Source of the DNA: a virus | Lineage: Duplodnaviria > Caudoviricetes | Length of the DNA: 64,000 nt | Virus record (IMG/VR): IMGVR_UViG_3300025707_000484 | Reading direction: 5' to 3' (one strand) | Shown here: positions 1-64,000 of the stretch, piece after piece | Numbering within the stretch: position 1 is the first letter of the stretch | Layout of the letters: each line of letters starts with the position of its first letter | Translations under genes and position numbers: made by a program | Notes under the pieces: generated by a model | What the model was told of the DNA's origin: nothing | What the model saw: the letters and a program-made list of their open reading frames with translations, nothing else | The model's database searches: none

Positions 1-69
1 AAAACTCACTTTCTACTAAATTAATATATACTAAAGCGGCCAGGCCTGCTATATGTGCAAATCTCATAG

Positions 70-552
70 TTATAGCACTGTTACAACAGCACCTCGTCCT
101 AATCTATTAATTGTTTGATATTTTTCTGCTCTTGATCGTTCATCTTCAAAACTAATCATTCCATCACTATTATCAACATCAATATAATAGTTCATACCAT
201 GTATTCTAGTTTCTGTAGCATCAGGATCCGCTGGATCTGTTGCTACTATCATATTACCATGTATAGAAACAACTTGCCATTCTCTATAACCACCACCAGG
301 CTGTGCTACTCTAAACGTAGAACCCAGGCCCATTTGTTTAGTAATAAATTGGGTTTGTTCTGCTTCTGTAAATTTAGGTTTAATAACTAGGCCTTGTGAA
401 CTGTCTTTATCAATTCTTTTATCATTTAAATCAACAACAGTTTCAGTATTATCACCTTCATTACCTACCAAAGGTAATTCACTGCCTCGCACAGGGCCGG
501 CAATTGAATATTGTCCTTCAGTAATTGCTAAAAATAATTCTACTAGTTTCAT
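70..552 (-). CDS. hypothetical protein, capsid-targeting-like N-terminus (MKLVELF..TE)
   Basis: 160-aa ORF; start overlaps the stop of the upstream gene (ATGA). Confidence 0.75.
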   Translation of the reverse strand: MKLVELFLAITEGQYSIAGPVRGSELPLVGNEGDNTETVVDLNDKRIDKDSSQGLVIKPKFTEAEQTQFITKQMGLGSTFRVAQPGGGYREWQVVSIHGNMIVATDPADPDATETRIHGMNYYIDVDNSDGMISFEDERSRAEKYQTINRLGRGAVVTVL

Positions 553-821
553 TTTGACGCCGCGTTTAACTTTGTTTTCATTATACTCGCTGGATTTGTA
601 CGCATAGTTCTCTTTGACTTTCGTCTCATTTTAGAACCAATTTTTGCTTTAAGCATTTTCAATCTAAAACGTTTTTTAATATCTGGGGCCGCGAAACATT
701 GTGATGGTTTTGATACTATACGACTTTTGCGGCGACCTGACGTACAGCGATACTTACGAACGAGTTTATTGCCAACCCGCCCCCATGCCATTTTTGCTTC
801 AAAGAGTTCTTCTAAATACAT
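549..821 (-). CDS. small, highly basic protein (putative DNA-binding or internal head protein)
   Basis: 90 aa, K/R-rich, begins MYLEELFE; ATAAATA box at 830-836. Confidence 0.75.
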   Translation of the reverse strand: MYLEELFEAKMAWGRVGNKLVRKYRCTSGRRKSRIVSKPSQCFAAPDIKKRFRLKMLKAKIGSKMRRKSKRTMRTNPASIMKTKLNAASK

Positions 822-835
822 TGTATATGTATTTA

Positions 836-2017
836 TTAAAGTTTTACACCTTCCTTAAGAAGAACATTTCTAGAAATATATGCTAAAAATTGATGATAAA
901 GTTCTGTTGGATGGCTTAAATCTCTAGCATATGGATATTTAATATTTTCTTCTATACATTCTCTAGTTTGATTCTTAAAAAATTCTGATGCGTAATCCTT
1001 TACATCAATATAATTAATAACATTATCCAACTTATCAAATAACACTGTAGGTATATCTAAATCGTGCGATAATTCACGTTGTTTTGTACTTCCTAAATAT
1101 TTCATAGGTAATTTATTAATTGATGCATTAATTAATGTTTCAAATTCTAATCGAATTCTTTTTTCATGTTCTATCATATCATCTTGGCCAAAGCCTGCTA
1201 TCTTTTTATATGTAGAAAAACTATCATAAACTACAGAAAATGGATGAAATGATTTAAAAAGAATATTGTTATTTTCACAAATCTCGTTCATAATAGCATA
1301 ATTTTTAGTTAAATTATTATAATTTTCACAATTACTAGTTATTTGTTGATAATATGGCATATATTGTTCTCTACTAGGTAATACAGATTGATGGTTGTGT
1401 TGTAATTCACTAAGTATTACATCATCGTTTTTAAACACGTTAGATGATTCCATTTCTGTTAGGAAATATCTATTAACAAGTCTTCTTCCTGGATTTGTAG
1501 GGGACCACAAAACTATATCAGGTTTAATAATATCAATTAATTGATAAAGAGAAATAGCATTTAAATCTGCTGATGCACCAGGTATTGATATATTATACAC
1601 TTTTGCTTTATTAGATATATTGTTACACCAAACATCTTTATCATCAACACCAGTACCAAATGCTATACTACATCCTAATGTTAATATTTTCAAATCAGAA
1701 TCAGTATCAAATGGTTCAGACCTGTAACCATGAGCATTAAATGTGTAATTAATATCTTTATTATGATATTTAGGATTTAATTCTTTATGCTGTTTGTTTT
1801 TGTTATAATGTTCTTCTGAATCAGTGTCATGCCACTTATAGCTATGACTTTTTATACCATCATAAAAATTTTTATATAATTCATTCGCACTATCAGACAA
1901 AGACTCGTTACGGTTACGCTTATCCCAATTAACATACGTACTAAGAATTGGAGGTATGAACGGATTCCAAAAGTTTTTAGTCCATTGAGAAACATTATAT
2001 AATTCATCGAATTTCAT
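836..2017 (-). CDS. SGNH/GDSL hydrolase-like protein
   Basis: Block I LGCSIAFG, block II NISIPGAS, C-terminal DLSHP; ATG at 2017 follows ATAAATA (2024-2030). Confidence 0.7.
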   Translation of the reverse strand: MKFDELYNVSQWTKNFWNPFIPPILSTYVNWDKRNRNESLSDSANELYKNFYDGIKSHSYKWHDTDSEEHYNKNKQHKELNPKYHNKDINYTFNAHGYRSEPFDTDSDLKILTLGCSIAFGTGVDDKDVWCNNISNKAKVYNISIPGASADLNAISLYQLIDIIKPDIVLWSPTNPGRRLVNRYFLTEMESSNVFKNDDVILSELQHNHQSVLPSREQYMPYYQQITSNCENYNNLTKNYAIMNEICENNNILFKSFHPFSVVYDSFSTYKKIAGFGQDDMIEHEKRIRLEFETLINASINKLPMKYLGSTKQRELSHDLDIPTVLFDKLDNVINYIDVKDYASEFFKNQTRECIEENIKYPYARDLSHPTELYHQFLAYISRNVLLKEGVKL

Positions 2018-2029
2018 CAATGATATTTA

Positions 2030-2278
2030 TTATGCTACTGTTAATAGATAGACAACTGCGGAAAATAGAGCAGTAATAATGGAACCACTTAAAATATACA
2101 TAGATTTGTACTTATTTTTTTCGTTAACTAATAGACTATGTCTAATTTCATCGAGTTGTTGCTCAATGACCGTTAATCGACTTTCAATTCGTTCCATATT
2201 CTCCTCCAAGTAACCGTAGCGTTCACTGCAGATTTCTACGTGTGCCTCGAGGCTCTGTTTTTCAATATCTGATGGCAT
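2030..2278 (-). CDS. coiled-coil protein with a single C-terminal TM helix (holin/XhlA-like architecture)
   Basis: 82 aa; heptad region followed by hydrophobic ILSGSIITALFSAVVYLL. Confidence 0.6.
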   Translation of the reverse strand: MPSDIEKQSLEAHVEICSERYGYLEENMERIESRLTVIEQQLDEIRHSLLVNEKNKYKSMYILSGSIITALFSAVVYLLTVA

Positions 2279-2305
2279 AATAATCCTTTAATGTCATACA
2301 AAAAA

Positions 2306-2397
2306 TGCCTTCCGCCCGCCCTATATTATGTGCCTTTACAAATGCCAATCATTTCGCCTAAAATGAGCCTAAGTCTCTGCCTAGTATAATTATTTAT
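2306..2397 (-). promoter_or_regulatory. late promoter (ATAAATA, 2391-2397) followed by an AGGC-repeat 5' leader
   Basis: Plus-strand GCCT ending at 2310, 2335, 2359, 2370 and 2382, plus TGCC at 2343-2346; about 11-12 nt period. Confidence 0.55.
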
Positions 2398-2407
2398 GAA
2401 GGGTGGG

Positions 2408-2965
2408 TTACAGATTAAAAGGTATTTTTTCGTTTAGAACAAAATATATATTTTTATTACGAGGATTTATTGCTTCCCAGATTGGGGTTTTTAATTTGAT
2501 TGTTTCTGTTAAATTAACAATTACAGGAACATTTGTAAAATCATTTGTCAGGCCTGATAATGGTTGATCTTCTTGTCCCCGTTCAATATAAAGTCCAATT
2601 TGCTCCACAGTAAAAGAAGTAGACCAAAATATATGTTTTCCTTTATAAGAGGAACCAAAATCTAATTGCTTAATATTATCTACTGTATATTTGCGTGGAA
2701 GTTCAATATACATAGGATTACCACGTAAACTAATAGTTTGTATCAATGTCTCACAATTGCTTTGTTGATTTCTACTTTTATTCCAAGATTGTTCACTATT
2801 AACTATTTGATTTGCATCATCTACAAACGCAGGAACATCTGTTCTGTAAGGTGATACAACACCAGATTGTGTAATATCTATTAATGTGTATATGGTAATA
2901 AACTCGCCAACGCCACTTCCAAACTTGCCTTCGCCAGCAATACCATGTGCTCTTTCTTTTGCCAT
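2408..2965 (-). CDS. hypothetical protein (probable virion protein)
   Basis: 185-aa ORF; CTAAATA box at 2992-2998. Confidence 0.7.
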   Translation of the reverse strand: MAKERAHGIAGEGKFGSGVGEFITIYTLIDITQSGVVSPYRTDVPAFVDDANQIVNSEQSWNKSRNQQSNCETLIQTISLRGNPMYIELPRKYTVDNIKQLDFGSSYKGKHIFWSTSFTVEQIGLYIERGQEDQPLSGLTNDFTNVPVIVNLTETIKLKTPIWEAINPRNKNIYFVLNEKIPFNL

Positions 2966-3005
2966 AACTTACCTATAATATGCTATTATAATATTTAGTG
3001 CAGGC

Positions 3006-3033
3006 AAAAAAAAGCGGAGGATAAGTCCTCCGC
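3006..3033 (-). terminator. intrinsic terminator
   Basis: Stem GCGGAGGA/TCCTCCGC with a 4-nt loop, followed by T8 on the minus strand. Confidence 0.85.
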
Positions 3034-3090
3034 TCTTTAAAATTACTAGTCTCTAGAAATTTCTAAAAACTGGGTGATTTTACGCTAATC

Positions 3091-3417
3091 TTATACAAAT
3101 GTTAGTGCTGAAATTATAACAACTGTTAAGGCCTGTGCGGCTACTGCATCTAAAGCTGCCTCTAGTGCTGTAAAATTTGTGCCTGTACCAGCTGCTACGT
3201 GTGCATCACAACCTGAAACGCCTACTATGACGCCTGCGGCTGTTGCTGTGCCTACAACTTCAATTGTTGCATATGATGAAATTGCTCGCAAAACTGCTGC
3301 CATATCTGCGTTTGCTGTGAAGTCACCACCTGTTGATTTCAACCATGTAATATCACGACCAATAAGTTCTACTGGATCATGAACATTGGATAACGCATTA
3401 TTTGTTAAACTTGCCAT
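3091..3417 (-). CDS. small Ala-rich protein, probably abundant virion/capsid decoration protein
   Basis: Strong SD (AGGAG), its own ATAAATA box (3470-3476) and its own terminator. Confidence 0.65.
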   Translation of the reverse strand: MASLTNNALSNVHDPVELIGRDITWLKSTGGDFTANADMAAVLRAISSYATIEVVGTATAAGVIVGVSGCDAHVAAGTGTNFTALEAALDAVAAQALTVVIISALTFV

Positions 3418-3506
3418 TTTTAAATCTCCTATATCTTGTAGTGTGTAAACTAATTTACACCGTTAATATTATTTATCTCAAAAATAGAAAATTATTGGCT
3501 GTTATT

Positions 3507-4253
3507 TTACTTCTTCTTAGCACCAAAAGTATAATCAAAATCAGTATCTTGATAGCCAGTTATCCCTTTTGCTAGTTTCTTACCCAACCAATAACCAGCA
3601 ACACCGGAGGCGGCCGCCGCCGCGGCTTTTGCACCAAAGGATGTTTTTCCTGCTATTTCAGAATTATGTACATCTTTAAGCTCATAACCACCCTTACGAA
3701 CAAATGTTTCATATGGACTACGTAAATCACTACGAGCAGACTTTGATCTTATTGCTTGTAATAAACGAGTTGTACTTAATTTACGTTCACTACCAAGCAG
3801 TCTATTCCAATCACTCAATAATCTTCGTGTTGCACTATATTGAGCATTATGAATACCTAAATTTCGCTCTAAACTCATTAAAAATTGTTTATCAAAATTT
3901 GGATTTACTTTACCACTTGCCACTTGCCGCAAATATTGTTTAAATTGTAATATTGGTATATTTGCTCTTCCAGCAGGACCTATTTTATCAACATATCTAT
4001 CTGCTTGATTAAAAACAGCGACCCAATTATGTAAATCTGTAGCAGTAGTACGAATATTATCAAAACCAGGATTCATCATTGTTTTTTTAGCATATTCTTG
4101 TGCAAATTTCATTGAATTAGGATCATGCCGCATTGCCTGAAGTGATAAAACATTCATATAAATGTTTTCTGCCACTTGCTCAGCACTCATATTTTTCAAT
4201 CCACGTTGATTACGTAATGCTTTTGATTCGTATAAATCTTTAATAAATCCCAT
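3507..4253 (-). CDS. hypothetical protein (putative internal virion protein)
   Basis: 248 aa, begins MGFIKDLYES; GTAAATA box 5 nt upstream. Confidence 0.75.
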   Translation of the reverse strand: MGFIKDLYESKALRNQRGLKNMSAEQVAENIYMNVLSLQAMRHDPNSMKFAQEYAKKTMMNPGFDNIRTTATDLHNWVAVFNQADRYVDKIGPAGRANIPILQFKQYLRQVASGKVNPNFDKQFLMSLERNLGIHNAQYSATRRLLSDWNRLLGSERKLSTTRLLQAIRSKSARSDLRSPYETFVRKGGYELKDVHNSEIAGKTSFGAKAAAAAASGVAGYWLGKKLAKGITGYQDTDFDYTFGAKKK

Positions 4254-4261
4254 AATACTAT

Positions 4262-5527
4262 TTACCCTCCTGCCAGGAAGTTACGTCGTGAAAATTCCAA
4301 TCTATTAATTAATTTTACAGCGCCACCAACATGGTCTATTGCTACAAATCCTTCTGGACCGGCAACTTCATAACCATTATCTGTTTTATAAAATGCTTGT
4401 ATGCCTTCTATAGCATTAAGTTTTTTCATTAATATTGACTTAACTTGTATAATTTGTTTATAAACTGCCAATATTGCCAGCAACGTGTTACTATTATCTT
4501 CAATAAATGCCCTAGTTGCTTCTATTTTATTAATACGTGCTTCGGCGGCCGGACTCCATCCTGATGCTGTTTTATCAGAAGCACCACCATCTTTAAGTTT
4601 ATCTATTTCTGCTTGCTTTTTACTATCATAGTAATCAATGAATTCTTTCAAAAAAGCATTAGCATTTCCAACTTGTGGTCGGTCTGCTCTAATTTTACTA
4701 TTAACAAATGGTTCAATATGTTCTCTAAACTCTTCATTGTTCATTAGTGTATTAAATCTATTTGCATTTATTTTTTGCAAAATTCCTTGTAATTTATCAA
4801 GTCCATTTGCTACTTGTGCTGTTTCACGTCCAGTCATTGTAGCACGACCAGTTAAATCTCTATAATCAGCATCTTGTGACCATACATTTTTATTTCCTAC
4901 AGGGGCGGCCGCACCAAATGATGCTGTCAAATCTGACATCTCAGGACCACCACTATATAATGTGTGCCATACAACACCAATCTCAGCCGCAAGTAATTCT
5001 TTTGCTAAATCACTGCCCGCTGGAACAGCATATGCTATTTCATTTGGTTTAAAAACAACATATGACTCACCATCTATATCTTCAGTTGTCAAATCACCTT
5101 TAGTAAACATAATATCGCCTTGCAATATACCGTCAAAATTAAGTTTACGCAAATGTTTTAATGCTATATTTAATTTATGTGCTAAACCTGGTATTTTACC
5201 ATGATTTTTTCTAATATCTGCAGGAGTTTTATTTAATAATGGAGTAGCATTAAATACACTTTTTGTTCCTACAAAAAACTTACCATCTTTAGGATCATTA
5301 CCAGCAATTACAGCAGGCTTACCATCCCATTTTACAGATATTCTACCCGCTTCGCTTGTTCCTGCTAACATTTCTGCTGTTTGTGCAAGATGATTTATTG
5401 CTTTTTTTACACCTTGGTAACCTTGATAAAATACTAAATCCTCTATATGAGTCATATGAGTATTTTTGCCGCCAGTATCTTCAACGATCATCCATTTACA
5501 TTCACCTTGAACTTCAAATAGTTTCAC
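4262..5527 (-). CDS. DUF6267-like phage protein with ligase/nucleotidyltransferase-type motifs
   Basis: HMTHIED, SVKWDG (KxDG), LQGDIMF, PEGFV and AVKL motifs. Confidence 0.65.
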   Translation of the reverse strand: MKLFEVQGECKWMIVEDTGGKNTHMTHIEDLVFYQGYQGVKKAINHLAQTAEMLAGTSEAGRISVKWDGKPAVIAGNDPKDGKFFVGTKSVFNATPLLNKTPADIRKNHGKIPGLAHKLNIALKHLRKLNFDGILQGDIMFTKGDLTTEDIDGESYVVFKPNEIAYAVPAGSDLAKELLAAEIGVVWHTLYSGGPEMSDLTASFGAAAPVGNKNVWSQDADYRDLTGRATMTGRETAQVANGLDKLQGILQKINANRFNTLMNNEEFREHIEPFVNSKIRADRPQVGNANAFLKEFIDYYDSKKQAEIDKLKDGGASDKTASGWSPAAEARINKIEATRAFIEDNSNTLLAILAVYKQIIQVKSILMKKLNAIEGIQAFYKTDNGYEVAGPEGFVAIDHVGGAVKLINRLEFSRRNFLAGG

Positions 5528-5835
5528 TGATCGTCCTCGCCTCCAATCCGTGATGTTCGTCCTTGGCGAGTTGTTCTATCACTTGTACGCAACCCAGGTT
5601 TCTTAGACGTAACTTTTGGTTTTGCTAGATTTGCCAGATTCGACTCTGGCTGCTGGTAGAGCTGGTTGATATGATCATCACTACCAATACCAGTTATATT
5701 TTTAAAACCAGCCCACGCACCACTAGGTAATTTTTTTAAATAATTTAAAATATTATTTCCAACCTTACCTTCCCAATCATGTGATCCTGACGCGAGAAAT
5801 CCATGGTCTTCTTTTATAAAGTCTTTTGCTCTCAT
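5524..5835 (-). CDS. hypothetical protein, capsid-targeting-like N-terminus MRAKDFIKE
   Basis: 103 aa, translationally coupled on both sides. Confidence 0.7.
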   Translation of the reverse strand: MRAKDFIKEDHGFLASGSHDWEGKVGNNILNYLKKLPSGAWAGFKNITGIGSDDHINQLYQQPESNLANLAKPKVTSKKPGLRTSDRTTRQGRTSRIGGEDDQ

Positions 5836-6086
5836 ATATCTACACCCTGCATAATATCTAAAAGTTCTGTAACAGCATTGCTGAAACGTGCTTTAGATTC
5901 AGGATCAAGCTTCGGGTCTTCCCAATCAACTTTTACCCATCTATCTACAATATGTTCTAATTCTTGTGACATTTCATCAACAATACCACTAGTCTTACCT
6001 GTAGGTATACGTGAAGATATTGAGTGAGGTCTATCTATGTGTATGTTAGATGTATCTGAGAAATCAGATATTTCATTCAATCTCAT
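5832..6086 (-). CDS. hypothetical protein (start corrected to MRLNEIS)
   Basis: ATG at 6086 overlaps the end of the upstream gene and gives the family N-terminal motif. Confidence 0.6.
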   Translation of the reverse strand: MRLNEISDFSDTSNIHIDRPHSISSRIPTGKTSGIVDEMSQELEHIVDRWVKVDWEDPKLDPESKARFSNAVTELLDIMQGVDI

Positions 6087-6327
6087 TGTCACCAGCCTTA
6101 CGTATGCTACGGATAAACTTTTTATTATCCTGTCCACGTATGCTGTTAAGAAGACGGCGTTCTAGCTCAGAAGCAACTTCATGATCATAGTGTTCATGTA
6201 TAATATTAACTAAATTAATAGCACTATCAATGATATGAATAGCACGACTTTCTATGATCGCACTTTTATTGTGATCCTTATACAAGGAATTCAATTCTTC
6301 TAATATTGTTCTAGTCTTACGTTTCAT
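6073..6327 (-). CDS. conserved-looking small helical phage protein
   Basis: MKRKTRTILEEL...; CTAAATA at 6356-6362. Confidence 0.65.
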   Translation of the reverse strand: MKRKTRTILEELNSLYKDHNKSAIIESRAIHIIDSAINLVNIIHEHYDHEVASELERRLLNSIRGQDNKKFIRSIRKAGDNEIE

Positions 6328-6377
6328 TGTCATATGTGTCACATTATGTTTATTATATTTAGTTAAATTGTGACCCA

Positions 6378-6866
6378 TCAATTATCAAATTTAGACTGTT
6401 TACGTATTGCCCACCTACCAAAAGGGCGGACTGACCAAAAACAGGAAAATATTTTCCAATTCGGAATGGTAGGATCAGCATCATCCATGCCTCTCCTAAA
6501 CACATTATCAGCTTGGGCCCGCAATACTTTTACAGTTTGTGGATTCAATCCTTTTACTGCCACAGTTTTACGCAATGCACCATATAATACATCGTGTATT
6601 ACCGCCGCCCTTGCAATATCCCAAGGTGATATAATATTCCACATAATGCGATGTATAGATGCTAAATCTGTTTGATACCCAACTGGTGCTGTAATTAAAA
6701 TAGTGGTTGGTGTAGTTTTTACATCTACATTTAAATTTGTCCAACTAGAAACCCATTCGTCCATCCCAGCACTTCTACTTTTTTCTAATTCATAGGTAAG
6801 TGGTTGAGTAAGTACCCAATATTTTGGTCCATGAAATTCAGCTTCTAATAAACCATGCCATGCCAT
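6378..6866 (-). CDS. DUF1353-family protein
   Basis: YQTDLASI...W and AAVIHDVLY motifs; TATAAATA near 6931-6938 favours the internal start MAWHG. Confidence 0.75.
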   Translation of the reverse strand: MAWHGLLEAEFHGPKYWVLTQPLTYELEKSRSAGMDEWVSSWTNLNVDVKTTPTTILITAPVGYQTDLASIHRIMWNIISPWDIARAAVIHDVLYGALRKTVAVKGLNPQTVKVLRAQADNVFRRGMDDADPTIPNWKIFSCFWSVRPFGRWAIRKQSKFDN

Positions 6867-6933
6867 TTTTGATGCTCCTAAATAAATTCTCATGGCGGGA
6901 TGATTCTTCATCGACAAGTTCCGCCAATGGTAT

Positions 6934-8349
6934 TTATATGTCATCTGAAGCACTCATATTACGTAATAAAGATCTTATTTTGCTTCCACTTGCTTCAGCA
7001 GTTACTTTAGGTGTATCCTCATTAGGTTGTACTGTTGCACTTCTGTTTATTCTGTCAAATATATTTGTTGATTGTGATTGTGTTGCTGTATAAGAAGTAT
7101 CTTCTTCTGGTTGTGCATCTTCTCCCAAGTCTCGTATACGCAAACTGCTTATATCAAATTCCAAATCTACTTTAGAACCAACACCGCTACTACTTCTTGT
7201 TTTCATAAACTGTACTTGATAACGTCCACGCTCACGCATTGCTCTACTTGTAAAAATACCAATAACATTATCTGCTGTATTAATTTTACTAATACCACCT
7301 GCAATGTGACTATGATCAAATTCTATTTCGTCTACTGCACTTCTGTTTAACTGCGATGCTGTGACAAATACAACATCTAACTCTTTGGATAAGTTACGCA
7401 GTTCTTCTGCAACATACTTGTCTTTAACATATAAATCACTTGGTGCTACTTTAGTGCTTATTGGCATACACAAATCTAAATAATCTACTAACACTACGTC
7501 TGCTTTCATACCTTTTTGCACATTTAATTCTTTTATATAACTGCGAAAGTCATTAATGTTACTTTGTGCTGGCATATATTTTATTTGCAAGCTGCCTGCT
7601 TTTTTACTTACAAGTTTAATTTTCATTTCAACAGTATCCAAATCCTTAAATATTTGGTTTGTCGGAATATTAGATATCATACTGTCAATTCGCATTGCTG
7701 TTAATTCCTCACTCAACTCCAATGTAAAATATAATACATTGAGTCCTGCAAGTATCCAATTAACTGAGAGATTTTGCATAAACAAACTCTTACCACTGCC
7801 ACTACCACCAGCAAATATTTGTAACTCACCTCTATTAAATCCACCAAACAATTTTCTATCAAACATTTCCCAACCAGTGCTAACTTGCCCATTACTTGTT
7901 TTTAAATTCATCAAACGTTCACGCGGATTGTCCCAATAATCAGTTCCCATGTCTGTTGTAAGGCCAACCTGCACAGCTTCCTTAATTTTGGCCTCTACTA
8001 ACCCATAATCACCTTTCTCTAACAAATCCGCACTGTCTAATATCGCTCGTTCTAATTCTTTATGCCTACTAAATTGTTCAAACTCGTCTAATAACCAATT
8101 ACTATGCTCTTCTAATTGATCCATTACAATATCTTGTAATTTAGAACCTGTTTTGCTGTTTATTTGCTTTACTTCTGGCAATGCCTTATATTCATCTACA
8201 TAATTTAAAACAAAAGTTGCTATTGGACGCAAACTTCTATCAAAATTCTGTGGATTAAATATATTTTGCACCCTAACAAATGCTTCTGGATTGCTTACTA
8301 GCATTTCCAAGTATAATTTCTGTAATTCTACGTTATATTCTTTATTCAT
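6934..8349 (-). CDS. gp41: replicative DNA helicase (T4 gp41/DnaB-like)
   Basis: Walker A GGSGSGKS, VLVDYLDL, TASQLNR. Confidence 0.95.
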   Translation of the reverse strand: MNKEYNVELQKLYLEMLVSNPEAFVRVQNIFNPQNFDRSLRPIATFVLNYVDEYKALPEVKQINSKTGSKLQDIVMDQLEEHSNWLLDEFEQFSRHKELERAILDSADLLEKGDYGLVEAKIKEAVQVGLTTDMGTDYWDNPRERLMNLKTSNGQVSTGWEMFDRKLFGGFNRGELQIFAGGSGSGKSLFMQNLSVNWILAGLNVLYFTLELSEELTAMRIDSMISNIPTNQIFKDLDTVEMKIKLVSKKAGSLQIKYMPAQSNINDFRSYIKELNVQKGMKADVVLVDYLDLCMPISTKVAPSDLYVKDKYVAEELRNLSKELDVVFVTASQLNRSAVDEIEFDHSHIAGGISKINTADNVIGIFTSRAMRERGRYQVQFMKTRSSSGVGSKVDLEFDISSLRIRDLGEDAQPEEDTSYTATQSQSTNIFDRINRSATVQPNEDTPKVTAEASGSKIRSLLRNMSASDDI

Positions 8350-8362
8350 ATACTATAATTAT

Positions 8363-9334
8363 CTATATTTGTAATCGTTTTTGATGTAATTGGATTTTAA
8401 GCCTTGTAGATTGGACATTATCCAATATATTCTTTAATGTAAATATTTTACCATAATTTAATACTGATTCATTTATATCCTTGCAAGTATCATACCAAGT
8501 TGGAAAACTAACGTCCCAATTATATTTTAATGCTTGTGTTATAAGTTTATTGCCAGCACTATCATTGTCTGGCATCATTATTACTTGTTTATTTAAACTT
8601 TCTATTAAATCTACCTGGGCATCACCAATATCACTACCCAATATTGCAACACCATCTACAGCGATTGCATCAAATGGGCCTTCTGTTACTATAACAAACT
8701 TACGATCTTCAGTTTGCCTGTCCATATTAAACACATAACCTGCAGGCGTACTTGTAAAATATTTTGGATTACCCTTAACTGCTAGTCGTGCTGTGTATCC
8801 TACTATTTCACCTTGCCAAAAGAATGGAATAATTACACGCCTGTCAAATTTTGTCTCTGTAATTGGTGTCCAGTAATATGGATAATCATTTTCATCCAAT
8901 CCGCGCTTATGTAAATATTCTAATATAAGTTTATTATCAGACGCTAATGGACTGCTTTGCTCTGGAAAGTCTTTCTTCTCAAAATTAAATTCAACTTCCT
9001 CTGGAATTAAATTTTGTTCAATTGCTGTCTCTTTTAATTGTATAGCAGTTAATACAAGACGCTTTATATCAGATTCCGGAGTGCCAAGCCAATCCATCAA
9101 TTGCCGTAGTTTACGACTTAATGGTCTGCCCGGTTGCCAGCCTGTTTTATACCCACAATTAAAGCAATTATACGATATTGCCTCTCCGTTAAGTATAATA
9201 CCGCCTCTACCACGTTTGTCTTGCGTTTCTCCGTTATGAACACAGCACGGAGCATTAAAGGATTGCCAACCACTAGAACTTTTCTTTACCCTTCCTGGTA
9301 AATTGCTCATAATGACTGACTGTATTTGATTCAT
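8363..9334 (-). CDS. DNA primase (Zn finger plus TOPRIM)
   Basis: YNCFNCG Zn ribbon, VTEGPFDA, MPDNDSAG. Confidence 0.9.
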   Translation of the reverse strand: MNQIQSVIMSNLPGRVKKSSSGWQSFNAPCCVHNGETQDKRGRGGIILNGEAISYNCFNCGYKTGWQPGRPLSRKLRQLMDWLGTPESDIKRLVLTAIQLKETAIEQNLIPEEVEFNFEKKDFPEQSSPLASDNKLILEYLHKRGLDENDYPYYWTPITETKFDRRVIIPFFWQGEIVGYTARLAVKGNPKYFTSTPAGYVFNMDRQTEDRKFVIVTEGPFDAIAVDGVAILGSDIGDAQVDLIESLNKQVIMMPDNDSAGNKLITQALKYNWDVSFPTWYDTCKDINESVLNYGKIFTLKNILDNVQSTRLKIQLHQKRLQI

Positions 9335-9340
9335 ACAGTT

Positions 9341-9369
9341 ATTATATAGGAATTACTACTAGAAGTCAA
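9341..9369 (-). promoter_or_regulatory. sigma70-type promoter for primase (predicted leaderless mRNA)
   Basis: TTGACT-17 nt-TATAAT, then 6 nt to the ATG. Confidence 0.75.
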
Positions 9370-10658
9370 GAATGTATTTCATTATATACTACAGGAAAGA
9401 GTTCTTTATAATTTGTACCGCGCCGCTTATCTAATTCAGTGAGATATATATGAAATTGTTTTTGTAATTTTTTGTCAGGAGTGGACTGCTCTATGCTTTT
9501 GGCAATACCTCTATAATATTCTTTAGTAGATATTATAATATCTTCATCAAAGTCTTGTAATTTATTAATAGCATCAATATAACCCCAGTCAAGAATTTTT
9601 GGTCCAAAAATTGAAGGATGTACATATGGTCGGCCAGCGGCTTGCATTAAACTATTATGTACTATTTGATAATCATCTTTCCCTCTATTAGTAACAATCC
9701 ATTCATTCCACTCATTTGTTTTTTCCATTAGATCTGGTAAAGTAAATGTTGTTAATGGCATCCAACATATATTAATACCTGTTGATATATCTGTATTTTT
9801 AAAAATATACTGAATATTCTTCTCAAATAGTTTGAGATCTAAACCAAACCTAACATATTCTGCCTCAGGTCCCCAACAATCTATACTGCCAGTCACTTTA
9901 CCACCACGAATATTATCATCTTCTATTAGTTTTTGTAACTTATCTAATCGCACTCTCGTTTTATCATGTTCTACACTAAGATTACTAAAAAATGTTATAT
10001 TCAAATCAGGATTACGTTGAGTAGATAATAAATCTAATAATCTATCACTTTGTGGTTGTTTAAATGGCTCTCCACCCAAAACATATAACGTACGAAGGGA
10101 TTTTAAATTTTCCTCCAGCCAAGTAAACATTTTTTCTGTAAGACTTAACTCTGTGTAATCCTCATAAACATCATATGCTACTCCTTCTGTCACAACATCT
10201 ATATGACCAAATTTGGTATTTTCTGATTGCCAAGTACTACTAAAATGCTCACCACAATATATACAAGATAAATTACAATTATTACTAAAATATATCTCTA
10301 ACTCTGTTGGAGAGACATGTACTGCTTGCGGATTATCTAATAATTCTGGAGGTGAACCAGGGGCAAATGGATGAGTTAAATGTAACATTCTATCACTCAT
10401 TCCACCAGCATCTTCTATAACTCTACAATGCTCACACCCTTTTTCAGGCCAAACGTTATCAAGCATTTGTTGTCTAGCAAGTAATTTTTCTGGAGTATTA
10501 TGAAAATCAAAATTATCCGGAATAGCATCATGATTTACTCTATGACAACTGGCCGTCGTTCCTTTAGTAAGAAAAACTGTACTATGTGCCCATTTTAAAC
10601 GACACTGTAAATCTGATTGTATTGGATGCAGTACTGCTGTTTTTTGAGGTTTATGCAT
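9366..10658 (-). CDS. radical SAM protein with N-terminal SPASM/twitch-like Cys cluster
   Basis: CNLSCIYC, LGGEP; N-terminal C..SCH..CEHC. Confidence 0.9.
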   Translation of the reverse strand: MHKPQKTAVLHPIQSDLQCRLKWAHSTVFLTKGTTASCHRVNHDAIPDNFDFHNTPEKLLARQQMLDNVWPEKGCEHCRVIEDAGGMSDRMLHLTHPFAPGSPPELLDNPQAVHVSPTELEIYFSNNCNLSCIYCGEHFSSTWQSENTKFGHIDVVTEGVAYDVYEDYTELSLTEKMFTWLEENLKSLRTLYVLGGEPFKQPQSDRLLDLLSTQRNPDLNITFFSNLSVEHDKTRVRLDKLQKLIEDDNIRGGKVTGSIDCWGPEAEYVRFGLDLKLFEKNIQYIFKNTDISTGINICWMPLTTFTLPDLMEKTNEWNEWIVTNRGKDDYQIVHNSLMQAAGRPYVHPSIFGPKILDWGYIDAINKLQDFDEDIIISTKEYYRGIAKSIEQSTPDKKLQKQFHIYLTELDKRRGTNYKELFPVVYNEIHS

Positions 10659-11033
10659 TTACTTAACCTTTTGGATTAATTGTATATTACGGCGTTTAGT
10701 TCTGCGTTGTGCTAGTTCATTCATACTAACATATGGACCATGGACTATTTCTACGTCTTTAGCCATAAATGTTTTAATAAATGGTTTAAATGCGATAAAG
10801 TCTCGTTTGAGAAATATGTTTATAGGGAACATTCTATTTGATTCCCACCACCATACTTCGCCCAGTTCTAAAAACTTTTCTTTTGTCTCTATGTTTGGTA
10901 GTGCATTAAAATCGTAAACGCTTACTATAGTTGCATCTTTATTAAGAATAATACCAACGACTTCCCTATCAATATGTTTAATATAACTGATAAAAGGATA
11001 CTTTTCTGTTAGCTCTTCGTATATGTTTGGCAT
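10659..11033 (-). CDS. hypothetical protein
   Basis: 124-aa ORF with WWWESNR motif, abutting the next gene. Confidence 0.75.
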   Translation of the reverse strand: MPNIYEELTEKYPFISYIKHIDREVVGIILNKDATIVSVYDFNALPNIETKEKFLELGEVWWWESNRMFPINIFLKRDFIAFKPFIKTFMAKDVEIVHGPYVSMNELAQRRTKRRNIQLIQKVK

Positions 11034-11059
11034 ATAAATATAATAAAAGGTCTTATAAT

Positions 11060-11839
11060 ATGTTAGTTACTACGGTCTATTTATATAACCAGAATGTTAA
11101 TCTGAAAATAAAGGCGGACACTGATAAGGAGCATTGGGGGTATGAAATGTATAATCATCCTATAAAGGTATACAAGGGTATTGACAATACCATACAATTG
11201 TCACTAAAGAACGATAATCAAAAGTCGTTAACGATCACTGATAAAACAATAACGTTTAATATTTTAGATAATGTTGGTGATACTGGTGTGTTATTAAGTA
11301 AAACGGCCACATTAGTAGATGGAATTAAAGGAACGGCGAAAGTTGTTATAACAGAAGGTGATCTACTAAATTTAGACTCTCAATATCTTAATTACTCTGT
11401 AACAGTAGTAGACGGTGAATCCAATACTAGTATTGGTTATGTAGATGGCGCATATGATGTATTAGGACAATTACAAATTTCAGATGGTGTTTTTCCAACA
11501 CTTACAGATAGTAAAGTATTAAACACAGCAGACTTTACCATCTCAGGTTCAACTCATACAAGTAATCCATTAGTAGCAGATTCAAAACTTAATCAAAATA
11601 CAGCATTACAAACTGCGGCGTTTTATTTTTCAGGTACATATACTGGCACTATTGTAATACAAGGTACATTAAATGAAAATATATCATTAGCAGATGATGA
11701 TTATTTTGATATTAAAACATTAAATTTAACTGACCAAACTGGTGTTGGTTATACAAACTGGAATGGTGTTCATAGTAGAATTCGTATTAAATGTACTCCT
11801 ACATCAGGTGGATTAGAAAAAGTTTTATATCGTCCTTAA
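11060..11839 (+). CDS. probable virion structural protein (beta-rich, baseplate-like)
   Basis: TATAAATA at 11033-11040 precedes MLVTTVY; beta-strand-rich sequence. Confidence 0.65.
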   Translation: MLVTTVYLYNQNVNLKIKADTDKEHWGYEMYNHPIKVYKGIDNTIQLSLKNDNQKSLTITDKTITFNILDNVGDTGVLLSKTATLVDGIKGTAKVVITEGDLLNLDSQYLNYSVTVVDGESNTSIGYVDGAYDVLGQLQISDGVFPTLTDSKVLNTADFTISGSTHTSNPLVADSKLNQNTALQTAAFYFSGTYTGTIVIQGTLNENISLADDDYFDIKTLNLTDQTGVGYTNWNGVHSRIRIKCTPTSGGLEKVLYRP

Positions 11840-11875
11840 ATTCTCGTACAGTTATAAAAAGCAGTAAATAATAAT

Positions 11876-13651
11876 ATGCGTATAAAATTTATCGTATTTG
11901 GCTCAAACGCCGACACAGGTGATCTAACCACTGAATTAAGGCAAGATGGCTCACTTGAAGGAATAAATGATTATTTTCTAACGCCAATATATTATTTCTT
12001 AAAATCTTTCTATAAAAAAATTGGAAAATACTATAACAAATACATATGGCTACCTACTGAATATGGTGAATTCAAGAATACTAGTGTAAAAAATATAATA
12101 TCCATAATCGAAAAAGAAAAACCAGATATTATTTGTTTCTCTATGTTTTTATGGAATTTTGATGTACAAATAAAAATAGCAAATATAATAAAACAAAAAC
12201 ATCCTAATATAAAACTTATTGCTGGCGGGCCGAGCATTGATCATAAAAATCCAAATACTGCTAATAACTATCCTTTTATAGATTATTTTGTCTATGGTGA
12301 TGGTGAAAAAGCTTTTACTATGTTGTTAGATAGTTTTTATGAGCCAATAGATGAAAGAACAATACCGAATTTAATAACAAAAGAATTTAAAACTAATCAC
12401 GAAATCTTACGATTTAAAGATTATCCAGCATTTAGTCCATATTGTGATTTAAAAGAAGACTTTATTAATGAACATAATCAGATTACAGATTACTTAAACA
12501 AAAATACTACTAATAATTACGTACTTACTTACTCTTTCGAAAGAATACGTGGTTGTCCATATGCTTGTACGTTTTGTGATTGGAGTGGTGGGTTACATCA
12601 CAAATTAAACAAAAGATTGGGAGATTGGAAGGAAGAAATAAAGTTTCTTTCAAAATTTAATAACATATCTATGCATTGGATTGATGCTAATATTGGAATG
12701 ATGAAGGAGGATATTGAAATATTTAAATTTGGTCTATCATACACAACTAATTCTTTTTCCTTTAGCGGCGGGAACATGGCAAAATTACATAAAAGCAATG
12801 TTTTTGATATATGGAGAGCTATATATGAACATGGGCGCGGCAATGTGTTTAAAGTATCATTACAACATCAAGATAAACAAATATTAAAAAACATTAATAG
12901 ACCAGAACTTCCATGGAATGAACATAAAAAATTATTAATTAATTTTAGACAAAAATATAATAAGGCAGAATATAAAGTAGAATTAATTCATGGATTACCT
13001 GGCGCAACTATTGAAGCTCATAAAAAACAATTAATAGAATTCAGTGAAATACCTATAAGTATTGCATCTTTGTATGCATGGGAGTTATTACATAGTAGTC
13101 CTGCATATGACAAATCTTATCAAGAAAAACATAATCTAAAAATAATCACTGCTGGAGTTGTTAACACCAATGTCATAAACTCCACTATTGATGATTTATA
13201 TCATAATGTATCATCTGATAATTATAATCCAATAGAAATATATCAATCAGAGAGAATATGCGATAGTAATTTAGGTTTTAAAGAATATTTGATTATCACG
13301 TATATGACAATATTATATAATATGTTATTTGAAACTACATTAACAACGTCTGAATACAATAAAATTAGATTTATTAACTTTTTAGATTATGCAATGCCAA
13401 TAATTGAAAAATTGGCCGGGGAGCAAACTAAAGACTGGGATGAGAAATTAGAAAAATACGGATTTATTATATTCGGGTTACCGTTTGGATCAAATAAAAC
13501 TCAAACAGTACAACTTGGCTTAGGATTGACAATGATTTGTAATAAATTATTTAGTGGATTACTTTCAGGAAATATTCAAACACCATGGTGGGATGCGTAT
13601 GGTCATATAGAAGATAAAACGAAACAAAGAGGTTCATTGAGTGAGGTTTAA
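11876..13651 (+). CDS. cobalamin(B12)-binding radical SAM protein
   Basis: N-terminal B12-binding-like domain (PDIICFS..WN, IAGGP, GDGE) plus RGCPYACTFCDW. Confidence 0.9.
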   Translation: MRIKFIVFGSNADTGDLTTELRQDGSLEGINDYFLTPIYYFLKSFYKKIGKYYNKYIWLPTEYGEFKNTSVKNIISIIEKEKPDIICFSMFLWNFDVQIKIANIIKQKHPNIKLIAGGPSIDHKNPNTANNYPFIDYFVYGDGEKAFTMLLDSFYEPIDERTIPNLITKEFKTNHEILRFKDYPAFSPYCDLKEDFINEHNQITDYLNKNTTNNYVLTYSFERIRGCPYACTFCDWSGGLHHKLNKRLGDWKEEIKFLSKFNNISMHWIDANIGMMKEDIEIFKFGLSYTTNSFSFSGGNMAKLHKSNVFDIWRAIYEHGRGNVFKVSLQHQDKQILKNINRPELPWNEHKKLLINFRQKYNKAEYKVELIHGLPGATIEAHKKQLIEFSEIPISIASLYAWELLHSSPAYDKSYQEKHNLKIITAGVVNTNVINSTIDDLYHNVSSDNYNPIEIYQSERICDSNLGFKEYLIITYMTILYNMLFETTLTTSEYNKIRFINFLDYAMPIIEKLAGEQTKDWDEKLEKYGFIIFGLPFGSNKTQTVQLGLGLTMICNKLFSGLLSGNIQTPWWDAYGHIEDKTKQRGSLSEV

Positions 13652-14212
13652 ATTAAGTAAATTCATATGCACAACGACCAAATGTGCATAGGCAACCGCA
13701 TGTGATTTCTTAAAATAATAACCTTTATCAGGCTTTTCCCATACTTGCTCACCAATTTCTTCCCATGATTTGCCAATCAAATAACGTTTTGCTGGCCGTA
13801 TTACAGATAAAAACATTGCCATGCGTGGAATAGTATCTGGCATCATTTTTTTAATAAGATCATATTGATTACCGATATGTATTACTTGCTCACAATATTC
13901 TTTCTCTGCTAATCTTTCCCAAGGTGGTTCTGTAAACATTAAATCAATCAAATGTGCTTCACTTTCAACTTGGCTATATACATTTACATTAAGCAAATCC
14001 AATTTAAAATATCCGCGTTCTTCCGCGTCTTTATGATCAAGTGAACAAATACCTTTTACTGGATCTGTCGGCACATCAGTAAAATACGCACCAGTATTAT
14101 GCTTAATTAATTCATTTGCCCTAATAATAGTCGCAGGAGTATGATGCTTTACTTTTTCCAGCACAGCAGTTCTATCTGCAAAATCTATATCAATATCAAA
14201 CTTAAGGCTCAT
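13634..14212 (-). CDS. dnaE: miniature DNA polymerase III alpha (DnaE)-like protein
   Basis: DIDIDF, KHNTG, YFKLDLL, SVIRP and FKKSHAVAY motifs within 192 aa. Confidence 0.8.
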   Translation of the reverse strand: MSLKFDIDIDFADRTAVLEKVKHHTPATIIRANELIKHNTGAYFTDVPTDPVKGICSLDHKDAEERGYFKLDLLNVNVYSQVESEAHLIDLMFTEPPWERLAEKEYCEQVIHIGNQYDLIKKMMPDTIPRMAMFLSVIRPAKRYLIGKSWEEIGEQVWEKPDKGYYFKKSHAVAYAHLVVVHMNLLNLNLTQ

Positions 14213-14909
14213 TTTGATTTCTCGTTCTTGGTATAATTGGCAATGCTAAAAATCCTAAACGTGGTGTTGGTAAATTTCCACCAGCATCATCAAATGCTTC
14301 TATATATTCATATCCATGATTAAAATATGTTTTTTTATAATAACTTGAATCTTCCCACCACACTATCAATTCTTTATGCTTATCTATTGGGTCTGGATTG
14401 GATCGCAAGTGTACTTCTATAATATTATCATCAATACACTCTACATTTATTTTACCTACATCTTTCAACTCATCAAACCACTCTGGAAGTTCAACAAATC
14501 TATTCATCTTAACCCATTTACTCCATCTCCACAACTTTTCTTCTCCAGTTTCCCTGTATCCTTCCCAACAATTTAATTGTCGCCAACCTTTTGTATATCG
14601 CGGAGTTCTTAATGGTCCTTCCCAGTCCTCTTCCCATTCAAAATCATATGAGAAATGTCTCCCTTCAAACTTTTCACACCAAAAATGACCCGACGGTATG
14701 GTAATCCATTCATGTGGATCCATTTTTATAGTTTTAGCACCCACACCCATACCTTCTAAATTCATAATAGGGCGCACAATATATTCTTCATCAAACAATA
14801 CATTTACACCAGCCGGGCCACATCTATAGCCTAACTTTTCACTTAACCATAACTTATTATACCATTTACGGTGATGTGGATAAGTGTCATAGGCAACTGC
14901 GTCATCCAA
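14202..14909 (-). CDS. ATP-grasp-like phage protein
   Basis: IVRPIMNLEGMG, WCEKFEG, INVE...IIEVHLR. Confidence 0.55.
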   Translation of the reverse strand: MDDAVAYDTYPHHRKWYNKLWLSEKLGYRCGPAGVNVLFDEEYIVRPIMNLEGMGVGAKTIKMDPHEWITIPSGHFWCEKFEGRHFSYDFEWEEDWEGPLRTPRYTKGWRQLNCWEGYRETGEEKLWRWSKWVKMNRFVELPEWFDELKDVGKINVECIDDNIIEVHLRSNPDPIDKHKELIVWWEDSSYYKKTYFNHGYEYIEAFDDAGGNLPTPRLGFLALPIIPRTRNQNEP

Positions 14910-15096
14910 ATTTTTGCTCCATAAACATTATTTTATCTTTAAGCCATAACTTTTCTTTTTTCAATTCAATTATTTTCATATGTACTTCGCCAATATCTTG
15001 CTCATTCTCCTCGATTTCCCATATCGTTTTATCTAACTCTTTATGCCTAATTTTTAACTTTTCCAAATCAAGGTTGTATACATTTTCATTAGTCAT
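14902..15096 (-). CDS. DUF465/YdcH-like small coiled-coil protein
   Basis: HKELDKTI...LKKEKLWLKDKI. Confidence 0.7.
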   Translation of the reverse strand: MTNENVYNLDLEKLKIRHKELDKTIWEIEENEQDIGEVHMKIIELKKEKLWLKDKIMFMEQKFG

Positions 15097-15108
15097 TAAA
15101 TATCTCCT

Positions 15109-15810
15109 TTACATGTTTGCGTCACTTAAAATATGTTTAACCCATTCTACATCGGCCATAAACGCTTCAAAACGTCTACTCCAATATATTGGGTCTATAA
15201 AATCATTAATTAAACCTAACTGCTCATCAGTCATTTTCTCTAACATTTCCATGCCTGTTTTACTATTATAGATTGTCCATGGACTTATTTTTCCATTTCT
15301 AATTAATGCTACTGCTTTATTGAAACTTACAAACTTAAAAAAATGATTGAACCGGGCATCATTTTCAGTTGCCCATTTTTCCATAGTTATAATACTGCGC
15401 TCTAATGCATCACGAACGTTTTCAGTTTTAATATATGGTAATAGATACTCCTCATATACAGCATCTTTACACCAGTGATCTAACTTTGTATTACTTTTAA
15501 TAACATAATCTATAAAGTAATCTGGATTTATTACGTTAATATTAATAATGTGGTTACCAAATTTTACAAAAGCATTATAATATTGACTTTGTGAAAAGTG
15601 CTCATATGTTTTAAAATTTGAACTGCCTTGTGTTAACTCATAGAACCGTTTGTAAGCAATATACGCAATTTGTACATGCTTTGCATCCTGTTGTTGATGC
15701 CTACGCTTGGGCTCACATACGTGCGCCGCTAGTGTTTTCTCTCTTGTAAAACTCCTTTTACAAAATTGGCACTCATAATCTTTCTCTGATTGACTTATCA
15801 TCATAACCAT
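15109..15810 (-). CDS. protein with N-terminal zinc finger
   Basis: YECQFC..F.REKTLAAHVC. Confidence 0.75.
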   Translation of the reverse strand: MVMMISQSEKDYECQFCKRSFTREKTLAAHVCEPKRRHQQQDAKHVQIAYIAYKRFYELTQGSSNFKTYEHFSQSQYYNAFVKFGNHIININVINPDYFIDYVIKSNTKLDHWCKDAVYEEYLLPYIKTENVRDALERSIITMEKWATENDARFNHFFKFVSFNKAVALIRNGKISPWTIYNSKTGMEMLEKMTDEQLGLINDFIDPIYWSRRFEAFMADVEWVKHILSDANM

Positions 15811-16243
15811 GTTCTATTGCTAATTGTTTAAGTTCTTTCTTGTCACACATCTCAGCATATGCTTCGACGTCACTTAATTTCCAAGTTGGATATAATTCTC
15901 TTAGAAACTTTGTCTTTTTATTATCTTTTACATTTTTTTTCATTGGCAGATACTTGCGATTAAAACTGCCAATTTTGGGATTAATAGCACACAAAATCAT
16001 CCATACTAACTTTGGATGCTTACTAATTTCCCAGAAATCTTTATTTAATTCTTCATTTGTAGAGCGTATCATATACTCTTGCAAGTCGTTATTACCCGTA
16101 GCACTTGCATTATATTTTAATTGCAAATAAGAACTAAATGCTTTTTGCTTTTCTTTCCCAATCCGACCATAGAACCAATAATCTTTATTATCTAATGCAT
16201 TAAATATCTCTTTAAGAGGTAATATTGGTTGTTTACGTGGCAT
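15773..16243 (-). CDS. clamp loader small subunit (gp62-like)
   Basis: Size, replication context and FSSYL / RKYLPMKK / LRELY pattern resemble gp62. Confidence 0.55.
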   Translation of the reverse strand: MPRKQPILPLKEIFNALDNKDYWFYGRIGKEKQKAFSSYLQLKYNASATGNNDLQEYMIRSTNEELNKDFWEISKHPKLVWMILCAINPKIGSFNRKYLPMKKNVKDNKKTKFLRELYPTWKLSDVEAYAEMCDKKELKQLAIEHGYDDKSIRERL

Positions 16244-16874
16244 TTCTTTCTCTTATATGGGTATGAAAGTTATTTGTAAATACTTCTGATATATACTCTT
16301 CTATTTTAACATGTTTCATATATTTGTCAAGTTCGAAGGGTATACTATCAGCAACCCGAGTAATGATGCCGCCTTTTTCTCTAAACCTATTGCTAATCAT
16401 TTTCAAGTTGTATGCGTCTATAATAAACCCGCCTGCTTCTTTATTGCTTGGCTTATATTGGGGTGAATCCTTATACACATTGTTTGTTAATCCGTCAGTA
16501 GTTTCAAGATCAAATCCAATAATATCAATTTCTTTATGATCCCGCATTGCTATGCATATTGCCATATGTCCGGAATTCATCATTGGTTCATATTCGGGCA
16601 TATCTTCCACAAAATAAACATGCTTTGGCATACCATAAAATGTATTACCTTCTGGTTCATCTACAGCACGACCAGCCTGATGAGAATTATATTCAAATTC
16701 AGTCCGCATTTCTTTATCAATTATAACTAAATGATCTGGATTAAATTCTCTATATAGAGCATTACATCCATATATTTCCCACTCATTGCGTTTGAATAAA
16801 TTTAAACCAATTCTTTTTCGACTCTCACCATTTCCTACTACTAATGCTTTTTTCATTTTACGTTGAAGGCCCAA
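16233..16874 (-). CDS. Maf/CstII (DUF115)-like putative glycosyltransferase
   Basis: VVGNGES, YGCNALY, NSG..A, IIGFDL motifs. Confidence 0.65.
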   Translation of the reverse strand: MGLQRKMKKALVVGNGESRKRIGLNLFKRNEWEIYGCNALYREFNPDHLVIIDKEMRTEFEYNSHQAGRAVDEPEGNTFYGMPKHVYFVEDMPEYEPMMNSGHMAICIAMRDHKEIDIIGFDLETTDGLTNNVYKDSPQYKPSNKEAGGFIIDAYNLKMISNRFREKGGIITRVADSIPFELDKYMKHVKIEEYISEVFTNNFHTHIRERNAT

Positions 16875-16887
16875 TGCTCCAAAACTT

Positions 16888-17724
16888 CTAGTACGGGCTA
16901 TTCATCCGGCCGGCCTCGTCATCCCAATGCCAATACTCACAATTTCCACCATGAATATGACAGTGGCCTGGACCCAACATATTAAAATGAAAGTAATCTA
17001 TCATATCACCAACTCTACCATGAATATGAGCAATATGTGCTTGAGCAGGAGTATTTTCTTGTTTAAACACATCCAGTATAAAATGAGCCAAATTTTTATT
17101 ATTTTCATCATTCATATGATTATTTCTTTTGGTGTCAACTGGATCAGTGTCAACATTACGGGTCCAATCTTTCTCAGATAAAAATTCTGACTTAGAAATA
17201 GCGATTAAAGGAATACGTGCCATTGGTCCACTTTTAGGTATATAATCATTCATACTGTTCTCAAAACACGGTAACCATATACATCGTTGTCTATACTCAA
17301 GCAACATATTATCAATTGATTGTAATAATGCGACCTGTATATCAAGATTATATTCCTCATCATACAGCATTTTATAATATAATGTAATTGCTTTTTTGTA
17401 TTCGAACATTTGACTAATATTATCTTTCTCCCAATTTAAAAAAGTTGTACTCATGTTTTGATCAAAATCAACTTTAACATGTTTATTATATAATCTATGC
17501 GGATTCGTAACACATATCACAATATAATCAACTTTTCCGATTACTGTTTTAATTTGCTTATAAGCACTATACAAGGCTGAAGCAGGTTGGCCAGCACACA
17601 TAATTTCAGCACTTAATTCATATGCTATTATATCTAAATATGACACACTGTCACAATTGTAGTATGGCGTCCGGAAGTCCCGGGAGTCTGCACAAAAACT
17701 ATCTCCGCAAAATGCTATTTTCAT
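16888..17724 (-). CDS. SGNH hydrolase-like protein
   Basis: FCGDSF block I; NH near the C-terminus. Confidence 0.6.
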   Translation of the reverse strand: MKIAFCGDSFCADSRDFRTPYYNCDSVSYLDIIAYELSAEIMCAGQPASALYSAYKQIKTVIGKVDYIVICVTNPHRLYNKHVKVDFDQNMSTTFLNWEKDNISQMFEYKKAITLYYKMLYDEEYNLDIQVALLQSIDNMLLEYRQRCIWLPCFENSMNDYIPKSGPMARIPLIAISKSEFLSEKDWTRNVDTDPVDTKRNNHMNDENNKNLAHFILDVFKQENTPAQAHIAHIHGRVGDMIDYFHFNMLGPGHCHIHGGNCEYWHWDDEAGRMNSPY

Positions 17725-18224
17725 TACATTACCTGGTTAACATCTATTACCTCAGATTGTTTATTAATTTCACTTACAAAATATGCACATTGGGGTTTTG
17801 GATCATCATTTAATGGTATTGCTAATAATTGACCTGTTTTAAGTTTTGGAAAATACCATTTAACTTCTGTATAGATATCTACAATGTCTATTTCTCTATA
17901 CTCATGCATATATCCACTTAGACAATTATATAAAAATGCTTCAAAACCTCTATCATTCACACTTGTTAGGGGCAATACTTCTAAGTCTCCCACTTCAGGA
18001 CTACCCACTACAATGTGCCAATCAACTGGCATCATTATTCTATCTTTCCCCAATTGAATTACTAATGCTGGCGCATTAAAACTCTCTAAAAATATTAAGG
18101 GAATAAAAAAGTAATCTGGATCCTGTGGATTACTATTATCTAATATACAAAAACGAACATCATCTACCTTTTCAGGCATCTCATTCATAGCGAATGCTTT
18201 ATCTTCTAATGTATGTATTCTCAT
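17724..18224 (-). CDS. hypothetical protein
   Basis: 166-aa ORF with SD-like AAGGA. Confidence 0.75.
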   Translation of the reverse strand: MRIHTLEDKAFAMNEMPEKVDDVRFCILDNSNPQDPDYFFIPLIFLESFNAPALVIQLGKDRIMMPVDWHIVVGSPEVGDLEVLPLTSVNDRGFEAFLYNCLSGYMHEYREIDIVDIYTEVKWYFPKLKTGQLLAIPLNDDPKPQCAYFVSEINKQSEVIDVNQVM

Positions 18225-18244
18225 TGATTTCCTTATTTAATTGA

Positions 18245-18739
18245 TTAAAAAGGTGGAATTTGATCAGCAGTTCCATCATCTGCTGTATTACCTCCATCTT
18301 TTATAGCATCGTCTTTATCCGTCGTAGGTGGTTTATAATTAGGATTTGGCACTATTCCTTTCTTAGGATCTACTACATATGCAGAATTATCTTTTGGTGG
18401 AATAGATAGAGGTGTATTAGCATCTCCATGTCCTTTAACTGTAGTACTTGCTCTTGGTGCTATACCTGGTGCAACTGGCGTTGATGATTTAACATCTGCA
18501 GCTTTCTGATCTTGTAACTTTTGAGCAAGGTTTAAAGTATTAACTATTTTTTCTAATGATGCAATTTGCTTCACTAATAAAATAATTTCAGACTGTAATC
18601 CCTTGTTCTCGGCTTTGGCCCTAATTAACTCCTCCGCAAGGTCCTTAATAGATTCTTGTATAGATTTGATGTTGTCGGACACTTCGTGGTGCTTTTTGTA
18701 AAGATCACTCACTTGTGTACTCATGCCAATATTTAGCAC
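18245..18739 (-). CDS. coiled-coil, Pro-rich hypothetical protein
   Basis: 164 aa; start may be the ATG at 18724. Confidence 0.65.
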   Translation of the reverse strand: MLNIGMSTQVSDLYKKHHEVSDNIKSIQESIKDLAEELIRAKAENKGLQSEIILLVKQIASLEKIVNTLNLAQKLQDQKAADVKSSTPVAPGIAPRASTTVKGHGDANTPLSIPPKDNSAYVVDPKKGIVPNPNYKPPTTDKDDAIKDGGNTADDGTADQIPPF

Positions 18740-20187
18740 TACTGCCAGTTAATTTTATCTACTGTAAACGGATATTCTGCCTCCCTATAAAAACTTTTCC
18801 TTTTTGTTAAGTGACGTTTTGCAAACTTACAAGTACTCGTTATATCCCATATTTGCACAAAGTCCTTGTCCTCTGCTTTACGGACGCCACGCCCGATGCT
18901 CTGTATAACCCGCACAAAACTTTTTCCTGGTTCTATTAACACAAGATTAAATATTCGCGGGATGTTAATTCCTACTGATGCAACGCCATACGTTGCTATA
19001 ATGATTTTTGCTTCTGCTGTACGTACTTCATCATAATGCTCTTTACGCTCATCCGCTTTTGTAGCACCACTGATGAATACACTATCCTTTAATTTTAATT
19101 GTATTGCTTTACCAGCACTAATTCTGTCTACAAGTATAAGTGTATTGCCACTCTTTTTAACATCATTTAAAAACTCGCCTATATACGATACCCTATCCTC
19201 GTTAGTAAGCAAATACTTTAATTCGCTTTGATAGTTATTATACTCACCATAGTCCTGTAACTGCACGATATTCACGTGACAGTTTGCCAGAACGCCCTTC
19301 TCCTGCAAATCGGCGGCAGCTACCCTATTGACTACTTCCCCTATGCTGACACGCAGTGACATCCATTCGAATTGCTCCTTGGGTATGGTTCCAGTTAAAC
19401 CCCAACGTATGGGTACATGAGACAATTGCTGGGTCAGTAACTGCTTGAGCACGTCTGCCTTACTCTGATGTACCTCATCTACTATCACACAGCAAACGTC
19501 CTCTATAAAGTCTTCAAACGTTATATCTGCTTGAGCATTACGAGTACGCTTCATCAGTATATTAAGGGATTGCCACGTACATATAGTATGAGTGTGTCCA
19601 AACTCTTTTCTATCTCCATAGAACACACCTACATCTAAACCCAAGTTGGCATAGTCTTCCTCTGTTTGAGTAACTAAACTCTTATTGGGTACTATAACTA
19701 TTGTCCTACCATATGGCTCACATTTGTGACTGAGTATTGCTGTAACAAGTGTCTTACCAGCACCAGTAGCAACCTCTTGAATGGACTGCGGGGATTGTAG
19801 AAAGTTATTGATAACCTCTACTTGGTAATCTCGCAATATAATAGGTTGCCCTTCGTGCGTATGTTTTTTAGGCCATTTATATTCACTATAACTAACTTCA
19901 GTTACTGGCTCAAATACTAAATCAACTGGCTTACGATAATCTATCAGATCAATTTTATAATTAGAAATGTCATCTAATATGTCTGGCAAGAGATTAATAA
20001 ACGTGCTACCGCCCAATTGGAAGAAACTTATTTTGCCATCCCAGCGTCCTAAACGAACTGCTGGCATAAATCGCGCATGAGGAATATCGAATTTAAACTT
20101 ATTAGATAACTTTCGTCTATCCGTTAAGTCTAATCCCTCAAATTTACAATTTACTTCGTCTTTTAAATATAACTTACACTTTGGCAT
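18739..20187 (-). CDS. uvsW: UvsW-like SF2 DNA helicase
   Basis: LRDYQ, ATGAGKT, DEVH, GLTGT, QSIGRGVR; start set at MPKC. Confidence 0.92.
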   Translation of the reverse strand: MPKCKLYLKDEVNCKFEGLDLTDRRKLSNKFKFDIPHARFMPAVRLGRWDGKISFFQLGGSTFINLLPDILDDISNYKIDLIDYRKPVDLVFEPVTEVSYSEYKWPKKHTHEGQPIILRDYQVEVINNFLQSPQSIQEVATGAGKTLVTAILSHKCEPYGRTIVIVPNKSLVTQTEEDYANLGLDVGVFYGDRKEFGHTHTICTWQSLNILMKRTRNAQADITFEDFIEDVCCVIVDEVHQSKADVLKQLLTQQLSHVPIRWGLTGTIPKEQFEWMSLRVSIGEVVNRVAAADLQEKGVLANCHVNIVQLQDYGEYNNYQSELKYLLTNEDRVSYIGEFLNDVKKSGNTLILVDRISAGKAIQLKLKDSVFISGATKADERKEHYDEVRTAEAKIIIATYGVASVGINIPRIFNLVLIEPGKSFVRVIQSIGRGVRKAEDKDFVQIWDITSTCKFAKRHLTKRKSFYREAEYPFTVDKINWQ

Positions 20188-21124
20188 AATAATTTTGACC
20201 AGGCCCAACCATTCCTTCCTTTGATTTTATATTACTATAATAACATACTTTGGGTATTTGGTCAATTAAAATGTTAAAACTATTCTCGTTTACCATTCGT
20301 GTAAAAAATATCATTTGTGGTTCAATATTACTTTGTATCAATGTTTGTATTGAATAACTATAATAAACATCACAATTAGACTTCATCTTGTGACTTGGTG
20401 GTAATAACACTACACTAATTTTATTTTTATTCACTAATTTATTAACTACTTTAGTTACTAATTCACTATAGTGTCCTAAATTAGGATCTTCGTTATTGTC
20501 TGGCTTATAAAATACTATAGGTGTTCTCTTATACTTTAGAGCGTATTGTATAATCTGCTCAAGTTTAGAATGCTCATTTTTACTGCCAGTAAACAACGTC
20601 ACATATTGATTATTGAGCATTGTATGCTCTACTGAATCGTCTAATAAACCTAAAACGTTACTACTTAATCCATAACACAACTCAATAGACTTATCTATTA
20701 ATTGCCACACATTTTCAACTTTATTCTGCTTAAGATATTCTATCAATTCATCACTAGCATTTTTCATAATAGGTTTGCCATTTATGAAATCTAACTGAAT
20801 AAGATGATTGTGAATTTCTGATTGTACTTTTTCTATTTCATCTAAATAATAGCAAACATCTTCATCAAAAATAACATCTTCTTCCATATCATTATTACGC
20901 AAATAATTAGCAAGAAATAATAAATTGGGTTCGCTTAAATTAAAAATCCAAGCATCTTCTTCCGGGTCATAATAAACATTTTGGGCCGCTTCCTTAACAT
21001 ACTCATAAAATTGCTGTGATATTTTTTGGACATACGAAGTGCCCCATTGTTCTAAATCGAACTCAGGCACCCTTACGTGAATACTATCGTCTTGTATGGA
21101 AACTTGCCAGCAATTATATTTCAT
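20174..21124 (-). CDS. hypothetical protein
   Basis: 316-aa ORF coupled to uvsW. Confidence 0.75.
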   Translation of the reverse strand: MKYNCWQVSIQDDSIHVRVPEFDLEQWGTSYVQKISQQFYEYVKEAAQNVYYDPEEDAWIFNLSEPNLLFLANYLRNNDMEEDVIFDEDVCYYLDEIEKVQSEIHNHLIQLDFINGKPIMKNASDELIEYLKQNKVENVWQLIDKSIELCYGLSSNVLGLLDDSVEHTMLNNQYVTLFTGSKNEHSKLEQIIQYALKYKRTPIVFYKPDNNEDPNLGHYSELVTKVVNKLVNKNKISVVLLPPSHKMKSNCDVYYSYSIQTLIQSNIEPQMIFFTRMVNENSFNILIDQIPKVCYYSNIKSKEGMVGPGQNYYAKV

Positions 21125-21130
21125 ATCAAT

Positions 21131-21155
21131 AAAAAGGGAGGCTCATGGGCCTCCC
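21131..21155 (-). terminator. intrinsic terminator of the early module
   Basis: GGGAGGC/GCCTCCC stem followed by T5 on the minus strand. Confidence 0.8.
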
Positions 21156-21165
21156 CGAAGCTTAT

Positions 21166-21199
21166 AGATACTTATAGTTGGAGCGATACTAAAGTATCT
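21166..21199 (-). promoter_or_regulatory. 3'-UTR hairpin with anti-RBS loop
   Basis: 12-bp stem with one bulge; loop ATCGCTCCA. Confidence 0.55.
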
Positions 21200-21219
21200 T
21201 TTAGGAAATTGTTATTATT

Positions 21220-22284
21220 TTAGTTAGCCGACGCCTGCTTACTGACGCGGGTCATAACCGTTGTCTCCGCTAGGCGCTTCCAGTTGTCTTTCGACATTTT
21301 ACGCAGGTCACCAATCTTCAGTGCCATACGTAGGCTCATTTCCCGAAGCCTATCCTTGTTTTCTTCCATGTAGTCCAAAATCTCGTCCTCATCGGAAGAC
21401 TTAAACCCGTATCCTACAAACAACTCACCATTCTTGGCAATGTCCTTAATACGGAGTATTTTGTCGCGCATTGTATCGAGCGTCAAATCCAGGTAATGGC
21501 AACGCGACTGAAGTGCGTCCAAGTGATCTTTGATCTTCTTGCTCCGGACGTTTTCAAACTTCACGTTGGTGATAAAGATCGCTGAGCCATTAAAGTCAAA
21601 CATATTCGGAATCCCTTCCGCTCTCAGTTTAGCACTATCAGCATTCCAGTGGATTCGGCGTCTCTTACCTGAGTCCAATGCCGCTTTCAGTATGTTGAGT
21701 GACAAGTCATCAAACAATACAGTGTCGCAGTCATCAAACACTAGCACATTGTTCTTGTCGCTGTATTCATACAGTTTGGCGTAAAGTCCAAGGGCAGTCA
21801 TCGCGCCTTTGACTACGTCATAACGTATCTTCTTACCAGCAATCTTGTCAAACAATACGGCTTTCTCAAGAGTGGTTTCCACAATGTAGGACTTACCAAC
21901 CCCTGGAGGGCCTGTTACGATCATTGCTCGAACATCACCATCGATTGTGGCTTGGGTCATACTGCCCAAGATCTCAAATCGCTCTGCAATGCGAGCCATA
22001 ACCTCAGTGTCGGTCTCCCCCGCTTCAACAGAGGCGCCAACCATTTTAGCGGCCGCTTCTTCTGCTACTGACTCACCCACACGTTCATAATGTAGTGGGG
22101 AATCTACCTTAACACGGATGTTCCGCTGAGGGTAAGCAGAGTTGCCAGTTCCATCAACTGTGATGTAACCACCTTTTTTGCCCACTTTATAATCGCGGAC
22201 CAATGGGAATACTACATCTTCAACTATCCCACCGGGTGCATCCGCGTGGTATCCTTTCGTTACTGAAACATATTGTGTTGACAT
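21220..22284 (-). CDS. AAA+/P-loop ATPase (early protein)
   Basis: GPPGVGKS, LVFDDCD, FITN, ALQSR. Confidence 0.88.
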   Translation of the reverse strand: MSTQYVSVTKGYHADAPGGIVEDVVFPLVRDYKVGKKGGYITVDGTGNSAYPQRNIRVKVDSPLHYERVGESVAEEAAAKMVGASVEAGETDTEVMARIAERFEILGSMTQATIDGDVRAMIVTGPPGVGKSYIVETTLEKAVLFDKIAGKKIRYDVVKGAMTALGLYAKLYEYSDKNNVLVFDDCDTVLFDDLSLNILKAALDSGKRRRIHWNADSAKLRAEGIPNMFDFNGSAIFITNVKFENVRSKKIKDHLDALQSRCHYLDLTLDTMRDKILRIKDIAKNGELFVGYGFKSSDEDEILDYMEENKDRLREMSLRMALKIGDLRKMSKDNWKRLAETTVMTRVSKQASAN

Positions 22285-22307
22285 AATTCGCTCCTGTATG
22301 TCGTTGG

Positions 22308-22691
22308 TTAAACTAATTCGTAGGGTTTACTGTAGTTCCCTACTTCGAGGTTGAAGTAAAAAGCGGTATGGAAATAATCCACCATCGCATCACTCTTGTC
22401 AAACCATTCCCGGCCGCCTTCTGCTTTACCGGGTGCTGTCTTAATGACATCAACAATGTCATCAAACAATTTGGCATGTTCACCATACATGTGAGTGTGG
22501 TAATGATTGACCTGAGCATACCCGCGATCACCTTCACGCATTATGTCGGAAAAATCAACATTGCCCTTCTTAATGGTAACTGTCACCGATGAGTGATGTT
22601 GCTTCTTTACTCCAAATTTCAACTCGGGTCCGAATTCCTCTTTAAGAGTTTCTCGGATTGCCTTTACTTCGTTTGTTCGTATATAAGCCAT
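22308..22691 (-). CDS. LPD29-like (large polyvalent protein-associated domain) early protein
   Basis: IRETLKEEF..LKFGV; WFDKSDAMVDYF. Confidence 0.6.
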   Translation of the reverse strand: MAYIRTNEVKAIRETLKEEFGPELKFGVKKQHHSSVTVTIKKGNVDFSDIMREGDRGYAQVNHYHTHMYGEHAKLFDDIVDVIKTAPGKAEGGREWFDKSDAMVDYFHTAFYFNLEVGNYSKPYELV

Positions 22692-22697
22692 TACGCC

Positions 22698-22952
22698 TTA
22701 TCTCCGTGAGTGGTGGTTGGTTTCAACTACGCATCTTGGGACGCCATAACGGCCATCCATATTCCAACGATGCGTCAATTTGCCTTCGATCCCATACCGT
22801 TCAACAGTAAGGGGCGTATCAAACCCGCCTTTGAGCAGGTTAAATTCTGCAACCGCATCCATAAGGGTAGCGGTGGATGCGGATATAAAAATCCGGGCAC
22901 CACCTAGTATGGGTTCACGGTAAAAAACTTTAAAACAGCCTTGATCTAACAC
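22698..22952 (-). CDS. hypothetical early protein
   Basis: 84 aa, GTG start, first gene after the sigma70-like promoter. Confidence 0.5.
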   Translation of the reverse strand: MLDQGCFKVFYREPILGGARIFISASTATLMDAVAEFNLLKGGFDTPLTVERYGIEGKLTHRWNMDGRYGVPRCVVETNHHSRR

Positions 22953-22986
22953 TTGGGTAACTCTCTGTTTCTTAACTTACTATACT

Positions 22987-23041
22987 AGTCTAACATATCG
23001 AGCAGATCTGTCACTCTTTTTATGACGCTAAGTGCTTGATT
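22987..23041 (-). promoter_or_regulatory. early sigma70-like promoter with upstream IHF-consensus site
   Basis: GTGACA-16 nt-(TGT)TAGACT; AATCAAGCACTTA at 23029-23041 matches WATCAAnnnnTTR. Confidence 0.55.
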
Positions 23042-23110
23042 TCATTGAAGAACGACAAATTTCTGATATTTCTGGTGAAAAATTGCTGAAATTGCTGGTT
23101 TTCTGAGCAT

Positions 23111-23165
23111 TAACCCGATACTTTATAGGGTATCTAGGGCAATAACCCGATATTTTATAGGGTAT
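23111..23165. repeat. two 23-bp direct repeats, each with internal dyad symmetry
   Basis: TAACCCGATA(C/T)TTTATAGGGTAT at 23111-23133 and 23143-23165. Confidence 0.85.
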
Positions 23166-23191
23166 TTGAGGTATATTAGGAACTGCTTATA

Positions 23192-24085
23192 TTAGGGTTT
23201 GCTACTGGACTTGGTTTTCTTAGCCTTTTTCTTAGCCTTTTTCTTAGCCTTCTTTTTCGTAGTTTTCTTAAGAGTTTTCCACTTATCATTAACGCCTTTA
23301 ACCTTCTTTAAATTGTCTATGGTAATATCTATTTCTTTTGGATACGCAAAAATATTAATTATCTGGCTAGTTGGATCATCAAATATACATCCCTTACTCT
23401 CAAAAAAGTTATCAGGATTAAAATTATTTGAAGGAACCCAATATGCTTCATAACCAATATCTTTAACAAACTGGAATAATTCTTTTGTATTTTCCTGTGC
23501 CTCGCACATAATAAAAGGACGATGTTGGGAAAACAATTTCTCACCTGTTTGTAGTATATCTGCTTCATTACCACTTACATTAACTTTTACTAAACCACAA
23601 TGCTCTAATCCAATATCATCCAATTTAAACACAGCACATTGTTCTAAAGTATCACCACTATCCTTAATAGTAGTTTTTAAATTACCATGATCTATTTCAT
23701 CATTAATATTATTAATAGGAATATATAAAGGACGTTGAGTACCTATCGCCGCTTTAAAATGTTGTGCGTTGAATGCGTTGTTGAGGGTTAAATTGGTGAC
23801 TAAAAAATAATAATTTAAATCACTAGGTTCAAAACTTAAAATTTTACCTTCATCTCCAACTAATTTACTGTAAAAAACAGAATGAATACCGATATTAGCT
23901 CCTACATCAACTACATTAGTGCCTGGACGTATAATTTGTGATGCTAATGCCAATTCTGCTTCTGCGTATTCGCCATAATTATCTAAACTACGACCAATTA
24001 CAACATCATTTAAATTATAAGCAAAATCACCATGCTTACATTGTTTTACTCGTACACTACCTTGTGATACAATTGGAAATCCCAT
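23192..24085 (-). CDS. FkbM-family methyltransferase with Lys-rich C-terminal tail
   Basis: VVDVGANIG, SFEP; tail KKTTKKKAKKKAKKKAKK. Confidence 0.88.
   Translation of the reverse strand: MGFPIVSQGSVRVKQCKHGDFAYNLNDVVIGRSLDNYGEYAEAELALASQIIRPGTNVVDVGANIGIHSVFYSKLVGDEGKILSFEPSDLNYYFLVTNLTLNNAFNAQHFKAAIGTQRPLYIPINNINDEIDHGNLKTTIKDSGDTLEQCAVFKLDDIGLEHCGLVKVNVSGNEADILQTGEKLFSQHRPFIMCEAQENTKELFQFVKDIGYEAYWVPSNNFNPDNFFESKGCIFDDPTSQIINIFAYPKEIDITIDNLKKVKGVNDKWKTLKKTTKKKAKKKAKKKAKKTKSSSKP
23215..23250. repeat. 12-bp tandem repeat x3 encoding KKAK units
   Basis: TTTTCTTAGCCT x3. Confidence 0.85.
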
Positions 24086-24093
24086 AATATTAC

Positions 24094-24858
24094 TTATACC
24101 CTTTTACTATAATCTGTTATTGTCCCATTCATCCATGTTAACAACAGAGCAGTTTCATCAAAATAATTCTTACTCTGTATCATTTTATGTGTGCTTTTAG
24201 GCAACACACCCCTATCCATTAGATCAACCATTGTTAAATCAAACGGATCATCTGGTTCATTCCAGTTGCGAGCTGGTTTTACAACCGCATATATATTACG
24301 ATTGTTTTCTAATTTTTGAAAGTACCCGCCTTGACAATCCCAACCAGACATTGCTAAATGTCGTATTAATATAGGTAAATTATAATAATTTCTATCATAC
24401 TGATCAAATTTACTTTTTAAACGATTATATTCCATATCTAAAGTTTGCGGCACAGCGAGCAGTAGTAATGAGTAATCTGTCATTACTCGCCTTATTTCTA
24501 TTAATCCTTGTACTGGATCTTTTAATTGCTGTAAAGTATGATGACACCAACCCATATTAAATTCGTCATCTTTATAAGGCATTGATAATATATCACCTTG
24601 AACTCTATCAAACTTGTCTGTTTTTGAATCTATTAAATCTATGCCTGAAACTTTTGTATAATTAGCATATTGGTCATTTTCATCAAATGGTGCTTGATTG
24701 CAAAACCATTGAGTTATCGAACCATCACCACATCCAAAATCACAAATATGAATCATATTAGTAAATAATTCTGCTGACACTACTTTAAAAAATTCATCAG
24801 CTGAATTTTTTAAGTGTAAATGTTCACCAATCATCCTTCGTTTTTGATCAGAATTCAT
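24094..24858 (-). CDS. class I SAM-dependent methyltransferase
   Basis: DFGCGDG, GIDL, GDILSMPY. Confidence 0.85.
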   Translation of the reverse strand: MNSDQKRRMIGEHLHLKNSADEFFKVVSAELFTNMIHICDFGCGDGSITQWFCNQAPFDENDQYANYTKVSGIDLIDSKTDKFDRVQGDILSMPYKDDEFNMGWCHHTLQQLKDPVQGLIEIRRVMTDYSLLLLAVPQTLDMEYNRLKSKFDQYDRNYYNLPILIRHLAMSGWDCQGGYFQKLENNRNIYAVVKPARNWNEPDDPFDLTMVDLMDRGVLPKSTHKMIQSKNYFDETALLLTWMNGTITDYSKRV

Positions 24859-25313
24859 TATACTGTAACGTCCTCCATTCCTGAAGTTCTCAATCTTATT
24901 ATATTACTTACCTGAAATTGCTTAACATCTAATCCCTTAATAACTCCTAACCATTTATTTCGTACAAGTGCGACTTCATTTATAATTGTTTCGAGGTCTA
25001 TTACCTCGTCTTCTCCATCGACATACTTTTCAACATCGCGGGAGGTCAGGGCCCGCTGATAATTCTCTAAATAACTCTTAAAGTGCTTACGCCTTACTTT
25101 TCTTAATTGAATGTTTAGAAACTGTAATATTGCTTCTATTTCTTGTAACTGGTTAAACCTGTGCTCTACAATGCCAGGTAATTCAGACGAATTCTTCTCT
25201 AATATTCCTTTTATTTTAACATCTTTTTTTGCTGGTATTAATTCACCTTCATAATACTCTAATGCATCAGGAATATTGATCAAATCTTGAACTATTTTAT
25301 TATACCAAGTCAT
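24858..25313 (-). CDS. uvsY: UvsY recombination mediator
   Basis: DVEKYVDGE..KQFQVSNII pattern; close to uvsX. Confidence 0.8.
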   Translation of the reverse strand: MTWYNKIVQDLINIPDALEYYEGELIPAKKDVKIKGILEKNSSELPGIVEHRFNQLQEIEAILQFLNIQLRKVRRKHFKSYLENYQRALTSRDVEKYVDGEDEVIDLETIINEVALVRNKWLGVIKGLDVKQFQVSNIIRLRTSGMEDVTV

Positions 25314-25316
25314 ATA

Positions 25317-25532
25317 TCACCAGTCGTCTTCGTCATCAAATTCCTCAACATCATTTAAGTCTTCTAATGCTTGAGCAATTACTGGACAGTTATCTGCCAA
25401 CTCACTCAACGTGTCAGCAGTAGTGTCCTCATTTAAATAATTGACAATTTGTTCCGCGGCTGATGATACTTCTTTTTTTGGTATATATGCTTTAAGTATG
25501 TCCCAAATATTTACTAGAACAGTATCTTCCAC
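25317..25532 (-). CDS. small acidic hypothetical protein
   Basis: 71 aa, GTG start with SD GAGG; ATAAATA at 25555-25561. Confidence 0.7.
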   Translation of the reverse strand: MEDTVLVNIWDILKAYIPKKEVSSAAEQIVNYLNEDTTADTLSELADNCPVIAQALEDLNDVEEFDDEDDW

Positions 25533-25562
25533 AAATGATCCTCGTTTTTAGAGTTATTTATG

Positions 25563-26612
25563 TTAATCGGCCGTTTCTTCCTCTTGTGCTGATACGTTAA
25601 AATTGCGAGCAACAAGGTCTTCCATTACGATATCTAACTTCTCTCCAATCCAACCTTTCCTAAACTCTAAAATTTCTGTACCATCTTTACAAATGTATTT
25701 TAACCTATTTCCTTGCTTCGCAACCCAGGACTGTGCTTCAAACATCTCAAGTAATCCACTATATGGATCCATGCCTTGTTCATAAGGAATTTTAACATGA
25801 ACTCCCTCAAATGGTTTTGCGTAACGAGTTTTCATTACTTTACAAGCGGCTCGTATACCGTGTACTTGTGATGTTTTAGTTCCTTCGCTATCTTCTTTTA
25901 ACTTTAAAAGTTTCATAGCAATTACTATTGAAGATGCATAAATGAACCCTTGTCCACCACTAATTTTATCATCTGGATTAAACATATCTTGTGATGCATA
26001 AGTGTGATTAGTTGCTACTAAACCAACATTATATCCACCAAACATATTAACGCAATTACGAACTAATGCTGTTAATGCTTTAGGTTTACGACCCAAATCA
26101 CCTTTCATATCACCTCTATCAAACTGATCTACATCAGTTTGAGTTAATAACATACCAAGTGAATCAATAACAAATAATATCTTAGGGCGTTCTTCCTCAG
26201 ACATTAATTTATAATCTTTCATAAATGTACTAATGGTTTTAGCGACATCATCGATCATACTCATACTCAATCGCATTATTTTATCTTCGTCAGTACTGAC
26301 GCCGATTCGTTCTAACCACTCTTTATCAAGAGCATTTTCACTATCTATTAATACTACAAAAATTCCTTGTTCTTGAGCGGCCTTTACAATATTGCCTGCC
26401 GCAATATACGACTTTCCTGAACCTGATTCTCCGGCAAGTACTGTTACTCTGCCAAGTGGAACTCCTTTATAAAAGTCTCCACTTACGAGATAATTGAGAC
26501 AATAGTTGCCTAATGAGATCCAGTCTGTTGGATCGTTAAAACCTACAGATAATCCATCTATAGATTTTGTAATATCTCGTCTAAATTTACTTACGTCAAA
26601 TGGTTTTACCAT
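25563..26612 (-). CDS. uvsX: UvsX/RecA-like recombinase
   Basis: GESGSGKS, IDSENA, VIDSLG, SGG.G. Confidence 0.95.
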   Translation of the reverse strand: MVKPFDVSKFRRDITKSIDGLSVGFNDPTDWISLGNYCLNYLVSGDFYKGVPLGRVTVLAGESGSGKSYIAAGNIVKAAQEQGIFVVLIDSENALDKEWLERIGVSTDEDKIMRLSMSMIDDVAKTISTFMKDYKLMSEEERPKILFVIDSLGMLLTQTDVDQFDRGDMKGDLGRKPKALTALVRNCVNMFGGYNVGLVATNHTYASQDMFNPDDKISGGQGFIYASSIVIAMKLLKLKEDSEGTKTSQVHGIRAACKVMKTRYAKPFEGVHVKIPYEQGMDPYSGLLEMFEAQSWVAKQGNRLKYICKDGTEILEFRKGWIGEKLDIVMEDLVARNFNVSAQEEETAD

Positions 26613-26643
26613 AATTGTTTCCTAAAGAAATTCTATAATTATA

Positions 26644-26673
26644 ATATGTGGAGCGGTTTCCCGCCCCACATAT
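26644..26673 (-). terminator. stem-loop after gp32 (terminator or mRNA stabiliser)
   Basis: 13-bp stem with a GAAA tetraloop on the minus strand; weak U-tract. Confidence 0.65.
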
Positions 26674-26683
26674 CTAACTTATT

Positions 26684-27637
26684 TTACTGATTCTGTCTTG
26701 AGCGGATAGTCGCTAAAATATCCTCTGCTTTAGAACCGCCACTACTCTTTGGAGTTTCGGAGACACTCGCTTCTTGTTTTGCTTCCTTTTCCTCAGTTGC
26801 GGCAGTGGATGCTACTGGGGCGGCGGAAGTTCTTGTTCCATTATCCGGTGTTGCAAAACCAGATGGACGGAAATACTGACCATAAAGATCAGGATCATAC
26901 TGACCGCCATCAACAGATGCTTCAAACATGTCTTTAATGACATTTACTGCTGTCTCTTCAGGTTTCTTTGGAAGGAAGTCACTCAAATTCCAAAGTCCAT
27001 GTTCAGTAATAGCACCCATCTCATCTTTATCTAACGCTCGTTCACGTCGTGACCAGGATGATGTTGAGTAATCAGAATAGCCGCCTTTTGTTGTCTTTGT
27101 CAAACGGAAATCCAAACCCTGCATATAGTCAACTGGAAGTTCCTCTAACTCAGGATCCATCAAAGCCGCTTTTAAGATTTGGAAAATCTGTGGACCGATA
27201 ATAAATCGGCGAATGGGATTTTCTGGAACTGTGTCTTCTGCGAGAGGACTATCCAAAACAAATCCTTGGAAAACGTAAGAACGCTTTTTCCAATATTTCC
27301 GACCCATATCCTCAAGGGATGAGTCTTTGAACCAAGTGCGAACCTCGGTCAATACTGGGCAAGTTTCTCCAAACATTTCCATACAGGGAACCTGTACAAA
27401 GCAGTTTTTAGAATCATTGTCTCCTTTAATACCTTGAAAAGGAAGCCTGATCATAAGTCTTTCTGCCCAAAAGAACGGATTGCTCTCGTTTAAGTCGGGT
27501 AGAAATCGTAATACTGCTGTGGATTGCTCTGGGATATTCCAGAATGGGTAAATGGCGTTATCGCCACTAAATTTAGAACCGCTACTTTTATTGTCTTGTG
27601 CCTGTAGCCGCGCACGTATGTCTGCTAATGATGCCAT
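26684..27637 (-). CDS. gp32: single-stranded DNA-binding protein (gp32-like)
   Basis: LRFLPD, CPV, YWKKRSY, GLDFRLTK..YSTS; start MASLADIR. Confidence 0.9.
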   Translation of the reverse strand: MASLADIRARLQAQDNKSSGSKFSGDNAIYPFWNIPEQSTAVLRFLPDLNESNPFFWAERLMIRLPFQGIKGDNDSKNCFVQVPCMEMFGETCPVLTEVRTWFKDSSLEDMGRKYWKKRSYVFQGFVLDSPLAEDTVPENPIRRFIIGPQIFQILKAALMDPELEELPVDYMQGLDFRLTKTTKGGYSDYSTSSWSRRERALDKDEMGAITEHGLWNLSDFLPKKPEETAVNVIKDMFEASVDGGQYDPDLYGQYFRPSGFATPDNGTRTSAAPVASTAATEEKEAKQEASVSETPKSSGGSKAEDILATIRSRQNQ

Positions 27638-27703
27638 AATAATATGCCTCTTGTCTGTTATTTGCCTAAAATGTGCCTGATCATACAATGCACATTAATA
27701 TAC

Positions 27704-27732
27704 ATTATATGATATTGTATTTAGTTTGTCAA
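27704..27732 (-). promoter_or_regulatory. consensus sigma70 promoter for gp32 with an embedded late box
   Basis: TTGACA-17 nt-TATAAT; CTAAATA lies within the spacer. Confidence 0.85.
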
Positions 27733-27772
27733 GTAAAAAGAGGGTGTTTTATGGTTTTTTAAAGATTTTATC

Positions 27773-29830
27773 TTAACTACGAAGTTGCCTGGCTCTGCTT
27801 ACACGATCCAATGATTCATTTGATCGGCGATTTTTACGTTGTTGTTTCTTCAATGCCATCATTCTATCTTCTAATTCTTTATATCGTTCACGTGTAATAC
27901 CAGGTGTTTTCATTTCATCTTGTACTCTGTTTAATTCAGAATTGAGTTGAGCAGAAGTTAAATCGCCTACCGGAACATGAGAATAATCAATATCTGGACC
28001 CTTGCCTCCAAATGGCTCTAATGGGTTATCCGTTGCTTCGGGCCCAGTTCTAGGGCGATACCATCCATATACATCATCCATTTTTTCCATATACTCTCGT
28101 TGCTGTCGATCAAGAATTCGTATTATTCTCTTAAGATTTCTTGATTGTCGTATACGTTCTTCTCGTTTATTGGGATCACCAATTCGAGCAAGATTATCAA
28201 GTTCTTGAACTTCGTCTATCAATCTGTTTAATTCTGTTCCTAAACCATGATCTTGTGGATTCCTTCCTAACGCATATCCTGAACCATCTTTACTCCAATA
28301 AGCATAACTACCTTGTAAAACACCTTCAACTTCCCCTGGTTCTACTTCATCGCCAGTATCAGCTCTGGCCGCTACTGATGCAAAAAGTCCACCTAAGCCT
28401 AAAGTTGCAGCTGTGGCTTTAATGGTGGCCGCACTTAATCCAACACTTAATCCGCCTGCAACCATTGGGAACCATGCTGGAGCTGTTATAATTCCTGCCA
28501 AAATTGCTCCCATTAAAGCAATTGTTCCGGCGTTATTTCCAAGAGTTTCTATCGCTTTCACCCACGCTGTATCATCACCTTGCTGTAAACGATAACCTAA
28601 CTCAGTAAGAGTTCCAGTTTGTACATTTACTATTCCGGCTGTTGTCATAGTGGAATTTAATGCGGCTAATTGCTCACGGGCCCGAGCTGCAATAACTTGA
28701 TTATCATGTTCTGTTGCTTTGTTTGTAATAGGCTTACCAGGTTTAACAACAAATCCACCATTAATAATATCTTGGCCGTTTTTGTCTGCGTCGGCTGTTG
28801 TTTTAGTTATATAGTCTTGCTTACCTGTATCCGTGGCGCCTGCTTCTGCGCCTGTTGCTTTTGGTGGTTCTTCGTAATCAAACTTCCAATTACCGTCTTT
28901 GTCATAGCCACCAGGTGGTACATATTCACCATCAGCGCGTAAGGCGGGGCCGTCGGCATCAGAATGCCATTTACCATCTGGACCAATACCACCAGGCGGA
29001 ACAAATTCTTCACCTGAACCACCTGGGCGAGTCTCAACCCAAGCATCTAATGCGGCTTGAATATCTGCTCGAGTTAAACCGCCTGTGTCCATTTGATCAA
29101 GTATTTTTTGTGCCGCTGGTCGTAAATTAGTTGGTATACCATAATCTTCAACCTTTTGACTTATACCTGTTTGTGGTATTGCTTCAGCAGCTGATCCAAG
29201 ATCTATATTAAGTGGACCTACTGGATCTTCAGTTTCTGATGGAGTTACCAGTGCTTGTGTAACTGGTGCGGTGTAGTCAACTACTGGATCTTCAGTTTCT
29301 GATGGAGTTACCAGTGCTTGTGTAACTGGTGCGGTGTAGTCAACTACTGGATCTTCAGTTTCTGATGGAGTTACCAGTGCTTGTGTAACTGGTGCGGTGT
29401 AGTCAACTACTGGATCTTCAGTTTCTGATGGAGTTACCAGTGCTTGTGTAACTGGTGCGGTGTAGTCAACTACTGGATCTTCATTTGGTACTACTGCACC
29501 CGGAACTCCTACGGGTGGTGCCGCATAACCAGGTGTACCTGCCGCTGTTGCTACGCCTGAACCTTGCCCTGCTCCCTGACTGGCTGGAACATCAATCTTT
29601 ATCTTATTTGGACTTGTATGTGGGTCTAAATTGTTGGTGCTTGGGACTGGGGCGGCTGTCACAGCTGTGACATTACCACTAGAACTACTACCATCAGGCT
29701 CAACACCACGAAATAAATTACCTGAGCGGCCGCCAATGATACCTACATCTTGTCCAACTCTAGTATCAGTGCCAGATCTATAACTTCCTCCTCGATAAGT
29801 GCCGTCGTCGACAATTTCACTGAGGCGCAC
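27773..29830 (-). CDS. large low-complexity protein with tandem repeats and a hydrophobic hairpin (putative internal/ejected protein)
   Basis: 685 aa, begins MRLSEIV; 21-aa repeats; hydrophobic stretch TIALMGAILAG...LFASV. Confidence 0.75.
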   Translation of the reverse strand: MRLSEIVDDGTYRGGSYRSGTDTRVGQDVGIIGGRSGNLFRGVEPDGSSSSGNVTAVTAAPVPSTNNLDPHTSPNKIKIDVPASQGAGQGSGVATAAGTPGYAAPPVGVPGAVVPNEDPVVDYTAPVTQALVTPSETEDPVVDYTAPVTQALVTPSETEDPVVDYTAPVTQALVTPSETEDPVVDYTAPVTQALVTPSETEDPVGPLNIDLGSAAEAIPQTGISQKVEDYGIPTNLRPAAQKILDQMDTGGLTRADIQAALDAWVETRPGGSGEEFVPPGGIGPDGKWHSDADGPALRADGEYVPPGGYDKDGNWKFDYEEPPKATGAEAGATDTGKQDYITKTTADADKNGQDIINGGFVVKPGKPITNKATEHDNQVIAARAREQLAALNSTMTTAGIVNVQTGTLTELGYRLQQGDDTAWVKAIETLGNNAGTIALMGAILAGIITAPAWFPMVAGGLSVGLSAATIKATAATLGLGGLFASVAARADTGDEVEPGEVEGVLQGSYAYWSKDGSGYALGRNPQDHGLGTELNRLIDEVQELDNLARIGDPNKREERIRQSRNLKRIIRILDRQQREYMEKMDDVYGWYRPRTGPEATDNPLEPFGGKGPDIDYSHVPVGDLTSAQLNSELNRVQDEMKTPGITRERYKELEDRMMALKKQQRKNRRSNESLDRVSRARQLRS
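29218..29483. repeat. perfect 63-bp tandem repeat, about 4.2 copies, in frame
   Basis: Units start at 29218, 29281, 29344 and 29407; each encodes EDPVVDYTAPVTQALVTPSET. Confidence 0.95.
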
Positions 29831-31205
29831 GTAAACTTTCTTCCAATTTGTTTACAATGCTGTCTGCCCACTCGTCAACTAGTTGTGCTTCGTCAACAAA
29901 CTCATTGTCTTCAACTTGGAAGTGTCGTACACGCTCTGCATACTCTGCATCTTCAGCAATGCGTCCTAAATCACTTACATATTTTTTAGCCAATTGAACT
30001 GCTAACGCACTTTCTTCTGACTCTGTAAGTTCTTTGTTAAGGTGTGCTTGTGCAAACTCTTTAATGATATTATTATCTACAATACGTGTATTAATATCTT
30101 CCAACGCCGCTTGTACTAAACCTCTTACATCTGAATGTTGTACTGACCGTGCTAACATATCACTATCAGGTGAACTTTCTAACATTAGATCACCACTATC
30201 AATAAACTCTCTAATTTGGTTTAGTGTATTTGCTTTATTTTCCATAGCAGTTTTGTAAATGCTGTTGATAAGTGGTAGGGATTCAAAAACATTATCATCA
30301 TGCTTCTTTACAGTAAATTGGTCTTTCATTGCGTCTAAGTCGTCTTCAGATAATGTTACTTCTATTGGCTCAAAGCCTTCAGCAAAGTTACTATAACCAC
30401 GACGTGAGGTCATTCTAGTTAAGTCTTGCCTAACATTGTTATACGCATCGCGTACACTTTCTACAATATCAACAGTATCCTCATTAACCAATTTATTTCG
30501 TTTACTGTAATTAATAAAATTCTTTAACTGTCCCATTTGGCCCACTGTGTTAGTAATATGTGCGCCAATATCATCATGTAGTTGCCCGCCTTCACTAACG
30601 TGCCTTGCGGCTGCTCTTGCGCCTAGTAAGTTTTTAAATGGTAAAAGCATACGTTCGCCGTCAGTATTTTCAATAAAAATTTTACTAATGTGTCTACTGC
30701 GTGAACCTCTAACGTCCTCATCTACAGGGCGTTTATGCCTTACAATAATTTTTGCTGTTTCGCCTAAATCTTGGTAACTGCTTTTAATGCTACCGTACAT
30801 TTTGCCTTCATTCATATCAGAATCCCTAAATTCTTGTTGTTGTGTACGTAAAAACTCAAAGTCTTTACGCTCTAGATTAGATTTTGTAATATCTCTTACG
30901 TCAAATGTCATTAATCGTCTTTTTGCAAACTGACGCATTTCACGTAAAAAACTAAACCATTGCTGTTTATTTTCACCCAAACTTTCTGTTAATTCTTTAC
31001 TGTAATATACTTTAAATTGGTCATCAACTAAACTAATAGTTACAGAACCAACATCTGCACCATTAGATTCAAATACAAAATCAAAAAAGCGAGCCTCTTC
31101 TGGTTCTAGTATTTTATTCGCACTAGCATCTCCAATTTGCAATGTTGGATATACTGATCTTAATTTATTAAATAAATCTTCTGCAATGCGTTCTATTTCT
31201 TTCAT
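29817..31205 (-). CDS. hypothetical protein, possible prohead core component
   Basis: 462 aa; TATAAATA at 31215-31222; many hydrophobic-x-E sites. Confidence 0.7.
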   Translation of the reverse strand: MKEIERIAEDLFNKLRSVYPTLQIGDASANKILEPEEARFFDFVFESNGADVGSVTISLVDDQFKVYYSKELTESLGENKQQWFSFLREMRQFAKRRLMTFDVRDITKSNLERKDFEFLRTQQQEFRDSDMNEGKMYGSIKSSYQDLGETAKIIVRHKRPVDEDVRGSRSRHISKIFIENTDGERMLLPFKNLLGARAAARHVSEGGQLHDDIGAHITNTVGQMGQLKNFINYSKRNKLVNEDTVDIVESVRDAYNNVRQDLTRMTSRRGYSNFAEGFEPIEVTLSEDDLDAMKDQFTVKKHDDNVFESLPLINSIYKTAMENKANTLNQIREFIDSGDLMLESSPDSDMLARSVQHSDVRGLVQAALEDINTRIVDNNIIKEFAQAHLNKELTESEESALAVQLAKKYVSDLGRIAEDAEYAERVRHFQVEDNEFVDEAQLVDEWADSIVNKLEESLRAPQ

Positions 31206-31222
31206 AACGTATAGTATTTATA

Positions 31223-32806
31223 TTAAACTATTATAAAAGGCATTGGCATATCATGCTCTTGATCCATGCCATCTTTAAGTCTGTCAAATAACCCAGTATC
31301 CCATTGCCTTACTTCGTAGCTCATCCTTATAACCAATAATGTTGCGGCAACTAAATCATCTGTTTCACCATCTTTAGCGGCATAACTTTGGCCGCGAGCA
31401 ATATATGTCTTTAGTTCCGATATTAAATTCTTACTTCTTAACGTTATTTTATCTGTTTCTACAAGGTTTTTTAACCTACTACATGCTAATAATTTGTTTT
31501 TATGTGTGGTGTTAAACCCCTTCCTATAACGTTTCGTGTTGCCATGCTTGCGTGTTTCTGTTAAAAATACTCCACCAAATTGTTGTTCACCGAGATCATC
31601 AATAACTACAAGAGCCGCTTCACCTAATGTATTATTTTCTACACTATACCAAACAGCTGGCTGTGATTCATCTCTATGATCTATCTCATTTGTAATATAA
31701 TTAGTAATATCCCGCAGTATTCTCACTTGTCCTTGTACTGGTGTTTTATTATGCATCCATTCTGCAACTTGTTTCATAGTTGGTATTTCAAATACCTGGA
31801 TAGCGGCATTATCTCCACCTGTACCTAAACTTGGATCAAGTGACACCAAATAATTATGTCCTTTTTTAGGTTTATCAAACCACCTAACTTGTCCGTGTTT
31901 CTCTAAAACATCCGTTGGGCGCAACGCTGATAATGTCCTCGAATCTATCAATGTTTCATCATTAATAATAAATTCGCAATCATGTTCCCTAGCAAAACGT
32001 TCTGCACCAATGCGTCCCATTTCTTCTGCTTTCCATTTAGCATCACGCTCTGGGTGTTCATTCCAGTATGATCTAAACGCAAAAAATCCATTGCGTCCTA
32101 TATTGGTTTCATTACCGTCTTCATCTATAGTTTTATTTGCTTGACGCCAAATCATAGCAAACTGATCTTCATCACTATTGGGCGTTGATGTTATAACTGC
32201 TTTACCACCTGTTGCCAATGTAGGTGAAATACTTGTCCAAAACTCTCTCGCAATGCTAGGTTTTACAAACGCAAACTCGTCCAAGTATAGCATACTAAGT
32301 GCCATACCACGTCCAGTGTTTTCAGTAGTTGTTGTACTAATTATTCTACTACCATTATCAAAGTCTATGCTACCTTTGTTATAACTATATACACCTGGGC
32401 GTATATGGTCTGGCACGTCTTCATACGAATACCGTATACGTTGCATAATTTCTTGGGAACCTGCATATTTGTGTGCGGCGATTAATATTGCACTATCGGG
32501 TATAAACATTGCGTACCACAATATATAACCTGCGGCAGTTGTGGTTTTGCCTGTTTGCCGAGGCATTAAATTTATACTAAATCTGTGAGTATGATAACTA
32601 TCAAGTAATCTTGTTTGATACCCATACGCTTTATATGGAATACGGCCGCGACGTGGATGTTGGATCCAAAAGAAATTGTTTATAAAATAGTCAGGACCAG
32701 TGTCACGATCTGCACATCTTGCCAACTCTAGCAGTTGTTCGTCAGTATATGATTCTCGAGTGTGTGCTCGTTTAACTAAATTGCCGTCAAGAGATTTATT
32801 GGCCAT
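31223..32806 (-). CDS. gp17: terminase large subunit
   Basis: PRQTGKT, LYLDEFAF, ITSTPN, nuclease SLDPS and DDLV. Confidence 0.95.
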   Translation of the reverse strand: MANKSLDGNLVKRAHTRESYTDEQLLELARCADRDTGPDYFINNFFWIQHPRRGRIPYKAYGYQTRLLDSYHTHRFSINLMPRQTGKTTTAAGYILWYAMFIPDSAILIAAHKYAGSQEIMQRIRYSYEDVPDHIRPGVYSYNKGSIDFDNGSRIISTTTTENTGRGMALSMLYLDEFAFVKPSIAREFWTSISPTLATGGKAVITSTPNSDEDQFAMIWRQANKTIDEDGNETNIGRNGFFAFRSYWNEHPERDAKWKAEEMGRIGAERFAREHDCEFIINDETLIDSRTLSALRPTDVLEKHGQVRWFDKPKKGHNYLVSLDPSLGTGGDNAAIQVFEIPTMKQVAEWMHNKTPVQGQVRILRDITNYITNEIDHRDESQPAVWYSVENNTLGEAALVVIDDLGEQQFGGVFLTETRKHGNTKRYRKGFNTTHKNKLLACSRLKNLVETDKITLRSKNLISELKTYIARGQSYAAKDGETDDLVAATLLVIRMSYEVRQWDTGLFDRLKDGMDQEHDMPMPFIIV

Positions 32807-32833
32807 ACCACTATTTAACAGAGATCGGGGTTA

Positions 32834-32986
32834 CTACTTCTTTTTCTTAGCGTTATTAGTTGCTACAGCATATAACATATTTTCATCATCAATATGTGGC
32901 TTTAATTTTTTAACCCATGCTTCCTTTGAACGTTTTTCTCCACCCGTTAGTTTACGTTCATTAGTAAGTAACTCTGCTAAGAGCAT
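32834..32986 (-). CDS. 50-aa protein absent from the ORF track
   Basis: MLLAELLTNERKLTGGEKRSKEAWVKKLKPHIDDENMLYAVATNNAKKKK; fills the gap exactly, starting 1 nt after the upstream stop. Confidence 0.7.
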   Translation of the reverse strand: MLLAELLTNERKLTGGEKRSKEAWVKKLKPHIDDENMLYAVATNNAKKKK

Positions 32987-32987
32987 G

Positions 32988-33647
32988 TTAAATGCCTGCT
33001 AGTTTCTTTAAATCTAATGTATCTTCTGGAACATGTTTCTTGTTTTTACAGGCCTTGCCGGCGGCTTCATCAACAGTTTCTTCTTCTGTTTCTTCAGTAG
33101 TTTCTTCTTTCTTACCGTTTTTAGCATCAAGCATTTTTTGAAAGGCTGCTTTTTGTGCTTCGCTTTGTTCTGTTATTTTCCAAGGACTTGCTAGTTCTGT
33201 TTCAGAATGTGATTCCATGTCTTCTGCTAAAAAGTCTTCCCATTTTTCTCGAAGTTTACTTTCTGCAGCTTCTAAAGCCATTGGATTATCACCACCATTC
33301 ACTTTTGGATAGGTTTTCTTTACTTTATGTAAGTCATTGCCTTCTGAACTATCTGGAGCAAGTGTCACTTCATCTGGCTCATTATCCCAACTATCGCCTT
33401 CTATAACATGCTCATCATCTTCATGCATACCGCCACATACGTCACACGAGCCGTGCTCTTCAGGTGCTGGTGCTTCAAGTGCTGGTGCTTCAGGTGCGCT
33501 AAGAGCAACTGGATGTCCACCTTGCATTCCTGCTAGTTGCAATATATCTGCAAGTTGTGCTGGATTACTTGTGCTAATATTAGTTGAAGCATGGTCGCCA
33601 TTTTCGCCACTTGTTGTAATACTTAAATTATATTTTGTACCTTCCAT
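32988..33647 (-). CDS. acidic, probably disordered protein (scaffold/head candidate)
   Basis: 219 aa; ILQLAGM and terminal LKKLAGI. Confidence 0.7.
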   Translation of the reverse strand: MEGTKYNLSITTSGENGDHASTNISTSNPAQLADILQLAGMQGGHPVALSAPEAPALEAPAPEEHGSCDVCGGMHEDDEHVIEGDSWDNEPDEVTLAPDSSEGNDLHKVKKTYPKVNGGDNPMALEAAESKLREKWEDFLAEDMESHSETELASPWKITEQSEAQKAAFQKMLDAKNGKKEETTEETEEETVDEAAGKACKNKKHVPEDTLDLKKLAGI

Positions 33648-33648
33648 T

Positions 33649-34263
33649 TTAGTTACTTCCTACTGGTGATTTTGTACCTTGTGGAGCTTTGAGAAGTTCA
33701 TCTGGATCATGCTCAATTTCACTACTTGGATCTTTTTCAAAATTAATCATATCAAACAATCTGCCCTTGCGCTTTTTATCTTCTGCGTCTAGCATTGCGT
33801 CAGTATGTTCTTGTCCTGCTACAACTTCATTATCGCTATCTTCATAATCACTATCTAATAGAGATTCTGGCTTTGCGTCTGGATCCTTATCATCTGCCGC
33901 TTTCTGGTCCTTGTCATTTTGAACTTCTTCAGGATGGTTTGGACTACGTACTACAATGTGACTTTGTGGGACACCTAATTTACTGTGTAAGTAAGAGGTT
34001 AGTGTGTCTGGAGTTGTAGGATATTCTAATACAATATCTACAATGTGTATCTCGCCGGCTGGCAAGTTACCAAAATCCATTGGATGCTTTTGCATGATTG
34101 TTTTGGTTGCTTTAGATACGCTTTTTACACCATATCTTTGTAGGCAACTTTCTAGAGTATCTAAGTGTTCATCTGTAAGATCTACAGCAAACTTTAACCT
34201 AAAAGGATACTCTGTCTTTGCTTCTGTTATATATGTTTTCAAACTTTTCATAATATTGCTCAT
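33649..34263 (-). CDS. hypothetical head-associated protein
   Basis: MKSLKTYITE resembles the T4 capsid-targeting sequence. Confidence 0.7.
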   Translation of the reverse strand: MSNIMKSLKTYITEAKTEYPFRLKFAVDLTDEHLDTLESCLQRYGVKSVSKATKTIMQKHPMDFGNLPAGEIHIVDIVLEYPTTPDTLTSYLHSKLGVPQSHIVVRSPNHPEEVQNDKDQKAADDKDPDAKPESLLDSDYEDSDNEVVAGQEHTDAMLDAEDKKRKGRLFDMINFEKDPSSEIEHDPDELLKAPQGTKSPVGSN

Positions 34264-34276
34264 TAAGGTATAATAC

Positions 34277-35551
34277 TTATTTAGTTGTTTTTAAAAAATT
34301 TAGTTCTGGAAATATATCACTAAACTGTGCTTTTCTTACTTTGTCATGTAAATTAATATCCCAACTTACTTGCTCTAAACTTCTGGTGACGCGCAGGGAA
34401 GTGCTTTCGGTACTGTCGTTTGGAAGCTTAAAGCGGATAGTCTTTGAATTGTCATTATAATCAATCATTGAAGTAATTAAACTGGATATTGTATTAGCAA
34501 GTGGTTGGTTTCGTACTACTAGAACCTCATCTTTCATAAATTTTTCTAATTTCTCTTTAGTTTGTAATTTAAATTCATAAGGTAAAAACTTAAAATCAGC
34601 ATTTGTACCAAACCCAGGTTCAGCAGGCAATATTATATTAAAATGCTTGTCAATCCATCCTTTATCTTGCCAATATAAAAACATCTCAGGCAATCTATGA
34701 AAATTAAATATTGACATAACTGGAGAATAGTGTACATTAATATTAGGATATTGCTTTACATAATCATTAGTTTCTACAATATTGTCCCATTTTTCACCAT
34801 AACGTATCCATTCTGCACGTTCTTCTATTTCATCGATACTTGCTGATAGTTCTACTTCTTTAAATTGAGAAATCAAATCCCAAAAGTTTTTAACAATTCC
34901 ATTATGTTTATATGTCTTATTAGACATATTACTATTCAATAATAATTTAATATTGCTTGCTATACCTATATCTATCATCATTTCAAGCATAGTATAACTT
35001 TCATCCATTATACTGGGCTCGCCACCTGCCAAATATATTTGCTCTAAACTAGAACTATGCTCTAATAAACTACTTAATAACTGTTTTGTGTCACTAATTG
35101 GTGGTAGTGGTTTATAATTTTTAAACTGCTTCTTATTAAAGGCCTCCCATTTACTACTAAAAACAGGCCCACAATAAAAACACATAAGATTACATTTATT
35201 TGAAAATCTTATATCAGTATAAACTAAATTTAAATCTGTTTTTCCATCTATCGTATTATCTAATAAGTTAAAATGATGTTTAAAATTTCTATTTGCCCAA
35301 TTACGAGTACTATGTTCATTTCCTTTTTCCTCTACCTTCCAACATTCCGAGCACATATCAAGTTTTTTATCTTCAAGCATAGAAGTTCTAATATACTGCA
35401 TCCGTTCGCCATTCCATATTTCTTCCAAAGTAGAATCATTCACATTACCAGCCGATTTATAATTAGTTGTCATGCAACACGGATATACATTCCCCGTAGG
35501 CATTACTGCTATAGACACCCACGGCAATATACAAATATTATTTCTTGTCAT
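34277..35551 (-). CDS. radical SAM protein with N-terminal SPASM/twitch domain
   Basis: CILPW..VYPCC..CSEC; CNLMCFYC; AGGEP. Confidence 0.92.
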   Translation of the reverse strand: MTRNNICILPWVSIAVMPTGNVYPCCMTTNYKSAGNVNDSTLEEIWNGERMQYIRTSMLEDKKLDMCSECWKVEEKGNEHSTRNWANRNFKHHFNLLDNTIDGKTDLNLVYTDIRFSNKCNLMCFYCGPVFSSKWEAFNKKQFKNYKPLPPISDTKQLLSSLLEHSSSLEQIYLAGGEPSIMDESYTMLEMMIDIGIASNIKLLLNSNMSNKTYKHNGIVKNFWDLISQFKEVELSASIDEIEERAEWIRYGEKWDNIVETNDYVKQYPNINVHYSPVMSIFNFHRLPEMFLYWQDKGWIDKHFNIILPAEPGFGTNADFKFLPYEFKLQTKEKLEKFMKDEVLVVRNQPLANTISSLITSMIDYNDNSKTIRFKLPNDSTESTSLRVTRSLEQVSWDINLHDKVRKAQFSDIFPELNFLKTTK

Positions 35552-36026
35552 TATTTTGATTTAAAATTTGTTTAATTAATTCATTACGATCTGCTACTAT
35601 GATTGCTTCTCCATCCATTGTCTCACCATATGGATCAAGATCTTTACCTTGCTGATCTACTCGTTGTTTTTTAATTTGTAATTCAACCATACGCAATTTT
35701 TTATCTATTTTAGCAGCTCTAGCATCTATAGCATTTTTCATCATAGTGCCAGCAACTTCAAATATTTTGCCCGCGTACCGTGCCTCTACATTCATACCCA
35801 AGTCCATTAAGTCATTAAACGTATCTACAGATTTAGTAGCAATACTATCCATTTCTTGATCTGTCGCTTCTAAATTACGCACCATTGGCAATGCACTATC
35901 TATTTTATCTACATCAGACAAAACTTTTCTAAGTTTTTTAGCTTCTGTTTTTGCTATATTACTATCTGGTTGCTTTTCTTCAACAGGTGTTTCCAAATCA
36001 AATAATTCTTCTAATTTTTTAGTCAT
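35538..36026 (-). CDS. terminase small subunit (gp16-like)
   Basis: Size, helical coiled coil with IFEVAGTMMK segment, late box, near gp17. Confidence 0.55.
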   Translation of the reverse strand: MTKKLEELFDLETPVEEKQPDSNIAKTEAKKLRKVLSDVDKIDSALPMVRNLEATDQEMDSIATKSVDTFNDLMDLGMNVEARYAGKIFEVAGTMMKNAIDARAAKIDKKLRMVELQIKKQRVDQQGKDLDPYGETMDGEAIIVADRNELIKQILNQNNDKK

Positions 36027-36030
36027 AATA

Positions 36031-37119
36031 CTATTTACAGGATCCGCATATTATACGGCACGTTAATCGATAATCATTATTATTAAACTCTTCTTTAATA
36101 TCTAATGTATCTATATCATATTTTTCTTTGTGCGATAAATCATTGTTCCAGTGACAACATGGCAAGATTTTTCCAGTAACAGATAAAAATAAACTATAAT
36201 TTCCAGTATCATCTCTATCTATATCTACATGCATACAATCTTTTTCTTTAACATAATTATTAAGTGTGAAACTTCCATCAACAGCATCATTCAAAACTTG
36301 CCTATCAGTATATGTATAAGATTGTTGCAACCCACCGCCACCCAGACCGTCTGTACCTAGCCCACTTTGAGGCCAGCCGTTCGCACCACCGCCTTGCCCA
36401 CCAGTACCACCATATCCATCGTTTGAACCACCGCCCCCGCCGCCGCCGCGGCCGCGTTTTCCAGACAATAGTTCACCAGTTTTCCAATGCCTTGCATTTG
36501 GTGTAATAAACGGCCGCATAACGAAAAACTGTTTAAATCCCATATCTTGTGATAACTGTCTTGCTTCATCAACTTGATGTTCATTATGTTTAAATTTTAA
36601 ATACTGCCACTCCGCTACACCACCAGCATTTATAAATGCTCTAGCATTATCTATTATTTTATTAAAATTAGTTCCTTGACGATGTATACTATGCGTATCT
36701 TCTAAACCATCTATACCAAAAACAACTTGATGCGAATTATAAAAATTATTATATAAATTTTCCCCTAATTCTTCCCACCACTTTACTGATCGCAAACTAC
36801 CATTTGTATGTATGTCTATATATTTCTGCTGTCTTGAAGAATGTAATTGAATTTTATTATATTGTTCAACTTTTTTTAGTAATGGTATAAAATGTTTATA
36901 AGCAATTGGATCGCCAAGATTCCCACATAAATGTAAAACTTTTAAATTTGGGAGTTTAATCATTTCCTGCATAACAGTTTTAACTGGTATATCCATTAAA
37001 TCTAGACCAGGACGAAGTCCAAATCCATTATTATTACGTAGACAACCTGGACAAGATGCATTACATCTACTAGTAAGTTCAACATGTAATAAAGTTACTT
37101 TGTTTGCATCAATGTACAT
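36031..37119 (-). CDS. radical SAM/SPASM protein with a Gly-rich insertion
   Basis: CNASCPGC, GNLGDP, HTNGS, C-terminal PCC..C..C; start set at MYIDANK. Confidence 0.88.
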   Translation of the reverse strand: MYIDANKVTLLHVELTSRCNASCPGCLRNNNGFGLRPGLDLMDIPVKTVMQEMIKLPNLKVLHLCGNLGDPIAYKHFIPLLKKVEQYNKIQLHSSRQQKYIDIHTNGSLRSVKWWEELGENLYNNFYNSHQVVFGIDGLEDTHSIHRQGTNFNKIIDNARAFINAGGVAEWQYLKFKHNEHQVDEARQLSQDMGFKQFFVMRPFITPNARHWKTGELLSGKRGRGGGGGGGSNDGYGGTGGQGGGANGWPQSGLGTDGLGGGGLQQSYTYTDRQVLNDAVDGSFTLNNYVKEKDCMHVDIDRDDTGNYSLFLSVTGKILPCCHWNNDLSHKEKYDIDTLDIKEEFNNNDYRLTCRIICGSCK

Positions 37120-37903
37120 TTTTATACTCATAATATATTTTATTTGTAATTTCAACACAATATTCTTTTAATTTTTCTATATCAAAATTTATTGGTGTAA
37201 AATGCATATCTAAAATTGGTGCAATATGTTTAATATAAAACTCTATATGAAAAGATGGCATTGGAGACATGAATCTTGGATCTTCAAATATGCGATACTG
37301 ATAATGATCACTTTCTTTATATAAATCATATATTGGCGTATGTATTACAAACTTATCCCATTTAATATTATTCCGTAAATGTGATAATTCTTCTGTATTG
37401 TCTATAAATTCAAAATCAAAAGGATATCCATAAAAGAAATAATAAGGAATATTATGTAACTCACACAAATTTTGTACATCAAGTATTTGTTCTAAGTCTT
37501 TTAAATGATCATATATTTTAGATTGTATATATAACTCTTTGATTATATTGTCTTGACTATGACTACTTGCCCAAAACCCTTTATCGTCTACAACATTTGC
37601 TTTCATGTCTACAATAAAATTTCTTAAATTAAATGTTTTTATTTGCTTTAAGACTTCAGTATCCTCAACAAACATATCTAATTTACCAATACTAGTCCAT
37701 TGTATTATTACTACTAACTCTTTATCCAAGTTTTCTAGTATATGTTTTTTACACACTCGTCCTATAAACTCATTACCTACCGCAGGTCCTCCCATAGACA
37801 AATGTTTTAATTTATGTGTAAGAATAGGGAAATGTACCCAAATTGGATAATGTTTAAATTCTCGTTGACTTATTCCGCAACCACTAGTTAGCAAATATTG
37901 CAT
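37109..37903 (-). CDS. degenerate SGNH-like protein
   Basis: LTSGCGIS, GGPAVGNEFI, IIQWT; catalytic Ser and His appear to be substituted. Confidence 0.55.
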   Translation of the reverse strand: MQYLLTSGCGISQREFKHYPIWVHFPILTHKLKHLSMGGPAVGNEFIGRVCKKHILENLDKELVVIIQWTSIGKLDMFVEDTEVLKQIKTFNLRNFIVDMKANVVDDKGFWASSHSQDNIIKELYIQSKIYDHLKDLEQILDVQNLCELHNIPYYFFYGYPFDFEFIDNTEELSHLRNNIKWDKFVIHTPIYDLYKESDHYQYRIFEDPRFMSPMPSFHIEFYIKHIAPILDMHFTPINFDIEKLKEYCVEITNKIYYEYKNVH

Positions 37904-38777
37904 TATATTGTTTCCGTGTTATAACACTTCCTTGTCCATAATGATCATATTCTATTTCATCTGGATTATTGCTACAAGCCTTACATACTATAGAGTTTGG
38001 TTTTTTAATGTTGTTAACAAACTCATCTAAATTATCATCATAACTTAAACCTGTATTAAGGTATGGTTGCCATGTTTCAGAATCTCGTATATTAAACAAT
38101 GCTAATGTATCATCTAAATTAGCAACAGCAGGACACTTGTACAATTTATTTTTATACAATGTAGGCGAATTTGGTGCTCCACAAACTTTATAAGCACCAA
38201 CAAAATCTTCATTATTAGCAGGCATTAATCTAGGACCTTCCCCCATAAACGGGCGCCTAAATTCACCAAACATATTCATATGCCATTTTATGTCAGCATT
38301 TCTATCTTTTAATTTAATAAGTTTATCAGGTGGATCAAACGGGGTTGCCGTCACTTCCCAATCAGAATGCTTTAAGAAAAATTTAACATTGTTAATATAT
38401 TCTTCAGGGGGCGGATAAAAGTGTAAACTAGTCTGTATTAAAACATTTCCTAATTCTTTACACCAACTATATAAATCTGGACGCACAAGGTAATGAAATC
38501 CATTTGTAATAAATTTAACTCGTGCTGTAGGGAAATACTCTCTAACACCAAATAGCCAACTTTTTAAATCTTTATTAAGCAGTGGCTCTCCACCCATTAA
38601 ATTAACCTCTCGTATTGTAAATCGCTTGCTCCATTCTTTAAACCACTGCTCACCATCACTCCAAGGAACATGACCTTTACGATTATAATTGGACATTACT
38701 ATACAACCTCTACAAGATAAACTGCAAGCATATTGCACCATTACATCTAAATATTTTAAATCATATTTGTTTGTCAT
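37884..38777 (-). CDS. radical SAM protein
   Basis: CSLSCRGC, MGGEPLL, ITNG; C-terminal LYKCP..CKAC. Confidence 0.9.
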   Translation of the reverse strand: MTNKYDLKYLDVMVQYACSLSCRGCIVMSNYNRKGHVPWSDGEQWFKEWSKRFTIREVNLMGGEPLLNKDLKSWLFGVREYFPTARVKFITNGFHYLVRPDLYSWCKELGNVLIQTSLHFYPPPEEYINNVKFFLKHSDWEVTATPFDPPDKLIKLKDRNADIKWHMNMFGEFRRPFMGEGPRLMPANNEDFVGAYKVCGAPNSPTLYKNKLYKCPAVANLDDTLALFNIRDSETWQPYLNTGLSYDDNLDEFVNNIKKPNSIVCKACSNNPDEIEYDHYGQGSVITRKQYNAIFAN

Positions 38778-39507
38778 TTTCTATTTTTTTATTAAACTCT
38801 TGATGTATTTCATCTCGTATAATTATATCACAATAATCACTTATTTGCCTTAATATTCTACTCTGCGAGAATAAGTGCTGTTGACGAGTATCTAAGTCAT
38901 CATAACTTATATTTAAATTTCTATCAACAACAGAATGATAGCTATACTCTGCCTTATCCCACTCTTTTTCTAATTTTTTTCTATTTTTATCTGTTAGTTC
39001 TTGTTTGCGTGAGGCAAGTATAATATCTATAGTATTCATATTATAATGTGTATTAATATACCATGATTTATCATTATTTGTAGTTAATTGTAACAACATG
39101 CCAAAGAATTCTAATTGTGTAGGCTGTGGTTGATTCCAAACTTTACGCTTAATATTACGTAATACTTGATTATGCCCTTCTTTAGAAGCAGGATATGTTA
39201 TATTAATAAACTTATAATTCTTAAAATACTTCCATATGTCATCTTCTCTATAATGTGTAGGAACTACAACATATTTGTCCTTATCTAATGTAGTAGTATC
39301 TTTATAATCATATAGTCTTTCTGGTTTAAAGTCCATACGTAATAAGTTTTGATTAAATATATCATCAACCTTATGCCTATCACCTATTTTACGCCTATCT
39401 AAAGTATTACACTCATCAGATTTACTTATAATATAGGACAGAAATTCTCCACCTGCTCCGTGCGGATAACATACAAATATAAACTTGAATTCAGGTAAGA
39501 CGAACAC
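38761..39507 (-). CDS. hypothetical protein, weakly sulfotransferase/P-loop-like
   Basis: FVCYPHGAGGEFL, VPTH, ISYDDL. Confidence 0.5.
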   Translation of the reverse strand: MFVLPEFKFIFVCYPHGAGGEFLSYIISKSDECNTLDRRKIGDRHKVDDIFNQNLLRMDFKPERLYDYKDTTTLDKDKYVVVPTHYREDDIWKYFKNYKFINITYPASKEGHNQVLRNIKRKVWNQPQPTQLEFFGMLLQLTTNNDKSWYINTHYNMNTIDIILASRKQELTDKNRKKLEKEWDKAEYSYHSVVDRNLNISYDDLDTRQQHLFSQSRILRQISDYCDIIIRDEIHQEFNKKIENDKQI

Positions 39508-39518
39508 ACTAATACTTA

Positions 39519-39956
39519 TTAGCGTTTCTTACCTTGATGAAAAATATCGTCCTCAGTTACTATTCTAAAACGAATACCTTGACGTTGACACCATTTATTT
39601 GCCGCTTCCCATTTTGCGTGATTCACTGCTACGTGTGCTTGATTATATTTGCTTTTACCAGCATGTTCTGCCAATGTTTGACTTTTAGGCTTAATTTCTA
39701 TTAGCTCTGCTCTGCGTTTACCACTACTATCATTATATGCAATAAGAAAATCTGGAACATATTGTGTTTGTTTACCTGTTAGTGGATTTCTATAAGGTAT
39801 TCTAATTGATTCACTTGCCCACTCTGTGATGCCTGGATGATTATCACAAAATTGCATAAAAGCATATTCCCAACCGCTTCTATATTTTGGGCTTTTTGTT
39901 CCTACATATTTCTTGCCATTTTTAGGAAGGAAACGACCTTGGGCAAATTTTGCCAT
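39519..39956 (-). CDS. gp4: head completion nuclease (gp4/TnsA-like)
   Basis: YRSGWE, YVPDF, IEIKP, KWEAA..WC. Confidence 0.88.
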   Translation of the reverse strand: MAKFAQGRFLPKNGKKYVGTKSPKYRSGWEYAFMQFCDNHPGITEWASESIRIPYRNPLTGKQTQYVPDFLIAYNDSSGKRRAELIEIKPKSQTLAEHAGKSKYNQAHVAVNHAKWEAANKWCQRQGIRFRIVTEDDIFHQGKKR

Positions 39957-39959
39957 GAC

Positions 39960-40367
39960 TTAAGCCAGTATTGCTCGTTGTATATTTGTATTAACTACAG
40001 TTGCTTGGCCATAACCTAATACACTAGTACGATTACGTGTTGAATTTAATAATATACATAATATATTATTAAGTTGAATTTTATCGTCAACCAATTCCAA
40101 TTGATCAATAAGTTCAACTGGATCCAATTGTTGTTCTTTCGCTACTTCTAATAATGTAATAGTTAAATTATCAACCGTTGATACTTCTAGCCCTTGTCCA
40201 AGTAAAAATCCTCGTACAATGTCAAATTGTGCCGGATCTACAGAATCTACCTTAGTATAATAATTATCAAAAAACTTTCTCTGCTTTACATCACTAGAAA
40301 AATTACCATCAGCATTTTCATGTATTGGCAAACTTGTGTTTTCTACAAAATTTGTATATTCAGCCAT
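39960..40367 (-). CDS. hypothetical protein
   Basis: 135 aa within the tail operon. Confidence 0.75.
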   Translation of the reverse strand: MAEYTNFVENTSLPIHENADGNFSSDVKQRKFFDNYYTKVDSVDPAQFDIVRGFLLGQGLEVSTVDNLTITLLEVAKEQQLDPVELIDQLELVDDKIQLNNILCILLNSTRNRTSVLGYGQATVVNTNIQRAILA

Positions 40368-41449
40368 TATGTACTACCACCTAAATCTGGACCACTAGCA
40401 CCACCAGAATCTCCACTACCTGCAGATTCTGCTCCACGAATTTCAGCTGCTTTTCTTAGAGTTGCTGTTGGGAATGAATTTCCAACATTCCTAGTTACTA
40501 AATCAATAGCACTAGGCAATGAATCTTTTAGTTCATTTTTAAGAATATCTCTAACATCATTGGCTCTGACTTGTTCTCTCAATTGAAAAGCACCAACAGC
40601 TGCGCCTATCAAATTGCCAGTCTTAAGATTACCATAAATATCCATACCTTTATCAAACATACCGCCTGGACCAATAACACTATTTGAACCTCTACCACCA
40701 CCTGATAACGAACTTGGTGCCTTGTCATAAAATCCATCGCCAAAATTTGGTATCTGGCCAATATTTGCATCACCATATACTATTGCGTCATAATTTAAGT
40801 TAATGGTATGTTCCATAGGGCCTGAACTATCAGACGCTTCATGTGATCCATGGTTATAATCAGTTATAACAGGATTTTTTAATGTATATGATGTACCTTT
40901 TCCTTTAGACAATGAATATATAATGATTTCTTTTATCAAATTAAGACCATATGATCTAGTAAATGTTGAATCTAAACCCCATGAGCCGCCTGGAATTTGA
41001 GCATTCTCTTCAAATGTATTACGCAATCCACCAGCTGTTCTTATATTATACTCTGCTGAACTTTTATTGCCATCACCAAAATAATATGAATAATAATTGG
41101 CTAAAAAATTACGAACATTATTAGAGTTGTCATCATGAAATGTAATAGAGACTGGTGAATAGTGTACTTTACCATAATTATAAGCAGTTCTATTATATTG
41201 ATTTAGTGTTTCAACATCAATTGAAATACCTGGCAAATCTACTGATTTAACCATAAAACCAAGTTCGGCTTGATTATATGTTTGTTGAGTTACTGATTTA
41301 TTTAAAACAATTACACAATGATAAAGATATCTGAATTTAGGTGCTAACCTAAAATTATCATGAGAAAATAAATTACTTGCATGGCGGTAGTCTTTGACGT
41401 GATCGCCAGCTGCCAAACCATGCAAGAAATTATTAAAAAAGGATGCCAT
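40367..41449 (-). CDS. tail tube-like baseplate junction protein (gp48/gp54-like)
   Basis: VKSVDLP, NQYNR, ITFHDD tube-fold pattern; follows the tube gene. Confidence 0.7.
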   Translation of the reverse strand: MASFFNNFLHGLAAGDHVKDYRHASNLFSHDNFRLAPKFRYLYHCVIVLNKSVTQQTYNQAELGFMVKSVDLPGISIDVETLNQYNRTAYNYGKVHYSPVSITFHDDNSNNVRNFLANYYSYYFGDGNKSSAEYNIRTAGGLRNTFEENAQIPGGSWGLDSTFTRSYGLNLIKEIIIYSLSKGKGTSYTLKNPVITDYNHGSHEASDSSGPMEHTINLNYDAIVYGDANIGQIPNFGDGFYDKAPSSLSGGGRGSNSVIGPGGMFDKGMDIYGNLKTGNLIGAAVGAFQLREQVRANDVRDILKNELKDSLPSAIDLVTRNVGNSFPTATLRKAAEIRGAESAGSGDSGGASGPDLGGST

Positions 41450-41454
41450 TAGTA

Positions 41455-42063
41455 TTAACCTGTGGCAATTGTTCCTGTTCCTCTACCAACTGCTACACCT
41501 ATACCGGTTTCAATTGGTGTATTAAGGGCATTATCAAAACGTATTGTTAACTGAATTGAGGCATGCTCACTTGCTGAATAACTCATATCGTTATAGTTTA
41601 CGTTTTCAATATAACAACCATACATTTCCCAAGTTTCTAAAACTACTGGTGCAGTAGATCCATTACCACCATCAAGTACTTCGTACTTTGTAGTAAATTT
41701 ATAATCTACACCTGACACTTGACTCATCTGTTCGAAAAAGTCGAATTGCTTCTGCATCTGTTCACCAACTCTGCGTGTCATTTCACCATTTACATCATCT
41801 CGTAAGTTGATTACGACTGGTTCCCATGTATGTTTGCCTAATATATTAATTCTTGAGTTATACACATCCAAAACTTGGTTCTCGAAAGAAGCGTTTGGGC
41901 GTGTAATATCGATTACGTTCTTTGTAATCTCTGATCGTGGAGTAGTAACGCCAAAATTCTCAACTATCGCTCTAAAGCGATATTTTAGTTTCGGCATCAA
42001 TGTACCCATTGATCCAGCACCACTAATTGGTACTGTAAATTTTGTTAATGACGCTACGGACAT
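41455..42063 (-). CDS. gp19: tail tube protein
   Basis: PKLKYRFR, WEPVVINLRDD, WEMYGC; follows the sheath gene. Confidence 0.85.
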   Translation of the reverse strand: MSVASLTKFTVPISGAGSMGTLMPKLKYRFRAIVENFGVTTPRSEITKNVIDITRPNASFENQVLDVYNSRINILGKHTWEPVVINLRDDVNGEMTRRVGEQMQKQFDFFEQMSQVSGVDYKFTTKYEVLDGGNGSTAPVVLETWEMYGCYIENVNYNDMSYSASEHASIQLTIRFDNALNTPIETGIGVAVGRGTGTIATG

Positions 42064-42100
42064 ATTATTCTCCTGTTATTATCAATATTTATCCTATTCA

Positions 42101-42123
42101 TGGGGCGGTTTTACGCCGCCCCA
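42101..42123 (-). other. GC-rich hairpin between sheath and tube genes
   Basis: TGGGGCGG/CCGCCCCA stem; no U-tract on the coding strand. Confidence 0.6.
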
Positions 42124-42140
42124 AAAATAATAATAGCATA

Positions 42141-45100
42141 TTATAATTTTGCTATTTCACCTGTATTTTTAAGTCTTATTGGAATGTAAATAAATTCTAA
42201 TGATTTAACTGGCTCAATCGCTACGTCTACGTATAGTTCGTTACGATCGATGCGTGTTGCTGTATTATTAGAATCATCACATACGACCAAGTAATCGTTA
42301 AGTGCTCGTTTTGCCATCAATTCGTTACAAAACGACTCAATTACACCTTTAATTTCATTACGTGTAAGTTCATCATTTGGTTCGAAGATGAATGGTTTGG
42401 CCATGAGGTCCAATTGGCGCCTCATGTATGAAACAAGCCTTGAAACGTTAACTCTGTCAATTGCAGAAGATGTTGAAGCGCGGGATTTATTACCGAAATT
42501 CATTAAACCACTACCATTAATAAAGGTAATTGGGTTAATTCTGTCAGCATATAATACATCACGTAGTCCTTCACGTACAGCTATACTTTGAAATTCGTTA
42601 GTAGCTGTGTCAATATAACCAATAGCAGTAGCGTTAGAAATCTTACCACGGTTTGTGCCTGCGGCGGCAAACCATTGGTAACCAACACTATCATTATAAG
42701 CCATTGTACGTAAAATCATGTGACTTGCTGGTACTACAATTGCGTTACCTGCTAGATCACTTGAATATCCTGAAGGATAGTATACACTCATATAAGCATT
42801 ATTAGTTACTAAACCATCTTCGCCGTTGTCTGTTGCGGCATTAGAGTTTTTACTCCAAACTTGCAAATCAGCGGCATTAGCTGATAAACGTAGAGGTGAA
42901 TCGGCAATGATATGTGCTGTTTCTTTTCTATCTGTGTTTAGTGTTGCCATATTAGCAATTAACTCTGGATAACCTGGAGCGGCAAGTAAGTTAAACTGAC
43001 GTTGCTCTTCTCGGATATCTGTGTTTGCATCAATTGCAGACTTCATTGCGGCAACTACAACTTGACGTTGTGATTTACGACCGGCATACATAGAACCGTT
43101 TGTTTTATTACCTGCGGCATTCTGCCAACGATCTGGATAGTAATCACCAATTGAATCTGCTGGACCAAAACGCGGGTTTCCTGCGGCATATGTAGTTGTG
43201 TTTATGGCCTCTTTGATATACCGTTTAACACTGTATCCACTACGACGTGTATTCCATAATAACATGCCACGTGGTGAACTTGCTGGGTTTGGTGCGTCTG
43301 GATCTAAGAAATGATCAGTTAATAGTGAAACAATACTACTTGCTGTACCTGCACCAATTGCTGATACACCACCTGCTATTGCATCTGCTTCTGTTTGCCA
43401 TCTTGCATCAGCAAACAACACACCATTACTTGATGTTTGATCTGAACCATCAATTAACACCCATTTTAATGTTTGATATCTATATAGTTTTGGAAAATTT
43501 TCCAAATCTGAGGTATCAATCCACAAATCACCATTTACAAGTGCGGTTGTATCCGACTGTTTTAATGGTGCTGATGCGGCAAACTGTGGACCTGCTGGAT
43601 CTGTTGCTGTTAAATCAAAGCCACGGAAATCAGGATTTATTGATCTATAACCTTTCCAAGTTGTACCATCATGAACCATAATATCAGCTGCTAATGTTGT
43701 ATCATACCAATAAGTACCATGAGATGGATCTGTAATTGGTTCGGTTGTTTTTGCTTCATATGTTAACTCTTCCCAGTTTGTACCAATTAAATCAGCATTC
43801 GGTAATGAATAAACATTGGTTAATACATTATTAATACCAGCATCTGCTAGTGGTGTACCTGATGTATCACGCAATATTAAATTACCACCTTTAGCATGTG
43901 AAATACTTACTGCGCCAGATGATTCTACTACGGCTGATACGTCTGTAATACTAGCAAGTGCTACGGCGGCAACAAAATCTGTTGCAGTTGTACCACCTAA
44001 TGTTACTGTTGTACCACCAATAGTAAATGTTTCAGCATTTACAAAACTTGGTGAAGTTGTAGCACCAATTACTTGTGTTGCTGTATTTCTTGCACGGCGA
44101 TATGGTTTTAATGACAATGCTTCTACTTCATTAACATCATGATCAACAAATAATGTACCTACTGCAATTGTTCTTGGATCTGAACTGCCCAAACCTGTTG
44201 TTGCGGCAACGATTGTATCGTATGCTGTAACTGTTTGTGCTGTCCAAACTTTAGTTGTAGCTGAATATGATTTAATAACCATATCAACGGCATTATTTTG
44301 TTTATCCAACTTCATCCAAGTACTGCCTGTTGGACGTGATGTTGTTGCTGTTGTTTCCCAACTTGGAACTATTGTATAAGAACTTGATTGGGTTACTGGA
44401 CTTGCATATGTTCCAGCAGTTAAACCTAATGTTGCCAATGGTGTACCTGCTGAATTGGCCAATGCAACCTTACCATCTACTAATGTACCATTACTTGCGG
44501 ATGAGCCAATAGCATAAATTTCAATCTTGTTGTTAACTACAGCGGCTTGAACACCTTTTTTAGCTGCTGTACTACCGTCCATTGCTCCGTTGATTGCGGC
44601 AACAACGGCAGCTGCGTCAGCCATGGCTGAAACACTAATTACAGTTGTGTTAATAAGAATAGCATCACCTGATGCCATTGCTGGTGGACTTGCCACCGTG
44701 CCTGCAGTTGTAGGATGACTAGATGCCCATGTAGCATCTTTAGTTGCGCCTGAATGTGCGGCAGTTGTTGCCGTACCATCGCCTGCTAACTTCCATGTAT
44801 TACTTCTATTTTTGTAATATACTGCGTTACTTGTTGTCGTTGTAACTACAGCATACTCACCAATTGAGCCGAACGAAGCAACTGGTACACCACCACTATG
44901 TTCAGTGGCTAATGTTACTAATTTGGGTACCTTATTTGTAAAAACTTGAGTTGTTGCATTCCATTCATGAATGCCCCATTTTGTGCTTGTGAGGTCTAAC
45001 CAGTGTGTTCCTGTAACTGGTGTGCCTGATGGAGTTGAAGCAGAACCTGCTAATTCACTCAAATTTACATTTGCTCGTAATACATATGCTCTGTTGGCCA

Positions 45101-45407
45101 AACCTAAGTATGAATATGCAGCTTGCAAACCATACTCGTTTAATTCGTAGCCATGTAACATGGTACCTGAAGTACTTTTATAAAAAGTAGGGGTACCGTA
45201 TGTTGTGGCTAATTCTCGTTGTGAAGTCATTAACTGAACTTTGTTTGCGTTTGCCGCGGTTGTTCCTGCCGCTGTGCCTGAACCTGAACCTTGTGTTTTA
45301 TCTTGTGATGTTGCAACAAGAATCAAAGGCACTGTGCCTGGATCAGAAGTAACATACGCTGACTCATTCGTTACCGAAACTTCTACACCTGGGGATACTA
45401 AAGCCAT
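42141..45407 (-). CDS. gp18: contractile tail sheath protein (with large insertions)
   Basis: MALVSPGVEV; C-terminal RINPI, DRVNVSRL, FEPND, VVCDDSNN. Confidence 0.95.
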   Translation of the reverse strand: MALVSPGVEVSVTNESAYVTSDPGTVPLILVATSQDKTQGSGSGTAAGTTAANANKVQLMTSQRELATTYGTPTFYKSTSGTMLHGYELNEYGLQAAYSYLGLANRAYVLRANVNLSELAGSASTPSGTPVTGTHWLDLTSTKWGIHEWNATTQVFTNKVPKLVTLATEHSGGVPVASFGSIGEYAVVTTTTSNAVYYKNRSNTWKLAGDGTATTAAHSGATKDATWASSHPTTAGTVASPPAMASGDAILINTTVISVSAMADAAAVVAAINGAMDGSTAAKKGVQAAVVNNKIEIYAIGSSASNGTLVDGKVALANSAGTPLATLGLTAGTYASPVTQSSSYTIVPSWETTATTSRPTGSTWMKLDKQNNAVDMVIKSYSATTKVWTAQTVTAYDTIVAATTGLGSSDPRTIAVGTLFVDHDVNEVEALSLKPYRRARNTATQVIGATTSPSFVNAETFTIGGTTVTLGGTTATDFVAAVALASITDVSAVVESSGAVSISHAKGGNLILRDTSGTPLADAGINNVLTNVYSLPNADLIGTNWEELTYEAKTTEPITDPSHGTYWYDTTLAADIMVHDGTTWKGYRSINPDFRGFDLTATDPAGPQFAASAPLKQSDTTALVNGDLWIDTSDLENFPKLYRYQTLKWVLIDGSDQTSSNGVLFADARWQTEADAIAGGVSAIGAGTASSIVSLLTDHFLDPDAPNPASSPRGMLLWNTRRSGYSVKRYIKEAINTTTYAAGNPRFGPADSIGDYYPDRWQNAAGNKTNGSMYAGRKSQRQVVVAAMKSAIDANTDIREEQRQFNLLAAPGYPELIANMATLNTDRKETAHIIADSPLRLSANAADLQVWSKNSNAATDNGEDGLVTNNAYMSVYYPSGYSSDLAGNAIVVPASHMILRTMAYNDSVGYQWFAAAGTNRGKISNATAIGYIDTATNEFQSIAVREGLRDVLYADRINPITFINGSGLMNFGNKSRASTSSAIDRVNVSRLVSYMRRQLDLMAKPFIFEPNDELTRNEIKGVIESFCNELMAKRALNDYLVVCDDSNNTATRIDRNELYVDVAIEPVKSLEFIYIPIRLKNTGEIAKL

Positions 45408-45554
45408 AATTTTTTCCTCTATAAAATTTTAATTAAAATTCTACATCTTTATTTGATGTATTTTGATACTAGTATTTATTTGAATACATTAAAATACGCG
45501 TCGATACACACTCATAAAGGGTATTGAAAAGGGTTCCATAAAATAAATACTATT

Positions 45555-45911
45555 ATGAAACATGCTGAAAGACCACTCTGTCAATGTGGTATGCGACCTG
45601 TTGCTGTAAATTATTATAAAAAAGGTATAGCACATTATAGAACTCAATGTGATAAGTGCATACGACAGGACAAAAAACTAGAAACAACATCCCATACAGA
45701 ATGGAAAGCTAGCGGGTATACTAAAAAAATTCAATGCGAAAGATGTGGATTCAACGCAGATCATTCTATACAACTAGATGTATATCATCAAGATGGAAAT
45801 AGAAAAAACAACGATTGGAAAAACTTAAAAACAGTGTGTGCTAATTGTCACAGAATTTTATATATTACTGGGAAAGGTTGGAGACAAGGCGACTTAATTC
45901 CGGACTTTTAA
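45555..45911 (+). CDS. HNH-like Zn-finger endonuclease
   Basis: Four Cys pairs; H.DGN..NN..NL..VCANCH. Confidence 0.75.
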   Translation: MKHAERPLCQCGMRPVAVNYYKKGIAHYRTQCDKCIRQDKKLETTSHTEWKASGYTKKIQCERCGFNADHSIQLDVYHQDGNRKNNDWKNLKTVCANCHRILYITGKGWRQGDLIPDF

Positions 45912-46521
45912 CTGCTTCTGCTAAATCTTCTAAAGTTCCATTATTAACTATAACGTAATCTTCAGTACATCCTGTCCACGAAAATTCACTAGCATGAACT
46001 TCAGGATATACTCTTGGCATCATAGGATTATGTGCAATATTTTCTCGTTTCGCATTATCTTCAACAGCAGTATCCCACCATGGTGGATCTTCACCGCGTT
46101 TAACTCTAACAATTTTACCTTCTAATCGTTTAATTAACTCTATCTCATTAGGAAAACGACAGTCAGTTATAATAACATTTTCCTGAATGTCTAATAGTTT
46201 TTTCTCGAAACTTAATAACCAAATATCATCATGAAATTGATCACGCCACAAATCTGTGCCAACAAGTTGTAATGCTACACGCGGTGTAAAACCAGGTTTA
46301 TCTAATCTATCTGCCCACCACGTATCTACTTTTTCCCGCCACTCTCTGCTTTTGTGGATGCTACCTTCTAATAATTCTCTATCCCAACCAAATACACAAG
46401 CACAGGTATCTTTAAGGGAATCAGCAAAACTGCCTTTAATCCAATTATCATGTTGTGCTAAAAAATAATCTGCTACGGTATCTTTACCACAACCTTTTAA
46501 TCCAACAAGTCCTATAATCAT
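45865..46521 (-). CDS. gp1: deoxynucleoside monophosphate kinase
   Basis: GLKGCGKDT, FADSLK, PRVALQLVGT, TDCRFPNE, HASE. Confidence 0.92.
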   Translation of the reverse strand: MIIGLVGLKGCGKDTVADYFLAQHDNWIKGSFADSLKDTCACVFGWDRELLEGSIHKSREWREKVDTWWADRLDKPGFTPRVALQLVGTDLWRDQFHDDIWLLSFEKKLLDIQENVIITDCRFPNEIELIKRLEGKIVRVKRGEDPPWWDTAVEDNAKRENIAHNPMMPRVYPEVHASEFSWTGCTEDYVIVNNGTLEDLAEAVKSPELSRLVSNLSQ

Positions 46522-46527
46522 TTTATT

Positions 46528-46556
46528 ATTATAACATAATTAACCACAGATTGCAA
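46528..46556 (-). promoter_or_regulatory. sigma70 promoter for dNMP kinase (predicted leaderless mRNA)
   Basis: TTGCAA-17 nt-(TGT)TATAAT, then 6 nt to the ATG. Confidence 0.7.
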
Positions 46557-47391
46557 GTAAATCTGTTTTATTTTTATAAATTCTATCTGGGGGTATTAGA
46601 TATCCCAATGTTTGTAATTTATATGCTATATTAGTATAAATCCATGGGTCTTCTTCTACAGTAATATTTTCAGTCCATTGTTCTACAATATTAGTAGTCA
46701 TATATGGCCGTGATTTAAACAAATTTTCTATAGTATAAAAGGATTCGTCATTTATATTTTTAGTTTCTATAATTGTATCTGTTTCAAAAGTTGCTTCTAT
46801 TTGATCACGAAAAAACATATAACCACCCTCGCCAATAGCATAACTACGCAAATCATGAAAATAATCACCAAAACCATTATTACTTTCATGATGCCTATGA
46901 AAATATTCAGCATTTTGTTGTAAATCATCACACATTACTTGAGAAATATGCACACAATGTCCTAGTTGTTCTCTATTGAGATGTAAAGTACCACCAAGAC
47001 CATCTAGTATTTGATTACGTATTGCATGTAGTTGTATAATAGAACTACCATGAGTTAATACAATCTTCCATTTATTATTATGAGGATATCTATCATTATC
47101 TTGCAATCTGCGACGCAGATCTTTTATAATTTCATCAACATATTTGTGATATAATACATTACTAAAATACACATTTTTATCAACAGGCAATGATTCATGT
47201 GTCCAATATATGTCTGAAAAATAATGTTCTAAAAAATCGTGCCCCCAATCTCCACGTTTATGTCCATCTTCATTACAATATTTTACTTCAAATTGTTCTG
47301 GAAATTTTGAAATTAAGTTATATGCTAATTGATTTCCTTTATGCCCGCTGGCATACGCAATCACATAGAACTTCAATGGAGACTGAGTCAT
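46540..47391 (-). CDS. hypothetical protein, N-terminus resembles that of 38761-39507
   Basis: VIAYASGHKGNQL, VLTH; TTAAATA box 5 nt upstream. Confidence 0.6.
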   Translation of the reverse strand: MTQSPLKFYVIAYASGHKGNQLAYNLISKFPEQFEVKYCNEDGHKRGDWGHDFLEHYFSDIYWTHESLPVDKNVYFSNVLYHKYVDEIIKDLRRRLQDNDRYPHNNKWKIVLTHGSSIIQLHAIRNQILDGLGGTLHLNREQLGHCVHISQVMCDDLQQNAEYFHRHHESNNGFGDYFHDLRSYAIGEGGYMFFRDQIEATFETDTIIETKNINDESFYTIENLFKSRPYMTTNIVEQWTENITVEEDPWIYTNIAYKLQTLGYLIPPDRIYKNKTDLLAICG

Positions 47392-47416
47392 AGTAATATT
47401 TAATTAAAGAAATTTA

Positions 47417-48181
47417 TTAACCGATGATAAATGACATTGGTACACCACCATCTTCATAATTATGAAGTTGCAATACCAACTCTGCTATTTCTTGCTGTCC
47501 TTCTGCTTTCAATTCACTACCATTCATAGTAGTGCCACCTTGTGGACCAACAATAGTTGAGAATTTGGAGCGGGATTCACCAAGTATTTGTTTACACATA
47601 GCAAGTGTATAATCTTCCATCCATTTTTTAGTCATATGATGCTGTATAAGATTTTCATCTGGCTTTTGGTTATACATCCACATCAAAACATCTTCACCTT
47701 CATCACTATCAATTTTACGTACAATAGTTAATTTTTTTGTGACTGGATCAAATACATAATTAAGAAAACCACCAAACATTCTAGCGGCAGTTTCTTGATA
47801 ACCACTAAACATTTCATATGTTGCTAAACCACCAACATTACCTGCTTTAAGCATATACATGTTCATGTAACCTGCTTCAAATGGTTCAAAATTAGAAGCA
47901 CCACCACCTGTTGTGCTACCAATTGTTCTACGAAACATCTGTCTTACTTCTAAAACATTACTATCTAAAAAATAATCTTGTCTATTTTTCTCAAGTTTTA
48001 GGAAGCCGTAAGATTCTTCTACAGAATTTGAACTTAATTGACGATACTTATTAATAGCATTTTCTAAACCTACTTCTAAATGCTCATTATCTAATTCAAT
48101 ATCAATAATTTGAGCACCAAGTCGCAATTTGACGTTGTTAAACATCGCAGTTTTTAATTTAGTTAATTCTTTACTTGCCAT
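47417..48181 (-). CDS. gp13: neck protein (gp13-like)
   Basis: LRLGAQIIDIEL; W..DYTLA.CK.ILG..RSKF; GGTTMNG. Confidence 0.85.
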   Translation of the reverse strand: MASKELTKLKTAMFNNVKLRLGAQIIDIELDNEHLEVGLENAINKYRQLSSNSVEESYGFLKLEKNRQDYFLDSNVLEVRQMFRRTIGSTTGGGASNFEPFEAGYMNMYMLKAGNVGGLATYEMFSGYQETAARMFGGFLNYVFDPVTKKLTIVRKIDSDEGEDVLMWMYNQKPDENLIQHHMTKKWMEDYTLAMCKQILGESRSKFSTIVGPQGGTTMNGSELKAEGQQEIAELVLQLHNYEDGGVPMSFIIG

Positions 48182-48192
48182 ATATGTATTTA

Positions 48193-49371
48193 TTAAAATA
48201 CCTTCAGCAATATAACATCGCTATTAACTCTCCCATTTAGTTTAATACCTGTAGTTGTTAAATTATTTAAAAATTTACGCAATACTACCTTACCAGCACT
48301 AGCAAATTCTTTAAGTGACTCTTCAGGTTTGCGTAAAGTTTTCTGCATACTAGTATTAGTATCAAATCCAGTAATACTAGTTCCTTTAATTCCCAACTCA
48401 CCATCACTAAATCCATTTGTAGAAACATATTTGCCAATTTTGCGTGTTTTAATATTAAACACCCACAACTCTTTAGCACCTATAATATTTTTAGGATCAA
48501 TTGATACTAATTTATATCTGTCATCATTTGCTTTGTATTTTAATTTAGCAATTTGCTTTTCTTTTGATGGTGCTTTTTTAACTCTGATTTTACGATTTGC
48601 TTTTTGTATATTAGAATGATGTATTGCATCATCTATAATCATATTATAAAACTCTAATATACGTTTTATCTCCGCTTTTTTATACGGATATGCTTCTACC
48701 AATTGTTCATATTCATCATCTTTCTCTACAGGATTGAGCAAGGTATTAAAGTCTACGACTTCTTGTGCATATATAGCAGGTATTAATGCCGCCGCCTTAC
48801 CAGTAATCTCACCAATTAGCAAAGCGTTTGACATCTTAAAATCACTCTTAAATTTATTTTGAAAGAAATCATCAATCTCACCTTCTACTTGCTTGCCAAG
48901 AAAATCATCTAGATTTAATTTCATACGTTCCTGTATGGATATTGCAGGAGCAAGTTGTTTAATTTCTTCTTTTTCATCTTCTATCACAACAGTATCTGAT
49001 ATCTCTTTTATTTTCTTTCTAATAGCCAATAAAAGATTATCCATTGGAGGACAACCATTGTTTAGCATTCTTGCTACAGAGCCCACTGTATTACCTAGTT
49101 GCCAATCTTTGGCCGCTCTAATTTTTTTAATAGATTCTTTATCTACTATTTTCTGTGATTCCATCCATTGTATTAGTGGTTGCTTGGAATGCTTTGAAGT
49201 ATAATGATAATTGTAAAAGTTTAAACCTTTATTAATTCTAATATTGATATTTTGAAGTTGATCAGCGTCAATATCCATCAATTCACCTTCTACAACAATA
49301 TCATCAAATACAGGTTCAGAGAACAACCCGTCTTTCTTTTTAGATACTCGCTTTTGTTTCTTTCTTGCCAT
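48193..49371 (-). CDS. hypothetical protein
   Basis: 392-aa ORF with a sigma70 promoter. Confidence 0.8.
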   Translation of the reverse strand: MARKKQKRVSKKKDGLFSEPVFDDIVVEGELMDIDADQLQNINIRINKGLNFYNYHYTSKHSKQPLIQWMESQKIVDKESIKKIRAAKDWQLGNTVGSVARMLNNGCPPMDNLLLAIRKKIKEISDTVVIEDEKEEIKQLAPAISIQERMKLNLDDFLGKQVEGEIDDFFQNKFKSDFKMSNALLIGEITGKAAALIPAIYAQEVVDFNTLLNPVEKDDEYEQLVEAYPYKKAEIKRILEFYNMIIDDAIHHSNIQKANRKIRVKKAPSKEKQIAKLKYKANDDRYKLVSIDPKNIIGAKELWVFNIKTRKIGKYVSTNGFSDGELGIKGTSITGFDTNTSMQKTLRKPEESLKEFASAGKVVLRKFLNNLTTTGIKLNGRVNSDVILLKVF

Positions 49372-49394
49372 AGTATTGCCTCATATATATAGTG

Positions 49395-49432
49395 CTAAAT
49401 AGTATTATAACATAAGAGTTAGAAAATGCCAA
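49395..49432. promoter_or_regulatory. overlapping divergent promoters
   Basis: Minus strand: TTGGCA-17-TATAAT (49404-49432); plus strand: CTAAATA (49395-49401). Confidence 0.6.
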
Positions 49433-50640
49433 GACTTTCACTGTGGAAACCAACTAAAGGAAATGACTTCAAATTCATGGATAATCGTATTCGTGAGCAA
49501 TTTGTCATTGGCGGCACTGGTATTAATATACACAAATATATGGGTCCTGTCAATCAAGGTGATCAGAAAAAAGCTGATCAGCCCATGCACACTAATAATT
49601 CCATTACAAATATACAAGATTTATTATTTTTAGAGAATCGTGATCGGAAATATGAAAAAGACGTAACGTTCATGAAAGGAGTCTATAATGTACAAGATAT
49701 AGATTTTGATTTGAGTCAATTCGGTTTATTTTTACAAAATGATACTGTCTTCATTACTTTTCATTTAATTGATATGGTTGAAGTACTTGGTAGAAAACTT
49801 ATAAGTGGTGATGTTATTGAATTGCCGCACTTAAAAGATGATTATGCACTAGAAGATGAAAGTGTCGATAAAGTATATGAGAGTTTAAAACGCTACTATG
49901 TAATACAGGATGGTAACCGGGCAGCTGAAGGATTTAGTCAAACTTGGTATCCACATCTATGGCGTGTAAAATGCATACCATTAGTAGACGCACAAGAATA
50001 TAGAGATATACTTGGTGACATTGAGTCTGGTGATGGAGACGAATCACTAAAACAAATTTTAAGTGATTACTCTAAAAACTTAGAAATAAATGATGCTGTT
50101 GTAAAACAAGCAGAAGCTATGGCGCCATTTACACAAGATATCGTAGATGGACGTAGTGGTTATGACACAACACGATTTTGGATTGCACCAGCTGCTGAAG
50201 ATGGTTCAATACTATTAGTATCTACTGACGATGTTGGAATAACAGTTGACGCAGATGCTTCCTCACCGGCACCGGCCGCAGTAACTGGCGATACATATTA
50301 TGGCCGGCCGGTGAAAAAACTAGAACATTACTTGGCAGGCGATGGAGTTCCACCAAACGGAGCACCAGTAAAAGCATTAACTAGTTTTGTTGCTAATCCA
50401 ACTAAAGGTGAATACATATTGAGAACAGATTATAGTCCTAATAGATTATACATTTACAATGGCAAAAAATGGGTACACGTTGAAGATAATATACGTATGG
50501 ATATTACAAATACTAGCACAAGATCAACACACAAAACTAAACATTTTAATAATAAAACAACAATTACACTATCAGATGGAACTAAGATTGATTCTAAACA
50601 AAGTTTATCAAATATATTAAGTGCTAGAGAGGACAAATAA
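49426..50640 (+). CDS. neck/head-closure protein (gp14-like)
   Basis: DLLFLENRDRKY, LSQFGLF, GDVIELPH; lies between gp13 and gp15 homologues. Confidence 0.7.
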   Translation: MPRLSLWKPTKGNDFKFMDNRIREQFVIGGTGINIHKYMGPVNQGDQKKADQPMHTNNSITNIQDLLFLENRDRKYEKDVTFMKGVYNVQDIDFDLSQFGLFLQNDTVFITFHLIDMVEVLGRKLISGDVIELPHLKDDYALEDESVDKVYESLKRYYVIQDGNRAAEGFSQTWYPHLWRVKCIPLVDAQEYRDILGDIESGDGDESLKQILSDYSKNLEINDAVVKQAEAMAPFTQDIVDGRSGYDTTRFWIAPAAEDGSILLVSTDDVGITVDADASSPAPAAVTGDTYYGRPVKKLEHYLAGDGVPPNGAPVKALTSFVANPTKGEYILRTDYSPNRLYIYNGKKWVHVEDNIRMDITNTSTRSTHKTKHFNNKTTITLSDGTKIDSKQSLSNILSAREDK

Positions 50641-52082
50641 TGGATTTTTATTATGACGGCCAAATGCGTCGGTATCTTGCTCAATTTATTAGACTACTGA
50701 GTCATTTTTATGTAGAGACTGGCAAAGATTCTGCTGGCAACTCTGCTCTAATACAAGTTCCTGTAAAATATGGAGACATTTCTCGCCAGGTAGCATCTAT
50801 TATTCACAAAAATAGTGAAAATGCTCTCAACACCGTACCACAAATCTCTTGTTATATAACAAATGTAACATTTGACAGAGACAGGATACAATCACCGAGC
50901 CATTTAGACAAAGTACATGTTAAGGAACGTTTTTATGATAAAGATACGGCATCATATACAGCAGGACCTGGTGATAGTTATACTATTGAACGCAGTATGC
51001 CGAGTCCATATAGACTAACTGTTAATGCTGATATATGGACTAGTAATACTGAACAAAAAATGCAAATTATAGAACAATTATTCTATATGTTTAATCCAAG
51101 TTTAGAAATACAAACTACAGACAATTATGTTGACTGGACAAGTTTATCATATGTTGAATTAACTGAAATTGCATTTAGTAACAGAACTGTTCCAGTTGGT
51201 ATAGAAGATATGATAGACGTTGCCACAATGACGTTTGAGATACCAATTTGGATTAATCCTCCAGCAATTATCAAACGTCTCGGTGTTATTTCCAAAGTTG
51301 TTATGGGTATATTTGATGGTGCTGGTGATTTAGCAAGTAGCGTATTAGATGATACAAAACTTATGGGAAGTAGACAATACTATACTCCATTAAACTATGG
51401 TGTATTATTGCTGAATGGAGAATTAAAAGCATTGTCAATTAGTGAACCAATTAGTGGTGACACAAAAGTAGATTCAACTTTTGACCATCTACCTGTAAAA
51501 TATGGTGATGATATTCCCTGGCGGAAAATCATAGCACAATATGGAGAACTAAAAGACGGAATTAGTCAAGTAAAATTATTAACTAAATTTCAAAATGAAG
51601 ATATTGGTACAGATTTCACAGAAGTTGTTGGCACAGTATCTATAAATCAAGTTGATGAAACCATACTTAACTTTACAGTAGACTCTGACACAATTCCAGC
51701 AAATACACAAACCGCCATTAATGCTGTTATTAACCCATTGAAAAACACTCCGGGAGATGGTTTACCCGCGGCCGTTAATGGACAACGTTATTTAATATTA
51801 GAAGATCTTGGTTCAACAATTAACACAACTGGCGGGCCAGCAGGATGGCCTGATGCTACTGCTGATGACATACAAGCGAGTAAATTTGATATTATACAAT
51901 ATGATGGTACGAATTGGTCAGTATCATATGATGCTAGTGCTAACAAAGGCATCCATTATGTAACCAATACAAAAACTGGTATTCAATATAAATGGACTGG
52001 TTCTGATACTGGGGCAGAATGGATTAAATCCTATGAAGGCGAATATTTAACTGGCTTGTGGTCTATTTCCCTACTTCCATAA
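50640..52082 (+). CDS. gp15: tail sheath stabiliser/terminator (gp15-like)
   Basis: FYYDGQMRRY, VPVKYG, QIIEQL..FNP. Confidence 0.8.
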   Translation: MDFYYDGQMRRYLAQFIRLLSHFYVETGKDSAGNSALIQVPVKYGDISRQVASIIHKNSENALNTVPQISCYITNVTFDRDRIQSPSHLDKVHVKERFYDKDTASYTAGPGDSYTIERSMPSPYRLTVNADIWTSNTEQKMQIIEQLFYMFNPSLEIQTTDNYVDWTSLSYVELTEIAFSNRTVPVGIEDMIDVATMTFEIPIWINPPAIIKRLGVISKVVMGIFDGAGDLASSVLDDTKLMGSRQYYTPLNYGVLLLNGELKALSISEPISGDTKVDSTFDHLPVKYGDDIPWRKIIAQYGELKDGISQVKLLTKFQNEDIGTDFTEVVGTVSINQVDETILNFTVDSDTIPANTQTAINAVINPLKNTPGDGLPAAVNGQRYLILEDLGSTINTTGGPAGWPDATADDIQASKFDIIQYDGTNWSVSYDASANKGIHYVTNTKTGIQYKWTGSDTGAEWIKSYEGEYLTGLWSISLLP

Positions 52083-52104
52083 TAAATTTTATATAATTAT
52101 TAAT

Positions 52105-52527
52105 ATGAAGCAAGTTACCGGAGCAGGTGGTATTTTCTACTGCCGCGACACAAAACGTTTTCTATTTTTATTAAGGAATGATAAAAAATATAAAAACAGA
52201 TGGGGTTTCGCAGGCGGCAAAGTAGAAAATGGTGAAACAACTATTAATGGTTTAAAAAGGGAAATTTTCGAGGAAGTAGGACACTTGCCCGATATAGAGA
52301 AAACAATTCCTATTGAACTGTTTACTTCAGAAGATGGGCACTTCTTTTATCACACGTTTATACTAATAATAGATAAGGAATTTATACCCATTTTAAATGG
52401 AGAACATTGTGGGTTTGCTTGGGTTACTATGGCAGGGTGGCCAGGGCCATTACATCCTGGTGTTTTTTCAACCCTTAAACTAGATTCAATCAAAGATAAG
52501 ATTAAAACTATAGTAGAAACAATTTAA
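52105..52527 (+). CDS. NUDIX hydrolase
   Basis: Nudix box GGKVENGET...LKREIFEEVG. Confidence 0.92.
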   Translation: MKQVTGAGGIFYCRDTKRFLFLLRNDKKYKNRWGFAGGKVENGETTINGLKREIFEEVGHLPDIEKTIPIELFTSEDGHFFYHTFILIIDKEFIPILNGEHCGFAWVTMAGWPGPLHPGVFSTLKLDSIKDKIKTIVETI

Positions 52528-53276
52528 ATATCTGCTTCTATTACAAAATCCCATACTTTTAATTGGCGGAAATTACGACACCATTTCCATGCTTCAGGCA
52601 TTTCTTCTTCCATGCCTTCTGCAGTTATTCTTACAAAATCAACATCATTATATGTGTCAAATATTCTTTTCATGTTATTAATCCAAACTTCATCACCTGG
52701 ATTTTCATCTGCTTGACCATAAAATTCTGAACCAGCATATACATTATTGTTTGTTTTTTGATCAACAGGTTGATTATCAAATCCATATAAGTAAATTTTC
52801 TTATGTCCGTGAAAGCAAGCAATATATGTTGCTGTGGCGCCAGCATTCATTCGTGGATCATGTGGTATAAGAGATACATGTTCAGGATGGTCTAATACAC
52901 TTTTTGCTCTGCCAAATACAATATTATCTTCAGCATAGCCACTTTCAACTATTTCAGTTGTTAATTCAGGATGAGTTACTACAAGAAAATCTGGCTTCCA
53001 ATCTTGGTAAATTCTATTACAACCATAACATTGTCCTTTATATTTTCCAAAATGGCCGCCTCCTGCTGTTGAAAGAAAACTTAACTTCATCGCAACTCCA
53101 GAATATTCTATTCGAGATTTGCCATTGCCAACTACATATGCTACTTTTGTATGATCACTATTGGACACCGAACGAGGGATCCAAAATCTATCTTGGTGTT
53201 TACGTCCATTTTTAACTACAATACCGGATACTACATATTCACCATCATAATCAGTAACATATTTGTTTACCATCAT
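52524..53276 (-). CDS. Maf/CstII (DUF115)-like putative glycosyltransferase, paralog of 16233-16874
   Basis: VVGNGKSR, YGCNRIY, NAGATA, LYGFD, NNVY; ATAAATA plus SD AGGAG. Confidence 0.7.
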   Translation of the reverse strand: MMVNKYVTDYDGEYVVSGIVVKNGRKHQDRFWIPRSVSNSDHTKVAYVVGNGKSRIEYSGVAMKLSFLSTAGGGHFGKYKGQCYGCNRIYQDWKPDFLVVTHPELTTEIVESGYAEDNIVFGRAKSVLDHPEHVSLIPHDPRMNAGATATYIACFHGHKKIYLYGFDNQPVDQKTNNNVYAGSEFYGQADENPGDEVWINNMKRIFDTYNDVDFVRITAEGMEEEMPEAWKWCRNFRQLKVWDFVIEADI

Positions 53277-53306
53277 ATTCTCCTGTCAATATTTATTCTA
53301 AAGATA

Positions 53307-53332
53307 ATGGAGGGGCGAATTCGCCCCTCCAT
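53307..53332. repeat. perfect 26-bp palindrome downstream of the fibre gene
   Basis: ATGGAGGGGCGAATTCGCCCCTCCAT. Confidence 0.85.
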
Positions 53333-53365
53333 CAATTACAACTTTATTGTCGTAAACTTTTTAAC

Positions 53366-56300
53366 TTATAGTCTACCTACAACAACTTCGATGATACCAT
53401 TTGTACCGTTGAAGTCTTCTAGAGCCTTACCAATTACGGAACCCATTCTTGGATTTGCCTCTGCCTTTGCATAGCCTTCGCCTGCGGCAACTAGCATATC
53501 ACCCTTACGGATTGTGCCCATTACCTTAACAGGTACACGACCTGTTAGTGCTATTGCTACACCATTTTCTAAATCACTATTCATCAAGTAGGCTGGGTTA
53601 GTACTTACTACACCAGCAATCCGTGAATCCATAGTTTCAGTAGACATTGTTACTTCAGCGTCACCGCCAAAGGAAACAACAGTACCTGGCTCATATGTCG
53701 CATCACTTTCATACAGTTCTGCCAAGTCAGCATATTGTGCTGATGTTGACACGCCGTACATATTGCGCCATTTGAGGGATGAGGTACCTAGGTCATATGT
53801 TGCGTCCAATGTTGGAACAAGATGACCTGCGGCAGTTAGAGTCATTCTCTCTGTACCGCCAGTGTCGAAGCGAATAATATCTTCGTCACTTGACTCTTCA
53901 ACTTGAATTTTTGTATCACCGTCTGCATCTTCTAATGCGTTAACTGAAGTCGTTGTTGTAAACTCACGAATTTCAATTTTATCACTGTTAGCTGGTGCTT
54001 GTGTGAATGTAATAGTTGTACCACTAATAGCATATGCTGTTGTTGGAAGTTGTACAACACCGTTAATAGTTACAACACAACCAGCAGTTGTTAGGCTTGA
54101 ATTTAAGCCTGTAAATGCTGTTGTTGAACCGTCACCAGTTGCTGTTTCACTTCTTACAATTGTAAACTCTGTTGTGGCTCCCTTCCAACCAGAACCATTA
54201 TAATACTCAAACTTACTTGTTGTTGAATTATAACGGAACATACCTGCGGCTGGAGTACCAGGACGTTGAGCTGTTGTACCAGAAGGTAACAAAAAGGACT
54301 CTGTTGAGCCACTCATGTCAAGTACTGTACCTGCGTTAGGTGTTGCTGTTAGTAAACCAATTGCGTCTACACTTGCATCTACTACGAACATATTTGCTTG
54401 GTTTGCTGACTCAATACGGAAGTCATTATCGGCACCACCTTCGTTGAAGGTAGCTGCGTCATTTACACCAAACGTTGTGCCATCATAAGTAATGTTTGCT
54501 TCTGCTTGAATAGCAGCTGTACCATTACCTGTTAATAGGCTGTTGGCGGTTAAGGATGAAGCACCTGTACCACCGTGTGCTACGGCTACGTCTGTAGCTT
54601 CCCATACACCAGTACCAATTGTACCAACAGTTGCTAATGAACTTGCAGATGTTACTGCGTTTAGGGTGTCAAGGCCTGCTTCGAAGTATGTCTCGAAATC
54701 AGTCAATGCTACCTGTTTCATTGTACCACCGTCGTTAACAACTACGCGGTCAGCGTCTGCCAACGTTGTTGCTGTTGCAGATGTATCACCATCAATAGAC
54801 GCTGTAATTTCAGCTGCTGTTGCTGTTACACCCAATGTTACTAATTGTGCGGCGGCGTTAGCATCGTCTAACAATGCTTTACCAGCGGCTGTTAGGTCAT
54901 ATACTGCGGCTGTGCCACTGCCTGTGAACTGAATACCTTTGTCAGCTGCTGATGTTAAACCAGCAATGGCTGCCAATTCAGCGTCATAGGCTTGTACGTC
55001 TGTACCAATTACTACACCTAGGTTGGTTCGTGCACCACCGGCTGTTGAACTACCTGTACCACCATGTGCTACTGCTACGTCTGTAGCGGCCCATGTACCA
55101 CCAGTAATTGTACCAACTGTTGCTAATGCACTTGCACTTGTTACAGCATTCAAAGTATCAAGGCCGGCTTCAAAATAAGTTTCGAAGTCTGTCAATGCTA
55201 CTTGGACCATTGTGCCGTTGTCATTGACAACTACACGGTCTGCATCTGCTAGTGTTGTGCTTGTTGCTGAGGTGCTACCATCTACAGCTGCTGTAATTTC
55301 AGCGGCTGTTGCTGTTACACCAAGTGTTACTAACTGAGCTGCGGCATTTGCGTCATCAAGAAGTGCTTTACCAGCTGCTGTTAAATCATAAACTGCGGCT
55401 GTTCCGTCACCAGTAAACTGAATACCTTTATTAGCTGCTGAAGTTAGTCCTGCAATAGCTGCCAACTCGGCATCATATGCTTGTACGTCTGTACCAATTA
55501 CTACACCTAAGTTTGTTCGTGCGCCACCGGCGGTTGAACTACCAGTACCACCATCTGTTAGAGGTACGTCAGTACCAGTTGCATGGTAAATTACGTTACC
55601 TTCAACTGCTAAGACACCTGCTGATGAGCGTGCCAGTGTTGTATCACTTGCGTGACCAACATTAACTGCTGTCAACTGAGGTGAATCACCTGTACCAACA
55701 CCCAAGGATGTTCGTAGTGTTGCGCCTGTCTCAAGTACAAAGTTAGAACCGTCACCAACAATCATACCACCGTCAGTTACAGCCAAACCAGCAACGTCTG
55801 CTAGTTGTGCATCATATGCTTGTACATCTGAACCAATTGCCACACCTAGGTTTGTTCGTGCACCGGATGCTGTTGAGCTTCCTGTACCACCATGTGCTAC
55901 ACCTACGTCTGTACCCTGCCATGCACCTGTTGTAATAGTACCAAGAGTTGCTATGCCAGTTGCCGAAGTAATGCTGTTTTGTGCAGCTGTTGTAATTGTA
56001 CCTTCGATATTACCGAAGATTGCGTTACCAACTGTACCAGAAATAACTTCTGAAGTAATTGTTGCATCAGGGACAAATGTAAATTTACTTATGCTGTCGT
56101 CATAACCAAACCAACCGTTTTTAGCGGCTGAACCGTTATGCCAACGGAATGCAACACCTCTATCCTTGTCATCATCTGAGCCAGGAGCAGAGTCACCACC
56201 AAGTTGCATAATTGGGTCATCCAATGTTACAACTGTGGAGTTTACTGTTGTTGTTGTGCCGTTAACTGTTAAGTCACCGGAAATAACAACGTCACCAGTA

Positions 56301-58456
56301 CCATTTGGTGTAAGTGTAATGTTACCATCTGTATCTGTTGAACTAATAACGTTTCCGTCAATACGGATATTATCAGCATTCAACTGACCAGCTGTAAGAG
56401 CTGTGATACCACTTGTGATAGTTGCATCTAATGCGATGCTAATATCATTATCACTTACTGTTGTTGTAATGTTAGCACCACCAGATACGTTAAGTGTATC
56501 TGTGCCAACTGTTACTGTATCATCAGAACCCGCGTCTGCACCAATTGTTAGTGCAGATGCACCAACGCTTGAATCTACGTATGCTTTGATTGATTGTTGT
56601 GTGGCTAGTGAAGTTGCACTATCACCACTCATGGTATCCTGATCTAGGATAGCATTTACTGTTGCGCCAGAAGCTAGTGTTAGATCCTGACCTACTACTA
56701 CTGAACCGTCGGAAGCGATTTGAAATTTATCTGTACCGTCGGAAATTTCGACAGTCATTAAGTTGGCTGTCTGTGAACCTACACCTTTAACATTTAGTGT
56801 AATTTCGTCTGTTGTATCACCAGTGATTGATACACCGGCGGCTACTACCAACTGATCGTTGGCTGTTAGTGTTGTAAATGTACCAGCTGCTGGTGTTGAA
56901 CCACCAACAATACTTGCGTCCACTGAACCACCACTAATAGTTAAGTCGTTGTCGACTTTTGCGTCTACAATTGCTGTACCTGACCAAACACCTGAGGTAA
57001 TAGTACCTACAGTTGCTAGAGCAGATGCTGAAGTTACTGCATTCAATGTATCAAGACTTGTTTCCATATATACTTCAAGATCAGTCATTGCTACTTGAAC
57101 CATCGTGCCGTTGTCGTTGACAACGAAACGGTCAGCGTCTGCTAGTGTTGTGCTTGTTGCTGAAGTACCACCATCCATGATGTTAATTTCTGCGGCTGTT
57201 GCGGCTAGGCCTAAGTTGACCAATGCTCCAGCTGCTGTTGAACTACCTGTACCACCATCTGTAACAGGGATATCTGTACCAGTTGCATGATAAATTACAT
57301 TACCTTCAACTGCTAATACACCACCAGAAGATCGCGTAATTGTTGTATCAGTTGCGTGACCTAATTCAATACCTGTAAACTGAGGTGAATCTTCGGTACC
57401 AGCACCTAAGTTAGACAACGCGGCAGCTGCGGTTGAAGCACCTGTACCACCGTGTGCTACACCTACATCTGTACCCTGCCATACACCTGTACCAATTGTA
57501 CCCACTGTTGCTAGTGAAGATGCTGAAGTTACAGCATTCAATGTATCAAGACCTGCTTCAAAATAAGTCTCGAAGTCTGTCAATGCTACCTGCTTCATTG
57601 TACCACCATCGTTAACTACGACACGGTCTGCATCTGCTAGTGTTGTTGCTGTTGCGGATGTATCACCATCAATAGATGCTGTAATTTCAGCAGCTGTTGC
57701 TGTTACACCTAAAGTTACTAATTGCGCGGCGGCATTTGCATCGTCTAACAATGCTTTACCGGCAGCTGTTAAATCATAAACTGCGGCCGTGCCACTTCCT
57801 GTAAATTGAATACCCTTATCAGCTGCTGATGTTAAACCAGCAATAGCTGCCAACTCGGCATCATATGCTTGTACGTCTGTACCAATTACTACACCTAAGT
57901 TTGTTCGTGCGCCACCGGCGGTTGAACTACCAGTACCACCATGTGCTACCGCTACGTCTGTAGCTGCCCATGAACCAGTACCAATTGCACCAACTGAAAC
58001 TAATCCAGTTGCTGAAGTAATACTGTTTTGTGCGGCTGTAGTAATTGTTCCTTCAATATTACCAGCAATGATGTTTGCTTGACCGGCGACTGTTACGTTG
58101 CCTGCTGTACTACCAGTTTCGTTAGTTGTGACAAAGTTAAACTTATCTGCAGATTCATCCCAAATAAGACCAACGTTTGTATCATCACCACGTTCTACAA
58201 CAAAACCAGCGTCAACAGATGCTGAACCGCTTGCGCCTGAACTAAAAACTAAAAGTGGATCTTCAATAGACATGTTTGTAGTATCAACTGTTGTAGTTGT
58301 ACCATTTACTACTAGGTTACCAGAAACCGTCAAGTTACTACCATACGTCATATCATCTTCTAACTTACTGCCAGCAATATCGGCAGAAGCAGAGATCTTG
58401 GCGTTAGTAATAGCACTATCAGCGATCTGATCTGTTCCTAATCTAGTTAAAGCCAT
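53366..58456 (-). CDS. long tail fibre-like protein with internal repeats and C-terminal autocleaving chaperone-like (peptidase G2/IMC-type) domain
   Basis: 1696 aa, A/T/G/S-rich; 7 (H/D)GGTG motifs; C-terminal YADLAE..PGTVV..GVVSTNPA..GRVPVKV. Confidence 0.85.
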   Translation of the reverse strand: MALTRLGTDQIADSAITNAKISASADIAGSKLEDDMTYGSNLTVSGNLVVNGTTTTVDTTNMSIEDPLLVFSSGASGSASVDAGFVVERGDDTNVGLIWDESADKFNFVTTNETGSTAGNVTVAGQANIIAGNIEGTITTAAQNSITSATGLVSVGAIGTGSWAATDVAVAHGGTGSSTAGGARTNLGVVIGTDVQAYDAELAAIAGLTSAADKGIQFTGSGTAAVYDLTAAGKALLDDANAAAQLVTLGVTATAAEITASIDGDTSATATTLADADRVVVNDGGTMKQVALTDFETYFEAGLDTLNAVTSASSLATVGTIGTGVWQGTDVGVAHGGTGASTAAAALSNLGAGTEDSPQFTGIELGHATDTTITRSSGGVLAVEGNVIYHATGTDIPVTDGGTGSSTAAGALVNLGLAATAAEINIMDGGTSATSTTLADADRFVVNDNGTMVQVAMTDLEVYMETSLDTLNAVTSASALATVGTITSGVWSGTAIVDAKVDNDLTISGGSVDASIVGGSTPAAGTFTTLTANDQLVVAAGVSITGDTTDEITLNVKGVGSQTANLMTVEISDGTDKFQIASDGSVVVGQDLTLASGATVNAILDQDTMSGDSATSLATQQSIKAYVDSSVGASALTIGADAGSDDTVTVGTDTLNVSGGANITTTVSDNDISIALDATITSGITALTAGQLNADNIRIDGNVISSTDTDGNITLTPNGTGDVVISGDLTVNGTTTTVNSTVVTLDDPIMQLGGDSAPGSDDDKDRGVAFRWHNGSAAKNGWFGYDDSISKFTFVPDATITSEVISGTVGNAIFGNIEGTITTAAQNSITSATGIATLGTITTGAWQGTDVGVAHGGTGSSTASGARTNLGVAIGSDVQAYDAQLADVAGLAVTDGGMIVGDGSNFVLETGATLRTSLGVGTGDSPQLTAVNVGHASDTTLARSSAGVLAVEGNVIYHATGTDVPLTDGGTGSSTAGGARTNLGVVIGTDVQAYDAELAAIAGLTSAANKGIQFTGDGTAAVYDLTAAGKALLDDANAAAQLVTLGVTATAAEITAAVDGSTSATSTTLADADRVVVNDNGTMVQVALTDFETYFEAGLDTLNAVTSASALATVGTITGGTWAATDVAVAHGGTGSSTAGGARTNLGVVIGTDVQAYDAELAAIAGLTSAADKGIQFTGSGTAAVYDLTAAGKALLDDANAAAQLVTLGVTATAAEITASIDGDTSATATTLADADRVVVNDGGTMKQVALTDFETYFEAGLDTLNAVTSASSLATVGTIGTGVWEATDVAVAHGGTGASSLTANSLLTGNGTAAIQAEANITYDGTTFGVNDAATFNEGGADNDFRIESANQANMFVVDASVDAIGLLTATPNAGTVLDMSGSTESFLLPSGTTAQRPGTPAAGMFRYNSTTSKFEYYNGSGWKGATTEFTIVRSETATGDGSTTAFTGLNSSLTTAGCVVTINGVVQLPTTAYAISGTTITFTQAPANSDKIEIREFTTTTSVNALEDADGDTKIQVEESSDEDIIRFDTGGTERMTLTAAGHLVPTLDATYDLGTSSLKWRNMYGVSTSAQYADLAELYESDATYEPGTVVSFGGDAEVTMSTETMDSRIAGVVSTNPAYLMNSDLENGVAIALTGRVPVKVMGTIRKGDMLVAAGEGYAKAEANPRMGSVIGKALEDFNGTNGIIEVVVGRL

Positions 58457-58630
58457 TTATTTTTCTCCATTCCTTAAAAAGGTCCGCTAAGACCTTGTAA
58501 AATACCGTATATACATATAGTGGAATGACACCTTCTATACTCTGAAGGCCCCTTTACTTCTATTCTAATAGTAGATAATAAAGATCATACAAAATATATG
58601 CTCGAGCATATACAGCAGTATTGTATTTAT
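58457..58630 (-). promoter_or_regulatory. late promoter plus structured 5' leader of the fibre gene
   Basis: ATAAATA at 58624-58630; several hairpins; CATTCC/GGAATG pairing reaches the SD. Confidence 0.55.
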
Positions 58631-58693
58631 TGTGTAGGTTAAGAAATTGTAGCAGTAGTTTTTTCTTAATGGAAGGTATGTAGAATATAGATT

Positions 58694-59974
58694 TTAGTGG
58701 AAATCTATCCAAGAACTACCCGCTCGTCCTTGGAACTTACTAGTGGTGGAATTGTAAATAACCATACCATCTGCTACACCTGATAATGCATTGCGTTGTG
58801 TGGTTGTATATGTAGGGAATTGTACAGGTACTTTTGTTTCAATTTTTGTGCTATCTATAACAACTCGTTCAGTACCTCCTGTATCCATTCGTATTTTATC
58901 TTCGTCACCTGATTCTTCAACTTGTACTACAGTATCACCATCTGTATCTGAAAGTTGAAGTGAAGAAACTGATGATAATGTATTAACTTTTCTTACTTCA
59001 ATTACATCACCATTTGCTGGTACTTCAGTAAATGTTAAGGTAGTGCCACTTACAGCATAAGCAGTTGTTGGTCGTTGAATGGCACCTTCAATACTGACAA
59101 TGACATTTGCTGTTGTTTGTGTAGTTGCTAAAGTAAATGCTGTTAAAACTCCATTACCAGTAAATGTTTCACTTGTCATAGTAGAACTTGAAGATGCTTG
59201 TAATAAAGTCCAAGCAGATCCATTATAATATTCTAATTTAGTTTCAGTTGAGTTATAACGAAAATCACCAGCAGTTGGACTACCAGGACGTTGGGCTGTT
59301 GTGCCTATTGGAGGACGCATTGAGTTAGTTGCTGATATAACTAACGTACCTGTTCCATTTGGATCAACAATTAAGTTCTCATTTGAACCACTTGTTGACA
59401 CAGTGTTAGTAACAAATGTAAAATTGCCTAAATCACCACCAACACCAAACTCGCCAGTGTATCTTGCACCGCTTATATAACAACTTTTACCAGTAAAACT
59501 AATACCATTAGGTAAGTTTGTACCAACAAAATGTAATACACCACTTTGGTAATCAAAAAACCATTCATCGTTGTTGCCGGAACCAGTAGCAAACACTTGG
59601 TCACCACCTGATGCGGCTGAGCCCGGATTACCAGTAGTATGAATATAAACTTTAACTTGGTAGGTTGAACCAAACTCAGGACTAATCCAATCTGTTAGTC
59701 CAGTTTTCCAAGTTCTATTTGCGGCTGAAGTACCGTCAACAGTACATTCATCTGGAGCAGTTGTTAGATATACTGTTACCGGAGATGCATTACTACCAGG
59801 CATAACTGCTGGAATACTTCCAGCATCTTTCATTACTTTGTCACCACGTAATGGCAACGGACTTGCTATGGCTTCATTGGGTGCTTTTTTAGCAGTATTT
59901 GTATCTGTTTTAGTAGCAGAGTAACCAATCTTTTTCCAAAGGTAATCAACTTTCTGGCTATCGGAAATGGGCAT
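58694..59974 (-). CDS. virion structural (tail/baseplate) protein
   Basis: 426 aa; shares GTTAQRP..RYNST and DGDT..VEES.DED modules with the fibre. Confidence 0.8.
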   Translation of the reverse strand: MPISDSQKVDYLWKKIGYSATKTDTNTAKKAPNEAIASPLPLRGDKVMKDAGSIPAVMPGSNASPVTVYLTTAPDECTVDGTSAANRTWKTGLTDWISPEFGSTYQVKVYIHTTGNPGSAASGGDQVFATGSGNNDEWFFDYQSGVLHFVGTNLPNGISFTGKSCYISGARYTGEFGVGGDLGNFTFVTNTVSTSGSNENLIVDPNGTGTLVISATNSMRPPIGTTAQRPGSPTAGDFRYNSTETKLEYYNGSAWTLLQASSSSTMTSETFTGNGVLTAFTLATTQTTANVIVSIEGAIQRPTTAYAVSGTTLTFTEVPANGDVIEVRKVNTLSSVSSLQLSDTDGDTVVQVEESGDEDKIRMDTGGTERVVIDSTKIETKVPVQFPTYTTTQRNALSGVADGMVIYNSTTSKFQGRAGSSWIDFH

Positions 59975-62900
59975 TAGCTCGCTTCTCCTACGCTAATAGC
60001 CGTTACACTTTGGCCTGTTGTTAATTTTATTCTTACTAACACAACATTTGCTGTAGCATTAGACATATTTTCTGAGCCTAATGTCATTGTGTAACCACCA
60101 CTTAATGCTGTGCTTGCGGCAATTCTATCACCTGAAGTAAATGCACAACCATCTGAACCATTACCACCGTTACCTGTATCACTTCCAGGAACACCACTAC
60201 CACCATATGTTGTACTTGCATCAATCCAGCCATTTAATCCACTGGCATCATCAATATCAGTACCTGGAGCGGCTATCCAAAGTCCAGCAATACCTGCTGA
60301 AGTAATATTAAGATCAAAGTTACTAACAACTTGTCTACGAAAAGCAAAAGTATAATATTGTGCTCCTGTATCACCACTACGATCTGGGCCAACTGGCAAG
60401 TAACCTGAACTATAATTTGTTACATCATATTTCATTACGCCAAGTCTAATAGTTGCTTCTTTAGTTCCACTCACACCTGGGTCAGCACTCTCACTATATA
60501 AACTGCTAGTATAATAATTTGTTGCACTAACAACTGCAGGATTATCTGTAGTGGCCGCACTAAAATTAAATACTCGTTTTCCGTCATCTGTATGTGTGCC
60601 ATTGCCCAACGCATCTGCTACAACAATAGTCTGCTCAACAATACCACTTTGTGATGATCTATGTACTTGAATATTTGTAGTGCCAATATTTGAATATGAT
60701 GTTGTGCCGTTAGTATTACTACAACGCACTTTTGCTCGGTCAACAGTTCGCACACTACTTGTCGTAATTGGTATGGATAATGTGCCTAAAGTATATGCTG
60801 ACGCAACACCAGTATCAGCAACGGGAATACCACTGCTTAACATTGTCGAGGCACCATCAATGTTCGCATATGTGTAATTTTGATTACTAAATGCGTTACT
60901 TGACGTACTTTCTTGATTTGTTCCACTATCAACTTCAACTACTGAAGAAGTATCTTTATATGCTTGGCCAGTTAAATTACTAATTTGGACACCTGCCAAG
61001 TTAAGTGTTGGACTGCCTGTGTTATAATATGGAACACCCGAAATATATCGTTTTGTACCAGCAGTTCCTTCTGACAATGTGCCTACGTTGGCAACTGTTG
61101 GACTTGCTGTAATATCGTCATAAACAACTGATACATAATTTGTGTTACCCGTAGCACTATGTTCTAATCTTTCATCATTAACACCTACTGTATAACTACC
61201 CAATGCTTGTGTAATTTTAGCATCAAATGTTTGATAAAAACCTGTTGGGTATGTTGATGAACTAATAGTATCGTTGGCGTCTCGTTGGTCAGATACTACA
61301 AGTGAAGTAAACGTTCCATTTTCATTTAATGTTGAACTAAATGTTTTATTACCTCTATCTACACCATTAACTTTGGCTGTGAGTGTGCCTGCTCCGCCAT
61401 TATAAGCATTAGTAACATTATTTGTATCAATTGTACCACTTGTATAACGTCTTGCTGTAGTTGTTGTTAAACTTGCACCAGCACTTAAAGGATTACTTGT
61501 ACTATTATCAGCAAAACCAGAACACAATTTTGGACTTGAGCCTTGATATGAATCTGACAATGTAAGTGACTCTGCACTCAAGTTACCTGGAGCGGCTGGA
61601 GTTGCGTTTATAGTAAATGTTTGGTCAGCATCTGTATCAGTTTGTGCTGTTAAATCTGGAGTGCCTGATGCTAACACACTTACAATATAGTTGCCGGCAG
61701 ATTCGCCAGCATAGCTGTGATCTAATGTAGCACCAATACTACCCGCGGCTGAACCATCTTCTGTAACATTATTAGTGTCACCATCATTCCAAGTATATAC
61801 ATAACTGTCAGCATTTTGTGATGTATTAGTTGCTCTTACTAGTGCTCTATTATTTCCATTATAGTCAGTCAAATCGTACAAATCATATTGATTATCACCT
61901 GAGCGGTCACTTATTGTTACCGCAGTTGCCGCAATGTTGCAACGCACATCGGGCTCTACGTGTACAGTAAAGTTAGCACTTATAAACGGACTACTTGAAT
62001 GACTACTTGTTACTCGTAAGTTACCAGTATAATCTACATCATTACCAGCCGCTTGGTTAGCTCCACTTAATGCAAATGTGTGTGCTAAAGTATTACCTGT
62101 ATCACCTGAACCTCCAACACCTACGTTTACTGTGGTATTTGCTGTGCCATCACCCCAAGTATAAACATATTGTTGTCCGTAAGTAGCAAAATTACCAATA
62201 GTTGCTTCTGTGTTATTAGTAAATGTTATTGGCAATCCACTTGTGCCTTCTTGGTTTATACCTGTTGTAGCACTTAATCCTACTGTTGGCGTATGTGTAT
62301 CATAAATCTTATGAGCAGTACTACTATCAGTAGGTATTTGTGATGGGTCCGCAGTATTATGTGCATCTAATGTTAGTTCAACCGTTCTAGTTCGTTCTTG
62401 TTCCGTGCTTGCTGTAAATGTATGAGCAAGTCTAGCACCAACACTACCACCTGCGGCACTATCACTTGAAATAACATTGTCACTTTCACTATCGCCCCAA
62501 TCCCAAGTATATTGTATGGTTGCTCCACCAATATTTGTTGTGTTATTATCAAAATAAACAGTTGCACCGTCATCCCAATATGTAATTGGACTGCCACCTG
62601 TGGAAGCGGCATATGCGGCAAAACTTACAACTGGGTTGGCTGTATAAATTATAATGTAGCTTGTTCTTGTAGAACTTGCTTCACTACCAGATCCTGCTCC
62701 ACCATTATTATAAGCACGAACTGTTACAGTAAATGGTGAGCCTACGTTTGTAGCATAGGTATGTGTTGGCGTAGAATCTGATGTGTTATTTGTACTATTG
62801 CCATCACCCCAAGTAATATCATATCTATTAGGATTACCAACAGTAGTAATAGTTAAAGTTACTACTAAACCAGCACCACCAGAAGTAACGTTTGCAACAA

Positions 62901-63417
62901 ATGACGTTGATTTAACAAATGTATCATTACGAATATTTTCTGTAACTTCGTTTAAATCATCAATAGCATCTGTAACTTTTGTAGTTGTAAGCCAATTTAA
63001 ATAAGCACCATCAACTGTTAAACTACTGTCAGTTGGAGTACCTAAATCAAGATCCATACCATCAGTTGTACCAACTACTGAATCTACATATGTTTTATTT
63101 GCGGCATCTGTTCCTGCTGTTGGAGTGGCCACACTAGTAATCTTTTTACTTGAAACATCAATAGTGCCTGTACCATTAGCATTTAATATCAAGTTACCAT
63201 TAGTGTTTGTTGTTGTAATAGTATTTGTGTCTATTTCAACATTACCAATCTCAGCATCGCCTGCAACTTCCAAAGAAAATCCTGGAGATGCTGTACCAAC
63301 ACCGATACGTGAATTAGTAACATCTAAATATAATAAATTAGTCTCAAATGCTAGGTTGGAACCTTGACGCTCAAGGTTTGCTTGTAACATCGGGCCTGAA
63401 ACGCGACCTATAGCCAT
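59974..63417 (-). CDS. large virion protein with PKD-like repeats
   Basis: Repeated YxWxWGDG..HT(Y/F) motifs; S/T-rich; CTAAATA plus SD GGAG. Confidence 0.82.
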   Translation of the reverse strand: MAIGRVSGPMLQANLERQGSNLAFETNLLYLDVTNSRIGVGTASPGFSLEVAGDAEIGNVEIDTNTITTTNTNGNLILNANGTGTIDVSSKKITSVATPTAGTDAANKTYVDSVVGTTDGMDLDLGTPTDSSLTVDGAYLNWLTTTKVTDAIDDLNEVTENIRNDTFVKSTSFVANVTSGGAGLVVTLTITTVGNPNRYDITWGDGNSTNNTSDSTPTHTYATNVGSPFTVTVRAYNNGGAGSGSEASSTRTSYIIIYTANPVVSFAAYAASTGGSPITYWDDGATVYFDNNTTNIGGATIQYTWDWGDSESDNVISSDSAAGGSVGARLAHTFTASTEQERTRTVELTLDAHNTADPSQIPTDSSTAHKIYDTHTPTVGLSATTGINQEGTSGLPITFTNNTEATIGNFATYGQQYVYTWGDGTANTTVNVGVGGSGDTGNTLAHTFALSGANQAAGNDVDYTGNLRVTSSHSSSPFISANFTVHVEPDVRCNIAATAVTISDRSGDNQYDLYDLTDYNGNNRALVRATNTSQNADSYVYTWNDGDTNNVTEDGSAAGSIGATLDHSYAGESAGNYIVSVLASGTPDLTAQTDTDADQTFTINATPAAPGNLSAESLTLSDSYQGSSPKLCSGFADNSTSNPLSAGASLTTTTARRYTSGTIDTNNVTNAYNGGAGTLTAKVNGVDRGNKTFSSTLNENGTFTSLVVSDQRDANDTISSSTYPTGFYQTFDAKITQALGSYTVGVNDERLEHSATGNTNYVSVVYDDITASPTVANVGTLSEGTAGTKRYISGVPYYNTGSPTLNLAGVQISNLTGQAYKDTSSVVEVDSGTNQESTSSNAFSNQNYTYANIDGASTMLSSGIPVADTGVASAYTLGTLSIPITTSSVRTVDRAKVRCSNTNGTTSYSNIGTTNIQVHRSSQSGIVEQTIVVADALGNGTHTDDGKRVFNFSAATTDNPAVVSATNYYTSSLYSESADPGVSGTKEATIRLGVMKYDVTNYSSGYLPVGPDRSGDTGAQYYTFAFRRQVVSNFDLNITSAGIAGLWIAAPGTDIDDASGLNGWIDASTTYGGSGVPGSDTGNGGNGSDGCAFTSGDRIAASTALSGGYTMTLGSENMSNATANVVLVRIKLTTGQSVTAISVGEAS

Positions 63418-63467
63418 ACTATTCTCCGATTGTATAACACTTTATACTATTTAGTTTGGTAAAAGTA

Positions 63468-63899
63468 TTAAACGGTATCAAATCCACTCAATGCTACTAT
63501 TTTATGAGTGTTCGGAGGAGCGGAAGTAAATGTGACAGTAGTTCCTGATATAGTATATGCTACATCTGCTTCTTGAAAAACGTTATTAATAAAAATTAAA
63601 ACATTATTCTCATCAGCAACACTAGCACTTAACATATTAAATGCCGTTAATACATTATTGCCAGTTGCTGTGTCTTTAGTAATAGTTGAGGTACCTGTTG
63701 ATCTTATTGTTCCCCAAGAACCATTAATATATGCTTCTATAGCATTTAAAGTAGAATTATATCTTATTGCACCATTAATTAAAATAGGAGCTACCGGCCG
63801 TTGAGCAGTTGTGCCTGTAGGCACAGCCATGCCTTTAGTGTCGGCTAATCTAAAAATAGAATGTGGAAAGTATTCTGGTCTAGTGCTATCAAAAGGCAT
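63468..63899 (-). CDS. small virion/baseplate protein
   Basis: GTTAQRP..RYNS module plus YTISGTTVTFTSAP module. Confidence 0.78.
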   Translation of the reverse strand: MPFDSTRPEYFPHSIFRLADTKGMAVPTGTTAQRPVAPILINGAIRYNSTLNAIEAYINGSWGTIRSTGTSTITKDTATGNNVLTAFNMLSASVADENNVLIFINNVFQEADVAYTISGTTVTFTSAPPNTHKIVALSGFDTV

Positions 63900-63900
63900 A

Positions 63901-63999
63901 TTATAAGCTCATGTAATTAACAAATACGTTTACTGGAACTGTAGCAGGAGAACCTGACCAGGTTCCAGATGAATTAGATGTGGCGTCTAAATCAATATA
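63901..63999 (-). CDS. 3' end of a gene truncated by the window edge
   Basis: Open frame ...YIDLDATSNSSGTWSGSPATVPVNVFVNYMSL-stop, ending 1 nt before the next ATG. Confidence 0.6.
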   Translation of the reverse strand, partial: YIDLDATSNSSGTWSGSPATVPVNVFVNYMSL

Positions 64000-64000
64000 A

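Follow-up and report, generated by a model that had tools for sequence, protein, structure and literature searches.

Marine T4-like phages rich in radical SAM genes are already known from the literature. The 12 radical SAM genes of one such genome have been read as Fe-S metabolism (Nishimura et al. 2017, PMC5332604). In pelagimyophages, radical SAM cassettes lie within a host-recognition cluster, and the glycosyltransferase and LPS genes have been attributed to remodelling of the host surface (PMC7029224). Other work concerns nucleic acids. Thymidine hypermodification pathways use P-loop kinases together with radical SAM enzymes (PMC8989533, PMC5889632), and DNA modification has been proposed as the role of a radical SAM module in a phage (bioRxiv 10.1101/2024.08.14.607894).

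Genome context and candidate genes

The window considered here, the whole stretch of 64,000 nucleotides that was analysed, corresponds to positions 29719-93718 of a 322,647-bp IMG/VR record, the genome (~323 kb) of an uncultured marine jumbo phage. The TerL protein shares 53% identity with its counterpart in the Pseudomonas jumbo phage PA5oct, and the genome is that of a marine jumbo myovirus. Candidate tailoring genes, named below by their first position in the window, are scattered among particle-building genes and encode radical SAM proteins, sugar-type transferases, esterase-like proteins, and methyltransferases. A preliminary description of this DNA had proposed that they are inserted between core genes and are AT-rich. 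Comparison with relatives confirmed the insertions, and the 14 ORFs have a mean GC of 0.310 against 0.360 for the other ORFs of the window (Mann-Whitney p 2e-5). The family assignments of that description proved essentially right.

The whole genome holds 19 radical SAM matches; in relatives of 42-67% completeness there are 8-14 such matches and 2-4 GT42-like genes each. The genome codes as well for a carbamoyltransferase, Gfo/Idh/MocA, DegT, and phosphomannomutase; the window itself yielded no glycosyltransferase from the classical families. The idea that the 14 ORFs form one system did not hold, as they are not co-inherited and differ in conservation among relatives: 36031 and the triad 38761-37884-37109 are fixed, and 34277 and 46540 come and go. 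On the best reading, the window holds part of a clade-wide small-molecule/glycan tailoring repertoire, made up of separate units and not of an operon-like system.

Late-type boxes

The TAAATA box is real. Upstream of genes, NTAAATA 8-mers reach a 25-32-fold enrichment, and TAAATA peaks at an offset of exactly 11 nt before the start codon (26 genes, 0.25 expected). Such boxes are similar to the late promoters of T4, and TerL, the genes for virion structure, and many tailoring candidates each have one in front. Genes for replication and nucleotide metabolism, by contrast, are preceded by promoters of the TTGACA/TATAAT type. Boxes had been reported upstream of five candidates, and all are in place, those of 836, 11876 (TAAATA-N5-ATG, 11865-11870), 23192 (TAAGTA-N5-ATG, 24091-24096), 46540 (TAAATA-N5-ATG, 47397-47402), and 52524, whose own box, ATAAATA (53290-53295), is accompanied by an SD. 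A further one, TAAGTA-N5-GTG, precedes 38761 (39513-39518). Judged by the motif only, the tailoring candidates would be expressed late.

GT42-like transferases and the fibre module

Two paralogous ORFs on the minus strand had been called Maf/CstII-like: 16233 (16233..16874) and 52524 (52524..53276), the latter just downstream of a fibre gene. A third copy lies at genome positions 301327-301974. Neither 16233 nor 52524 has a Pfam match, and in the PDB the family profiles retrieve only GT42 sialyltransferases (E 3.1e-5, from the 52524 profile, and 8.6e-5). Four nucleotide-sugar motifs of the 52524 profile, GNGxS, CN, SG, and GxD, align with CstII/CstI-type GT42 enzymes. Both copies are candidate GT42-like transferases, 16233 being a putative CstII-like nucleotide-sugar transferase.

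The conserved neighbourhood of 52524 comprises gp15, a NUDIX hydrolase, and a fibre. The NUDIX gene (52105..52527, plus strand; PF00293 50.5 bits) is convergent with 52524. The fibre gene (53366..58456, minus strand) encodes a 1696-aa protein with PHROG tail-fibre matches and a Ser+Thr fraction of 0.229 against 0.132 in the proteome, the fibres having 23-26% against 13%; it is a candidate acceptor. In 53 of 80 viral loci with GT42-like genes, a gene of a virion module lies no more than 5 kb away: gp15 (34 loci), virion structural proteins (28), fibres (27), and portal, protease, or major head proteins (9-15). NUDIX hydrolases are neighbours in 31 of the 80 loci. A point against the glycan reading is that a PTPS gene adjoins the GT42-like gene in nine loci; the DUF115 family, which is related to the GT42-like proteins, also includes a pterin pyrophosphokinase.

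These genes, constant members of the neck/fibre and head modules with three copies in the genome, could form a first unit, which most likely moves a host-supplied sugar, activated by CMP or another nucleotide, late in infection. Ser/Thr-rich fibre or neck proteins would be the acceptors. Since NeuB and CMP-sugar synthetase are absent from the phage genome, the sugar donor must be host-made or different.

The same enzymes might act on the host instead. O-antigens are common targets of the SGNH, FkbM, and carbamoyltransferase families, a fact that would suit a late remodelling of LPS, capsule, or S-layer that blocks superinfection or keeps progeny from being trapped on debris. CstII-type enzymes, according to the names of the PDB entries, sialylate lipooligosaccharide, and host-surface remodelling is also the reading given for the pelagimyophage glycosyltransferase and LPS genes (PMC7029224). 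Such a role is nevertheless improbable here: the associations of the GT42-like gene are with virion modules and not with lysis or membrane genes, and the candidate sequences, judged by eye only, display no obvious signal peptide or membrane segment.

The triad of the packaging and head operon

Three minus-strand genes, 38761 (38761..39507), 37884 (37884..38777), and 37109 (37109..37903), constitute a conserved triad. The cassette sits inside the packaging and head operon and is syntenic in all clade relatives; in distant phages, at loci of ~30% identity, the three genes stay together in a permuted order. In distant T4-like phages the triad is located between the DNA-metabolism genes gp47 and gp46, near DNA ligase. 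A fourth cassette gene of the clade, 36031 (36031..37158, minus strand), encodes a radical SAM protein with a CNASCPGC motif, a Gly-rich insertion, and Cys residues at the C-terminus (PF04055 25.9 bits, under the cut-off), and is also syntenic in all clade relatives at 40-71% identity.

The first triad protein, 38761, is modelled with a sulfotransferase fold. Its AF2 model (pLDDT 93.6) reached a Foldseek probability of 0.94 and a VIA-align Z of 10.4 to TPST1 and an olefin-synthase ST domain, and sulfotransferases make up about 45 of the 50 top structural matches. G17, E21, and H85 are invariant in this family, which counts 111 clusters among 1.8 billion representatives; the conserved PAPS-loop Lys is missing from 38761. 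The radical SAM protein 37884 (PF04055 41 bits), with 44 related viral loci, has four invariant C-terminal Cys and a YKNKLYKC motif. In the PDB, its profile matches 7wzv best (E 3.7e-16), followed by GDGT-MAS and MoaA. The AF2 model of 37109 (pLDDT 84) retrieved only SGNH proteins in the top rows, and aligned with TesA at a VIA-align Z of 12.5 (rmsd 3.3, 161 residues). Family alignments reveal that it lacks the block I Ser and the block V His and that Cys9 is invariant. A profile search from it reaches PF19547 DUF6071 proteins.

It has to be considered whether the triad and some radical SAM proteins modify phage DNA or tRNA, with 38761 as a P-loop-like sulfotransferase-fold "kinase" beside a radical SAM and a hydrolase-fold protein. 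The gp47-gp46 position in distant phages agrees with this, as do the folds of RNA kinases and tRNA-IPT that occur lower in the list of structural matches for 38761, the proposed DNA-modifying module (bioRxiv 10.1101/2024.08.14.607894), and the kinase/radical SAM precedent (PMC8989533, PMC5889632). However, the matches of 38761 are mostly sulfotransferases and not kinases, its alignment contains no conserved Walker lysine, and neither a base-exchange nor a hydroxymethylase partner turned up around the triad. The box-headed position within a structural module of the clade also fits late virion functions, and hypermodification is the least probable of the explanations considered.

As a second unit of glycan tailoring, the triad would combine a sulfotransferase-fold protein, a radical SAM protein with an auxiliary four-Cys site, and a Cys-retaining SGNH-fold protein, followed in this clade by a second radical SAM, and may work as a single unit on a small substrate. 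That substrate could be a sugar or a sugar nucleotide, with activation or esterification preceding a radical rearrangement. The missing PAPS-loop Lys of 38761, the lost Ser and His of 37109, and the gp47-gp46 position in distant T4-like phages count against this reading.

Radical SAM proteins outside the triad

The five radical SAM calls were borne out, as CxxxCxxC is present in 5/5 ORFs. The PF04055 cut-off of 29.5 bits is passed by 34277 and 37884, with 9366, 11876, and 36031 at 23-26 bits. On the minus strand, 9366 (9366..10658; CNLSCIYC) and 34277 (34277..35551; in the packaging operon) match NF033640 N_Twi_rSAM with 213 and 308 bits (NCBIfam cut-off 170), the former with an N-terminal twitch/SPASM domain and the latter with a SPASM domain at residues 7-71 ahead of the radical SAM core. 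The twitch-type paralogue family, to which 9366 belongs, has 12 copies in the genome, two of them inside the window. Among relatives, 34277 is variable, and two of them (L021 and L024) have no copy between the homologues of 35538 and 33649. On the plus strand, 11876 (11876..13651) encodes a class B-type, B12-binding radical SAM protein with a CPYACTFC motif (PF02310 44.3 bits, above the cut-off). Its best NCBIfam match, to the KedN5 family, scores 118 bits, far under the cut-off of 700, and no close relative was found in the IMG/VR pattern scan.

SPASM/twitch enzymes often act on peptides, which is a caveat to any reading of these proteins in terms of sugars.

The SPASM/twitch and B12 radical SAM proteins and the methyltransferases might epimerise, cross-link, or methylate fibre or head residues, as in RiPP maturation, rather than act on sugars. 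The pairing of a B12 radical SAM with methyltransferases is reminiscent of proteusin toolkits, and PhyH dioxygenases often adjoin the radical SAM homologues returned from a prokaryote genome collection. Moreover, 34277 has secondary NCBIfam matches to sactipeptide and ranthipeptide maturases through its SPASM domain, the 37884 profile matches the peptide enzymes YydG, CteB, and SkfB, and the cassette is located within the packaging and head operon. Yet neither a precursor-like peptide gene nor a leader-binding RRE domain was seen, and among solved structures those closest to the twitch radical SAMs are not peptide maturases: the N_Twi family profile finds the BtrN twitch domain first in the PDB (E 3.5e-7) and viperin next. 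Both act on small molecules, since BtrN is a dehydrogenase of an aminoglycoside sugar and viperin dehydrates a nucleotide. The neighbours elsewhere also speak for sugars. Radical SAM homologues lie near Glyco_transf_7 (twice), DegT, NAD-epimerase, and UDP-glucose dehydrogenase, and in Synechococcus phage S-SCSM2R one adjoins five annotated glycosyltransferases; GT1/GT4, ABC-2 exporters, carbamoyltransferase, epimerase/dehydratase, and GDSL are found nearby in the prokaryote collection. A RiPP-like modification is thus distinctly unlikely.

SGNH-like proteins, methyltransferases, and unit-specific conservation

Three proteins had been called SGNH-like, and the evidence differs among them. The modelled fold bears out 37109, motifs and leads point to 836, and for 16888 the likeness is at motif level only. 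The minus-strand ORF 836 (836..2020), which probably starts at the ATG at 2017, has a GC of 0.272 and the block I GCS and block V DxxHP motifs, both kept in three homologues. It gave no Pfam or NCBIfam matches; protein-atlas leads are Lipase_GDSL/SGNH and DUF6071, and hhalign against the 37109/DUF6071 profile gave a probability of 34% at the N-terminus. Directly upstream of 16233, 16888 (16888..17724, minus strand) is a GDS-motif protein and possible SGNH relative. It obtained no profile support, the PDB profile search being blank. Its N-terminal FCGDSFCAD is shared with a paralogue at genome positions 163082-163933, which adjoins a carbamoyltransferase and three GDSF-motif ORFs, two of the three with weak, sub-cut-off PF13472 matches.

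Both methyltransferase calls stand above Pfam cut-offs. The FkbM-family protein 23192 (23192..24085, minus strand; PF05050 43.7 bits, cut-off 22.7) has a Lys-rich C-terminal tail, and 24094 (24094..24858, minus strand; PF08241 38.6 bits, cut-off 21.2) is a class I SAM-dependent methyltransferase. Of the two proteins proposed as sulfotransferase-like, 38761 is supported by its modelled fold, and 46540 (46540..47391, minus strand) has leads only. Its nearest named atlas clusters are DUF2972 (0.93) and sulfotransferase (0.92), and hhalign against the 38761 profile gave a probability of 8%, at the N-terminus only. This gene is variable: in L021 and L024 the dNMP kinase and adaptor genes flank no copy of it.

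Such differences raise the question of whether the set has any common substrate. The candidates could be unrelated accessory genes in AT-rich flexible slots between core genes, the GT42-like genes alone being virion-related and the radical SAM proteins having assorted metabolic or cofactor roles, in line with the Fe-S metabolism reading (PMC5332604). Conservation is indeed unit-specific: beyond the fixed and variable genes named above, 836 has one close relative, 11876 has none, and homologues of 23192 were found in the closest relatives only (70-86% identity). A radical SAM gene adjoins a GT42-like gene in only 4/80 loci, and the GT42-like and radical SAM units may therefore be unrelated. Against this, the distant phages L041 and L042 cluster N_Twi radical SAMs, GT42-like genes, and the triad within ~10 kb, radical SAM arrays with sugar enzymes recur in independent contexts, and the growth of one paralogue family to 12 copies points to a single chemistry that is diversifying. 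A heterogeneous set is on balance unlikely, though it deserves more weight than the other alternatives.

Conclusions

The earlier proposal of late decoration of the virion or the host surface agrees with box placement and with the virion synteny of the GT42-like genes; its single system does not stand. Decoration of the phage's own fibres or virion with modified sugars is the best reading, and has somewhat less than an even chance of being correct. From the data above we infer late timing, sugar substrates, their products, and the virion as target. The 12 twitch-type paralogues, the B12 radical SAM, the FkbM and class I methyltransferases, and the SGNH-like proteins would form a third unit, whose members are gained and lost between relatives and which may diversify the sugar chemistry by oxidation, epimerisation, C- or O-methylation, and acyl transfer.

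Phage genome and candidate genes

The window corresponds to bases 29719-93718 of a single IMG/VR record of 322,647 bp (GC 0.357) with a CheckV completeness of 90%. Its PHROG matches comprise tail sheath, fibres, large terminase, DnaB-like and other helicases, the gp15 tail-sheath stabiliser, a head-tail adaptor and virion structural proteins. The large terminase (TerL) shares 53% identity with its counterpart in the Pseudomonas jumbo phage PA5oct, and megablast of 24 kb of sequence against cultured phages gave no match. Taken together, these features indicate an uncultured marine jumbo myovirus, distantly related to T4.

Fourteen ORFs of the window, named here by their start positions, had been described as one late-expressed toolkit and a candidate system for modifying virion or surface glycans. 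They are now seen as separate units, since the GT42-like genes, the triad formed by 38761 (sulfotransferase fold), 37884 (radical SAM) and 37109 (SGNH fold), and the radical SAM genes with an N-terminal twitch/SPASM domain (N_Twi) differ in conservation and context. The best-supported reading is that these separate units would carry out late, virion-directed glycan tailoring. Within it, the link between the GT42-like genes and the fibre is the strongest part, and the chemistry of the triad and radical SAM proteins is the least defined.

Late-type boxes and gene insertion

The AT-richness, the late-type boxes and the insertion between core genes put forward in the preliminary description are all borne out. 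Mean GC is 0.310 in the 14 ORFs versus 0.360 in the other ORFs of the window (p 2e-5), and all 14 lie under the 40th GC percentile of the genome. Intergenic DNA upstream of genes shows a 25-32-fold excess of NTAAATA 8-mers. In 26 of 396 ORFs the first base of TAAATA lies precisely 11 nt ahead of the start codon, against 0.25 expected per offset, and TAAGTA is found there in three more. Examples of TAAATA-N5-ATG in the window, lacking a Shine-Dalgarno (SD) sequence, lie at 11865-11870, 24091-24096, 32812-32817, 39513-39518 and 47397-47402. Among the candidates, boxes occur at N5 before 11876, 23192, 38761 and 46540, at N6 before the likely ATG of 836, and 19 nt upstream of 52524, here accompanied by an SD. 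Boxes also precede TerL, the structural gene 29817, 41455, 49426 and 59974, and TATAAT-type sites are present instead at 8363, 25563, 45865, 48193 and 52105. The enrichment of the A-rich box before late-type genes matches the gp55-dependent late promoters of T4 type (TATAAATA). This likeness, together with the dichotomy between box and TATAAT, supports a late reading, as far as promoter sequence can indicate timing. By analogy, T4 late-promoter geometry would put +1 at the A of the ATG. The spacing suggests a leaderless class of late mRNA, beside another in which an SD is present and the box lies 24-36 nt upstream.

Comparison of relatives revealed true insertion or deletion between conserved genes. 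One sub-clade is devoid of 46540 and 34277 and has the flanking genes adjacent to each other; in another, additional radical SAM genes are present at three positions. Beside these comparisons stands the explanation that the set consists of unrelated accessory genes, which is considered unlikely. Scans detecting close relatives found none for 11876, one for 836, and relatives of the FkbM gene 23192 in the nearest relatives only. The triad, in turn, was found in 44 viral loci and stays together at about 30% identity, in two different gene orders.

GT42-like transferases and virion modules

The ORFs 16233 and 52524 had been termed Maf/CstII-like, and their sequence profile bears out the CstII side of this assignment, with no match on the Maf side. 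As expected for likeness to Campylobacter CstII and CstI (CAZy GT42), the PDB chains matched by a profile of the pair and its homologues were all GT42 sialyltransferases (E 3.1e-5; a deeper alignment gave 8.6e-5), and the four nucleotide-sugar motifs GNGxS, CN, SG and GxD align with GNGPS, CN, SG and GID of GT42. Pfam and NCBIfam searches at E 0.01 returned nothing for 16233 or 52524, including the Maf/DUF115 model PF01973 and PF06002, and the sole PHROG match was phrog_30607. The family exceeds 845 clusters and keeps a fixed genomic position. It differs from CstII and Maf in the small size of the phage proteins (only about 190-250 aa), and conservation of the GT42 catalytic base His188 is doubtful, its column being not invariant and showing Asn (WINN) in 52524. 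A further difference is that the phage is devoid of CMP-sugar synthesis: NeuB and a CMP-sugar synthetase (CTP_transf_3) were sought in its genome and neither was found, so any CMP-nonulosonate donor would be host-made.

Maf genes adjoin flagellin genes, and a comparable arrangement is seen in the phage, where a Ser/Thr-rich filament protein, the 1696-aa fibre at 53366..58456, is encoded just upstream of 52524. Ser and Thr make up 23-26% of the fibre and the neighbouring large structural proteins, versus 13% of the proteome. Within 5 kb of the GT42-like genes at 80 viral loci, the commonest neighbours were homologues of gp15 (34 loci), NUDIX (31), virion structural protein (28) and fibre (27); portal, prohead protease and major head protein were present at 9-15 loci. 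A virion-module gene was a neighbour in 53 of the 80 loci, versus a radical SAM gene in 4, and the latter count led to the rejection of GT42-like genes as general radical SAM partners. A Lys-rich protein of 392 aa (phrog_11903; 48193-49371 in the window) is a conserved neighbour of neck genes and GT42-like genes, seen at 23 of the 80 loci.

Some homologues, again at variance with CstII and Maf, adjoin 6-pyruvoyl-tetrahydropterin synthase (PTPS), a neighbour in 9 of the 80 loci. In four HTVC008M-like marine contigs (L061-L064), a 192-aa GT42-like gene lies directly 5' of PTPS, with URO-D and a gene for Fe-S biosynthesis close by. Given the PTPS neighbours, some family members may have a pterin-related role. 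Reading the whole family as MptE-like pterin pyrophosphokinases is a minor possibility, given that despite these nine loci there is no PF01973 match and the PDB matches are to GT42 only.

Radical SAM proteins

The five proposed radical SAM proteins all contain the CxxxCxxC cluster motif, in agreement with their first assignment. The SAM-binding motif GGEP/GGEPL was found in 34277 and 37884, which also exceed the PF04055 gathering cut-off of 29.5 bits (33.6 and 41.0 bits). Scores for 9366 (23.2), 11876 (23.6) and 36031 (25.9) fall under it, and these ORFs are supported instead by NF033640, a B12 domain or motifs. The NCBIfam family NF033640 (N_Twi_rSAM, cut-off 170 bits) is matched over the full length by 9366 (213 bits) and 34277 (308 bits). 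In both, the twitch/SPASM domain is N-terminal to the radical SAM core, SPASM covering residues 7-71 of 34277. The cut-off is missed by 36031 and 37884 (28 and 31 bits), which by their sequences are classed as generic radical SAMs. Four invariant C-terminal Cys and an invariant YKNKLYKC motif characterize 37884. A Gly-rich low-complexity insert (G runs with N, Y and Q) separates the core of 36031 from its C-terminal Cys region at about residues 222-275, and the orthologues of this protein range from 317 to 371 aa.

The B12-binding domain PF02310 (44.3 bits, cut-off 32.1) and CPYACTFC at about residue 227 are found in 11876, which thus shares both B12 domain and radical SAM core with class B sugar C-methyltransferases such as those of the KedN5 family. 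KedN5 (NF033712) is its best NCBIfam family. Because the score reaches only 118 bits, far under the 700-bit cut-off, 11876 is regarded as a class B-type radical SAM protein and not as a member of that family.

Genome-wide, there are 19 PF04055 matches, and the N_Twi proteins form a paralogue family of 12. Relatives with 42-67% completeness carry 8-14 radical SAM matches each, along with 2-4 GT42-like genes. The best solved matches of the N_Twi profile are viperin and the twitch domain of BtrN, a 2-deoxy-scyllo-inosamine dehydrogenase (E 3.5e-7), which differs in having its twitch C-terminal and not N-terminal. BtrN and viperin act on a sugar and a nucleotide, respectively. Alternatively, the set might be viewed as a nucleic-acid modification system, an explanation held to be highly improbable. 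Radical modification of virion proteins, with the polypeptide itself as the target, is judged quite unlikely. Glycan tailoring remains the preferred reading, and the neighbours of radical SAM homologues are described below.

Outside the window, seven twitch-family radical SAM genes are clustered at G000:C1:143589-154770 (locus L058), six of them N_Twi paralogues and one a further PF04055 match. This block, at 143.5-154.8 kb, has a GC of 0.37-0.41, versus 0.26-0.32 in the dispersed AT-rich copies, and adjoins a small ORF (genome 145016-145351) which by eye reads as DUF59/PaaD-like Fe-S. N_Twi arrays of four to nine genes also occur in MAG contigs of predatory bacteria (Bdellovibrionota; L136, L071, L073 and L075). 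A TerL-like gene was sought in two of these MAG genomes and none was found.

Neighbours of the radical SAM homologues

Homologous radical SAM arrays adjoin two Glyco_transf_7 genes and a methyltransferase in one context, DegT and an NAD-epimerase in another, and UDP-glucose dehydrogenase with a B12 radical SAM in a third. In the cultured cyanophage S-SCSM2R, the 37884 homologue is found among five annotated glycosyltransferases. At 20 N_Twi homologue loci of the prokaryote genome collection, mostly from Bdellovibrionota and Bacteroidota and including at least one binned phage contig (L117), the commonest neighbours were further radical SAMs and PhyH dioxygenases, followed by ABC/ABC-2 transporters, GT1/GT4, carbamoyltransferase, epimerase/dehydratase and GDSL genes.

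The idea that bacteria possess a cluster in synteny with the phage block was rejected, since the 'Haliscomenobacter' contigs concerned carry phage TerL. These two contigs of Haliscomenobacter sp. MAG EUL_031 (L102 and L117; 148 and 183 kb) are syntenic with the phage radical SAM block at 37-61% identity. Their TerL genes are 60-65% identical to that of the window, which identifies both contigs as jumbo-phage relatives that were binned with a Bacteroidota MAG. This binning is a weak hint to the host.

Genes for carbamoyltransferase, Gfo/Idh/MocA, DegT and phosphomannomutase are also present in the phage genome. A sugar-related neighbourhood outside the window, at G000:C1:158781-175909 (L059), contains three SGNH-like ORFs with a GDSF motif and a paralogue of 16888. 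It also holds the NodU/CmcH-type carbamoyltransferase, Gfo/Idh/MocA oxidoreductase, DegT aminotransferase and eukaryote-type phosphomannomutase, together with an unannotated 1204-aa protein.

The triad and remaining members

Two ORFs had been called sulfotransferase-like, of which 38761 is upheld by its fold, though not by a PAPS-loop Lys, and 46540 retains only weak leads. An AF2 model of 38761 built with 54 homologues (pLDDT 93.6) matches almost exclusively sulfotransferases (Foldseek probability 0.94), and VIA-align gave Z 10.4 over 176 residues to TPST1 and the olefin-synthase ST domain. The whole-domain fold is thus common to 38761 and the PAPS-dependent sulfotransferases (TPST, SULT, polyketide ST domains). 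Invariant residues are G17, E21 and H85; an invariant His stands in a PTH motif, which we take to be the position of the SULT catalytic His, and a YE/DDL-like C-terminal motif adds to the likeness. The difference lies in the 5'-PSB loop, which reads YxxGAGGE and is devoid of the conserved Lys of sulfotransferases. No Pfam match was above cut-off, and the PDB profile gave only a marginal sulfotransferase row (E 0.22). The family comprises 111 clusters, and the genomic contexts of distant homologues were viral and uninformative.

The three proposed SGNH-like ORFs fared unequally: 37109 has the fold but not the catalytic Ser and His, 836 has motifs and leads, and 16888 has a motif only. The model of 37109 (pLDDT 84) adopts the whole-domain fold of SGNH/GDSL esterases or acyltransferases such as TesA and PatB (TesA Z 12.5, rmsd 3.3, 161 aligned residues), and the top rows are all SGNH. 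Unlike these enzymes, 37109 and its triad orthologues lack the block I Ser and the block V His, GCG (in GCGIS) replacing GDS, and 37109 reaches no Pfam model; one invariant Cys is retained in the family, which is distantly related to Pfam DUF6071. No literature was found on DUF6071, 7WZV or 7X0B. PDB profile searches with 38761, 37109 and 16888 gave no meaningful match, and the folds of the first two were resolved only by structure prediction. In T4-like contigs the triad is inserted between gp47 and gp46. In the clade of this phage it is followed by 36031, and the block is always flanked by gp4 and the terminase genes.

In 836, a GCS block I and a DLSHP block V (DxxHP) are kept, and protein-atlas leads point to SGNH. 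An N-terminal GDS is present in 16888, but block V has an atypical DTxRxNH. Of the three GDSF-motif ORFs adjoining its paralogue, two match PF13472 weakly, below cut-off; across the genome, PF13472 gave these two weak sites only, and none in the window. Alignment of 16888 by hhalign to the DUF6071 profile and to the GDSF paralogues of the genome was unconvincing. Pfam, NCBIfam and PHROGs were blank for 836, 37109 and 46540 and gave below-cut-off rows at chance level for 16888 and 38761. The FkbM and class I methyltransferases are secure, 23192 and 24094 both scoring above Pfam cut-offs; 23192 matches PF05050 with 43.7 bits (cut-off 22.7) over profile positions 1-172 of 173. The last 30 residues of the FkbM protein (23192-24085) form a strongly basic KKKAKKKAKKKAKK tail, outside the 165-269 residues matched in relatives.

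Relation to known systems and significance

In mycobacteriophages and giant viruses, capsid, tail or fibril proteins are decorated by transferases that the virus itself encodes; mycobacteriophage virion O-glycosylation was reportedly described by Freeman and colleagues in 2023, in a study cited in PMC12801897. Those systems differ in relying on glycosyltransferases of the classical GT-A/GT-B types, with radical SAM enzymes absent, and we know of no demonstrated virion modification of this type in the present phage group.

Another comparison is with T4-related myoviruses from the sea that are rich in radical SAM genes, in cassettes varying between close relatives. A T4-like marine genome carries 12 such genes and Fe-S helpers (Nishimura et al. 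2017, PMC5332604), and radical SAM cassettes lie in the host-recognition cluster of pelagimyophages (Zaragoza-Solas et al. 2020, PMC7029224). Neither study assigned a function to these genes. Fe-S helpers are common to those phages and the present one, here a DUF59/PaaD-like ORF (by eye) and a HesB-like gene. Those studies differ in offering no fold-level annotation and no triad, and in this 323-kb jumbo phage the genes are dispersed over packaging, neck and replication modules, with the seven-gene array outside the window. Remodelling of the host surface, the other target named in the preliminary description, is very unlikely.

Building on the tailoring reading, we tentatively propose, as a possibility that is on balance doubtful, that aquatic T4-related and jumbo phages edit glycans by a virus-specific, radical-based pathway centred on the triad of sulfotransferase-fold protein, four-Cys radical SAM and Cys-type SGNH-fold protein. 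Radical SAMs with an N-terminal twitch, in expanding families, would diversify the pathway, which might yield sugar modifications foreign to the glycobiology known from cells. Attachment of those sugars to the virion fibres would fall to compact GT42-like transferases encoded within the neck and head gene modules.

Testable hypotheses can now be formulated for three uncharacterised families: the compact GT42-like, the sulfotransferase-fold and the Cys-SGNH/DUF6071 proteins. Radical-SAM-rich phage genomes, hitherto read in terms of Fe-S metabolism, may be better understood in terms of glycan tailoring. Should these enzymes decorate the particle, such phages, with 19 radical SAM matches in one and 8-14 in incomplete relatives, would constitute a reservoir of radical SAM sugar chemistry that has so far gone unexplored. 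Abundant marine phages would chemically edit their own fibres, with consequences for how they recognise hosts, how stable the particles are and how they evade recognition by hosts or grazers.

Follow-up and report, generated by a model that had tools for sequence, protein, structure and literature searches.

Does a phage gene carry, beyond its own stop codon, the means to close its own ribosome-binding site (RBS)? The question is raised by an AAA-type ATPase gene of a jumbo phage, in a stretch of 64,000 nucleotides (hereafter the window) from a 322,647-bp IMG/VR phage record with a G+C content of 35.7%. Between the stop codon and the terminator of this gene, the mRNA can fold into a hairpin whose loop contains the complement of the same gene's Shine-Dalgarno (SD) region (Table 1). 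A sequence-only reading of the window had pointed out this arrangement and suggested that either long-range 5′-3′ pairing or a small RNA (sRNA) derived from the 3′UTR controls translation of the ATPase, or of other mRNAs with the same SD.

Table 1. Features of the ATPase locus, in the order in which they are transcribed (positions in the window)
Feature	Position	Strand	Remarks
Promoter-like site and leader motif	22972..23014	-	GTGACA-16-TAGACT (23014-22987), then GUAAGUUAA (22980-22972); consensus match only
Small ORF, 84 aa, GTG start	22698..22952	-	from the ORF list
Upstream gene, 127 aa, LPD29 domain	22308..22691	-	24 nt separate its stop codon from the ATPase AUG
SD block GGAGCGA	22288..22294	-	followed by AUU and AUG, thus 3 nt before AUG; would form the 5′ strand of the proposed helix
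AAA-type ATPase gene, 354 aa	21220..22284	-	from the ORF list; ATG at 22284-22282
3′UTR hairpin, 12 bp	21166..21199	-	8-bp outer stem, bulged U, 4-bp inner stem, 9-nt loop
Loop heptamer UCGCUCC (anti-SD)	21180..21186	-	perfect complement of GGAGCGA at 22288-22294; core CGCUCC at 21180-21185
Intrinsic terminator	21130..21156	-	GC-rich 8-bp stem (21156-21135), 6-nt loop, U tract UUUUU; ends the transcription unit

Structure of the 3′UTR

The hairpin (21199-21166) reads AGAUACUU-UAGU[AUCGCUCCA]ACUA-U-AAGUAUCU, with AUCGCUCCA as its loop, and lies 20 A/U-rich nucleotides after the stop codon and nine nucleotides before the terminator. In RNAfold, the minimum free energy and centroid structures coincide and consist of this hairpin, with its 8+4 bp, bulged U and 9-nt loop, followed by the terminator (-25 kcal/mol, z = -3.2), which a consensus scan recovered independently. 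The hairpin, its bulge, the loop heptamer and its SD complement 3 nt before the ATG, as first read from the letters, all proved exact in both sequence and fold.

The loop heptamer is predicted to be unpaired (P = 0.96) and to cost 0.03 kcal/mol to open, compared with 1.5 kcal/mol for the SD in its local fold. For the window, the anti-SD/SD duplex is predicted at -11.4 kcal/mol versus -6.6 (full leader) to -5.6 kcal/mol (block alone) for the SD with the 16S rRNA tail; across the lineages described below, the duplexes range from -9.5 to -20.7 kcal/mol versus -5.6 to -9.6 kcal/mol when these SDs pair with the 16S tail. In silico, the properties expected of a mechanism of the icaR type, known from Staphylococcus aureus, are thus found: motif and SD are both accessible, and their duplex is able to compete with SD:16S pairing. 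The element corresponds to no catalogued family, as Rfam 15 at the gathering threshold gave no match in the entire 64-kb window. No other copies of the hairpin arms occur beyond chance in the window, the arm words are found at expected counts genome-wide, and viral contigs scanned with the pattern GATACTT..AAGTATC yielded unrelated AT-rich palindromes only. Pairing of the loop with the GGGGAGG arm of the terminator, a form of antitermination, was discarded since it would involve no more than 4 bp and other lineages do not have it.

Chance expectation within the genome

To gauge the match within its own genome, we determined the longest perfect complement between each leader (-20 to -1), with an SD-like core required, and a stretch of at most 100 nt behind the stop codon, using crude gene calls across the whole phage from a caller that missed this ATPase. 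Complements of at least 7 nt with an SD core were found for 0.75% of mismatched gene/3′UTR pairs versus 1.4% of own pairs (3/217), and about 1.6 such matches are expected per genome. Within this one genome, the match does not exceed what chance would give. The phage has no genome-wide tendency towards own-RBS complements, and such a complement is therefore a gene-specific rather than a phage-wide property. These figures are also what would be seen if an ordinary stabilising hairpin stood before the terminator and its complementarity to the RBS were coincidental, the more so as any loop containing CUCC complements any GGAG. That a stable hairpin displays the heptamer in its loop strengthens the case somewhat, although a lucky encounter in 64 kb could still account for it. 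It is only through its relatives that the match gains significance.

Conservation in the window's own clade

The ATPase, a P-loop/AAA-type protein, belongs to PHROG 1250 (phrog_1250, E = 2.7e-82) and has weak Pfam matches to AAA_16/AAA. Its homologues in tblastn include gp126 of phage PA5oct (41% identity) and nrdC.10 of T4-like phages (35-40%), and a comparison with PDB sequences gave spurious matches only. T4-like replication genes lie near the locus. Because megablast of the locus against cultured phages produced no match, relatives were found via the protein, by protein-guided searches of viral and metagenome contigs. The window's own clade comprises the window itself and lineages L002, L082/83/70, L084/85 and L347, at about 70-97% protein identity (Table 2).

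Table 2. RBS sequences and their 3′ complements in relatives of the ATPase gene
Lineage	Identity to window	RBS	3′ element	Pairing and position
L002-L005	95%	GGAGCGA	loop CUCGCUCCA	7 perfect pairs
L082, L083, L070	96-98%	GGAGCGA (unseen in L070, where the contig ends)	loop UCCGCUCCA	6 pairs
L084, L085	72%	AGGAGCG	loop CCGCUCC(U)	7 pairs, one gained at the other end
L347	about 70%	GGAGCGA (same as L086)	loop AACGCUCCA	6 pairs
L056 group		GGAGCUA(AC/GU/AA)	(GU)UAGCUCC	just 5′ of hairpin
L021/L024		CGGAGCA	UGCUCCG	just 5′ of hairpin
Group A (270-aa form)		AGGAGCUAGA(C)-AUG	(G)UCUAGCUCCU	10-11 nt; hairpin loop
Group B		UAGGAGC(C/A)UAG (UAGGAGC^UAG)	UCUAGCUCCUA	7 bp, bulge, 3-4 bp; hairpin loop
L389		CAGGAGUUCA	UGAACUCCUG	
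L392 (start codon corrected)		AGGAGUAG	CUACUCCU	
L075 supergroup (~40 distinct loci, 70-100% mutual identity)		(U)GUGGGAGG	CCUCCCAC(A)	

Between lineages of this clade, the 3′UTR around the hairpin cannot be aligned, and still the hairpin is present. An RNAalifold consensus of six relatives has an invariant outer stem and three inner-stem pairs that are changed on both sides. The inner stem occurs in three different sequences, all of which pair (the third in L347). The loop core CGCUCC and the RBS core GGAGCG are invariant throughout the clade, and the terminator is kept in relatives with compensatory changes in its stem. With inner stems that change around a fixed loop core and RBS, the comparison indicates that the hairpin is a selected RNA structure displaying an invariant 6-nt anti-SD. 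The seventh pair is less constant: in L082, L083, L070 and L347 it is lost with no compensating change in the RBS, which leaves the 6-bp CGCUCC/GGAGCG core.

Lineage-specific pairs across the ATPase family

In at least eight other phrog_1250 lineages, the region between stop codon and terminator holds a 7-11 nt perfect complement of the lineage's own, different RBS, mostly in a hairpin loop. Examples of such RBS/3′ element pairs are AGGAGCUAGAC/GUCUAGCUCCU, UGUGGGAGG/CCUCCCACA and GGAGCUAAC/GUUAGCUCC; the sequences by lineage are given in Table 2. The complement of group A reaches the base preceding the AUG. In L056 and L021, single-stranded sequence on the 5′ side of the hairpin carries the seed.

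In the L075 supergroup, a perfect complement of at least 7 nt (7-9 nt) was found in all but two loci; in these two, the start codon is probably mis-assigned. The complement is located in a conserved hairpin loop or 2-5 nt past the stop codon, in 3′UTRs that are otherwise unrelated. Both partners have changed in one sub-lineage, where UGUGGGAGA occurs with UCUCCCACA and the pairing extends to 13 bp including two G.U pairs. This fully compensatory change, from GGGAGG/CCUCCC to GGGAGA/UCUCCC, is accompanied in other loci by the G.U intermediate, GGGAGG opposite UCUCCC. In five contigs of this supergroup (58-250 kb), the motif GTGGGAGR is present two to six times each; two copies flank the ATPase gene in four of the five, and the fifth has a match at the 3′ copy alone.

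The distribution of the element is patchy. It is absent, or there is no 3′UTR, in lineages L020, L027, L053, L066/69, L079/81, L036/94 and L014 and in T4-like phages; in the T4-like EcS1 and Tonic, the next gene begins 7-8 nt after the stop codon, hence no 3′UTR exists. VAP7 matches solely through a promoter-like motif that is repeated. Clades with a match are dispersed over the protein tree and have sister clades without the element.

The sequence-only reading had named covariation of loop and RBS in homologous loci as the way to check its proposal. At the level of the family, this covariation is found, with different RBS flanks and matching 3′UTR complements that include several Watson-Crick types, a compensatory change and G.U intermediates. 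It does not extend to the seventh pair of the window's own clade, which is lost uncompensated as described above.

Statistical support and the question of DNA-level repeats

Our first permutations of own versus cross pairs were naive and not convincing (p = 0.13 and p = 0.03). A-rich leaders match the CCCCUUUU tails of terminators, and this confounder led us to retest with pre-terminator 3′UTRs and a required SD core. With terminators masked, an own match of at least 7 nt was found in 4 of the 15 clades possessing a 3′UTR, against a cross-clade rate of 1.4% (binomial 4e-5; 9e-4 when the discovery clade is omitted), and at least two matches were reached in 0 of 100,000 permutations. When all data are used, 11 of the 24 protein clusters (80% identity) have a match, compared with a permuted mean of 1.9 and maximum of 8 (at least 11 in 0 of 200,000, even with a null inflated by related clusters). 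Permutations and shuffles do not fully remove the shared ancestry among clades, but the matching clades are dispersed over the protein tree, as described above.

The flanks of the SD core give a finer picture. Among 58 distinct RBS/anti-SD pairs anchored on GGAG, the base just 3′ of the core forms C-G in 21, G-C in 28, A-U in two and U-A in one, with four mismatches. Flank positions are Watson-Crick paired at a frequency of 0.55 versus 0.38 +/- 0.02 with shuffled partners (0/5000). Judged from these sequence comparisons, selection preserves the complementarity in many lineages even as the underlying sequences diverge. A fortuitous resemblance is in our view very improbable, because the complementarity recurs with lineage-specific flanks in clusters more numerous than any permutation yielded, and because the loop core is invariant while stem and flanks vary.

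Conserved complementarity without conserved sequence points to base pairing rather than to a recognition site for a protein. This bears on a DNA-level interpretation, in which the two copies would be inverted repeats serving as sites of recombination or inversion, ends of a mobile cassette or paired protein sites, or in which the 3′ copy would be the RBS of an antisense gene. The gene is formally bracketed by inverted repeats of 7-11 bp, and a comparison of G.U with A.C combinations for strand asymmetry did not favour the sense strand. However, the sequence differs between lineages, the opposite of what a protein recognition site would require. Without exception, the 5′ copy coincides with the SD and the 3′ copy is located within the transcript, where it usually occupies a hairpin loop and is predicted to be unpaired. 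A promoter, where recognisable, lies upstream and a terminator downstream in every locus read, and no inverted arrangement was seen. We consider DNA-level repeats extremely unlikely and rejected them on the placement of the copies at SD and within transcript and on their lineage-specific sequence. The antisense RBS was likewise rejected: in the window no start codon follows the 3′ copy, and antisense ORFs of at least 30 aa occur in 10 of 83 loci and are not conserved.

Transcription unit

In relatives, the unit is monocistronic and consists of a sigma-70 consensus promoter (TTGACA-17-TATAAT), a leader of ~35 nt, the gene, the anti-SD and the terminator; the GUAAGUUAA leader motif stands directly upstream of the ATPase RBS. 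In the window, two small ORFs stand between the ATPase and the equivalent promoter-like site with its leader motif (23014-22972), so the ATPase is probably the last gene of a three-gene operon. The 84-aa ORF is its probable first gene, and the 127-aa LPD29 gene and the ATPase are probably co-transcribed; a consensus scan found no promoter-like site between these two. The one indication that the ATPase may be expressed early, as the sequence-only reading had it, is the presence of sigma-70-type promoters.

Proposed mechanism and its alternatives

The comparative evidence supports the proposal that either long-range 5′-3′ pairing or a 3′UTR-derived RNA acts on the gene's own RBS. Of these, we favour, as a moderately probable reading, that the anti-SD pairs with its own SD in cis, occludes it and thereby caps the protein made per transcript. 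The anti-SD would be exposed between stop codon and terminator (in the window, in the hairpin loop), and pairing could start only after the 3′ end had been transcribed. The SD would then be occluded by a loop-to-strand helix of 6-7 bp in the window and up to 11-13 bp in relatives, predicted to be more stable than the pairing of each SD with 16S rRNA, and further initiation would be limited. That the pairing takes place in vivo, that it represses initiation and that it is intramolecular are all three points that we infer.

Two considerations speak against such a cap. The RBS in the window is probably internal to a three-gene operon, where ribosomes terminating upstream could hold it open. In addition, coupling of transcription and translation loads ribosomes before the 3′UTR exists, which would make repression delayed and partial. 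Cleavage of the helix by RNase III appears doubtful, given that 6-13 bp are shorter than typical substrates.

A broader form of the cis-pairing model is one that we put forward tentatively. It would hold that these mRNAs are self-closing throughout the family, the SD being captured at the end of transcription so that translation is essentially only co-transcriptional. The element would then be a factor-independent limiter of protein burst size that jumbo and other large aquatic phages have either retained or evolved repeatedly, and terminating ribosomes would re-open it where it lies 2-5 nt past the stop codon.

A reading we consider unlikely is that a 3′UTR-derived sRNA, running from hairpin to terminator, is set free or separately stabilised, and that its exposed seed acts in trans on RBSs of the same sequence, in the parent mRNA (as feedback) and possibly in other phage mRNAs. 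Known sRNAs of this kind include CpxQ and SroC, of the Hfq type, and they act on other mRNAs, as do the C-rich-loop sRNAs of Firmicutes such as RsaE. The layout of the ATPase element resembles theirs in that it shares the terminator of the parent mRNA, with its U tail, behind an A/U-rich linker, and exposes a conserved seed for SD regions (C-rich in the RsaE type); in L056 and L021 this seed is the single-stranded stretch 5′ of the hairpin. Unlike in CpxQ, SroC and RsaE, what co-varies with the seed is the RBS of the parent gene itself, and the motif of the relatives hardly occurs outside the pair on either side of the ATPase gene. Potential further targets were sought in the phage: GGAGCGA is placed like an RBS at four other ORFs in the genome, making five in total versus 1.6 expected, a weak enrichment for one of 64 trinucleotide extensions tested. 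The four ORFs carry no annotation, as a PHROG search with them returned nothing.

It is also conceivable, though in our estimation quite improbable, that the two sites do pair and that the purpose is stability or processing of the mRNA, the helix either shielding the leader and SD from an endonuclease or creating a cleavage site. This would explain the same conserved complementarity, and there is a precedent in hbs of Bacillus subtilis, where 5′UTR and 3′UTR form a 14-bp helix that overlaps a leader site of RNase Y and modulates cleavage by this enzyme (Braun et al. 2017, PMC5737220). The ATPase element shares with hbs the long-range UTR-UTR pairing in one mRNA and differs from it in that the hbs helix does not cover the SD. 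What speaks against this purpose is that the conserved partner at the ATPase loci is always the SD itself, with group A reaching the last base before the AUG, and that a helix of 6-13 bp would make a short substrate for RNase III. The sequence GGAG is the known target of the T4 endonuclease RegB. No RegB homologue (Pfam PF10715) was found in this genome, in a search whose control was equally silent.

Relation to known systems

Occlusion of the SD in cis is best compared with icaR of S. aureus, in which a UCCCCUG motif in the 3′UTR pairs with the SD region of the same mRNA and blocks formation of the initiation complex (Ruiz de los Mozos et al. 2013, PMC3868564). Its authors give a 3′UTR of over 100 nt and term their case a singular example (PMC3868564). 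The ATPase element shares with icaR a C-rich 3′UTR anti-SD complementary to its own SD, and with it a self-contained, factor-independent design. An icaR-type mechanism appears to be the most economical reading of our data. The 3′UTR of icaR is reportedly about 390 nt long. Other features differ: icaR is bacterial and has a long 3′UTR with more extended pairing that forms a substrate for RNase III, whereas the ATPase element is encoded by phages, in a 3′UTR of ~60-90 nt with a helix of 6-13 bp, and is mostly displayed in a hairpin loop beside the terminator. The kind of evidence differs as well, since icaR rests on experiments and the ATPase element on comparative covariation across many lineages.

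A fold-back of the mRNA 3′ end is also known from hok/sok, a toxin-antitoxin system, in which the fbi element at the 3′ end of hok pairs with the 5′ tac element; the full-length mRNA is translationally inert until relieved by 3′ trimming, and this pairing was historically backed by phylogenetic covariation. The names fbi and tac are those in use for these elements (PMC3562002). We rejected a pairing of this type for the ATPase locus, where the partner is the SD and not the extreme 5′ end, the gene encodes a 354-aa ATPase, neither an antisense promoter nor a conserved antisense ORF was found, and nothing else suggests a toxin-antitoxin system.

Two phage systems show partial likenesses. The lambda sib element lies downstream of the gene that it controls and acts through RNase III and 3′-5′ decay, with no SD pairing. 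The c4 RNA of P1, an immunity factor, is cut from the same transcript as its target and has loops that pair with the RBS region, and it is located upstream of that target. The ATPase element is thus like sib as a phage element downstream of a gene, and like c4 as a possible transcript-derived RNA controlling expression. In the literature searched, we found no described case of pairing between a 3′UTR and an SD in a dsDNA phage. The new aspects are that the element is phage-borne, very compact and loop-displayed beside a terminator, and that it comes with a wide natural covariation series.

This series holds more than 50 distinct pairs in which RBS and 3′ element change together, and many RNA structures were established from covariation of this sort ahead of experiment. 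If the proposed cis pairing is correct, phages would use 3′UTRs to meter the translation of individual genes, and the loop-displayed anti-SD beside a terminator would provide a portable design rule for synthetic biology. It would also flag the ATPase of the T4 nrdC.10/PA5oct gp126 family as a dose-sensitive protein. The gp126 gene of PA5oct has a weaker version of the element, with GGAGUAGCAUUU-AUG facing AUGCUACU in the 3′ arm of a 3′UTR hairpin (8 Watson-Crick pairs, 12 with G.U); its 3′UTR is not among the four ncRNAs of the PA5oct paper. Because PA5oct is a cultured phage, the idea is directly testable there.

Complementarity between the RBS and the 3′UTR in ATPase relatives

The longest complement between the RBS and the 3′UTR of the ATPase gene, at 10-11 nt, was found in group A (loci L352-L395), a lineage with an ATPase form of ~270 aa that is without ~85 N-terminal residues and turns up frequently in viral contigs of aquatic origin, some of them 300 kb long. 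In the L075 supergroup (loci L150-L200), the hairpin that carries the complement of the gene's own RBS (the anti-SD hairpin) is directly preceded on its 5′ side by a conserved C-rich run, UUCCCCC(C)UAGUG, which also contributes part of the hairpin's stem. Upstream of this run there is often an extra AU-rich hairpin, and the run, as a second CCCCC block, is itself partly SD-complementary. Naive searches for such complementarity are inflated by SD-like and anti-SD-like words within terminators, as the stem in the window contains both GGGGAGG and CCUCCC and the terminators of relatives are likewise concerned.

Coordinates of features associated with the ATPase locus and its RBS motif
Feature	Sequence	Position	Strand	Remarks
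Downstream ORF	window	20174-21124	minus	starts 5 nt past the terminator's U tract
Terminator stem	window	21135-21156		
Small ORF	window	22308-22691	minus	LPD29
Small ORF	window	22698-22952		
Promoter-like GTGACA-16-TAGACT, then GUAAGUUAA	window	22972-23014	minus	consensus match only
Four further ORFs with GGAGCGA at RBS-like distance from start	G000 (whole phage genome)	1933, 187965, 209488, 270994		loci L397-L400; 97-362 aa
gp126	PA5oct (locus L226)	248335-250250		

Flanking expression signals and potential interaction partners

Relatives have a promoter matching the consensus (TTGACA-17-TATAAT) and a comparable leader motif (GUAAGUUAA / GUUUAAAUUAAU) directly in front of the ATPase RBS. In the window, the promoter-like site and the motif are separated from the RBS by two small ORFs, which look as if they had been inserted into the ATPase leader. 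At window 21110-21135 (minus strand), no recognisable SD precedes the start of the downstream ORF. Since the downstream gene starts ~12 nt after a -10-like box in several relatives (loci L018, L026, L079), the spacing suggests that its mRNAs may be very short or leaderless.

GGAGCGA, the ATPase RBS, occurs at five RBS-like positions in G000 versus 1.6 expected. The four further ORFs all lie outside the window and have no PHROG matches; the hairpin loop may target them in trans, or their sites may reflect chance.

The stretch from RBS to AUG of PA5oct gp126, GGAGUAGCAUUU, duplicates the 5′ arm of the 3′UTR hairpin, and since the two are the same, this stretch could compete for the 3′ arm. PA5oct is a cultured phage with published RNA-seq data.
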